A stretch of DNA of 62,988 nt, filler included, from Reclinomonas americana ATCC 50394 (taxonomy: Eukaryota), in the NCBI GenBank assembly GCA_048213135.1. It is 20 parts of 20 records of this genome, joined end to end, with 100 filler letters (N's around TTAATTAATTAA, not from the genome) between each part and the next. Parts side by side here need not be neighbours in the genome. Positions count along the whole stretch, not along the records: positions 13,778 to 20,464 come from AFZH01023249.1; positions 20,565 to 22,936 come from AFZH01023250.1; positions 23,037 to 24,108 come from AFZH01023251.1; positions 24,209 to 26,383 come from AFZH01023252.1; positions 26,484 to 29,142 come from AFZH01023253.1; positions 29,243 to 30,448 come from AFZH01023254.1; positions 30,549 to 35,370 come from AFZH01023255.1; 13 more parts are not named here. The stretch is one strand, 5' to 3'. The notes beneath the pieces were generated by a model that was given only the letters and a program-made list of their open reading frames with translations, was not told the origin of the DNA and did not search any database. Shown piece after piece: positions 1-62,988 of the stretch. The position numbers and the translations under genes were made by a program. Position 1 is the stretch's first letter. Each line of letters starts with the position of its first letter.

Positions 1-111
1 GACCGAGGCCAAGGCCAAGGCCACGCTCGTTCGCGGGCGCTGCTGACGCAGGCCAAGCCGACGCACTGGCTCGAGCGCGGGCACCTGACGTTCGGCGTCG
101 ACGAGCCCGGC

Positions 112-375
112 ATGGGCCTGGCCGCGATCGGGACGATCAACGCCGACGACTGGATCCTCAAGGCTCCGTACATGGTCATCAAGACCGCCGCCGGCCACGC
201 CATCCCCGGCCCCGTCGAGATCGCATACCCCTTGTCCCTCGCGCACCTCTGCGACCGGGAGCCGCGCGTCAGCGAGATCAACCGCGACATCTTCTCGGCC
301 TGCGTGCGGTCGGGATTCTATCGGGAGCTCACGGGCGCCGAGGCGATCGAGCACAGCGACCTGATGCCGGCATGA
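112..375 (+). CDS. Hypothetical protein (start uncertain)
   Basis: High-GC3 codon usage; the stop overlaps the next ATG (ATGA at 372-375), as in an operon. Confidence 0.6.
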   Translation: MGLAAIGTINADDWILKAPYMVIKTAAGHAIPGPVEIAYPLSLAHLCDREPRVSEINRDIFSACVRSGFYRELTGAEAIEHSDLMPA

Positions 376-1175
376 GGTTGCTGGTCTTATCAGACCTCCA
401 CCTCGAGACGAGGCCGCGATGGTCGCTGCGCCGGCGATGGCCCGACTATGACGTCGCCATCGTCGCCGGCGACCTCGCCAGCTCGATCGCGCTGGGCGTC
501 GCCATCCTGGCGACGCACCCCGTCCTCGGCGGCAGGCCGGCCATCTACGTGCCCGGCAACCACGAATACTGGAACGACGAGATCGGCCAGGCCGAGGAAG
601 CCGGCCACTGGGCCGCCCTCGGAACGGACGTCCGCCTCCTGCAGGGATCGTCCGTCGTCATCAACGGCGTCCGGTTCGCAGGCGCCACGCTCTGGACCGA
701 CTACGCGCTCGACGGCGATCCGATCGGATCAGCGCGGATCGCATCAGAGACCATGAAGGACCACGACCTCATCGGCCTACGCCGGCCAAGCGGCGAGACG
801 GCGGCCTTCATGCCGGGAGACGCCATGGTGCTGCATCAGCGGCACCGGACCTTCATCGAAAAGACCCTGGCGAAGCCCTTCGACGGGCCGACGGTCGTCG
901 TCACCCACCACGCGCCCAGCGCGCGATCCGTCGCCGCGACCTACAAGGACGACGACGGAAATCCGGCCTACGCCTCCGACCTGGAGCCAACCCTCCTCTC
1001 GCGCCAACCCGACCTGTGGGTGCATGGGCACGTCCACAACTCGAACGACTACCGAATCGGCGCGACACGGGTCGTCTCGAACCCCAAGGGGTATGGGCCG
1101 TCGCGATCCCGCGACGGGCTGTTCCGAAAGAGCGAGAACCGGGCCTTCAACCCAGCCCTCGTCATCGAGATCTGA
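372..1175 (+). CDS. Calcineurin-like metallophosphoesterase
   Basis: All five motifs are present: SDLH, AGDL, GNHE, THHAP and HGHVH. Confidence 0.93.
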   Translation: MRLLVLSDLHLETRPRWSLRRRWPDYDVAIVAGDLASSIALGVAILATHPVLGGRPAIYVPGNHEYWNDEIGQAEEAGHWAALGTDVRLLQGSSVVINGVRFAGATLWTDYALDGDPIGSARIASETMKDHDLIGLRRPSGETAAFMPGDAMVLHQRHRTFIEKTLAKPFDGPTVVVTHHAPSARSVAATYKDDDGNPAYASDLEPTLLSRQPDLWVHGHVHNSNDYRIGATRVVSNPKGYGPSRSRDGLFRKSENRAFNPALVIEI

Positions 1176-1179
1176 GACC

Positions 1180-1290
1180 ATGACGAACCAACCTCGGAAG
1201 ATCCTCGTCATCGTCCATCCCGGCTCCTGCTGCGGGTCGGCCGACATGAACCTCGGCCGATACGAGGCCCGTGCCCTCAGGGACCAACCC
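1180..1290 (+). pseudogene. Probable 5' fragment of a truncated gene (MTNQPRKILVIVHPGSCCGSADMNLG...)
   Basis: ATG lies 4 nt after the upstream stop with the same high-GC3 codon style, which is lost abruptly near 1285. Confidence 0.4.
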
Positions 1291-1604
1291 CACGGAAACC
1301 GTGCTCTCCGACAAGCTCGCGCACCCGGCCTGCGAGCATCTGGGGCGCGCGATCAAGAACGCGCTAAGCCGCGCAAGATACGGCACGCTCAGCCATGAAG
1401 GCCTCGTATCGATCGGTGCAAACCACTACAGCGTGCCTGACGGGGTTGGGCCTCGTTCCGCTAGCGCTTGGCCGCCTTGGCAACTTGCTCGGCCGACTTC
1501 CTGCGGGCGCTCAACCTGCTTCTGGACGCCGGGACCAAGGCCCATATTGCCCTCTCTGCGCTCAATACCCTAGTTCTGTTCATGACTACGTTCCGCGGCT
1601 TCGC

Positions 1605-2540
1605 CTATTGCTGCCGAGCGCCTCGGACGGCGTCAGCCACATCATTGTGATTCTTCCGCCTAAGCCAGTCGACCAGCTTGGTGGGAACGCGAAGCCCCTC
1701 TCTTATCCGACCTGCGCGAAGCGTCGCAGATTGGATGACGAGTCGGCCCAAGGCGACGCGATGAGGCAGCGGCACGTGGACCGTTTCCCGATCCGAGCTC
1801 AGTACGTCAAGCACGATAAGGCGGGTGGCTTCGCGCATTGCTGATGAGATAGGGCGCATGTCGCGTATTTGCCCAGTGATGTCAGTCGCCCGGAAGGCAC
1901 AATCGATCGTGACCCAGCCCGTACTCCGCGCCCAATCTTGGTAAGGACAGAACTCAATCATTGCCCCGCTCGTCAAAGCGTTTAGCAGTCCATGATCGGC
2001 GCTGATCACCTCCTCAAGCAGAGTTTCGGCCTCCGATCGCGAAAGCCGGTCGCCGATTAAGCCAGCCCCCATGCGGTCTGCAAACCTAACGAAATATTGC
2101 AACCTCCAGCCTTGAGACGCTCGGGCACCCCGCTGAACCTGCGTCAGATCAGCATCATGGATTAGATACCTCTCCTCGTCACGCAAGTCCGAACTCCCGA
2201 TGATTGCCGTGACAATACGTCCATAAGTGCGCTCAGCATTGGCGATCGCCTGCGTTTGCGACGCGGCACGCTCCGTCAGACGGAACAGTGGTGCGCTGCG
2301 CATGTGAGACAGCGTCACAGCGAACATCTGTTCGCGCTTGGTATTGATGATAGAGCCAGAATTACCGATTGGGCTTCCTGCTGTCGCCGGTGTCTTCATG
2401 AATGAGCCTTCCCGGCTGAACCTGACCGGAAAGCAAAGACGGCCCCGGTTGTTGACCACAGACGGACCGAGACCCGCCAGCTGTGCGAGGGTCTCAACCT
2501 CATCGGGTCTAACAACGGCTTCCACGGGCCACAGACGCAA
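1605..2540 (-). CDS. Hypothetical protein in a lower-GC segment (true start may be ATG 2399)
   Basis: 311-codon ORF with globular-looking composition; no motif recognised. Confidence 0.5.
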   Translation of the reverse strand: MRLWPVEAVVRPDEVETLAQLAGLGPSVVNNRGRLCFPVRFSREGSFMKTPATAGSPIGNSGSIINTKREQMFAVTLSHMRSAPLFRLTERAASQTQAIANAERTYGRIVTAIIGSSDLRDEERYLIHDADLTQVQRGARASQGWRLQYFVRFADRMGAGLIGDRLSRSEAETLLEEVISADHGLLNALTSGAMIEFCPYQDWARSTGWVTIDCAFRATDITGQIRDMRPISSAMREATRLIVLDVLSSDRETVHVPLPHRVALGRLVIQSATLRAGRIREGLRVPTKLVDWLRRKNHNDVADAVRGARQQ

Positions 2541-2930
2541 AGCGTCAGCTTAGACCAGAAAAACATGCCTGATTCGGATTGCCGTCGCAACACGTCGCAA
2601 GCCGCTGCTGCGCGTTCCGCTTGAGATTTCTCTTGTGAGGCGCTGCATCGGAAGATCTCGGGGCTGTTTTCCCTTACTTTAGGAGGCTTCCATGACCGAT
2701 GCCGTAACGGTCACTGCTGTTCGCCGCGTATGTTCGATGACATGGCCATTTGCTGCTGTTCCGACAGTATTGTCGATCGAAGCGAACCTCGAACGCCAGC
2801 AGCACCTCCGTCACCGAAGAAAACACCAGAATTGCCAGCCTCTCGCCTAGGCAAAATTCGTCACAACCGGCGTTGAGGGCGAGTCCAATGCGGACGGACG
2901 GCTCCGCCGGGCTGCGCTCGGGGTCGAACC

Positions 2931-3479
2931 GTGCCCGGTTGCGACCGGAGCCATTCTCGGGTCAGATCGTGGAGATGCTGTGCAGGAGACCGCACCATTC
3001 GTGCTGAAGGCGATCCCCTCGAGGCTGAGCGAGCGTTGCAGCTCCGCTATCACTATGTCGAGTTTCTGACGGCGCATCTGGCGGATTGCTGCCGCGTCTT
3101 TGGTGGCGACCTTCAGGAGATGCTGGTGTTGGCCGTCATGGGCCAGGTTCATCTGCGGGCCGGTCTCGACGTCGGCCCCGACGGCCTGGTCAAGCCGCGC
3201 TCGATCCCCGGCCCCATCGGGATCACGGCGTCGCGGATCGCCGATGTCACCGGGATTCCCAGGCAAACCGTCCGCCGCAAGCTTGCCAAGCTGGAGAGCC
3301 GCGGCTGGATCGTCCCGAAACCGTCGGGCCTCTGGGTGATCGCCCTTCGCGATGGCGTGGCAGTGGCGCGTCAGGGCGACAATGGGCTGGATGCGCTCGA
3401 TGCCAGATCGATGGACCGCGTTCTGCGCATGGCCCGACAACTCTCAAAGATCGTAACGGGAACAGAGCGCCCGCTTTGA
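2931..3479 (+). CDS. Winged helix-turn-helix DNA-binding protein (start uncertain)
   Basis: ITASRIADVTGIPRQTVRRKLAKLESRGWI is a typical HTH plus wing. Confidence 0.75.
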   Translation: MPGCDRSHSRVRSWRCCAGDRTIRAEGDPLEAERALQLRYHYVEFLTAHLADCCRVFGGDLQEMLVLAVMGQVHLRAGLDVGPDGLVKPRSIPGPIGITASRIADVTGIPRQTVRRKLAKLESRGWIVPKPSGLWVIALRDGVAVARQGDNGLDALDARSMDRVLRMARQLSKIVTGTERPL

Positions 3480-3537
3480 GCAGGTAGGCCCTTGCCGCCC
3501 GCCCGCCGCATCGCGACGGTGGCGTCGGGAGGACCCC

Positions 3538-4188
3538 ATGTACGATCCATCGCTGTTTCGTCTCGACGGGGACGTCGCACTCGTCACCGGCGCCGGTGCA
3601 GGCATAGGCCGCGCGATCGCGCAGACCTTTGCCGCGGCCGGCGCGGCCGTCGTGGTCACCGACAGGACGCAGGTCGAGGCGCAGAAGGTCGCCGCCGACA
3701 TCGCAAGCTCGGGCGGCCGCTCCCTCGCCTTGGCCTGTGACGTCACCCAGCCCGACCAGCTCGAGGCTGCGGTGGCCGGTGCCATCGGTGCCTTCGGGCG
3801 CCTGACCATCCTCGTCAACAACGCCGGCGGCGGGGGACCCAAGCCCTTCGACATGCCTATCGCCGATTTCCGCTGGGCCTATGACCTCAATGTCTTCTCG
3901 CTGTTCCGGCTGACGCAGCTGGCGGCCCCTCACATGGCTGAAGCAGGCGGCGGCGCCGTTCTCAACATCTCCTCGATGGCCGGCGAGAACCGCAACCAGC
4001 GCATGGCTTCCTACGGATCGTCGAAAGCGGCGGTCAATCACCTGACCCGCAACATCGCCTTCGATCTCGGGCCCCGCGGTATCCGCGTCAACGCCATCGC
4101 GCCCGGCGCGATCCGCACGGACGCGCTGGCCTCGGTGCTGACGCCGGAGGTCGAGACGGCGATGCTGCGGCACACGCCGCTGGGTCGT
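3538..4188 (+). CDS. hdhA: 7-alpha-hydroxysteroid dehydrogenase-like SDR, 3' truncated by contig end
   Basis: TGAGAGIG, NNAGGGGPKPFDMP, YGSSK and NIAFDLG..IRVNAIAPGAI.TDAL match HdhA as recalled; GGAGG RBS upstream. Confidence 0.85.
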
Positions 4189-4288
4189 NNNNNNNNNNNN
4201 NNNNNNNNNNNNNNNNNNNNNNNNNNNNNNNNTTAATTAATTAANNNNNNNNNNNNNNNNNNNNNNNNNNNNNNNNNNNNNNNNNNNN
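4189..4288. other. Artificial contig-join spacer (N44-TTAATTAATTAA-N44), first of 19
   Basis: Identical 100-nt spacers with stops in all six frames start at 4189, 7699, 9005, 11473, 13678, 20465, 22937, 24109, 26384, 29143, 30449, 35371, 38377, 40500, 44195, 46071, 53887, 57666 and 59651. Confidence 0.98.
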
Positions 4289-5417
4289 GGACCTCGCCGC
4301 TGTGCCCGCCATAGGCGTATTTGAAGGCGTTGGTGACCCATTCCGTGATGATAATGCCGAGGCTGATGCTGGCGCTGGTGGAAACCCGCACCGGCTCGAT
4401 CTCATGGCTGATCGACGCGCCAAAACCGCCGGATGCCAGCGTCTGCTCAAGCTGCGCCAGGAGCGCGGTCATATAGCTGTCCAGTGCGACCGAAGTGACG
4501 TCCCCGGAGGTGTAGAGATGCTTGTGGATCTCCGCCACGGCCTGGATGCGCGCGCCGGTCTCGTCGAGCGCGTCCTTGGCCGCCTTGTCGGGAAGCGCCT
4601 GGCGCTGCAGGCGGATCAGCGCCCCGATGAAGGAGAGGTTGTTGGCGACGCGGTGGTTGACCTCGGTCAGCAGCACCTCGGCCCGGTCGCGTGCGCGGAC
4701 CAGATCCTCCGTCCGCTCGGCGACCCTCGCTTCCAGGCTGGCATTAGCAAGGGCGAGCTCGTCGCGGGCCTGCACGATCTCGCGGGTATATCGTGCGAAT
4801 GTCACGACAACGCCGATAACCACCCCGATGATCAGCAGGCTCGCCAGGATCGTACCGACCCGCAGCGCCAGGATATTGGTCGTCTGCGTCCGCAGCCGGC
4901 CGGTCAGTGCGTCCTCGGCCTCGATCACGATCGCCGAGAGAAACACCTCCACCTCGTCCATCAGGGCCTTGCCCTGATTGGTGGCGACGATGGCCAACGC
5001 ATCGCCGAGGCCGTCGGTGGTCCGCGCCCGCATCGTCTCGTCGAGATCCGCGATCCTCTGGTCGACCAGGGCCTTGAGGCGCGGCATCATCGCCTGAAAG
5101 CGTGCGCTGCCCGCAAGGTCCGCAGCGAGCTTGCCGATCTGCTCCTGCGCCACGAGCTTGGCGTTCTCATAGGGCGCGAGATAGATCTCGTTGCTGGTCA
5201 GCACATAGCCCCTCAGGCTCGATTCCGCCGAGAGCAGGGCCTCCCTGACGCCAACGGAGCGATCGCGCACCAAGCGCTGCTCGTCAATGATCGAGGCATC
5301 GGTTTGGGCGCGCTGGCTCAGCCAGACGGTCGCACCAACCAGACCCATCAGCGCCGCTGCCGCGGTCAGCAGGAAGGCAATGGTGGAGGTTACGAGAAAT
5401 CGCCGGGAGATCGGCAT
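4289..5417 (-). CDS. CHASE3-domain sensor histidine kinase (HisKA_2/HWE type), 3' truncated
   Basis: Two TM segments flank the CHASE3 motif AESSLRGYVLT..YLAPY; H-box EVNHRVANNL; N-box EWVTNAFKYA. Confidence 0.9.
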
Positions 5418-5660
5418 TCTGTTGCGCCCTCGACATTTGCGCGCAATTCCGAATGGCGACACGCGGGACGTACGGCCCCACGATCAACAGCGCGTAGAGA
5501 ATGTAGCGGTACGCCGCAACTAAGGCCAGTTGACTGTTGCTAGACATCCCGCAGCGCTGTGACCTCGCGTTAGAGCCGCGCCAGCAACTCGCGCAGCCGA
5601 GATGCGCCAAGGCGACAAGCGCCAATCGCTGACATTGGATGGATAGCCGGAAGCTGACTT

Positions 5661-6736
5661 TCAAACTGGGGAATTATCGACCTGCGTGACCGCACAGGCT
5701 CGTTGTTCGAGCCGTCTCAGAACGCATACGGCGATGGCGCCTGAGCCTTGGTCAGGGATGGCGAAAACCGAGCTGACGTTGATCTCGCACAGCACGTACG
5801 TGTCAGCGCCGCCTTCGTCGACCGGCCGTAGAGGAAATCGGCGTCCCAAATCACGGGCATGTCGCTCCTGGCGATATCGAGCAGCTCCATCAGCTCGGGT
5901 ATCCAGGCCGCCTCCATCCGCTCCCTGAGGGGTTCGAACCGCGGTTCGTCGGCGGGGAACATGACCTTGCCGAGCGCCGCGTCCGGATGCATGTCGGCGG
6001 GGTCCATCAGCCCTTGCGGATGCTGGTGCCCGAAGCCGACGACCCGGTCCTCGCTGACGTAGCACCGGATCATGCCGTCCCGGAGCCGGGGCTGGAAGGG
6101 TTGGTCGACGATGGCTTCGCCGCCGTCGAAATAGCCTCGGCAGGATTCGAGGAACCGGTCGAGCGGCATCGTCCTGGGCTCGCTCGGGGCGTGGGCCTCG
6201 CGGACGCACACCTCGTCGGCGCCCGCTGCCGAGGCCACCCTTTCGACCTTCCAGACGCCCTGGCCGTCGTTGCCGCGGCTGCGCTTGAGGACGCGCGTCC
6301 GACCATGCTCAAGCCGCTCCGGAAACCGCAGCCGGAAATCGTCATATGACGCGTAGAGCTCCGCGCCTACGGACCATCCCATCCCGCGCGTGTGGAAGAG
6401 GACTTCCTTGACGCCCAGCTTGGCGATGACGTCCGGATGTGCGCTGACCCAGCGGGACCCGGTCGCGACCTCGCGAAGTAGTTCGTTCAGCCAGAGGCGG
6501 TCGCGCCCGTCTTGGAGCGGGTTGACCCAGACGAGCACGCCGTCAACGTGGAGGAGTTGCGCGCGAACCTCGTCGTGCGTCTCCTCGTCGTACACAGCCG
6601 GTTCGGCGGCGATGCCGAGCGCCGCGAGTTCCTCGAAGATCCGGTGGAAGCGCGAGTTCTGCGGGGTCGCCCGTTCGCGCGCCTCGCGGTCGCCGCGCCA
6701 GAGGATGGCGACCCTTCCCGATGACTGTAGGGACAT
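5661..6736 (-). pseudogene. Cj0069-family ATP-grasp-like protein with one frameshift near 5826 (real or sequencing error)
   Basis: VLVWVNP, HPDVIAKLGVKEVL, RVLKRSRGNDGQGVWKV and WDADFLYG read in one frame; DTYVLCEINVSSV continues in the adjacent frame (ORF 5661..6209). Confidence 0.75.
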
Positions 6737-6753
6737 GTCGCAGCCTTTCTGGG

Positions 6754-7134
6754 CTAAGGCACCAACCGCGACAGGCTTCCCTCGAAGGGGCTGCCCAGCG
6801 CGACGGGTTGAAGACGGAGCGTCGTGCTCGAAGTCCAGACCTCGAAGCATTCCTCGCCCCGCGCCGATCGCCAGCACAGGGCGTCGTCCTTCGTCTGCCA
6901 GCGAAGGCCCTGCCGGCGGCTCATGGCATATTCCGTGAGCGCGCCACCCGGTTGGAAGCTGTAGCGCCAATGGACGCCGTCGCTGAACTCCCTGCCGGAG
7001 ATCAGCCGCTGGATCGCGCCGCCGCGGATGCGCTTGAACCCATCTGTTGCCGAACCCTTCTCGGCGCTGACGGGTAACGCCATGCCCATGGCGCAGAGCG
7101 CAAGGAAGGCCGCTGCCAGTTTCCGCTCGCGCAT
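6754..7134 (-). CDS. Hypothetical exported protein
   Basis: Signal-peptide-like N terminus (MRERKLAAAFLALCAMGMALPVSA); tightly packed between chrA and the Cj0069-like gene. Confidence 0.7.
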   Translation of the reverse strand: MRERKLAAAFLALCAMGMALPVSAEKGSATDGFKRIRGGAIQRLISGREFSDGVHWRYSFQPGGALTEYAMSRRQGLRWQTKDDALCWRSARGEECFEVWTSSTTLRLQPVALGSPFEGSLSRLVP

Positions 7135-7135
7135 G

Positions 7136-7698
7136 TCACGCTCCGATCACGTGGATGATCAGGACGCCGGCAAGGGCCGAGGCCGCGAGCGTCGGGATCA
7201 TGCCGACCTTGAAACGCAGCATCGCGATCATGGCGGCAGCCGATAGCACGGCGGCGCGCCAGTCGAGCGAGGACAGGACCGGTAGGTCGGGAGCCAAGCC
7301 GAGGAACTCGACCGAGCGGACCTGCCGGAAGACGACGTGGAGCGCGAACCAGAGCGCCAGGTTCATCACGACGCCAACGACCGCCGCGGTGATCGCCGTC
7401 AGCGCGGCCGAGAGGGCCCTGTTGCCGCGCAGCGCCTCGACGTAAGGCGCTCCAAGGAATATCCAGAAGAGGCACGGTGCGAATGTGACCCAGAGCGTCA
7501 GTAGCGCGCCGAGGCCCCCCGCCAGCAGCGGATCGAGACCGCCTGGCGCGCGGTAGGCGGCGAGGAAGCCGACGAACTGGAGGACGAGGATCAGCGGTCC
7601 CGGCGTGGTCTCGGCCAGGCCGAGCCCGTCCACCATCTCGCCCGCCTGAAGCCACCCGAAAGTCTCGACCGCGGCCTGCGCGACATAGGCCAGAACCG
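7136..7698 (-). CDS. chrA: Chromate efflux transporter, C-terminal part (5' truncated)
   Basis: [15 protein letters not shown]...[17 protein letters not shown] and [13 protein letters not shown] are CHR-family signatures. Confidence 0.92.
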
Positions 7699-7798
7699 NN
7701 NNNNNNNNNNNNNNNNNNNNNNNNNNNNNNNNNNNNNNNNNNTTAATTAATTAANNNNNNNNNNNNNNNNNNNNNNNNNNNNNNNNNNNNNNNNNNNN

Positions 7799-8215
7799 TA
7801 AAAGTCACTGATTAGAAAAGTAATGCCCTTTGATTTAGCATGGTCCCCCATCATTTGTCTCAGAATGTGTTGAAATAGGGGGGTGGTCCGTCATATTGAG
7901 CGAGAAAAGTGCGCTCAGCAGAGAGAGTTTCATGAATAGCGCCTCCCACTCTCATCGGAATGTAAAAGTCACTTATTAGAAAAGTCATCTCACTCAATTT
8001 AGCACGGTCACCCATCCTTTGCCTTCTCAGAATGTGTTGAAATAGGGGAGTGGTCCGGCATGTTGAGCGAGAAAAGTGCGCTCAGCAGAGAGAGTTTCAT
8101 GAATAGCGCCTCCCACTCTCATCAGAATGTAAAAGTCACTGATTAGAAAAGTAATGCCCTTTGATTTGCCACGGTGATCCATCATTTGTTTTGTAGGATG
8201 ATTCAAAGAGAGGCG
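7799..8215. repeat. ~165-bp satellite-like tandem repeat (about 2.5 units), with a diverged copy at ~8820-9004
   Basis: TAAAAGTCAC(TG/TT)ATTAGAAAAGT recurs at 7799, 7961 and 8130. Confidence 0.8.
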
Positions 8216-8369
8216 GTCATTTATTTTCTCTCTCTTCATTTTTTCTCTCACTCACTCTCTCACAAATGGAGAATGATTCGTCTCTTCTCTTCTCTTCTCT
8301 GGTTCCTGACTCGATTCTTCTTTTTCTTTTCTTTCATCTCTCACAGGCTTTCTTTGAGAGAGAAACTTT

Positions 8370-8605
8370 CTTCTCATTCTTGATGAGTGAGAGAGAGACT
8401 GATTGTCTTTCTTCTCTTTCTTGATGAGGAGAGAGAGTGACTGATTTCTATTCTTCTCTTTCTTGATGAGAAGAGAGAGAGACTGATTGTCTTTCTTCTC
8501 TTTCTTGATGAGTGAGAGAGAGACTGGTTTTCTTTCTTCTCTTTCTTGATGAGAGAGTGAGAGAGAGGCTGATTTTCTTTCTTCTCTTTCTTGATGAAAG
8601 AGAAA
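8370..8605. repeat. ~40-bp minisatellite (TTCTTGATGAGnGAGAGAGAGACTGATT..TTTCTTCTCT)
   Basis: About 6 visible units. Confidence 0.8.
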
Positions 8606-10584
8606 TTTTAAAAGGAAGTCTCTCTCTTTCAAAGAGAAGAGAGTCGCCTCCGGCTCCTCTCTTCTCAATTGAAAAGAAAGACAAAGAAAGTCCCTTCTCC
8701 TTCAGCGGCTCCTCTCTTCTCAATTCAAATGAAAAAGGAAAAAGAAAAAGGATGTTGCTTCGCTCCTTCCTTTCCCTTCAAAACAATGATTGAAAAATAG
8801 GGCGTCCATTGGCTCGTTTTGTGTGTGTAAAGTGCGCTCACTGGGCAGTGTTTTATGAATAGAGCCCTTTCCTTTCATCAGAATACCCCAATCCCCGATC
8901 AGAAAAGTAATGTCACTTGATTTCTGAAGGTAATCTATTATTTGTTTTGAAAGATGATGCGGAATGAGGGGTTCATGTGGCTTTTGAAGGGAGACAAGTG
9001 CGCCNNNNNNNNNNNNNNNNNNNNNNNNNNNNNNNNNNNNNNNNNNNNTTAATTAATTAANNNNNNNNNNNNNNNNNNNNNNNNNNNNNNNNNNNNNNNN
9101 NNNNGAGAGCACGGCTGTGTGTCTGTGTGCATGTATTCGCCAGTGCTCCGCGTGATCGCACCATTCTTCCGATACGAATCACGCTCCCTTCCCCTCCCTT
9201 CCTCCCTTTTCCTCTCTTTGCTCTCTTCGCCTCCCTAGCTTCCCTCGTTGAATGTCTTCGTGCATGGATTCGCCAGTGCACCGCGTGTTCATGCAGTTAT
9301 TCCGCCGCCCCGCCTGCATGGCACACTTTCTCGCTCTCTCTTTGCGTCTCTTCTCCCGCGCTGCCTTCCTTTCTCTCCCTCTATTCCTTCTCCTTGTACC
9401 TCTTCACCGTATGTGTGCGTGTGTGGCGGTGATTATCGGCCGTTTGCTGATCACGCTCCTTCCTTTCTCGACTTCATCTCTCTCACGCGCGCCACCTTTT
9501 TTTCTCTCTTTCTTCCTGTCTCCCTTGCTCGAGCTCTCCTACCGCGCGCCTCTCTCCTTTCCTCCATCGTTGCACATCACCGCCATTTATATTCTCCTGC
9601 CTTCTTTCTCTGTCTATCGTTTCGGCTTTCTTCCTCTTCTTCGCGCGCTTCTTTCCCTCTTTATCCCTTCCTTCTTCGCCTCTTTCTCTTCTTCTTCCTC
9701 TTCCCACTCCCGCTCTCTTTTTTCTTCACCGCTCTTTTTCCTCTGCATCCCTTCCTTCTTCGCCTCTTCTTCTTCCCCACTCCTTTCCTTCTTCACCCCT
9801 TCCTCATTCCTCTCCCCATTTTTACGCATCCTTTCCTTCTTCGCCTCTTTCCCGCTTGAGCTCCTTTCCTTCTTCATCCCCGCTTGATTCCTTCTCCATC
9901 CTTTCTTTATTCACTCTTCCTTCCTTCCCTCATTCGTCATCCCTACTCTCTTTCTCTACTCTCTTCTCTCTCCACCCACTTCGTTCTCACGGCCGTGCTG
10001 TCCGCCGCTTGTCCCGTTTTCTATTCTTCCGATGCATATGCGCAACGAGTGAATGTCTTCGTGTGTGTGTGGTTGCGTTTGTTGCCATTTTGAGCCGTTG
10101 GCTTGCAGAACACAGAAGGAAGATCAATCTTCGTGTACTTGACGCAAGAAGCGGTGTCGGTGTGGGGAGAGGGAGAGAGAGAAGACTGGTCGTTAAAGAG
10201 ATGAAGAAAAGAGAAACCTCCACACCGCAGCAGCCCATCGTCTTGTTTCTCTCTTTTTTTCTCTTCTCACGCTGCGTGCTCTCACTCATCAGCATTGTTT
10301 CCTGCTCGCACAGACGCTCTCGTTGATGATGCAAGAGACACTCATGGAGCGCGACTCACACCTCCACCTCCTCCATCTGGACGAATATTGATCCCAATTC
10401 GCCTCCACCAAATTGCTGGTGTGCCATTTCATCGTCTTCTCCTTGAGGAGGAGGGGGAGGAGGCGAAGGAGAAAAGAAGATGACCTGCTGGATGTGACGA
10501 CATAGGCATCTTTTGGAGGTACGTGCGTATGAGCGCCTTGGCCATGGGGTGTGGATGGGAAACCAACCGCGTGTGCCTCACTCA

Positions 10585-11472
10585 CTCATTCATTCATTGT
10601 GTCTGTTCAGCAGTACGATCCGCGATCCCGCTCAAATGGAGAGTTGTCTCTCTCCCTGTCGCACCATCGCCGGTGCATGCATCGCAAGGCTCGGACGTCT
10701 CTGTGAGTTGTCCGTGTTGCATTGTTCCTTCTTTCCCTCGCTCTCCTTTCTCAATCATTCATTCATTGTGTCTGTTCAGCAGCACGATCGGTGATCCTGC
10801 TCAAACGGAGAGTTGTCTCTCTCCTTGTCTGCACCATGGTCGGTGCATGCATCGCAAGGTTCGAATTCGGTCGTCTCTGTGAGTTGTCCCCGTTGCATTG
10901 TTCCTTCTTCCCCCTCCTTCGCTCTCCTCGCTAACTCACTCACTCATTCATTGTGTCTGTTCAGCAGCACGATCCGTGATCCCCCGCTCAAATGGAGAGT
11001 TGTCTCTCTCCCTGTCTCCACCATCGCCGGTGCATGCATCGCGAGGCTCGCAAGTCTCTGTGAGTTGTCCCTGTTGCATTGTTCCTTCTTCCCCTCTCTC
11101 GCTCTCCTTTCTCAATCATTCATTTATTGTGTCTGTTCACCAGCTCGATCCGTGATCCTGCTCAAATGGAGAGCTGTCTCTCTCTCTGCATGTCTCCACC
11201 ATCGCCGGTGCATGTATCGCGAGGTTCGGACGTCTCTGTGTGTTGTTCCTGTTGCATTGTTCCTTCCCCCCTCCCTCGCTCTCCTCGCTCACTCATTCAT
11301 TCATTGTGTCTGTTCAGCAGCTCGATCCATGATCCCCCGCTCAAATGGAGAGTTGTCTCTCTCCCTGTCTCCATCATCGCCGGTGCATGCGTCGCAAGGT
11401 TCGGACGTCTCTGTGAGTTGTCCCTGTTGCATTCCTTCTTCCCCCTCCGTCGCTCTCCGTTTCTCACCATCG
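10585..11472. repeat. ~175-bp tandem repeat, 5 units
   Basis: CATTCATTGTGTCTGTTCAGCAGCACGATCCGTGATCC..CTCAAATGGAGAGTTGTCTCTC recurs at about 10591, 10760, 10945, 11121 and 11298. Confidence 0.9.
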
Positions 11473-11654
11473 NNNNNNNNNNNNNNNNNNNNNNNNNNNN
11501 NNNNNNNNNNNNNNNNTTAATTAATTAANNNNNNNNNNNNNNNNNNNNNNNNNNNNNNNNNNNNNNNNNNNNTTCCCTTCTCATCCTTGGCTCTGGTCAG
11601 AGTGACAGATGGATGTGCATATGTGCGTTCATACAATCGCCTCTCTCTCTCTCC

Positions 11655-12535
11655 TCTCCACCCTCGTTGAATCATCGCTCTGTTATCTCTTCCTCCTCAT
11701 TCTCTCTTCCCCCTCCGCCCCCCACTTTCGCTTTCCCTTCCTTCGCGTCTTCCCTTTCCCTTCCGTCTCCACCCTCGTTGAATTATCGCTCTGTTGTCTC
11801 TGCCTCTTCCTTCTCTTTCTGCTCTCTCTTCCTTCGCGTCTTCCCTTTCCCTTCCGTGTTCTCCCTCACTGAATCATCGCTCTGTTGTTGTCTCTGCCTC
11901 TCCCTTCTCTTTCTGCATTCTCTTTCGCTTTCTCTTCCTTCGCGTCTTCCCTTTCCCTTCCGTGTTCTCCCTCGTTGAATCATCGCTCTGTTGTTGTCTC
12001 TGCCTCTTCCTTCTCTTCTGCTTTCTTCTCTTCCTTCGCATCTTCCCTCTCCCCTTCCGTCTTCATCCTCGCTGAATCATCGCTCTGTTGTTGTCTCTGC
12101 CTCTTCGTTCTCTTTCTGCTTTCTCTTCCTTCGCGTCTTTTCTTTCCCTTCCGTCATCACCCCCGTTGAACCATCGCTCTATTGTTGTCTCTGCATCTTT
12201 TCCCCTTCTGCTTTCTTCTCTTCCTTCGCATCTTCCCTTTCTCTTCTTTCGCGTCTTCCCTTTCCCTTCCGTCTTCACCCTCGTTGAATCATCGCTCTGT
12301 TGTCTCTGCCTCTTTTCCCCTTCTGCTTTCTGCTTTCTCTTCCTTCGCGTCTTCCCTTTCCCTTCCGTCTTCACCCTCGTTGAATCATTGCTCTGTTGTT
12401 GTCTCTGCCTCTCCCTTCTCTTTCTGCTTTTCTGCTTTCTCGTCTTCTCTTTCCCTTCCGTCTTCGCGCCTCTCCGATCCCTTCTCTTCTGCTCCTTCGC
12501 ATCTTCCCTCTCCCCTTCCGTCTTCATCCTCCTCT
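11655..12535. repeat. ~100-bp pyrimidine-rich minisatellite, about 8 units
   Basis: CCCTCGTTGAATCATCGCTCTGTTGTTGTCTCTGCCTC recurs. Confidence 0.85.
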
Positions 12536-14385
12536 TGCCTGTACTCTGCCTGTCTCTGTTCTCCTCTCTCCCCTCTCCCCTTTGTCCGCCATGCCACCGT
12601 TGCCTTCTTCTGTCTCCTCCACCCACCTCTCCCTCTCGCTTCAGATTCACCGATTCACTCTATACGCCCTCCTTCTTCGCCCAATTCTGCGCCCACACTC
12701 ACTTTATCGCGCTCTCCGCCTGCAGGCGATGATTGTGTGCGAGAGCGGTGCCATTCGACCGTCGCGCGCTTGTCAGCCGGCGTAATATCGATGGGAGCTC
12801 GTGTGAGCCCGTCGTCGGCCACCGCCGGATTCGCAATTAATGTGGCGCATCTTGTTCTTCCTGTTGGTGGCTCTGCGTTGATTGACCGTCACGCACTCCT
12901 CCACAGCAACTGGTGATGCTGGTGGTGTTCGACGATACACAAATGCGGGGTGAGTTGACGGGGGCGGTGAGAGGAGTGGAGAGAGAGAGAGAGAGAGAGA
13001 GAAGAGGATCGTTTGCGATTTGAGGTTGGGTGGAGCGACCAGCATGGTCATGTACTGACACGCATGATGCCATTTCTGCGACAGATGTGGGACGCATTTC
13101 GACTCGCCTGGTCCACATGCTCTACTGCAGCAGGTGCGGCTGGGCGGCATCCTGTCACTTGCCGCGGTGTCCCTTGACTGCTCGAATGCCCACACACATT
13201 TTCTGTCGATCGGTGTGTGCTTGTGGTGGTGCAACACGAGTGCCGGCTGCTCTGTTTTTTTCTTTGCTCACACATGCGCTCTCATGTCGCAGGGGAATGA
13301 GGCCTGCCATGCACCATCTGTCTATTGTGTTGTGCGAGACGGAGCGCCGTGGCGACGAGATGTGTTCATGTGCCTCGCAATGGCGCGCTCCAGCATCACA
13401 TTCAGATCTCTCCTTGCCCGCCTTGTGCGGCACCCATGACGCGGAGCGAGTACACGCTACGCCGACTGTGTTCTTGTGTCTCACATACTGAGCAGGTGAG
13501 CGATTCACGTTTCTTTTGTTTCTCGTTCTTCCTCGCCTCCACCATCCCTCGCCTTGGTCACGTTCACTTACACCCTTCACGACCCCTCCCACTCTCTTTC
13601 TCCTTCACCTCGTCTCGCCTCGTTTCGCTCTTTCTTGTGTCTTCTATTGCCTTCCTTTCTTGGCCTCTCTCCTCTACNNNNNNNNNNNNNNNNNNNNNNN
13701 NNNNNNNNNNNNNNNNNNNNNTTAATTAATTAANNNNNNNNNNNNNNNNNNNNNNNNNNNNNNNNNNNNNNNNNNNNCCCTTGTTGCTTTTCCTTGATCT
13801 CTTTTCACTTGCATCCTTCACGACTCTGTCCACTCTCACTCTCCTTCACCTCGTTTCGCTCTTCAACGACTTCCCTTTTCGGTCCCTCTCTCCTTCCTTG
13901 ATCTGTTTCACTTGCGTCCTTCACGCCTCCTCCCACTCTCACTCTCCTTTTCATCACCTCGTTTCGTTCTCTCCTGTGTCAGCTGAGCGCTCTTCAATGG
14001 CTTCCCTTTCAATGCCTCCCTCCTCTCCATCGTCCGCTCCTCAAGATCCGCCCTTTTTCTCCTTCCTTCATGTCATGCACTTGCATTATTCATGCCTCCG
14101 TGCGCCCACTCTCTCTTTCTTCTCGTCTCGCATTGTTCTGCGTCGTGTCGATTGAGGGATGCTTGCTCGTCACTGTGCCGCGTTCCTCGCTTGCTCTCCT
14201 CTTTCTCCCCATTCCGATTTGTGCCTACCCGCTCTTCTCTTCCTTTTGCACTCACGTAATTGCAGCGCGCTACTCCTCTCTCATTCTCCTCATTCCATCC
14301 CGTTCGCCGATGTCTGTCTTCTTGCCACAACCCACTCTCTCATCTGATTGTTTTTCTCACAGTCCTTTGTTCCTCTTGCGCACAG

Positions 14386-14681
14386 CGTTGGACGGTTGGG
14401 GGGAACACACTGGATGGGTAGTCTCCGTCGCCGTCACTCCCAATGGCCAGCTCGTCGTGAGTGGCAGTCAGGATAAAACGATCCATGTGTGGTCCTCGCC
14501 GCGTGCGCTGGCGCGGCAAGAGCTTGCGGCCGCACAATCCGCCGTGCTGGCCGTCAACGAGCTGCTTGCCGAAGAAGATGACCATGACTTGATCCTCGTC
14601 GATGTCATGCTGCGATGCTTTGTGCTGGAGGATGCAGAGGTGATTGAAAGCCGTGCGCCTGGATGGTGCTGGACGGAGTGA
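14386..14681 (+). pseudogene. WD40 array copy B0: only the last blade and B-type tail remain
   Basis: HTGWVVSVAVTPNGQLVVSGSQDKTIHVWSSPRALARQELAAA...APGWCWTE*. Upstream is unrelated CT-rich DNA, with no MxTK exon or other blades. Confidence 0.7.
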
Positions 14682-15510
14682 GCTCAATGAATGTACGAAG
14701 ACCGATTGTTGTCACTGCGCAACTCTGTCATGTTGGCCACCACACTGCCTCAAATGTACACGTGCCCTGGTGCTTCCTTGTTGCATTGCCAAGTGCAGGC
14801 AGCCGGAAAGCAGATACAACACAGTGCTGTGCAGAGGGATTGCAACAAGAATATGCCGAGAACGATGGATGTGTGTGGGCGATTGAGATGAGACCATGGA
14901 ATGAACAGACACACGCGTGTTGCTCGGCATTGAGCGAGTCCTCGCTCTCCCACCCACACACACGCCTTGTGCTTGTGCCTTCATGTCGCCTTGTCATTCG
15001 AACGCGGCGTTGAAGCAGCGGCAAGTGTCATCATCGCCCGCCTCCCCTTCTCACGCGGGCACCGCGTGTCCATGGAGAGCGCGTCAGGCATCGATTCAGA
15101 CGGCCACCCTTCTCACCCCACGCCACGGGCAGGGAGTGCACTTGCCCTGTGCACTCCTTTCCCGCGCGTGCGTGTGTGCCCAGACAGCTGGTGTGGTACA
15201 CGCCACTCACGAACTGCGCTGCTTCTTCCCTCTCTTTCTGAATCGTGTGTTGTTGGCCTCCACCCGACTCACGTGCGTGACTCGGAGTGAGTTGACGCTC
15301 ATGGCGTGTCGAGTTAGAACTGGCATGCATGCATGCACGCACCCTCAATTGCGCAACATCTCGCTCACATTGCTGGTTGAGAATGGAGCACCACGACGGG
15401 GACGCAGAGAGACAGGGGGGCACTGAGACACAAACAGCACCGCGAGGCGCACGCGCGCGACAGAAAGAGGATGTTGATGTTCCGTCCGATGAATCAGAGT
15501 TGGTGCTTCA
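14682..15510. repeat. B-type intergenic spacer, repeated at 29605-30448
   Basis: Shared blocks include GCTCGGCATTGAG..CCCACACACACGCCTTGTGCTTGTGCC and GATGAATCAGAGTTGGTGCTTC. Confidence 0.85.
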
Positions 15511-15581
15511 CACACACTACACACACGCGCACACATACACACACGCACGCACGCACGCACGCACTCTCACCCACTCACGCA

Positions 15582-15662
<81 letters not shown>

Positions 15663-15686
15663 ACATACATACACAACGCACGGAGA

Positions 15687-16875
15687 ATGGCAACAAAGGT
15701 GTGAATGTTTGCGCACTTTGGGTGGTTGGTGTCTGTGCGTGCATTCGTGTGCTTGTGCATGTGTGTGGTTGCTGTTTGCGTTGCTGTGCATGTGCGTGTC
15801 TTTGAATGCCTCTCCACGTGCGTCTCACCGCGAATGATCGACGCAGATCATTCAGAGTCTCGCTTCTTCGGTGCGGTCAGTCGCTGTCACTCCCGACGGC
15901 AAGCACATTGTTGGTGGATGCATGGACAGTACCGTCCGAGTGTGGTCACTGGCGAGTGGCAAAGAGGTGCGACGACTGGATGGACACACTGGTTCGGTGT
16001 GGTCTGTCGCCGTCACCCCTGATGGCCAGCGCGTTGTCAGTGGGGGTCGAGACAACACTGTGCGGGTGTGGTCGCTGTCGAGTGGAGAAGAAATGCAACG
16101 GCTGGAGGGCCACACCGACACTGTGACGTCTGTCGCCGTCACCCCCAATGGCCAGCATGTCGTGAGTGGGAGTTGGGACTGCATAGTGCGGGTGTGGTCG
16201 CTGGCGAGTGGCAAGGAGGTGCGACGGATGGAAGGACACACCGACACGGTGCGGTCTGTCGCCGTCACCCCCGATAGTCAGCATATAGTGAGTGGTAGCC
16301 ACGATAACACAGTGCGGGTGTGGTTGCTGGCGAGCGGGGAAGAGGTGCGGCGGTTAGAGGGACATACTGGATGGGTGCAGTCTGTCGCTGTTACTCCAGA
16401 TGGTCAGCACATCGTAAGCGGGGGCGGGGACTGCACCGTGCGGGTGTGGTCGCTGGTGAGTGGAGACCTAGCGCGACAGTTGGAGGGACACACTGACTGG
16501 GTGACGTCGGTCGCTGTCACCTCCAATTGTCAGCATGTCGTGAGTGGGAGCAAGGACAGCACAGTGCGGATGTGGTTTCTGGTGAGTGGCGAGGAAGAGC
16601 GATGGTTGGAGGGACATGACGGATGGGTGTCGTCTGTGGCCGTCTCTCCCGATGGTCTGCACGTTGTGAGCGCGGGTGGCTACGACAGGACGGTGCGAGT
16701 GTGGTCCACGACGCGTGGCCTTGCTCGTTTCGAACTCGACGCTGCGCGCTCGGCCATGCGAGCTGTGCAGGAGATGCAGGAGGACGAGGAGGAAGTAGAT
16801 TCTAGATCCCTTCCCGAGCTGGTTCTGCGCTGTTTCATCGTCGAGGATGCCGAGGTCGTCCTTTTCCGGTGCTGA
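15687..16875 (+). CDS. WD40 array copy A1: intact 7-blade WD40 protein plus A-type tail, join(15687..15698,15847..16875), ~346 aa
   Basis: ATGGCAACAAAG|GTGTGA...CGCAG|ATC is a phase-0 intron in frame with ORF 15871..16875. Seven 42-aa GH...SVAVTPDG...SG..D.TVRVW repeats; tail ends LPELVLRCFIVEDAEVVLFRC*. Confidence 0.9.
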
Positions 16876-19059
16876 GTCGGTGAGTCGAAGGGAGGGAAGG
16901 TGGCTGCTGGTGACTGGGAGTTGTTTTTTCGTGTCTTGCGCGGGGGTGCGGGTGATCATGTGGGTGCGGGTGGTGAAGAGAGGACGACGGAGGGGGAGAG
17001 AGAGGTCGTTGATGGTGAATTGTTATCTGTGTTTGTTTTCCTGCCATGTGAATGATAGTCTGCGGTCGTGAAGCATTTCTCCCTCTGTATGGGTGTCTTT
17101 TTCTCACCTCAGTTTGTGTGTTACAAGCGAGATGAATCACCTGGGAGGCTGTTGTGTCTTTCTGTCTCTTTGTGGTGTCTGTTGTGCGTGCATCTTTCGT
17201 CGCCCACGTATGTGCCTCAGGAGAGCAAGTCACCGACGTCTGTTTTCTCGCGTCTTCTTCTGCGCACCACTTTGGCATCACTGCTCTGCTTCCCATTGTG
17301 CCTGTGCGCCGTGGGCATTCTCCTTCCGGCTCTGAAGAATGCCTGTCTTTCAGCTCTCTCTTTTCCTGCCTCCTGCAGAGTCACTCTCTTTCTCCGCCAT
17401 CTCCCTGCCTTTGTGCGCTCATCTGATTCCCCAGCCATCCACCCCTCGTTGCCGCACACGCTCAAGGCCGAGCTGCTGGTCCGCTCACCGTGTTCCGACT
17501 GCCATCGATTGCCAGTCTATCATGGTGAGCATGTCGATGCCGAAGCTTCGAAGGAGGTATTGTCCCTGCATGCTGACTCTGCTCTCTCTCTCTCTCTCCT
17601 TTGCAGGATGGATGTGTGAGCATCTCTTGGCTTGCTTCTTGACAAACGCGTGTTGGTATCAGGTGCTGATCGGTGTGTTTGTCAGTGAGACAGACCTGGT
17701 GTCTCTCGCCTTCCTCCATTCTTTGCTCACAGTGTACCGACATGCAGGCACCTTAGGGGCAGGTCCCCCTCGTTGTTCCGTAATGATTGCAGGCGTGATG
17801 TGCATTGCCCGTTGCCGGCTGTCACCTCACTCACTCGGCTCCCACTCGCATCCCACCATGCACTCAGCAGTTGTGTGGCCCTGTTCTTCGTGATCTCTCT
17901 CTCCTCCTTCCCTCTCACTCACTTCATCCATGCAGGCCGTGCACGACACGGAGTGTGTGACGAGGTGGTTCAATGGTGGCCTGGTCGGTGGATCGTTTTC
18001 AATCCCGGTTGGCAAGTCAGAGCGGATCGATGATGTGCGCTTCTTGGTTGCCGCCGTCTCTGTCGAGTGATGATGCTGGTGGTCATGGAAGACTGCAGAC
18101 GCGTGCTCGGCAATCTACTCATGGGTGGACACATGCGTGTTTACCGATGGGTGGCCTGGTCGTTGGATCGTTTTCAATCCCGGTTGGCAAGTCAGAGCGG
18201 ATCGATGATGTGCGCTTCTTGGTTGCCGCTGTCGCCGCCAAGTAATGATGGTGATGGCCGTGGGAGACTGCAGACGCGCGCGTGGCCTGGTGCGTACGTG
18301 TTCTGCATCTTCGTTGAGGAGTAAGTTGGTGAGACTTGGAGATTGACTGACTCAATTCTGCGTGTGATCTGAACACATGTGCACAGGCGTGCTGGCAAGT
18401 GACTCGTCACTGGCATGCGAAGACACGTGGTTCTGTGCCTCACAGTACATGCATGAGACGATTCACCGACTGACTGTGAGTGTGATTGAAGGCACTAGGC
18501 ATTGATTGTGATTTGGGTGAGAGGAGGCGAGCCTCACGACGCAGCTGCCTCGTCCATCGCTGTGCTGCTGTGCTGGTCGTTCCTCTCCTGTCTCTTGTGG
18601 CTCTCCTTCTTCGTCGTACCATCATCAACCTCGCTGTGGGCCGATCCAAGGAGGTGTGAGGTATCTATGACTCGGCACTCCATGGATTCTCTGGTGTGCC
18701 GTGGCATCAGCACACCAGGGCCACAGCTGCGTATCCAAACAGCCCAGCGCTCCAGTCCTCGTTGAGAGATGATGTAGGTCAGTCGAAAGAGAGTGTCGCT
18801 GGACAGCAGCGCGATGCAGTGGAGCGCCATCTTGTGTCGCCAGCATGTCCATTCTGCCAATTTCGCATCGACCTGTCCCATGTCGGTCTTCAAAAGCCCA
18901 CACGCATCAAAGAAGCCATACTGCTGTATGTTGTGTGGGGTGCTGATTGCAGCCTGGCGAGGGATGAACGATGTCTCAGAGCAAGGCGGGCGAAGAAAGG
19001 CGGGAAACGGTGACAATCCCGAGCGAGCAAATCGCACGTGCACACTACACACACGGAAA
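16876..19059. repeat. A-type intergenic spacer (~2.1 kb), repeated after every A gene
   Basis: Clearly homologous copies at 20201-22346, 23997-26008, 27149-29142 and 30769-~32800; the A1-to-A2 period is 3373 nt. Confidence 0.9.
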
Positions 19060-20200
19060 ATGACAACAAAGGGAATTTGTGCGCACTTTTGCGTGGTTGG
19101 TGTCTGTGCGTGCATTCGTGTGCTCGTGCGTGTGTGCGGTTGTTGTTTGTGTCGCTGTGCATGTGCGTCTCACCGCGAATGATCGACGCCGATCTTTCAG
19201 AGTCTCGCTTCTTCGGTGCGGTCCGTCGCCGTCACTCCCGATAGCAAGCACATTGTCGGTGGGTGCTTGGACAGCACCTTTCGAGTGTGGTCTTTGGCGA
19301 GTGGAGAAGAAGTGCGACGGCTGGGGGGACACGCTGGCGAGGTGTTGTCTGTCGCCGTCACTCCCGATGGCCTGCACATTGTGAGTGGGGGTCGAGACAA
19401 CACAGTACGTGTGTGGTCGCTTGCGAATGGGAAGGAAGTGCGACGATTAGACGGACACACTGGATGGGTATACTCCGTCGCCGTCACTGTCGATGGTCAG
19501 CACGTTGTGAGTGGGGATGGAGACAACACAGTGCAAGTGTGGTCTCTGGCAAGTGGGGAAGAGCTGCGATGGCTGGAGGGACACACCGACATGGTGCGGT
19601 CTGTCGCCGTCACTCCCGATTGTCAACGCATTGTCAGTGGTGGTGGAGACAACACCGTACGGGTATGGTTGCTGGCGAGTTGGAGGGCCGGGGCACTTTG
19701 ACATGGTGTGGTCTGTTGCTATGACTCTCGACGGTCGACGCATTGTGAGCGGCAGTTTCGACGAGACAGTGCGAGTGTGGTCATTGGCGAGTGGAGAAGA
19801 GATTCGCCGACTAGAGGGACACACTGACTGGGTGTCTTCTGTCGCCATCACTCCTGACAGTCAGCACATTGTTAGCGGGAGCGGAGACAGCACTGTGCGG
19901 GTGTGGTCTCTGGCGAGTGGCGAGGAAGTACGACGGTTGGTGGGACATGACGGATGGGTATCGTGTGTGGCCGTGTCTCCCGATGGTCAGCACATTGTAA
20001 GTGCGGGTGGCCAAGATAAGACCGTGAGAGTGTGGTCGACGCCGCGTGGCCTTGCTCGCCTCGAACTCGACGCCGCTCGCTCCGCCATGCAGGCTGTGCA
20101 GGAGATGCAGGAGGAAGAAGTAGATTCACGATGCCTTCCCGAGCTTGTTCTGCGCTGTTTCATCGTCGAGGATGCCGAGGTCGTTCTTTTCCGGTGCTGA
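19060..20200 (+). pseudogene. WD40 array copy A2: 7 blades, damaged splice donor and frameshift at ~19680-19690
   Basis: AAG|GGAATT replaces AAG|GTGTGAATT. The blade 4-5 linker is 10 nt instead of 24 nt, which splits ORFs 19216..19701 and 19511..20200. Confidence 0.8.
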
Positions 20201-22346
20201 GTTGGTGAGTCGAAGGGAGGGAGAGCGGTGGCTGCTGGTGATTGTGAGTTGTTTTTCGTGTCTTGCGGGGGAGAGTGAGTGGGGGAAGAGAGGATGACGG
20301 AGGAGGAGTGAGAGGTCGTTGTTGATGATGAATTGTTCTCCCGTGCTTGCTGCCCTTTCATGTGAATGGGAGTGTGCGGGTGTGAAGCATGTCTCCCTCT
20401 GTTGGCGTGTCTCTTTCTCACCTCAATTTGTGTGTGTGCGATGAATCACTTGGAGTCTGTGATTNNNNNNNNNNNNNNNNNNNNNNNNNNNNNNNNNNNN
20501 NNNNNNNNTTAATTAATTAANNNNNNNNNNNNNNNNNNNNNNNNNNNNNNNNNNNNNNNNNNNNGCTTTTTCGTCTCGTCGTAAAGTCTGTTGTGCGTGC
20601 ATCTTTCGTCGCTGATCATGATATACGTGCCTCATGAGAGCAAGTCACCGTTGTCTGTTTCCCTCGCGTCTTGTTTTTCGCACCTCCTTGGCACCGCCAT
20701 ACTCTGCTTCCCATTGGCGCGTGCGCCGTGGACATTCTCCCTCCGGCTCTGAAGAATGCCTGTCTTTCAGCTCCCTTTTTCCTGCCTCCTGCAGAGTCTA
20801 TCTCTTTCTCCGCCATCTCCCTGCCTTTGTGCGCTCATCTGATTCCCCAGTCGTCCACCCCATCCTTCCCGCACACGCTCGAGGCCGAGCATGCTTCTTG
20901 CTCATGATGCACCGACTGCCATCCTGCCAGTCCATCATGGTGAGCTTCCCGATGCCGAAGTGTGTGAGGTGGCATACCTGCATACTGACTCTGCTCCTTC
21001 TCTCCCTTGTAGGATGATTGTGTGAGCATCCCTCGCCTTGCCCCTTGCCCAAACGCGTGTTGGTATCAGGTGCTGATCGGTGTGTTCGTCAGTGAGACAG
21101 TGCAGATGTCTCTCCTCTTCCACCATTCTTTTGCTCACATCGCACACACATGCAGACACCATGGATGTGTTCCTCGTCATTGGCCGTGACGATGACAGAC
21201 GTGCTGTGCATCGCCCATTCCCGGCTGTCACCCCACTCACTCGGCTCCCCATCCGCATCCCATCATGCACGATGCAGGTGGACTTGTTCGGCGTGATCTC
21301 TCTTTCCTCCCACCCTCCCACTCACCTCAATTATGCAGGCCGTGCACGTCATGGAGAGCGTGGCGTGGGTGGGTGTACACATGCGTGTCGTGATGTGCGA
21401 TGGATGGCCTGGTCGGTGGATCGTTTTCAATCTCAACTGGCAAGTCGGAGCGGATCGATGATGTGCGCTCCTTGGTTGCTGCTGTCACTGCCGAGTGATG
21501 CTGGTGGTGGCGCCGGCCACGGGAGACTGCAGACTCGTGCCAGGCTAGCAACACATGGTGCCTGCGTGTTCTGTATCTGCACTGAGGAGCAAGTTGGCGA
21601 GACTTGGAGACAGGCTGACTCCGCCTGTATGTGATCTGAACACAGGCGTGCTGGCAAGTGACTGGCATGCGACGACACGTGGTTCTGTGCCTCACAGTAC
21701 ATGCGCGAGACGATTCACCGGCCGACTGTGAGTGTGATTGAAGGCACGCACGAGGCATTGATTGTGACTTGGGTGAGAGGGAGGCGAGCCTCACGACGCA
21801 GCTGCCTCTTCAATCGCTGTGCACGTGCTACTGTACTGGTCGCTCCTCTCCTGTTCCCTGTGACTCTCCTTCTTCGTCGTACCATCATGACGTGCACCTC
21901 GTCAGCTTCGCTGTGAGCCGATCCAAGGAGGCTTGAGGTTTCGAAGACTCGGTGCTCAATGGATTCTCGAGTGTGCTGTGCCGTGGCATCAGCACACCAG
22001 GGCCACAACTGCGTATCCAAGCAGCACGACATGCCAGTCCTCGTTGACAGAGAATGCTGGCCGGTCGAAAGAGAGTGTCGCTGGACAGCAGCGCGATGCA
22101 GTGGAGCGCCACCTCGTCACACCACCACCCTGCTTGTCGTCGTCCATTCTGCCGATTTCCCATCGACGAGTTTCATGTCGGTCTTCGGATTCCCACACGC
22201 ATGAACAAAGCCACATTGCTCTCATACTGCTGTATGTTGTGTGGGGTACTGGCTGCAGCCTGGCGAGGGATGCGGGACGTCTCAGAGCAAGGCGGGAAAC
22301 GGTGACAATCCCGAGCGAGTAAATCACACACTCACACGATACGAGA

Positions 22347-23996
22347 ATGGCAACAAAGGTGTGAATTTGTGCGCACTTTTGCGTGGTTGGTGTCTGTGCG
22401 TGCATTCGTGTGCTCGTGCGTGTGTGCGGTTGTTGTTTGTGTGTTTGTGCATGTGCGTCTCACCGCGTGTGGTCGGCACAGATCATTCGTAATCTCGCTT
22501 CGGTGCGGTCCGTCACCGTCACTCCCGACGGCAAGCACATTGTCGGTGGGTGCATGGACAACACGATTCGAATGTGGTCACTCGCGAGTGGCGAAGAAGT
22601 GCGACGGCTGGAAGGACACACTGAATGGGTGCTTTGTGTCGCCGTCACCCCTGATGGTAAGCTTATTATCAGTGGCCATGGGGGTCAAGACAACACAGTT
22701 CGTGTGCACGTGTGGTCGCTGGCGAGTGGTGACGAAGAGCGACGGCTGGTGGGACACACTGGATGGGTGTTTTCTGTCACCGTCACCCCAGATGGTCAGC
22801 ACGTTGTCAGCGGCAGCTTCGACAAGACAGTGCGAGTGTGGTCGTTGATGAGTGGGAAGGAGGTGCGACGGCTGCAGGGACACACTGCAAGGGTGTTGTC
22901 TGTCGCTGTCACCCCTGATGGTAAGCACGTTGTGAGNNNNNNNNNNNNNNNNNNNNNNNNNNNNNNNNNNNNNNNNNNNNTTAATTAATTAANNNNNNNN
23001 NNNNNNNNNNNNNNNNNNNNNNNNNNNNNNNNNNNNTGGGGGTGGAGACAACACAGTGCGGGTATGGTTGCTGGCGAGTGGGGAAGAGGTCCGACGGTTG
23101 GAGGGACACACTGACTGGGTGATTTCAGTCGCTGTTACTCCAGACGGTCAGCACATCGTGAGTGGCAGTAGGGACAAAACGGTGAGAGTGTGGTCACTGA
23201 CGAGTGGAGAAGAAGTGCGACGGTTAGAGGGACACACTCGCCCTGTGTGGTCTGTGGCCGTCACTTCGGATGGTCAGCATGTCGTGAGTGGGAGTGGAGA
23301 CAGCACTGTGAGGGTGTGGTCTCTGGAGGGTGGAGAGGAAGTGCGACGGTTTGAGGGTCATGACGGATGGGTGTCGTCTGTTGCCGTCTCTCTCGATGGT
23401 CAGCACATTGTGAGTGGTAGCCACGATAACATAGTGCGGGTATGGTTGCTGGCGAGTGGGAGGAGGTGCGACGCGTACGGTTGGCGGGACACACTGGATG
23501 GGTGTACTCTGTTACTGTTACTCCAGATGGTCAGCACATCGTAAGCGGGAGCGGGGACAACACAGTGCGAGTGCGGTCGCTGATGAGTGGAGACCAAGTG
23601 CGACGGTTGGAGGGACACACTGGTGCGGTGTGGTCTGTCGCCATCACTCCCGACGGCCATCATGTCGTGAGTGGGAGCGAGGACAAGACAGTGCGGGTAT
23701 GGTCTCTGGTAAGTGGCGAGGAAGTACGACAGTTGGAGCGACACACTGGATATGTGTCGTCTGTGGCCGTCTCTCCCGATAGTCAGCGCATTGTGAGTGC
23801 GGGTGGCTACGACAATACCGTGCGAGTGTGGTCTACACCGCGTGGCCTTGCTCGTCTCGAACTCGACGCCGCGCGCTTGGCCATGCGAGCTGTGCAGGAG
23901 ATGCAGGAGGAAGAAGTAGATTCACGATGCCTTCCCGAGCTGGTTCTGCGCTGCTTCATTGTCGAGGATGCCGAGGTCATCCTTTTCCGGTGCTGA
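22347..23996 (+). pseudogene. WD40 array copy A3: spans an assembly spacer, probably 10 blades, 1-nt frameshift at ~23460
   Basis: MATK exon at 22347. The ends abut across the spacer (GTG AG|T GGG GGT GGA GAC = VSGGGD). The frame change lies in a G-run (GAGTGGGAGGAG) and could be a homopolymer error. Confidence 0.65.
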
Positions 23997-26008
23997 GTTG
24001 GTGAGTCGGAGGGAGGGAGAGCGGTGGCTGCTGGTGATTGTGAGTTGTTTTGCGTGTCTTGTGAGGGAGAGTGGGTGATCATGTGGGTGCGGGTGGGGGA
24101 AGAGAGGANNNNNNNNNNNNNNNNNNNNNNNNNNNNNNNNNNNNNNNNNNNNTTAATTAATTAANNNNNNNNNNNNNNNNNNNNNNNNNNNNNNNNNNNN
24201 NNNNNNNNCGCACCTCCTTGGCACCTCTATACTCTGCTTCCCATTGTGCACGTGCGCCGTGGGCAGTCTCCTTTCGTCTCTGCAGGATGCCTGTCTTTCA
24301 GCTCTCTTTTTCCTGCCTCCTGCAGAGTCTATCTCTTTCTCCGCCATCTCTCTGCCTTTGTGCGCTCATCTGATTCCCCAGCCATCCGCCCCTCCTTGCC
24401 GCACACGCTCGAGGTCGAGCATTCTGGTCTGCTCATTATGCACCGACTGCCATAGATTGCCAGTCCATCATGGTGAGCATGTCGATGCCGAAGTGTGTGG
24501 GATGGCATGACTGTATGCTGACTCTCCTTCTCTCTCCCTTGCAGGACGGTTGTGTGAGCGTCCCTTGGCTTGCCTCTTGCCCAACCGTGTGTTGATATCA
24601 GCTGCTGATCGGTGTGTTTGTCACGTGAGACAGAGCAGATTTCTCTCCCCGTCCTCCATTCTTTGCTCACAGCACACCGGCATGCAGACACCATGGAAAG
24701 CATGTCGTGGCGAGGACAGGCGTGATGTGCATCGCCCGTTGCCGGCTGTCACCTCACTCACTCGGCTCCCCACTCGCATCCCACCAATGCACGAAGCAGG
24801 TGTGTGGCCATGTTCGTCGTGATCTCTCTTCTCTTCCTTCCCTCCACTCACTTCATACCTGCAGGTCGTGCACGTCATGGAGAACGTGGCTGGGTGGAAG
24901 TACACATGTGTGTCGTGATGTGCGATGGGTGTCATGGTCGGTGGATCGTTTTCAATCCCGGCTGGCAAGTCGGAGCGGATCGATGATGTGCGCACCTTGG
25001 CTGCCGCCGTCTCTGTCGAGTGATGACGCTGGTGGCCACGGGGGACTGCAGACGCGTGTTCGGCAATCTACTCATGGGTGGACACATGCGTGTCGTGTTT
25101 CCCGATGGGTGGCCTGGTCGGTGGATCGTTCTCGATCCCGGTTGGCAAGTCAGAGCGGATCGATGATGTGCGCTTCTTGGTTGCCGCTGTCGCCGCCAAG
25201 TAATGATGGTGATGGCCATGGGAGACTGCAGACGCGCGCGTGGCCTGGTGCGTACGTGTTCTACATCTGCGTTGAGGAGTAAGTTGGCGGGACTTGGAGA
25301 TTGACTAACTCAATTCTGTGTGACAGGCGTGCTGGCAAGTGACTGGCGTGCGAAGACACGTGGTTCCGTGCCACACAGTGCATGCATGAGACAATGCACC
25401 GACCGACTGTGAGTGTGATTGAAGGCGCGAGGCATTGATTGTGACTTGGGTGAGAGGAGGCGAACAACACAGCTGCCTCGTCCATCGCTGTGCACGTGCT
25501 ACTGTACTGGGCGCTCCTCTCCTGTTCCCTGTGACTCCCCTTCTTCGTCGTACCATCATGAACCTCGCTGTGGACCGATCCAAGGAGGTGTGAGGTGTCG
25601 CGGACCCGCTGCTCATTGGAATCTCGAGTGTGCCGTGGCATCAGCACACCAGGGCCACAACTGCGTATCCAAGCAGCACGACATGCCAGTCCTCGTTGAG
25701 AGATAATGCAGGTCAGTCGAAAGAGAGTGTCGCTTGACGTGCACGGTGCAGTGGAGCGCCACCTTGTGTCACCACCACCTTGCATGTCCGTTCTGTCGAT
25801 TTCTCATCGACCAGTCCCGTGTCGGTCTTCGAAAGCTCACGCGCATCAACGAAGCCACGTCGCTCACTCACTACCGCATGCTGTGTGGGGTGCTGGCTGC
25901 AGCCTGGCGAGGGATGCGGGACTTCTCGGGGCAAGGCGGGAGAAGAAAGGCGGGAAACGGTGACAATCCTGCGAGCAAATCACACACACACTAACACACA
26001 CACGGAGA

Positions 26009-27148
26009 ATGACAACAAAGGTGTGAATGTGTGCGCACTTTCGCGCGGTTGGTGTCTGTGCGTGCATTCGTGTGCTCGTGCATCGTGTGCGGCCGTGGTT
26101 GCTGTTTGTGTGTTTGTGTGTGCGCGTCTCACCGTGAGTGATCGACACAGATCATTCAGAGTCTCGCGACAGTGGTGCGGTCAGTCGCTGTCACTCCCGA
26201 CGGCAAGCACATTGTTGGTGGGTGCTTGGACAACTCCGTTCGTGTGTGGTCTCTGGCGAGCGGAGAAGAAGTGCACGTGCGACGACTGGAGAGAGACACT
26301 GGTTCGGTGTGGTCTGTCGCCGTCACCCCCAATGGCCAGCAGATAGTGAGTGGGTGTGGAGACTGTACCGTGCGTGTGTGGTCNNNNNNNNNNNNNNNNN
26401 NNNNNNNNNNNNNNNNNNNNNNNNNNNTTAATTAATTAANNNNNNNNNNNNNNNNNNNNNNNNNNNNNNNNNNNNNNNNNNNNCGAGCGGGGAGGAGGTG
26501 CGACGGCTGGAAGGACACGCCGATAAGGTGTTGTCTGTCGCTGTCACCCCTGATAGTGAGCACATTGTTAGTGGGAGTCGGGACAACACCATGCGGGTAT
26601 GGTTGCTGGCGAGCGGGGAAGAAGTGCGACGGTTGGAGAAACACACTGGATGGGTGATGTCAGTCGCTGTTACTCCAGATGGTCAACACGTCGTGAGTGG
26701 CAGTAGGGACAACACGGTGAGAGTGTGGTCGCTGGTGAGTGGGAAGGTGGTGCGATGGCTGAATGGACACACTACATGGGTGTCGTCTGTCGTCGTCACT
26801 CCCGATAGCCAGCACATCATTAGCGGGAGTGAGGACAGCACCGTGCGGATGTGGTCTCTGGCAAGTGGCGAGGAAGAGCGACGGTTGGAGGGACACACTG
26901 GACGGGTGTCGTGTGTGACCGTGTCTCCCGATGGTCAGCACATTGTGAGTGCGGGTGGGCAAGACAAGACAATACGAGTGTGGCCCACGCCGCGCGGCCT
27001 TGCTCGCGTCGAGCTCGATGACGCGCGCTTGGCCATGCAGGCTGTGCAGGAGATGCTGGAGGAAGAAGTAGATTCACGATGCCTTCCCGAGCTGGTTCTG
27101 CGCTGTTTCATCGTCGAGGATGCCGAGGTCGTCCTTTTCCGGTGCTGA
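26009..27148 (+). CDS. WD40 array copy A4: MTTK exon, blades 1-2, gap, blades 4-7, A-type tail
   Basis: Exon 26009..26020, intron ending 26150. ORFs 26172.. and 26498..27148 flank the spacer; blade 3 is presumably in the gap. Confidence 0.75.
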
Positions 27149-29242
27149 GTCGGTGAGTCGAAGGAAGGGAGAGCGGTGGCTGCTGGTGATCGTGAGTTGT
27201 TTTTTCGTGTCTTGCGCGGGAGTGCGGGTGATCATGCAAGGTGCAGATTGAAAAAGAGAGGACGACAGACGAGAGGAGAGAAGTCGACGTGGATAATGCA
27301 GAATTGTTCTCTGTGCTTATTGCCCTATCATGTGAGTGAGAGAGAGGTAGTGAAGCACGTCTCCCTCTGTTTACGTGTCTCTTTCTCACCTCCATTTGTG
27401 TATGCAGAGTCTGTGATTTCTTTTCCCCTCGTTGTGATGTCTCTTGTGCGTGCATCTTTCGTCGCTGATATACGTGCCTCATGAGAGCGAGTCACCGTTG
27501 TCTGTTCCCCTCGCGTCTTGTTTTGCGCACCTCCTTGGCACCTCTATACTCTGCTTCCCATTGTGCACGTGCGACTGCGAAGAATGCCTGTCTTTCAGCT
27601 CTCTTTTTTCCTGCCCCCTGCAGAGTCTCTCTCTTTCTCCACCGTCTCCCTCCTTTGTGCGCTTATCTGATTCCCCAGTAATCTGCCCCTCCTTGCCGCA
27701 CACGCTCGAGGCCGAGCATGCTGGTCTGCTCATTGTTTTCCGACTGCCATCCTGCCAGTCCATATGCATCATGGTGAGCTTCCCGATGCCGAAGTGTGTG
27801 AGGTGGCATACCTGCATACTGACTCTGCTCCTTCTCTCCCTTGCAGGATGGTTGTGTGAGCGTCCCTTGGCTTGCTTCTTGACAAACGCGTGTTGGTATC
27901 AGGTGCTGATCGGTGTGTTTATCAGTGAGACAGACCTGGTGTCTCTCGCCTTCTTCCATTCCTTTGCTCACAGCACACCTTTATGCAGACACCGTGAAAA
28001 CACGTTCTCCTCGCTCGTTGGTCGTGACGATGGCAGGCAGGTCGCGCATCGCCCATTGCCGGCAGTCACCTCACTCACTCGGCTCCACACTCGCATCCCA
28101 CCAATGCACGATGCAGTTGTGTGGACTTGTTCGTCTTGATCTCTCTTTCCTCCTTCCCTTCCACTCACCTCATTCATGCAGGTCGTGCATGTCATGGAGA
28201 GCGTGGCTGGGTGGATGTACACATGCGTGTCGTGATGTGCGCCGGTGGCCTGGTTGGTGGCTTGTTTCAATCCCGGCTGGCATGGCGGAGCAGATTGATG
28301 ATGTGCGCACCTTGGTTGTCGCTCTCACTGCCGAGTGACCATGGTGGTGGCCACAGGAGACTGCAGGAACGTGCTTGGCCAGCAACACACTTGTGCGTGC
28401 GTGTTCTACTCCTGCGTTGACGAGCAAGTTGGCGAAAGTTGGAGATTGACTGACTCAGTTCTCAATTCTGTGTGTGATCGTAACACAGGCGTGCTGGCAA
28501 GTGACCGGCATGCGAACACACGTGGTTCCATGCCTTACAGTATATGCATGAGACGATTCACCGACCGAATGTGAATGTGACTGAAGGCACGAGGCATTGA
28601 TTGTGACTTGGGTGATGGGAGGCGAGTCTCACGACACAGCTGCCTCTTCCATCGCTGAGCTGCTATGCTGGTCGCTGCTCTCTTGTTCCTTGTGGTTCTC
28701 TTTCTTTATTGTATCATCATGACGTGCACCTCGTCAACCTTGCTGTGGGCCGATCCGAGGTGTGAGGTGTCGCTGACTCGGTTGCTCGATGGATTCTCAC
28801 AACTGGGCCACAGCTGCATATCCAACAGCCCGACATGCCAGTCCTTGGTGGCAGTGAGTGCTGGTCAGTCGAAAGAGAGTGTCGCTGGACAGCAGCACGG
28901 TGCAACGGAGCACCACCTTGTGTCACCACCACCTTGCATGTCCATTCTGCCGATTTCTCATCGACGAGTGCCATGTCGGTCTTCGAAAGCCCGCACGCAT
29001 CAAAGAAGCCACATCGCTCTCATACTGCTGTATGCTGTGTGGGGTACTGGCTGCAGCCTGGCGACGGATGGACAGCGTCTCAGCAAGGCGGGAGAAGAAA
29101 GGCGGGAACAGTGACAATCCAGAGCGAGCAAATCACACATAANNNNNNNNNNNNNNNNNNNNNNNNNNNNNNNNNNNNNNNNNNNNTTAATTAATTAANN
29201 NNNNNNNNNNNNNNNNNNNNNNNNNNNNNNNNNNNNNNNNNN

Positions 29243-29604
29243 AGCATGTTGTTAGTGGGAGTCAAGACTACACAGTGCGAGTGTGGTCGCTGGCGAGTGG
29301 GCAAGAATTGCGACGGTTCGAGGGACACGCGTGGGGGGTGCAATCTGTCGCTGTTTCTCCCAGCGGGCAGCACATCGTGAGTGGCAGTCAGGATAAAACG
29401 ATCCGAGTGTGGTCCACGCCGCGTGGGCTGGCGGGGCAAGAGCTTGCGGCCGCACGATCAGCCGTGCTGGCCGTCAACGAGCTGCTTGCCGAAGAAGACG
29501 GCGACTGTGACTGGATTCTCGTCGATGTCGTGCTGCGGTGTTTCGTGCTGGAGGATGCAGAGGTGATTGAACGCCGTGCGCCTGGATGGTGCTGGACGGA
29601 GTGA
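29243..29604 (+). CDS. WD40 array copy B1, 3' part (B-type tail ...APGWCWTE*)
   Basis: ORF 29275..29604; followed by the same downstream spacer as B0. Confidence 0.8.
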
Positions 29605-30548
29605 CGTGAATGAATATGCGAAGACCGATTGCTGTAACTGCGTGCAACTCTCTCATGTTGACTGTCACATCGCTTATAGCACGCAGGTGCTTCCTTGCCG
29701 CCCGACCAAACGGACGAAGCTGGGAAGCAGACACAGCACAGTGCAGTGCAGTAGGAGTGCAAGAAGAGCATGCCGGGTGCGAGGTGTGTGTGGGTGGTTG
29801 AGATTGATGAGACCAAGGAATGAATAGACACGCGTGCTGCTCGGCATTGAGTGAGTCCTCCCTCATCAACCCACACACACGCCTTGTGCTTGTGCCCCCA
29901 TGTCGCTTTGGAGATGCCAGCCTGTCGCTGTTGACGCAGCAGCCAGTGGCAATCGTTGCCCGCCTCCCCTTCTCACGCGGGCACCGCGTGTCCATGGAGA
30001 GCGCGTCAAGTATCGATTCAGACGGCCACCATTCTCACCACATACGCCACGGAGAAGGAGTGCACTTGCCTTGTGCACTCGTTTCCTGCACATTGTGTGC
30101 CCCGACAACTAGTGTGACGCACCCCACTCACGAGTTGCGCTGCTTCGTTGCTCTCTTTCTGATCATGAGTCATGTGTTCCTGCGTCTCCACCCGACTCAC
30201 ATGCGTGGCCTGGAGGGAGCTGATGCTCATAGCGCGTCGGGTTGAACAGGCTCGTCATGCATGCATGCACATTCAAGGGCGCAACATCTCACTCACATCG
30301 CAGTTGGAGAATGGAGCGCCACGACGAGGATGCGGAGAGACAGGGGTCAGTGAGACACAGACAGCGCCGCGCGGCACAGGAACGCACGAGAGAGGAAGAG
30401 GAATGTTGATGTTCCGTCGGATGAATCAGAGTTGGTGCTTCTATTCTANNNNNNNNNNNNNNNNNNNNNNNNNNNNNNNNNNNNNNNNNNNNTTAATTAA
30501 TTAANNNNNNNNNNNNNNNNNNNNNNNNNNNNNNNNNNNNNNNNNNNN

Positions 30549-30768
30549 GGATGGTCTCCACATTGCGAGTGCAGGTGGCCAAGACAAGACAATACGAGTG
30601 TGGTCCGCGCCGCGTGGCCTTGCTCGCTTTGAACTCGACGCCGCGCGCTCGGCCATGCGAGCTGTGCAGGAGATGCAGGAGGAAGGAGTAGATTCACGAT
30701 GCCTTCCCGAGCTGGTTCTGCGCTGTTTCATCGTCGAGGATGCCGAGGTCGTCCTTTTTCGGTGCTGA
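30549..30768 (+). CDS. WD40 array copy A5, 3' end only
   Basis: DGLHIASAGGQDKTIRVWSAPRGLARFELDAARSAMRAV...VLFRC*. Confidence 0.8.
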
Positions 30769-32799
30769 GAAGGTGAGCCGAAGGGAGGGAAGGTGGCTGC
30801 TGGTGACTGGGAGTTGTTTTTTCGTGTCTTGCGGGGGAGAGTGGGTGATCATGCGGGATGCAGGTGGGGGAAGAGAGGATGGCAGAGGAAAGGGAGAGAT
30901 CGTTGTTGATGGTGATGAATTCTTCTCGCGTGCTTATTGCCCTGTCATGTGAATGAGAGTGGGTGGTCGTGAAGCAAGTCTCTCTCTGTGTGCGTGCCTC
31001 TTTCTCACCTCCATTTTGTGTGCAAGCTCGATGAATCACTTGGGAGTCTGTAATTTCTTTTCCCCTCGTTGTGATGTCTGTTGTGCGTACCCCGCGAGTC
31101 GTGCATGTATATATGTGCCTCACGAGAGCGAGTCGCCGTTGTCTGTTTTCTTCGCGTCTTGTTTGCACACCTCCTTGGCACCTCTATACTCTGCTTCCCA
31201 TTGGCGCGCGCGCCGTGGACATTCTCCCTCCGGCTCTGAAGAATACATGTCTTTCAGCTCCCTCTTTTCTGTGTCTTGTAGAGTCTCTCTCTCTTTCTCC
31301 ACCATCTCTCTCCTTTGTGCGCTCATCTGCTTCCCCAGCCATCCACCCCTCTTTTCCGCACTCGCTCAAGGCCGAGCATGTTTCCCTACTCATGGTGCAC
31401 CGACTGCCATCGATTGCCAGTCCATCATGGTGAGCTTCTCGATGCCGAAGTGTGTGAGATGGCCTGACTGCATGCTGATTCTTCTCTCCCTCTCCTTTGC
31501 AGGATGGATGTGTGTACAGAAGCATCCCTTGGCTTGCCTCTTGATTAACCACTTGTTGGCATCAGGTGCTGATCGGTGTGTTCGTCACGTGAGACAGAGC
31601 AGATTTCTCTCCCCGTCCTCCATTCTTCGCTCACATCGCACCGACATGCAGGCACCTTAGGGGCAGGTCCCCCTCGTTGTTCCGTAATGATTGCAGGCGT
31701 GCTGTGCATCGCCCGCTGCCGGCTGTCACCTCACTCAGTCGGCTCCACACTCGCATCCCGCCGTGCACGATGCAGGTGCGTGGCCCTGTTTTTCGTGATC
31801 TCTCTTTTCTCCTTCCCTCCCACTCACGTCATCCATGCAGGCCGTGCATGCCATGGAGAACGTGGCTGGGTGGGTGTACACCTGCGTGCCGTGATGTGCG
31901 ATGGGTGGCCTGGTTGGTGGATCGTTTCAAACTCCGGCTGGCAAGTCGGAGCGGATCAATGATGTGCGCACCTTGGCTGATGCTGTCTCTGTCGAGTGAT
32001 GATGGTGGTGGCCATGGAAGACTGCTGGCATGTGCAAGGCCAGCAACTCATGGTGCGTGCGTGTTCCGCGCCTGCGTTGACGTTCAAGTTGGCGAGAGTT
32101 GGAGATTGACTGACTCAATTCTGCGTGTGATATGAACACAGGCGTGCTGGCAAGTGATTGGCCACTGGCATGCATGTAACATGGCGGCGCGCGGTTCCAT
32201 GCCTCACAGTATCTGCATGAGACGATTTACCGACCGACTGTGAGTGTGATTGAAAGCATGAGACATTGACTGTGACTGGGTGAGAGGGGGCGATCTTCCA
32301 CAGCTGTGCTGCTGTAGTGGTCGCTGCTCTCCTGTCTCTTGTGGCTCTTTTTCCTCAATGTCTCACCTCAACCTCGCTGTGGGCCGATCCAAGGAATCGA
32401 TGACTCGGTGCACGTGCTCCATGGATTCTCATGCGTGCTGTGCTGTACAGCTGTGGCTTCAGCACAACAGGGCCAGAGCTGCGTATCCAGGCAGCCCGAC
32501 ATTCCAGTCCTCGTTGGCAGAGAATGCAGGCCAGTCGAAATGAAATGTCGCTGGACAGCAGCACTGAGCAATGGAGAGCCGCACCTTGTGTCGCCGGCAT
32601 GTCCATTTTGCCGATTTCGCATGCGCAACAACGAGTCCCATGTCGGTCTTCGAAAGCCCACACGCATCAACGAAGCCACATTGCTCACACTACCGTCTGT
32701 TGTGTGGGGTACTGGCTGCAGCCTGGCGAAGGATGTAAGACGCCTCAGAGCAAGGCGGAAGAAGAAAGGCGGGAACCGGTGACAATCCGGAGCGAGCAA

Positions 32800-32857
<58 letters not shown>

Positions 32858-32984
32858 CGCGAGAACAGACTCTTCGTTTACCACCGAGAGTACCAACCAG
32901 GTGGCTTGCTCCCCGACCGGAGGAACTCAACAGAAGCGAACCAACAAGAGAGGGCACAAGTGTCATTTATCCTTCCAGCTTCCA

Positions 32985-33039
32985 ATGACAACCAAGGTGC
33001 GCTCACACACACGTGTGTGTGGGAGAGAATCGTGTGTAT

Positions 33040-33075
<36 letters not shown>

Positions 33076-34189
33076 CTTTCTGTCTCTCTCTCTCTCTCTC
33101 TCTTTATGCCCATCTCAGTGTGCATGGTCGACACAGATCTTGCGGGGACACACTGAAGCTGTGCTTTCCATCGCCATCACCCCCGATGGCCTGCACGTGG
33201 TGAGTGGCAGTGATGATTGCACGGTGCGCGTGTGGTCTGTCGCCAGCGGGGAAGAACTGCGACAGTTGAAGGGACACACGGGAGTGGTGACCTCTGTGGC
33301 CGTCACCGTCAACGGTCAACACATTGTGAGTGGCGGCGAAGACATGACTGTGCGAGTGTGGTTGCTGGCGAGTGGAGAACAAGTGCAACGGCTGGAGAGA
33401 ACCCTATACTGGATGTTGTCCGTCGCCGTCACTCCTGATGATGGGCAGTACATTGTGAGCACGAGCTATGACAGCTCTCTGCGCACGTGGTCCCTCGCGA
33501 GTGGAGAAGAAGTGCGGCAGTTTGTTGGACACTTTCATTGGGTGTCGTCCGTGGTCGTCACTCCCAGCGGTGAGTACGTGGTGAGTGGGAGTTGGGATAG
33601 AACAGTGCGAGTGTGGTCGCTGGCGAGTGGTGAAGAAGTGCGACGTCTGGAGGGGCACAGTGACTTTGTATTGTCTGTCAGCACTACTGCCGACGGTCGG
33701 CGCGTGGTGAGTGGCAGTGACGACAAGACAGTGCGCGTTTGGTCACTGGAGAATGGCTGCGAGGAACGACTGTTTGAAGGACACCACGGGGCAGTGAACG
33801 CTGTCGCCGTCACTCGTGACAGTCAGTACGTAGTGAGCGGGAGTTATGACTGCACTGTGCGCGTGTGGTCTATGGTGAGTGGGGATGAAGTGCGACGGCT
33901 GGAGGGGCACACTGGTCCGGTGTCTTCAGTTGTCGTCACACCGGATGGTCAGCACGCCATCAGTGGGAGCGAGGACAAGACGATTCGAGTGTGGTCCACG
34001 CCGCGCGGGCTGGCCCGGCAAGAGCTTGTGGCCGCTCGATCGGCCGAGCAGACCATCAACGAGATGATTGCGGAGGATAGTGGTGACCGCGACTGGGTCC
34101 TTGTGGACGTCGTGCTGCGGTGTTTTGTGTTGGAGGATGCGGAGGTGATTGAACGCCGTGCGCCTGAGTGGTATTCGGCCATGCAATGA
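32985..34189 (+). CDS. WD40 array copy B2: intact 7-blade protein, join(32985..32996,33119..34189); most divergent copy
   Basis: ATGACAACCAAG|GTGCGC...CTCAG|TGTGCATGG; seven repeats; tail ends VLRCFVLEDAEVIERRAPEWYSAMQ*. Confidence 0.9.
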
Positions 34190-34220
34190 ATAGCAGGTCA
34201 TTCGTTCTGCTGATCTCACT

Positions 34221-35165
34221 TCACTCTACAACATGTGGCATCGTCCGCGCGGCTGATTGCGGGCGGACTTGCATCTCTCTTGCAAACTCGCGCTCATCGG
34301 CCACACCGTCTTCCTCATCGAATGCAGCGATCAACACCCGTCGCGGTGCGGGAGGCGGCGGTGGTGGAGGTGGTAGCGGAGGCGCTGGAGGCAGCGACTC
34401 GTGCAACGGCGAAATTTCGTAGGCGCTGAGCAAGCGCGCTCGCCGACTCGGTGTGAACTGTAATCCACTATGGGTTACTCATTCCCCCCATCCTTGTCGC
34501 GCACAGACATTCGCGAGGATACACGCAACTAGCCGCAATTCATCACCGCGGTCCACACCCTCTGAGCTGTCCTCGTCGTTCTTTGCACTGCAAGCGCCCT
34601 CTGGCGCCACGAATGATAATAGTGCCGGTGCAGAGTGCGGAGTTCCGGGCGCCACGCTTAGTAGCGGTAACTCGTGCAGTGAGCTGCTACCACTGTCCGC
34701 CTCTGTTTTGCAGCCACCCATTATACGGCTGAGCGAGAGGAAGCACTCAGTCCCACCACCACGCACCTTCAAACGCCGCCAGCTTGCTCTGCACCGACCT
34801 GCTGCCGCACGCGCAGCATCTGCGTCGTATTCTCCGCCACACATTGCGCAGCATCTTCAGTGCGTCGAACGCGAGCGGTGCCGCAAGGACGGCACCCACA
34901 ATCAGAAGCAGTGCGATGGAGGTGCGTACTTTGAAGTCGAGTGACACCGACGACGTAAAGATGGTGGCGATGGCCACCAGGCCGCCCAAGCCAATGGCTT
35001 CGAGAATGTTGTAGAGGCGGTGCTCGTACGGTTGCACCGCTAGATGTACCGTCAAGAACAGCACGCAGACTACCCACAAGGCCAGTGGCAACACGTCGAG
35101 CGCGTTGATCGCGGCAATCGGGAATAGGGTTCCGAGCACGATTAGTCGCCGAGAGAGCTGGTATC
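34221..35165 (-). CDS. Multi-pass membrane protein, 3' exons (protist TRP-like/7TM-like C-terminal domain), convergent with B2
   Basis: RRLIVL..TM..VQPYEHRLYNILEAIGL..TM pattern; acceptor CAG ends at 35166; low-complexity tail exons; exon borders approximate. Confidence 0.6.
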
Positions 35166-49627: not shown

Positions 49628-52600
49628 ATGAGGTGTGTGTTCTTTAATTTTCCGACGTATTCTCTCTCTCTCTCACGCTCGTCGACAGTCAGCGACAGAG
49701 GAAGAAAGCATGCGAGATGGCAGCAGAAGGCGATGTGAAGGCACTGCGCGAGTTGGTGGCGCGTGAGGGTGCACAGACGCTGCTGAAGAAAGAGGAGATG
49801 AATGAGTATGGCAGCTCGGCATTTCTCAATGCCGCCTACTATGGCCATCTCTCTGTGTTGGAGTATTTGTGGGAGGAGGGTGGCGTCGGGCCACAACTCG
49901 CACAAATGGTCAATGATAATGGCTGGACGCCACTGATGGTGGCTGCCATCTATGGGCGACTGCAAGTGGTGGAGTGGTTGCTGGCCGATGAGCGCCGATG
50001 TCCGCCGGAGATGGTGCGGGCGGTCTCCAAAGCAGACCAGTTTACTGCGCTGCATATTGCTGCCGTGAATGGCCGCGAAGCCATTGTGTGGCTTCTGGCC
50101 ACTCGCGACCCCGACCTCATTTCCATGGTCGACAGTGAGGGCAACTCGGCGGCTCGGTGGGCACGCGATGACGGCAAGCAGCAAGTGGCCGAGTTGCTCG
50201 ACCGCCTCGCTGCAGATCAGCAACCAGCAGCACGCGAGAAACGACAGCGACCTCCATCTCCCCCTTCACCAGCAGCAGGTGTGATCTCATGCTTGTCGTC
50301 TTCTGCATTTGGTTGAATCGTGCCCTTCTCGACTCACACACCACAATGCTTGCTTCTCTTGCATGTCGCCTTCCAGAACACGCAGAGCCATCACCTCAGG
50401 TTTCATCTCGCTTGTGCATATTGTTCCTCATCTCGCAGGCTCTCTGTGACACCCTTTGTCTTGTTGTGTTTCTCGTGCAGCTTGATGTGATCGCCCTGAC
50501 ACGCCAGGTCGACGATGCGAACAAAGTCATCCACCAACTTATCCGCGAATTCGCCGCAACGCAGCAACAGCAGCAACAGCAGCAACAGCTGCACCGGGAG
50601 TTTTGTCGTCAGCTTCAGGAGGAGGGTCGTCAGCGGCGGGAGCTCGAGGAAATGCGAGCTCATCTACTGCAGCGAGCCAACCCTCAGTGGCGACTGGCGC
50701 AGCAGGTCGCCCTGCTGCGAAGAAAGCTGGAGCGACGGGACGCCACCATTGCGCAAATGCAACGCAATGCCGATAAACAACATCGTCTGGTGGCGGGGTG
50801 GCGGGAACGCGCCGTTAATCTGGAGCAGGATTCGAGTCGGCTGCGCGAGGAGTGCGCGGCCTTGCGTGCCACCGTCGACTGCATGGATGAGCTGCGACAA
50901 GTCGAGCATGCTCGAGCAGTGCGTCTTGCTGCCGACTTGCAACTGGCACAGGCGCAACTCAATGAGCGAGGTGATTTCTCGTGGCATCACACTTTGTGCC
51001 ATTCACGTTCTTCACTGTGACATACACACAACAACAGTGCCGTTGACGGTGTTCACATGGGGGCAAGTGTGCGCCATGAGCGACAACTTTCGACGTCGAC
51101 TGGGCGGTGGTGGTCAAGCACAGGTGTATGCTGGTCGGTGGATGGACGAGGAGGTGGCTGTGAAAGTGATTGATCGCTCAGCGCAGTTTGCCAATGAGGT
51201 GTGTGATCTGAGAGAGAGAGAGAGAGGAGGGAGAGAAGAAGAAGAAGATGATGATGAAAAAGAACAGAAGAAAGAGAAAAAGAATGGGTTGCTGTGAATG
51301 TTGCACTCCAATGGTTGGCGCAGTTGGACAAGCTCAAGGCGGTGTCGGTTCCGGGAATTGTGCGAATGATTGGGTTTGCCGAGTCCGATGCTGGCGAGCG
51401 TTGCATTGTGTTGGAGGGAATGAGGTGAGTGGATGTGGACAGAAGGATGGTGGACGTGAAAAGGAAGAGACAGGGCACGGTGGAGAGACACGAGATTGCG
51501 TAAATTCCCGAACAGGAAGGTCACAGAGACGAAGGCAGAATGCACGCAAGGGAAGAGCATGCGATAGCTGAGCTTGCATGGGGGAAAGAGACAGAGATGG
51601 AAGGATGAAGATAGTAGCGAGAAATGTGGCATCTAAGCACAGCAACGCAAGGGTGGGAATGCAGTCGGTGGAGAGACACGAGATTACTGAGCACAGACAA
51701 GAAAGGCAAGAGTCAGAGGCACAAGAGGAGAATGAAAATGAAAAACACGTACTAACTGAGAACAATATTATGAAGGAAGGCTACAGAGGCTCAAATGTAG
51801 AATGCAAGCAAGTGAAAACACACGATGACTGATCCAGCAAGTGGAAAAGGGGCAGAGACGAGAGAGGAATGATAGAGAGAGAGAGAGAGTAGCGAGATAT
51901 TTGACAAGAATGTAGAAGGAAAAGAGACGGGTCACAAGAGAGGGGAATACAGTCGGGGGCGGGACGCGAGAATTGTGTGCGAGAGGCATACACGTGAGGA
52001 GAACGGAAAAGAGAGAAACGCGTGATAGCTGAGCTCACAATGGGGAAAGGGGCAGAGATGGGGGAGGAAGATTGAATATCGTCGCAAGACGCGTGACGAC
52101 TGAGCACAGATGCGATAAGGAGGAGAGAGTGGCGAGAGAATACAGTCAGGCGAGGGACGCGAGAATTGTGTGCAGACGAGAGAAGAGAAGGGGCAGGGCA
52201 ACGCAAATCAGGGAACATGCATCGTGAGCGACAGGATGCACACATAGAGCACCAACAAGAAAGGAAAAAAGAGGAGAAACAATGCAATGTGTATCTCATT
52301 CTCTGCAATCGTCTGTCTCCCAGTCCATATAATCTCGAACACCGACTGCTCGAGTTTGAGAAGCACGGACTGCCGGTGATGACGATTGAGGATCGCATGA
52401 ACTGCATTCTGCGGTGTGCGGAGGTGGTGTCGGCCATGCACAAGTTGCGTGCAGTCGCGAAGTTAGAGCTCCGTTCCTCCTGCTTGTGCAGATCGCGTAC
52501 CTTATGGCTTCTGCTGTTGTCTCACAGACTGGAAAAGGCGCGTGTGATTCTGGGCACGATGGATGTTTGTTTGCTTACACTCATCTGTTCTTCGTTCCGC

Positions 52601-53508
52601 GTATATTGTTGTTGTCATCCGGCTTCGATGCATTTAAACAGCCTGGTGCGTTGTGTATTCCCGGTTCTTTTGCACATGTGGTGCTCGTGCTGAATCTCTT
52701 GTGATGCGTGCGCAGTGGTTCATCGCGATCTAAAGCCAGCCAACATCCTTTTCGACCAACACAACCGCGCATTCGTGTCGGACATGGGAGCGGCACATTG
52801 GTTCCCAGTCAATGAGGTGCGAGTGCTTGTTTATTCTCTCTCTCAGCACGTGCTGCTCACAAAAGAAAAAACCATGCTCGTCACAGACACACGACAGTGT
52901 CGGCTTTGCCGGCGACCTCAAGTACGCCGACCCAAAGGCGCTGCGCGGTCAACTGCGTCCGAGTGCCGACGTCTACTGTCTCGGTCTCATTCTGCTGCAG
53001 CTGTTCTGTGGCAAGTCGATCACCGACGTGCACACTGCATTGGACCGGATGCTAGACATGGACGAAGAGGTCGTGGGTGATTTCGCCTCAGAGATGGCGG
53101 ATGCGCGTGTGGGTCGCGTGTGGCCTGCTCTGGTGTGCGAGCGGATTGTGCGGCTGTGTTTGCGGTGAGTATGATTGACAGGATGAAGGGCTTGTTCATC
53201 CTCCCCCACTCACACGCTCTTGTTGATCATGCAGGTGCGTGGATCAGCGCGACGCTCGTCGTCCCACCGCCGAGCAGCTGGCCAGCGAACTGCGCGACTT
53301 GGCGGCACTGTCGGCGCGTCGAGTATGCATGGTTTGCGACGGTGTGCGCGACACGTGCTTGCGTCCGTGCGGGCATCAGGTGTTGTGTCGCGTGTGTGCG
53401 CAAGAAATGGTGACGCGTCGCGGTCAGTGCCCGGTGTGTCGGGGGCTGATTGCTCGGTTTGATGTGGGTGAGGAGTTTGGATGTCACACGTATCTGGCGC
53501 CGCGGTGA
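49628..53508 (+). CDS. Ankyrin-repeat / coiled-coil / IRAK-Pelle-like kinase / C-terminal RING (C3HC4) protein, multi-exon
   Basis: Exons include 49628-49632, 49689-50278 (GWTPLMVAAIYG, TALHIAAVNG), 50377-50399, 50481-50970 (coiled coil), 51038-51198 (GGGGQAQVY, VAVK) and 51324-51424. Later exons give HRDLKPANIL, DMG, DVYCLG and 53235-53508 CMVC...PCGH..LC..C...CPVCR. Confidence 0.88.
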
Positions 53509-53700
53509 CGAAGGAGGAGTGCGGGGGTTGAATGGAAGATTGGTGATTAAATAACCATACTCACTTGTGTGTCCAAGTAAAGGGGGTTTGTGCACGAAAA
53601 TGTACGCAGCGCCGAGTGGAGACGCTGGTAGCGGCGGAGGCAGGTGCGCTGTATTCCACTCATCGCACTGAGTTCAACATATTTCCCTCCCTCCTCTCTC

Positions 53701-53781
<81 letters not shown>

Positions 53782-54097
53782 GTCGTCGTCCGTCGTCGTC
53801 GTCGTCGTACGTACGTACGTACGTACGTACGTACGTACGTACGTACGTACGTACGTACGTACGTACGTACGTACGTACGTACGTACNNNNNNNNNNNNNN
53901 NNNNNNNNNNNNNNNNNNNNNNNNNNNNNNTTAATTAATTAANNNNNNNNNNNNNNNNNNNNNNNNNNNNNNNNNNNNNNNNNNNNGGACCGGACGTTCG
54001 GTACGGTCGGGACGGGACGGACGGTACGGCGTCGTCTTACCTTACCTACCTACTACTCCTACTAGTACGTACTACTATTACTCCTCCTCCTCCTCTC

Positions 54098-54142
<45 letters not shown>

Positions 54143-54177
54143 CACTGTGTTTGCGTGTGTGCATGCTCTCCGCCCAG

Positions 54178-57100
54178 CCTCCAGCGAAGAAAGAGAGCCT
54201 TCGAAATGGGCTACAACGGCGACGTAGATGCATTGCGTAACCTGGTCACACAAGAGGGCGCACGTACTCTGCTACGGAGAGAGGAGATCGACGCTTACAA
54301 TGGCTCGGCATTTTACAATGCCTCCTTTTACGGTCACCTCTCTGTGCTGGAGTACCTGTGGGAGGAGACTGGCGTTGCTGCACAACTCGCACGCATGGTC
54401 ACCGATCACGGATTCACTCCGCTCATGGCTGCTGCCGCCAATGGCCATCTTCCAGTGGTGGAGTGGCTACTTGCCGATGATCGTCGTTGCCCGCCAGAGA
54501 TGGTGTGGGCGGTCTCCAGTGAGCACTCCAGTGATCCACAGTCCACTGCACTGCATTGGGCGGCGTATTACGGACAGGAATCGGTGGTGCGATTGCTTAC
54601 CGCTCGGTATCCCGACCTCGTGCCGCTGGTAAATGCGAAGGGCAAGACAGCAGCGCAGTGGGCTCGCGATGAGGGCAAGCAGCAAGTGGCGGAGTTGCTC
54701 GAACGCTTCGCTGCGCAGTCAGCACCACGCCAACAGCAGCTGCTGCAACAGCAACAGCAACAGCAACAAGAGCGACAACAGCCGCGACTACCACCTGCTC
54801 GCACAGCTCCCATGCCCGGTAAGTCGTCGAGACCCTTTACTTTCGATATATCTTGCTCACTCCCTGTTCATTGGACACATGCAGGTCAATCTAGCCCGGT
54901 AAGTGTCCTCCTTCACGTGGACTACAAATCCTGGTTTTCTCACGCAGTGTCAAACAGTTGTTTCACAACCCCGGAAGTGGAACTCGACCAATCGCCGACA
55001 GCAATGGCATACTCATCTTACAGTTGCAACGCGATCTTGCTGCTGTGCAGCTGGAGCGAGAGGAACAGCGACGAGAGTGGAGCCAGCAGCGACAGGAATT
55101 TGAAGACATCGTGGCTCAACTGCAGCAGGCCAACGCAGAGCTACAACAAGGAGCGGGCGAGGAGCAGCAAAAGAATGTCCAGTTGCAGCGTGTGGTGACG
55201 GAGCTGCAACAGGTCAAAGCGGAGGAACAGAGGAAGAATGCCCACTGGCAGCGCGCGAATGCGGAGTTGGAAGGAGCGCACGCAGAGGAGCAGCAACGTG
55301 TCTACCAACTGCAGCGTGCCAACGCCGAACTTCAGCTTGGCAAGGGCGAGGATCAGCAGCGACTTGCCGATCTGCTGCATGCCAAGGCGGCACAGGAACA
55401 GAGGATTGCCGAGCTGCAGAGAGTCAACACGGAGCTGCTGCAAGGCAAGGCTGACGAAGAGCAGAAGAGTGCCAATTTGCTGCTAGCGAACACGGTGCTG
55501 CTGCAAGGCAAGGCGGCGGAGGAGCTGAGGAATGCCGAGCTGCAACAGGGTAAGGCTGCTGAGGAGCAGAAGAACGCTGAACTGCGACGAGTCAACGCAG
55601 AGCTGTTGCGAGACAGGGCCGCAGAGGAGCACAGGATAGCTGAACTTCAGCGAATCAATGCCAAACTCCAACAAGGCAAAGGAGAAGAGGAGCGGAGGAT
55701 TGCTGAATTGCAGCGAGAAAACGCAGAGCTGCTGCAAGGCAAGGCCGTGGAAGAGCAGAAGAACACACAACTTCAGCATGTCAACACGGAGCTGCAGCAC
55801 GACAAGGCTGAGTTGCAGCGGCAACTCTCTCAAGTGCAGTTCGAGCGAGATAATCTCGCCAGTCAGCTGACTGCGGCTGCGCACGATAAGGAGAGCCTCG
55901 CCGCTCAACTGGCAACCATGCAACAGCAAGTGGACGAGAAGGAAAGACTTGTCTCCCAGCTGCGGCAAGAGCTTCTTCTTGCCCAAGGTCAGCATTTCTT
56001 AAGTTGTCTTCTCCTTGGCCAGCCACTGACGCATTCCGTTTTTTTTTCCACAGTCGATGCTGCAGTGCAGCGCTTCGAGTGGCCAGAGATTGTGCACGCC
56101 ACCGACTCATTCTCGCCACGTCTCAAGGTTGGCCAGGGTGGTCAGGGTGCGGTCTTCATGTGCTATCTCCGTGAGATCTATGTGGCCATCAAGGTGCTCG
56201 ACGCCGCTGCGCCATGGACGATGGAATCGTTTGAGAGTGAGGTCTGTGTCTTTCCCTCTCCTGTTTCCTTCTCCCTCTCTCTCTTCCATCCTATCTTACT
56301 TTTCCATCTCACAGGTGGCCACTCTTGGACGCCTGCGCGACCGTCGCATTGTGCCGCTTGTCGGCTACTCTGTGGGCGACGACAAGGCTCGCTGTCTCGT
56401 GTACAAGGCCCTACAGTGCGTGATCGTCTCACTACTTTCTCCTCTCTACATCGCCTCACCTGTGAGCACGCAGAGTTCCCAACCTTGAAGATCTGTTGTT
56501 GCTTCGCGCCGGTCGAACTCCACTCTCCGTCGTACAGCGTGTGCAGATTGGACTTGGCCTGATCGAGGCCGTGGCCTTCTTGCACAAGGTTCTTAAATAG
56601 ATGCAGCGATCTGTGCTCATTCACCAGAGACTATTCGCTTCAGTCGCCCGTCTTTTATGTTTGTCTCTCTTTGTTGCTCATATTCTCCTATTCCCAGTTC
56701 CTGTTGCACATCTCTTACCATTCCTTTGCAGAACAATGTGGTACACCGCGATATCAAGCCCTCGAATGTGCTCCTCGATCATCGTTTCGAACCGTGTCTC
56801 GGTGACTTTGGCATTGCGCGGTCGATTGTTGGTGACAAGGTTTCCAACTTCCCTCTCAGTCTTTCTGTCTCCCTCCGTCGCTCACTTTCTCGTCGTGGCC
56901 AGACTACGACCGCCGCCGGCACCATGGACTACATGGACCCGCTGGCGATTCGCGTGAGACGACCGCTGCCCAAGAACGACCTGTACAGCGTGGGCGTGGT
57001 GCTGGTGCAGCTGGTCACCGGCAAGTCCGTGGCCACTGTGGGAGAGTGGTCCATGGAGTGGGACGACTCGCTCGTCTCGATGCGTGTCATGGATGTGGTG

Positions 57101-57268
57101 GACAGTGTCGATGGCGAAGAGTGGACGGCACGCATCGCCGAACCCATCTTTGAACTCGGCTTGCGGTGCATGAGCGTGCGGCGTGATCGACCAACGGCGC
57201 AGGAGGCGCTCGAGGTCATGCGTGCAGTGCGGGAGGCATGTGGGAAGTTTACGTTGGAGATGGATTGA
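54178..57268 (+). CDS. Ankyrin-repeat / long coiled-coil / IRAK-Pelle-like kinase paralogue, no RING; first micro-exon probably in gap
   Basis: Ankyrin region collinear with 49689-50278. Kinase motifs: FEWPEIVHATDSFS...VGQGGQGAVF, VAIK, HRDIKPSNVLLD, DFG, GTMDYMDP, DLYSVG. Confidence 0.88.
55120..55810 (+). repeat. Coding tandem repeat of 21-aa (63-nt) and 14-aa units forming a coiled coil
   Basis: GKAxEEQxNAELQRxNxELLQ repeated about 11 times. Confidence 0.85.
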
Positions 57269-57580
57269 AAAGCGATGTGACGAGAGATTGATCGTCAGCG
57301 AGTGAGTTGGATTCAGATCGCAGCGGTGGGCGAATGAGTGAGAGGACAGCGTTGTTTTCGGGTAAGTCTTGCTGAAGTACCAGGTTCACGAGACAATTGT
57401 TTCACCAGCAGCATTGCTGCCTCACACTGCCCAATCACGACAATTACTTGTCACGTGTCCCAAAGCTCCGTCTTGTCGGAAAAATCTGTCATCATGCGCC
57501 TCATCGCGAGAGTTGCCTTTGATGCCGGCCCCGAAAAGTTCATCACTGACTATCCCACGGGCATGCCACCCACAATCGTA

Positions 57581-57665
<85 letters not shown>

Positions 57666-58933
57666 NNNNNNNNNNNNNNNNNNNNNNNNNNNNNNNNNNN
57701 NNNNNNNNNTTAATTAATTAANNNNNNNNNNNNNNNNNNNNNNNNNNNNNNNNNNNNNNNNNNNNACAATACGGTGAAATTCGACCGCCGGCGCCGCCGC
57801 CTCTGCCGACTGCGTTGTCGTCGTCGGTGGGTGATGTGGAGGGTAGAAGGGGAGAGAGAGAGAGAGGAAGGGGAATAGAGAGCGAGAAAGAGAATTTCGT
57901 CTGCTCACGTGCCACTGACTCTTCCCAGGCTGCGTCGGTGATGCTGGCGGCGCACACTCGGGCCGACGCCATGCCCTCAGCCGTACCGACCGTGGCCACG
58001 ACAACGACAACGACGACGGCAGCAGCAGCACGACAAGGTACGTCAGCACAGCTTTGAGAGCGCACGTTGTTGGCGTGTGTCCTGACATGGTTCCTTTCCT
58101 TGCAGAGACAAGAATATGAGTGAAAAATCTATACGTGTGATATCTGGCCGAGGGTACGGCAGTCTGAAGTGTTGCATGCCACGCGAGAGATGTTGCTCCA
58201 TTGTCTGTACGCTGATTCTCTGTCGAGACAGCAGCTGGGGGAGTACTCGTCAGCAGACTCGTGTTCTTGTGGATCGATGCGGATTGGGCAGAAGGAAGTG
58301 CACCTTTGCTGTGTGTGATTCTCCTTCAACTGTACTCGACACGATCGCAGCGAGCGCGGTTGGAATGCAGTCTCGATAATGAGTCGGGTTCAGCTGGATC
58401 TCCGAGTTCGTGACCTTTTCATGTGTCTGTCGGCAGTTCTTCCTCTGTTTCCATCGAGAGGATGCTGCTCTGATGCAGCTACTCATGTGCAGTGTTGTAC
58501 TCCGTGTGGAGTTGTTGTCCATCATTATCTCTTGCAGAAACGCCAGCATTATCCATCTCGACTTTTTTCTCGTTTTTTCCGTGATGTCTGAGTTTCTGGT
58601 GCTCACTCAAGATGGTGATCATCATGCAGCTGTGTTGCCGTTTGGATTAGAAAAGTTGTTGTTGTTGTCACCTGATCCACGAGAGAGATTCAAAACAAAG
58701 AAAGATCCAAAGCTGATCATGGAGAACAATCGCAGTTGACGATGCACCCAACGTTGCCCAGTTCCTCCTTCCCCTTTTCCCTACACTCTTCCTCCTCCTC
58801 CCTTCACATCACGACTTGTCACCTTTTCACCTTGCTGTTCGGATCAACGAATCTTCATTGCTTTCTCTCTCTTCGTTTCTTGCATCACGCAGTGCGTGTG
58901 CGTGTGCGAGACAAGAACAACAGAGACACACAA

Positions 58934-59270
58934 ATGGCCGCTCGACGCCCTCCTCCTCCTCCTCGTCCTCACTCAACAACAGCTCCTTCGCTGCCAATGT
59001 CTGCCTCTTCTCCGTGCGACGACGACGAGAAAGCAGAGTTGATGCTCATCGACAGCAAGCAGCATGTGCCGACGATGATGATGATGCATTCCTCCTCCTC
59101 TTCCTCCATCGACAGCAACGATGATGATGATGATGAGAAGAAGAAAAAGCAGAGCGCATCGGGGTCGTCTGCTCATCGTGGTGTGCCTGCGATGGCGAGG
59201 CGACGAGTGCCTGTCTTTTCTTCCTCTTCTTCCACGTCTGTCACCACCACCAGTGTCACTGCCAAGAAAG
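58934..59270 (+). CDS. Possible first exon of a low-complexity hypothetical protein
   Basis: ATG GCC GCT CGA... is open to AAG|GTGTGT, followed by a CT-repeat intron. Confidence 0.35.
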
Positions 59271-59289
59271 GTGTGTATGTGTGCGTGTG

Positions 59290-59328
<39 letters not shown>

Positions 59329-59503
59329 CTCTCCTTGTGCCTTTTGCACGTTGTGTTGCCGGTGTACTCAGCTGTGCGTATTCTCTCCATCCTCCTCTGT
59401 GACTGTTTGAGCTCCACATCTGCATTCTTTTCAATGTGATGCTGAGCGATGATGATGGAGAGTGCATCGTTTCTCTCCCCCCTCTTCCTCCTCCTCCCCC
59501 CTC

Positions 59504-59623
<120 letters not shown>

Positions 59624-59750
59624 CTCTCTACTCTCTCTCTCGTCTACTCTNNNNNNNNNNNNNNNNNNNNNNNNNNNNNNNNNNNNNNNNNNNNTTAATT
59701 AATTAANNNNNNNNNNNNNNNNNNNNNNNNNNNNNNNNNNNNNNNNNNNN

Positions 59751-60074
59751 GAGGTGCGTGCGATCTTCGCCGCGACGGACTTCTCCCGACAGGGGCCGAA
59801 CACGCCGAGCTCGGTCGACGACTTCCTCGACCGGCTCGACGCGGACAGGCGGCGAGGATTCGCCGTCGTGGATCAGGAAGCCGAGCCGGGCCTCTACTCG
59901 GTGGCCGCGCCCGTGTGGGACTTCCGGGGCGAGGTCGTCGGTGCCGTGCAGGTCGTGGGAACCCGCGATTCGCTCCACCCGCGGACCGCCGAGTGCGGAG
60001 CCGCGTGTGCGGCCGCGGCAGCGGACCTGTCGCGACAGCTCGGAGCTCCGGCTTCCCCGACGATCTCGGGTTAG
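59751..60074 (+). CDS. IclR-family regulator, C-terminal effector domain (5' truncated)
   Basis: RRRGFAVVDQEAEPGLYSVAAPVWDFRGEVVGAV. Confidence 0.85.
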   Translation, partial: EVRAIFAATDFSRQGPNTPSSVDDFLDRLDADRRRGFAVVDQEAEPGLYSVAAPVWDFRGEVVGAVQVVGTRDSLHPRTAECGAACAAAAADLSRQLGAPASPTISG

Positions 60075-60820
60075 AGGGCGTCGGCGGCAGTCGTCAGCTC
60101 TCGAGCGAAGTGCGTGAGCAGAGCGCGGGTCTCGCGCGTCGCGCCCTTCGGGCGATGCCGACCGCGCACCGCGAGCGACGCGATCACCTCGCCTCCGCGC
60201 CGGATCGGCAGAGCGAACTCGTCGATGCCCTCGTCATACTCCTCGGATGCCGAGATCAGACCGTCGGCGCGATCGCGTGCCAGTAGCCCGCGCACATCCT
60301 CGATCGAACGCCCCGCTGTCGGCCCGCCGACGCCGATGAACTGGACGTTCTCGAGAAGGGCCTCGAGCTGTTCGGCGCTGTGGTCCCAGAGCAGCGCCCG
60401 TCCCGCGCCGGTGCACCAGATCGGCGTCACCAGTCCTTCGCGGACCGATCTGTCCGATCCGTCGGCCGACCGCTCGAAGCGCAGCAGGACACCTCGTGGG
60501 CCGTCGGCGACCGTGACCAGCGCGTTCACCCCGAGCTGGGAGGCGAGGGCGCGCAGGGCGGTCCGAGATGCGCGCAGCCATGCCACGTTGAGCGCGGCAG
60601 CCGTGTGGAAGAACTCGGGTCCGGCCGAGAAGCGGGCGTCATCGTCTCTGCGGAGGAAGTCTCGCGCCCGCAGTTCCTGGGTGAGCCGGGACACCCTGCT
60701 GCGCTCGATGTCGGTGTGCTCGGCGAGACGAGACGCGTTCAGCCCGGGTCGTGCGCGGCGTTCCTGTTCGATCGCCGCGTCGAGAAGGCTCAGTCCCTGT
60801 GCGAGCGAGGATGACGCCAC
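60071..60820 (-). CDS. IclR-family transcriptional regulator
   Basis: N-terminal HTH (SLAQGLSLL...RSRVSRL), CTGAGRALL and EEYDEGIDEFALPI. Confidence 0.88.
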   Translation of the reverse strand: MASSSLAQGLSLLDAAIEQERRARPGLNASRLAEHTDIERSRVSRLTQELRARDFLRRDDDARFSAGPEFFHTAAALNVAWLRASRTALRALASQLGVNALVTVADGPRGVLLRFERSADGSDRSVREGLVTPIWCTGAGRALLWDHSAEQLEALLENVQFIGVGGPTAGRSIEDVRGLLARDRADGLISASEEYDEGIDEFALPIRRGGEVIASLAVRGRHRPKGATRETRALLTHFARELTTAADAL

Positions 60821-60856
60821 CGGCCGACCTCCCCTGGGTACGCGATCACGCTCATC

Positions 60857-62305
60857 CTATCCGGCGGCCCGCACGCCCTTGCGTCCGTGGCGCCACCAGA
60901 AGTAGAGGTAGCACGCTCCGACGAAGGGGATGCCGAAGTAGAGCGCGGCCACCTGATTCGGGTCGAACGCGATCGCGACGATCGAGATGAGCAGAAGCGA
61001 GAACGCGACGATCGGCAGCGCCGGGTAGAGCGGCGTCCGGTAGGCGAGGTCCTGCACGCGACCGCCTTCGCGGAGGAACTTCCGGCGATGGAAGAACTGC
61101 GAGGCGACGATCGACATCCACACGGCCACCACGGCGAATCCGGCGATCGACACGAGCACCAGGTAGACGGTGCCGGCGGCGATCACGCTGGTGAGCAGCG
61201 AGACGAGTCCGATCAGGATGCTGACGCTGAGGGCGATGAGCGGCACACCGCGGCGCGTGAGGCGTGTGAACGCCTTCGGTGCATGACCTTCCTCGGCGAG
61301 CGAGAACAGCATGCGCGCGCACGAGAAGAGTCCGCTGTTGCCCGCCGAGAGGAGAGCGGTGATGATCACGAAGTTCATGATGTCGGCGGCGAACGGCACA
61401 CCCACGTACTGGAAGACGTCGACGAACGGGCTGCTGGTGACGCTGGCCTTCTCGTACGGGAGGATCGCCGCGATGACCGCGATCGCGCCGACGAAGAGCA
61501 CGACGAGACGCAGCACCGTCGAGCGCAGAGCCCGCGGGATGTTCTTCGCCGGGTCCTTCGTCTCGCCGGCGGCGACGCCGATCAGCTCGGACCCGCTGAA
61601 CGCGTAGAAGACGGCGAGAGCCGTGACGATCACACCGCTGAAGCCGTTCGGGAACAGGCCGCCGGGAGTGTCGAAGTTGGAGAGCAGGACGGCGGGCGGA
61701 TGCTCGGCCGACAGCGGCGTGAAGCCGAAGATCGCCGCGCCGCCGAGCACGATGAGCCCGACGATCGCGACGACCTTGACCAGCGAGAACCAGAACTCCG
61801 CCTCACCGAACACGCGAGCCGAGATCGCATTGAGCACGAACAGCACCGAGGCGAAGATCAGGCACCAGGCCCACACCGGCACCCCGGGGAACCAGCGCTG
61901 CATGAGGATGCCGGATGCCGTGAACTCCGACCCCAGGGCGACGACCCAGCAGAGCCAGTAGAGCCAGGCGGTGGTGAAGCCCGTCGCGGGGCCGATCGAC
62001 CGCGACGCATAGATGTGGAAGGCCCCCGAGACGGGGTAGGCGACGGCCAGCTCACCCAGGCATGCCATGACGAGGTAGACGACGAACGCGCCGATCAGGT
62101 ACGCGACGATCGCGCCGAGCGGACCCGCCTGTGAGATCGTGTACCCGGAGCTCAGGAAGAGGCCCGATCCGATCACCCCGCCGAGCGCGATCATGATCAG
62201 GTGGCGAGCGTCCATGGTGCGCTGGAGTCGACGCAGCGGCACCTGGGTGGCCGTGGTGTTCGGCAGGACGTTGGGGAGGGGCTTCGCGCCGGGAAGAGGC
62301 GTCAT
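60857..62305 (-). CDS. APC-superfamily amino acid permease (MmuP/RocE-like)
   Basis: RHLIMIALGGVIGSGLFL, GEAEFWFSLVKV, FSGSELIGVAAGE; about 12 TM segments; likely start ATG 62305. Confidence 0.92.
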   Translation of the reverse strand: MTPLPGAKPLPNVLPNTTATQVPLRRLQRTMDARHLIMIALGGVIGSGLFLSSGYTISQAGPLGAIVAYLIGAFVVYLVMACLGELAVAYPVSGAFHIYASRSIGPATGFTTAWLYWLCWVVALGSEFTASGILMQRWFPGVPVWAWCLIFASVLFVLNAISARVFGEAEFWFSLVKVVAIVGLIVLGGAAIFGFTPLSAEHPPAVLLSNFDTPGGLFPNGFSGVIVTALAVFYAFSGSELIGVAAGETKDPAKNIPRALRSTVLRLVVLFVGAIAVIAAILPYEKASVTSSPFVDVFQYVGVPFAADIMNFVIITALLSAGNSGLFSCARMLFSLAEEGHAPKAFTRLTRRGVPLIALSVSILIGLVSLLTSVIAAGTVYLVLVSIAGFAVVAVWMSIVASQFFHRRKFLREGGRVQDLAYRTPLYPALPIVAFSLLLISIVAIAFDPNQVAALYFGIPFVGACYLYFWWRHGRKGVRAAG

Positions 62306-62324
62306 CGGAACTCTCAATCGGGTG

Positions 62325-62360
62325 TGTATGTGCATCATATTCACATCTATGTGCCAATGA
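62325..62360. promoter_or_regulatory. Possible operator between divergent genes (ATGTG-N9-CACAT plus a third ATGTG)
   Basis: AT-rich inverted repeat in GC-rich DNA, adjacent to IclR genes. Confidence 0.3.
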
Positions 62361-62594
62361 CGCATTCTGGAGTGATCTGCCGGGGACACTATCCCCTCCG
62401 GGATCAGGACCGCAAGAGGGCATCGTCGGAAGAGGCCACGCAGTCCGGACTGCGGACGATCCGGCCGAGGCGCCGACAATCCGTCAGCTCTCGCTGCCGT
62501 TCTGCCAGGCGCACACGGACGCCTACCGTGCCGAGGATGGACAGGTGTCAGCGCGGCGATGCCGGCGACAGCCCACGGAAGAAGGAGAACCCCG

Positions 62595-62988
62595 GTGACT
62601 CACCACGACCTCGCCCTTATCGGCTTCGGAGGCGTCAATCGCGCCCTCGCCGAGATCATCCGCGATCGGGGCGATGACCTCGCCGCCGACCTCGGCTTCG
62701 GCCTGCGGGTCGTCGCGATCACCGACCTCCGACTCGGATCGCTCATGCAGAGCGACGGCATCGACCTCGACGCCGTGCTCGCCATGACCGGCGCCGACAC
62801 CTTCGCCGGGATGCCCGGCGGAGATGCGCAGCCTCGCAACGAGTACGTCATCCGCCACACCACCGCCGATGTCGTGGTCGAGGCGACCTTCACGAACCCG
62901 GTCGACGGCGAACCCGCGATCTCGCACGTCCGCGCCGCCCTCGAGAACGGCAAGAGCGTCACCACCACGAACAAGGGACCTGTCGCAC
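62595..62988 (+). CDS. hom: Homoserine dehydrogenase-family protein (3' truncated; absent from the ORF track)
   Basis: AAGGAG RBS then GTG; HDLALIGFGGVNRAL...DVVVEATFTN...ALENGKSVTTTNKGPVA. Confidence 0.85.
   Translation, partial: MTHHDLALIGFGGVNRALAEIIRDRGDDLAADLGFGLRVVAITDLRLGSLMQSDGIDLDAVLAMTGADTFAGMPGGDAQPRNEYVIRHTTADVVVEATFTNPVDGEPAISHVRAALENGKSVTTTNKGPVA

What the first reader, a model, noticed from the sequence alone, without database searches (positions are those of the whole stretch)
14386..34189. Tandem array of at least 8 stand-alone 7-blade WD40 genes with hypervariable binding faces: candidate protist recognition repertoire
Seen: same-strand copies in the order B0-A1-A2-A3-A4-B1-A5-B2 at about 3.3-kb period. 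The 42-aa blades are near-identical (SVAVTPDG.H.VSG, D.TVRVWSL.SG.E.RRLEGH) except at a few recurrent positions. The two residues before V and the one after it read GS/W, DT/T, DT/R, GW/Q, GE/L, GW/Y, DM/W, EW/L, AR/L, RP/W, DK/L, TW/S, WG/Q, HW/S, DF/L and GA/N. The residues flanking the conserved D read RDN, WDC, HDN, KDS, YDR, FDE, QDK, EDK and DDC. Known: these correspond to WD40 top-face ligand hotspots, the class of sites that diversify in Podospora HET-D/HET-E (HNWD) non-self receptors. Inference: here diversity is spread over many small genes with no NACHT/NB-ARC or effector domain, i.e. a birth-and-death library of soluble binders.
Basis: partly seen in the sequence, partly recalled or inferred. 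Interest (0 to 1): 0.85.

Follow-up and report, generated by a model that had tools for sequence, protein, structure and literature searches.

The report
Tandem family of stand-alone WD40 genes
A stretch of a protist-like genome carries a head-to-tail cluster of at least eight diverged copies, several of them broken, of a small gene for a seven-bladed WD40 binding protein with a unique helical tail; its ligand-contact positions differ from blade to blade, so it may be a set of differently tuned binders, but nothing yet shows an immune role.

Summary
The repeat is real, but the window is not one molecule. It is 20 contigs chained by N44-TTAATTAATTAA-N44 spacers, and three of them are bacterial. 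Seven consecutive eukaryotic contigs (13778-35370), all in one orientation, hold eight WD40 tails in the order B0-A1-A2-A3-A4-B1-A5-B2. Only A1 and B2 are complete and open. A2 and A3 carry frame-breaking indels, B0 is a one-blade stub, and A4, B1 and A5 are cut by contig ends.

Each gene appears to have a 4-codon first exon (MATK/MTTK), a ~140-150-nt intron, and one exon for seven blades plus a 53-62-aa helical tail. I found no NACHT or other domain.

Blades are 66% identical in protein and 72% in DNA. There is no concerted evolution. Four positions per blade (42, 2, 18, 20, i.e. R1-2, R1, D-1, D+1) are hypervariable. They have the same 2-16-2 spacing as the selected sites of Podospora HNWD. 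Their dN/dS is about 1 (0.98-1.33) against 0.19-0.31 elsewhere, so positive selection is not shown.

The tail is conserved (dN/dS 0.15-0.38) and known from only two other proteins, one a Reclinomonas americana EST.

Verdict: a new variant of repetitive WD40 binders. An immune repertoire is possible but untested.

The parts
14386..14681 (+). B0: 5'-truncated stub, made of part of a d-a loop, the last blade and a B-type tail with its stop codon. CT-rich non-coding sequence lies upstream.
   Evidence: Homology to B1 starts at 14391 (14391-15509 vs 29312-30441, 80.7%).
15687..15698 (+). A1 candidate exon 1 (ATG GCA ACA AAG = MATK), followed by a GT donor.
   Evidence: Pattern AATGRCAACMAAGG gives 5 matches against 0 expected. 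Alignment, coordinates.
15699..15846 (+). A1 candidate intron, 148 nt, GTGTGA...GACGCAG.
   Evidence: The size and ends resemble the introns of the neighbouring kinase-like gene. Inferred; there is no RNA evidence.
15847..16875 (+). A1 exon 2: seven WD40 blades plus an A-type tail. The frame is open and complete. The predicted product is 346 aa.
   Evidence: AlphaFold pLDDT 93.8.
16876..19059 (.). A-to-A spacer, ~2.2 kb. It is repeated with the gene at 81-87% identity. No coding signal was found.
19060..20200 (+). A2: pseudogene. The donor is lost (AAG|gga), the acceptor is changed (ccg), and a ~20-nt deletion breaks the frame near 19681-19705. Seven blades plus the tail are still recognisable.
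22347..22936 (+). A3 5' part: mini-exon 22347-22358, then exon 2 from 22482 with blades 1 to 3.3. It runs to the contig end.
23037..23996 (+). A3 3' part: 6.65 blades plus an A-type tail. The frame is broken near 23455-23501 (-1/+6 nt). It joins the previous contig exactly in frame (AG+T = Ser), which would give 10 blades.
26009..26383 (+). A4 5' part: mini-exon 26009-26020, then exon 2 from 26151 with blades 1 to 1.6. It runs to the contig end.
26484..27148 (+). A4 3' part: 4.4 blades plus an A-type tail, with an open frame. Five nt (modulo 126) are missing at the join.
29243..29604 (+). B1: the last 1.7 blades plus a B-type tail. The 5' end is cut by the contig start.
30549..30768 (+). A5: the end of the last blade plus an A-type tail. 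The 5' end is cut by the contig start.
32985..32996 (+). B2 candidate exon 1 (ATG ACA ACC AAG = MTTK), followed by GT. The candidate intron is 32997-33136.
33137..34189 (+). B2 exon 2: seven blades plus a B-type tail. The frame is open and complete. The predicted product is 354 aa.
   Evidence: AlphaFold pLDDT 90.8.

Best explanation
This is a real head-to-tail cluster of at least eight diverged paralogues, in two old subfamilies A and B, of a small two-exon eukaryotic gene.

**The product (346-354 aa).** It consists of MxTK, a single seven-blade WD40 propeller of the 'repetitive' type, and a 53-62-aa helical-hairpin tail that occurs almost nowhere else.

**How the family evolves.** It evolves by birth and death. 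Whole ~3.3-kb units were duplicated and then diverged by 13-23%, and several copies died. The blade scaffold and the tail are held by purifying selection. Four top-face positions per blade change at about the neutral rate but are enriched in Trp, Asn and aromatic residues. Internal blades have been reshuffled between positions.

**Most likely function (inferred).** The live members are soluble protein-binding modules whose top faces differ from gene to gene. The shared tail couples them to a common partner or assembly. Which ligands they bind is unknown.

**Shown and inferred.** Shown here: the anatomy, the selection pattern, the fold and the rarity of the tail. Inferred: the splice model, the binding role and the role of the tail.
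For: **Anatomy**
- Blades, tails and whole-unit repeats are documented.
- Copies cannot be a collapse artefact. Spacers are 81-87% identical in 10 of 10 pairs, and dS in the tail region among A copies is 0.18-0.38.

**Order of the contigs**
- All 7 contigs are in one orientation.
- The 20464|20565 join is seamless relative to the A1 unit.
- The 22936|23037 join is seamless and in frame, and the 26383|26484 join lacks 5 nt.

**Gene model**
- The mini-exon motif occurs 5 times against 0 expected by chance.
- The acceptor cag|ATC is kept in 4 of 5 copies. The one copy that lost both donor and acceptor (A2) also has a frameshift.
- The neighbouring gene has 60-130-nt GT-AG introns.

**Fold**
- Pfam WD40 gives 7 stretches at E 2.3e-78.
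- AlphaFold gives pLDDT 93.8 and 90.8, seven blades, and a tail of helices at 289-312/322-341 (A1) and 289-313/319-340 (B2).
- The best Foldseek matches are repetitive propellers: 5yzv (41% identity, rmsd 0.9), 7bie and 2ymu.

**Selection**
- The rest of the blade has dN/dS 0.19-0.31, against 0.98-1.33 at the four sites. Fisher odds ratio 5.1, p 2e-7.
- The last blade plus tail has dN/dS 0.15-0.38 among A copies.
- Among the 100 residues at the four sites, W is 17 against 3.1 expected, N is 9 against 1.8, and G is 5 against 14.8. There are 24 distinct combinations in 25 blades.
- Internal blades taken in order are on average 0.77 identical (24 values). Spacers are 0.81-0.87 and the last blade is 0.83-0.90.

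**Relatives**
- The tail-only search found 1 hit among 1.84 billion representative proteins.
- The tail profile found P0123 (E 1.7e-20) and P0124 (E 1.9e-17).
- P0124 is an EST-derived Reclinomonas americana protein, 64% identical to the C-terminal part of A1. So at least one family member is transcribed.
Against: - There is no RNA evidence for these genes. No RNA run was listed, and that blank cannot be used as evidence either way.
- Only 2 of 8 copies are demonstrably intact.
- A dN/dS of about 1 at the variable sites is also what unconstrained surface positions would give.
- In the blades where orthology is kept, the R1 position is the same in all A copies: blade 1 reads R, R, R, R and blade 7 reads S, S, S, S. 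The paralogues therefore share part of the face.
- Blade numbers at two joins (10 and 6) may be assembly errors.
- The role of the tail is a guess. Pfam, PDB sequences and the ESM Atlas gave nothing.
- Small upstream exons would not have been seen by an ORF scan with a 100-aa minimum.
Confidence: 0.6

Rival explanations
1. One reading: the array is an innate-immunity-like non-self recognition repertoire. It would be a library of soluble sensors kept diverse by positive selection, analogous to the HET-D/HET-E WD domains.
For: - The four variable positions match those of the Podospora NWD repeats, with the same pairing around invariant residues.
- There are 24 distinct four-residue combinations in 25 blades, and the sites are enriched in Trp and aromatic residues.
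- Internal blades are more diverged than the neutral spacer.
- The family is organised as a tandem, birth-and-death array.
Against: - dN/dS at these sites is not above 1: 0.98 in 12 independent pairs with p 0.65, and 1.14 and 1.33 in the pooled pair sets.
- No effector or NTPase domain was found in the array.
- There is no DNA-level homogenisation of repeats. Blades are 72% identical in DNA and pS is 0.53.
- The same variable-hotspot pattern is general to repetitive WD40 proteins.
- No population or challenge data exist.
Confidence: 0.15
2. One ordinary WD40 scaffold gene was amplified in tandem and most copies are decaying. On this reading the variable positions are merely unconstrained, and no repertoire function exists.
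For: - 2 copies have frameshifts, 1 is a stub, and only 2 of 8 are intact.
- dN/dS is about 1 at the variable sites.
- Spacers and genes were duplicated together.
Against: - Purifying selection is still visible between copies in the scaffold (0.19-0.31) and in the tail (0.15-0.38), at dS 0.2-0.4.
- The composition at the variable sites is far from neutral expectation.
- Two subfamilies with saturated dS (1.3-2.6) are both kept with intact members.
- A third lineage is transcribed in R. americana.
Confidence: 0.2
3. The genes are not stand-alone. Unseen short upstream exons, or exons hidden in assembly gaps, would add an N-terminal domain such as an NTPase, TIR or kinase, as in many of the closest metagenomic WD40 relatives.
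For: - Exon 2 has no in-frame ATG before blade 1 in the A copies.
- Many database relatives of 560-750 aa carry N-terminal regions.
- The genome is intron-rich.
Against: - The conserved ATG mini-exon with a GT donor is present in 5 of 5 visible 5' ends.
- In A1 the sequence upstream of that ATG is a (CA)n microsatellite.
- 0 of 60 spacer ORFs match Pfam.
- Spacer conservation is flat, with no exon-like peaks.
- P0123 is a 394-aa stand-alone form.
- The tail profile, searched among proteins of 115-2000 aa, found no longer fused form (weak evidence by the tool's own caveat).
Confidence: 0.08
4. The array is an artefact of assembly or of the way the window was built: unrelated contigs placed side by side, or one gene mis-assembled into many.
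For: - The window is a chain of contigs that includes bacterial ones.
- Contigs break inside the repeats.
- The only public run found holds just two small pieces of the stretch.
Against: - Three genes lie in tandem inside one 6.7-kb contig, and two lie inside a 4.8-kb contig.
- The eight tails are all different.
- Every spacer piece is homologous to the A1-A2 spacer.
- All 7 contigs share one orientation, and several joins are seamless or nearly so.
Confidence: 0.03

Closest known systems
WD-repeat sensor domains of the Podospora anserina NWD/HNWD NLR-like proteins (HET-D, HET-E, HET-R)
   Same: - Blades are unusually alike.
- Four hypervariable positions lie in two pairs, each pair flanking an invariant residue, with 2-16-2 spacing. 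They sit on the top face.
- The family contains pseudogenes and variable repeat numbers (passages of PMC1805685 and PMC2873952; this window).
   Different: - There is no HET or NACHT domain here.
- The repeats are not homogenised. They are 72% identical in DNA, against 'up to 100%' in Podospora, and within-gene identity equals between-gene identity.
- Positive selection is not shown.
- Diversity here is spread over tandem genes.
- There is an extra helical tail.
[quoted passage not shown] 2017; solved examples 5yzv from Thermomonospora and 2ymu)
   Same: - The blade consensus is almost the same (SVAVTPDG..VVSGS.D.TVR.W.L..G.EVRR..GH).
- Identity is 52-59% to metagenome proteins P0027, P0015, P0020 and P0047, and 39-42% to 5yzv and 2ymu, with rmsd 0.9-1.5.
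- Hotspot sites are variable on a conserved scaffold.
   Different: - This is a eukaryotic gene with an intron and microsatellite-rich spacers.
- Internal identity is 0.68 (A1, A2) and 0.55 (B2), below that paper's 0.7 cut-off.
- dS between blades is about 0.9, so the repeats are not young.
- The tail is unique.
P0123 (unnamed 394-aa protein from a Logan contig) and P0124 (EukProt EP00694, Reclinomonas americana, EST EC795383.1.p2)
   Same: Both carry the same tail after a last WD40 blade (LARQEL...A...LRCF..E.A.V) and belong to the same family by profile, at E 1.7e-20 and 1.9e-17.
   Different: - P0123 has degenerate, non-repetitive blades.
- P0124 is a 116-aa fragment of a third lineage, 64% identical to A1 and 54% to B2.
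- Neither has any described function.
Stand-alone seven-blade WD40 scaffolds such as WDR5
   Same: It is a single seven-blade propeller without catalytic domains. TM-score is about 0.79-0.80.
   Different: - Sequence identity is 29-30%.
- WDR5 blades are not repetitive.
- WDR5 is a single-copy housekeeping gene (the last point is recalled, not tested).

Membership tests
WD40 repeat beta-propeller (Pfam PF00400) | Several consecutive WD40 repeats matched above the curated threshold. | tested here: met
   A1 gives 7 stretches, E 2.3e-78, 255.8 bits against a cut-off of 27. B2 gives 6 stretches, E 1.9e-71.
WD40 repeat beta-propeller (Pfam PF00400) | A closed propeller of four-stranded blades. | tested here: met
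   The AlphaFold models have 27 strands of three or more residues. A short N-terminal strand completes blade 7. pLDDT is 93.8 and 90.8. Foldseek E is 1e-33 to the seven-blade propeller 5yzv.
WD40 repeat beta-propeller (Pfam PF00400) | The Asp-His-Ser/Thr-Trp tetrad residues. | tested here: met
   D19 is present in 25 of 25 blades, H39 in 24, W25 in 24 and S15 in 22. The tetrad is as named in Wu et al. 2012 (passages). The assignment of S15 to the tetrad is from my own knowledge.
'Highly repetitive' WD40 (Hu et al. 2017) | Internal repeat identity of 0.7 or more (0.4 to 0.7 is 'moderately repetitive'). | tested here: not met
   A1 0.68, A2 0.68, B2 0.55. This falls in the moderately repetitive band, just under the cut-off for the A type. 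My identity measure may differ from theirs.
'Highly repetitive' WD40 (Hu et al. 2017) | A conserved scaffold with diverse predicted hotspot sites. | tested here: met
   Entropy is 2.4-3.2 bits at positions 2, 18, 20 and 42, and at most 1.9 bits at every other position.
Fungal NWD/HNWD NLR-like proteins | A central NACHT NTPase domain. | tested here: not met
   There is no NACHT hit in A1 or B2 or in the 60 spacer ORFs of 100 aa or more. Of the 82 ORFs listed, I left out the 22 that overlap the WD40 exons. Short exons were not tested.
Fungal NWD/HNWD NLR-like proteins | An N-terminal HET cell-death domain (HNWD only). | tested here: not met
   Same searches, no hit.
Fungal NWD/HNWD NLR-like proteins | Concerted evolution: repeats nearly identical in DNA both within and between loci. 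| tested here: not met
   Mean DNA identity is 0.717 (range 0.56-0.86). Within-gene identity is 0.716 and between-gene identity 0.717. pS between blades is 0.53.
Fungal NWD/HNWD NLR-like proteins | Four codons under strong positive selection on the interaction face. | tested here: inconclusive
   The same four positions are hypervariable, but dN/dS is 0.98-1.33 and not significantly above 1. Site-wise likelihood or ancestral-state methods could not be run.
STAND / NLR-type receptors in general | An NTPase (NACHT or NB-ARC) fused to the repeat sensor. | tested here: not met
   The tail-profile search among proteins of 115-2000 aa found only a 394-aa and a 116-aa protein.
F-box/WD40 or SOCS-box/WD40 ubiquitin-ligase adaptors | A recognisable F-box or SOCS-box next to the propeller. 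| tested here: not met
   Pfam on the 9 tails at E up to 10 gave only chance-level TPR_TNPO3 (0.032) and RRM_1 (0.13) hits. The 'LPELVLRCF' likeness to an F-box start is not kept in the B type.
Gcp1-3, the Pex7-like WD40 proteins of jakobids and other organisms with a mitochondrial T2SS | Sequence membership in the Gcp1-3 families. | tested here: inconclusive
   The motifs VLRCF and TVRVWS are absent from the 6 held supplementary files of PMC8134430. No alignment was made. The C-termini FRC, WTE and AMQ are not SKL-like (the PTS1 rule is recalled).

The most novel reading that the evidence does not exclude
A bacterivorous flagellate of the jakobid kind keeps a tandem, shuffling library of free WD40 sensor propellers. 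These would dock through their private helical tail onto a shared signalling or effector partner encoded elsewhere. That would be an NLR-like recognition system split into separate parts, possibly built on a propeller captured from bacteria. It would be the first innate-recognition repertoire described in Discoba.
Probability: 0.12. Interest if true: 0.8.

Novelty: new variant of a known kind. Interest (0 to 1): 0.47.

Why it matters
Repetitive WD40 propellers with variable top-face hotspots are known mainly as the sensor ends of large STAND/NLR-like proteins in fungi and multicellular bacteria. In this window the same kind of propeller stands alone. It is multiplied as whole genes in tandem, in a deep-branching protist lineage, and it is tied to a conserved tail that I found in only two other proteins in the libraries searched.

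If the live copies bind different ligands and share one tail partner, the system would show a different route to a recognition repertoire: many small genes instead of many repeats in one receptor. It would also provide a tractable set of natural binder scaffolds.

If most copies are simply decaying duplicates, it is an ordinary gene cluster. The difference can be settled directly with long reads, RNA-seq and pull-downs.

Tried and rejected
**Genome, reads and earlier notes**
- No whole genome is held for this window, and the genome search gave no answer. Genome-wide paralogue counts were therefore impossible.
- Sequencing runs: one DNA run (X1) was listed and no RNA holder was listed. When laid, X1 gave only two contigs, at 14054-14274 (9 differences) and 14476-14865 (identical). 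This adds nothing on expression or on the array.
- Earlier notes of this scan: three look-ups returned nothing.

**Searches for relatives of the tail**
- A word search with the B2 tail among proteins of 234-748 aa found 61 candidates, none significant.
- The JGI metagenome scan matched 176 pattern stretches, none of them a relative.
- The prokaryote genome scan gave one 18-residue match in Actinomyces urinae (L001), which I take as chance.
- PDB sequences gave only E 1.6-2.4 to light-harvesting proteins.
- Pfam at E up to 10 gave nothing meaningful.
- The ESM Atlas gave no usable hit.

**Other negative searches**
- Rfam and tRNA scans of the eukaryotic contigs found nothing.
- The full-length B2 search returned thousands of generic WD40 proteins. 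The best was 59% identical, and the 120 listed cover 55-82% of the query. This search did not help with taxonomy.

**Tail-tail pairing**
- The complex prediction for two copies of the tail gave no support and no verdict. It is not evidence either way.

**Site-wise selection**
- The tree-based test with ancestral states was not available on the script machine. I dropped it and used independent pairs instead.

**Literature**
- I found no description of this family with the terms (search listings only).
- The Gcp1-3 WD40 proteins of PMC8134430 were considered and not supported.

**Ideas rejected**
- A kinetoplastid origin, because the neighbouring gene has cis-introns.
- A prenylation or PTS1 signal at the C-terminus, which ends in FRC, WTE or AMQ.
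- An F-box reading of the tail.

Full report
**1. What the window is.** The 62,988 bases contain 38 runs of exactly 44 N. These come in 19 pairs, each pair around the word TTAATTAATTAA. The window is therefore a chain of 20 contigs of 1.1-7.7 kb, not one molecule.

The first two contigs and the last one are bacterial. Their GC is 0.65-0.68, and they match Pfam Metallophos, adh_short, CHASE3+HisKA_2, DUF6815, IclR and AA_permease. The 17 contigs between them (7799-59650) are eukaryotic. They have CT-rich tracts, (CA)n microsatellites, ankyrin repeats, and a kinase-like gene with five GT-AG introns of about 60-130 nt within 1.1 kb. No whole genome is held for this window.

**2. The observation.** An HMM built from six A1 blades finds 43 blade matches. 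All are on the + strand, between 14418 and 34000, and there are none elsewhere. Eight tails follow a last blade at 14610, 16825, 20150, 23946, 27098, 29533, 30718 and 34115, in the order B0-A1-A2-A3-A4-B1-A5-B2.

Self-BLAST shows that the whole unit is repeated at 77-88% identity, spacers included. A five-way spacer alignment is evenly conserved, with no exon-like peaks.

The copies span seven contigs. Physical linkage is certain only inside 13778-20464 (B0 stub, A1, A2) and 30549-35370 (A5 tail, B2). The given order is nevertheless credible:
- All seven contigs have one orientation.
- The 20464|20565 join is seamless relative to the A1 unit.
- The 22936|23037 join completes a Ser codon exactly (AG+T).
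- The 26383|26484 join lacks 5 nt.
- The B1-to-A5 flank repeats the B0-to-A1 flank.

**3. State of the copies.**
- A1 (15847-16875) and B2 (33137-34189) are complete and open.
- A2 has a ~20-nt deletion that breaks the frame, and A3 has a -1/+6 change. Neither looks like a homopolymer error.
- A2 has also lost the candidate donor and acceptor.
- B0 is a stub of one blade plus the tail. Its homology to B1 starts at 14391, next to CT-rich sequence.
- A4, B1 and A5 are cut by contig ends.
- As joined, A3 would have 10 blades and A4 would have 6. This may be real repeat-number variation or an assembly error.

**4. Gene model.** In the A copies a stop codon lies just upstream of exon 2, and there is no in-frame ATG before blade 1. 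About 150-185 nt upstream of blade 1, the word AATG-R-CAAC-M-AAGG occurs in all 5 visible 5' ends, against 0 expected by chance. It reads ATG GCA/ACA ACA/ACC AAG. A GT follows in 4 of 5 copies, and the exception is the dead copy A2. The acceptor ...cag|ATC is kept in the same 4.

This gives MATK or MTTK, then a ~140-150-nt intron, then one 1.03-1.05-kb exon. The products would be 346 aa (A1) and 354 aa (B2). The model is inferred, because I have no RNA data.

None of 60 spacer ORFs of 100 aa or more matches Pfam. Those 60 came from the 82 ORFs listed; I left out the 22 that overlap the WD40 exons.

B2 also has an in-frame ATG in a (GCT)n/(CT)n tract. I take that as part of the intron.

**5. 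The protein.** Pfam finds only WD40-type families. AlphaFold models of A1 and B2 have pLDDT 93.8 and 90.8. Both show seven four-stranded blades followed by a helical hairpin, at 289-312 plus 322-341 in A1 and at 289-313 plus 319-340 in B2, with pLDDT about 70-86.

The closest solved folds are repetitive propellers: 5yzv (41% identity, rmsd 0.9), the designed WRAP-T proteins, and 2ymu. WDR5 follows at 29-30% identity.

The closest sequences are metagenome proteins with almost the same blade consensus, at 52-59% identity. They carry no taxon label.

**6. Variation and selection.** I used 25 ungapped 42-codon blades. I dropped the last blades, blades with indels or frameshifts, and partial blades at contig ends.

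- *Entropy.* It peaks at positions 2, 18, 42 and 20. V1 and D19 between them are invariant.
- *Location.* By DSSP these sites lie in the b-c turn and at the d-a loop and the start of strand a. That is the top face, at R1-2, R1 and D-1 of Wu et al. 2012 (passages).
- *Match to Podospora.* The spacing is the same as for codons 7, 9, 25 and 27 of the NWD repeats, which also flank conserved residues (passages).
- *Nei-Gojobori counts.* The table gives dN/dS (pN/pS for the independent pairs).

| Pair set | Four sites | Rest of blade |
|---|---|---|
| All 300 pairs | 1.33 | 0.19 |
| 22 pairs of 78% or more DNA identity | 1.14 | 0.22 |
| 12 independent pairs | 0.98 | 0.31 |

In the independent pairs the binomial p for an excess of non-synonymous changes is 0.65. 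The contrast between the two site classes has odds ratio 5.1, p 2e-7. The sites are therefore freed from the constraint on the scaffold, but positive selection is not shown.

- *Composition.* The four sites are not compositionally neutral. W is 17 of 100 against 3.1 expected, N is 9 against 1.8, and G is 5 against 14.8. There are 24 of 25 distinct four-residue combinations.
- *No homogenisation.* Blades are 71.7% identical in DNA, with within-gene identity 0.716 and between-gene identity 0.717. Synonymous sites between blades are near saturation, with pS 0.53. The likeness of the blades in protein (66.5%) is therefore held by selection and not by recent homogenisation. This is a clear difference from Podospora.
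- *Blade order.* Terminal blades keep orthology: blade 1 is 0.83-0.85 identical among A1, A2 and A3, and blade 7 is 0.83-0.90. Internal blades taken in order average 0.77, which is below the non-coding spacer at 0.81-0.87. Some match best out of order, for example the third blade of A3 with blade 6 of A1 and A2. This points to reshuffling of internal blades.
- *Tail.* The last blade plus tail is under purifying selection among A copies (dN/dS 0.15-0.38, dS 0.18-0.38). A and B are old lineages, with dS of 1.3 or more.

**7. The tail and relatives.** A tail-only phmmer search of 1.84 billion representative proteins found one protein, P0123 (E 3.3e-5). It is 394 aa, with degenerate WD40 blades and the same tail, and it comes from an unnamed Logan contig.

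A profile of nine tails found P0123 (E 1.7e-20) and P0124 (E 1.9e-17). The source names P0124 as EukProt EP00694 Reclinomonas americana, EST EC795383.1.p2. It is 64% identical to the C-terminal part of A1 and 54% to B2, so it represents a third lineage.

A family member is therefore transcribed in a jakobid. The window's eukaryote may be a jakobid or a relative, but this is not shown.

Pfam, PDB sequences, the ESM Atlas, the JGI metagenomes and the prokaryote genomes gave nothing more for the tail.

**8. Reading.** The best-supported account is a birth-and-death tandem family of stand-alone, moderately repetitive WD40 binders with diversified top faces and a shared, constrained helical tail. 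Whether the diversity is selected (a recognition repertoire) or merely tolerated cannot be decided from this window.

The intron-free 1-kb exon sits in an intron-rich genome, and it is 52-59% identical to unlabelled metagenome proteins. This suggests a bacterial origin of the propeller, but I did not test that.

**9. Literature.** I read passages only of PMC1805685, PMC2873952, PMC3419727, PMC5587647 and PMC8134430, and I searched the 6 held supplementary files of the last one. Everything else was seen only as search listings. I found no description of this family in those searches. PDF supplements of the Podospora papers, which hold the repeat alignments, were not seen. The match of positions to those papers therefore rests on the numbering and spacing given in the main text.

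Noticed in passing
window 1-7698 and 59751-62988: Three of the 20 chained contigs are bacterial, with GC 0.65-0.68. They encode a metallophosphoesterase, a short-chain dehydrogenase, a CHASE3/HWE histidine kinase, an IclR regulator and an amino-acid permease. The source assembly is therefore a mixed eukaryote-plus-bacteria data set.
   Followed up: partly
window 10576-11466 and 11655-12509 (also 13778-14385): Strongly CT-rich satellites lie just left of the array, with periods of 353 nt and about 94-118 nt. The truncated copy B0 abuts sequence of this kind, so this is probably the left edge of the array.
   Followed up: partly
window ~49500-51300 and ~54000-57000: Two paralogous genes encode ankyrin repeats, a long Gln/Glu-rich coiled coil and a kinase-like end with a G-x-G-x-x-G motif. 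The stretches 49690-50222 and 54182-54724 are 70% identical. The genes are interrupted by many short GT-AG introns. Pfam saw only the ankyrin part, and I read the kinase motif by eye.
   Followed up: partly
window 24902-25236 (and 17961-18324): A 180-nt tandem duplication lies inside the A-to-A spacer. It is present in more than one unit.
   Followed up: no
window 15847-16875 compared with 55900-57000: The WD40 exon runs 1,029 nt without an intron, whereas the kinase-like gene nearby has five introns in 1.1 kb. The nearest blade relatives are unlabelled metagenome proteins at 52-59% identity, some with signal peptides or non-eukaryotic-looking N-termini. A bacterial origin of the propeller is possible but untested.
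   Followed up: no
window 22936|23037 and 26383|26484: Two contig joins fall inside blades and are in phase, with 0 and 5 nt missing. They would give a 10-blade gene and a 6-blade gene next to 7-blade neighbours. This is either unequal exchange between blades or a mis-assembly of repeats.
   Followed up: partly
window 32783-33136: Upstream of B2 exon 2 the frame stays open through (GCT)n and (CT)n tracts from an in-frame ATG. This would give an Ala/Leu-rich N-terminus that resembles a signal peptide. The A copies have a stop codon at this place, so I treat the stretch as intron.
   Followed up: no
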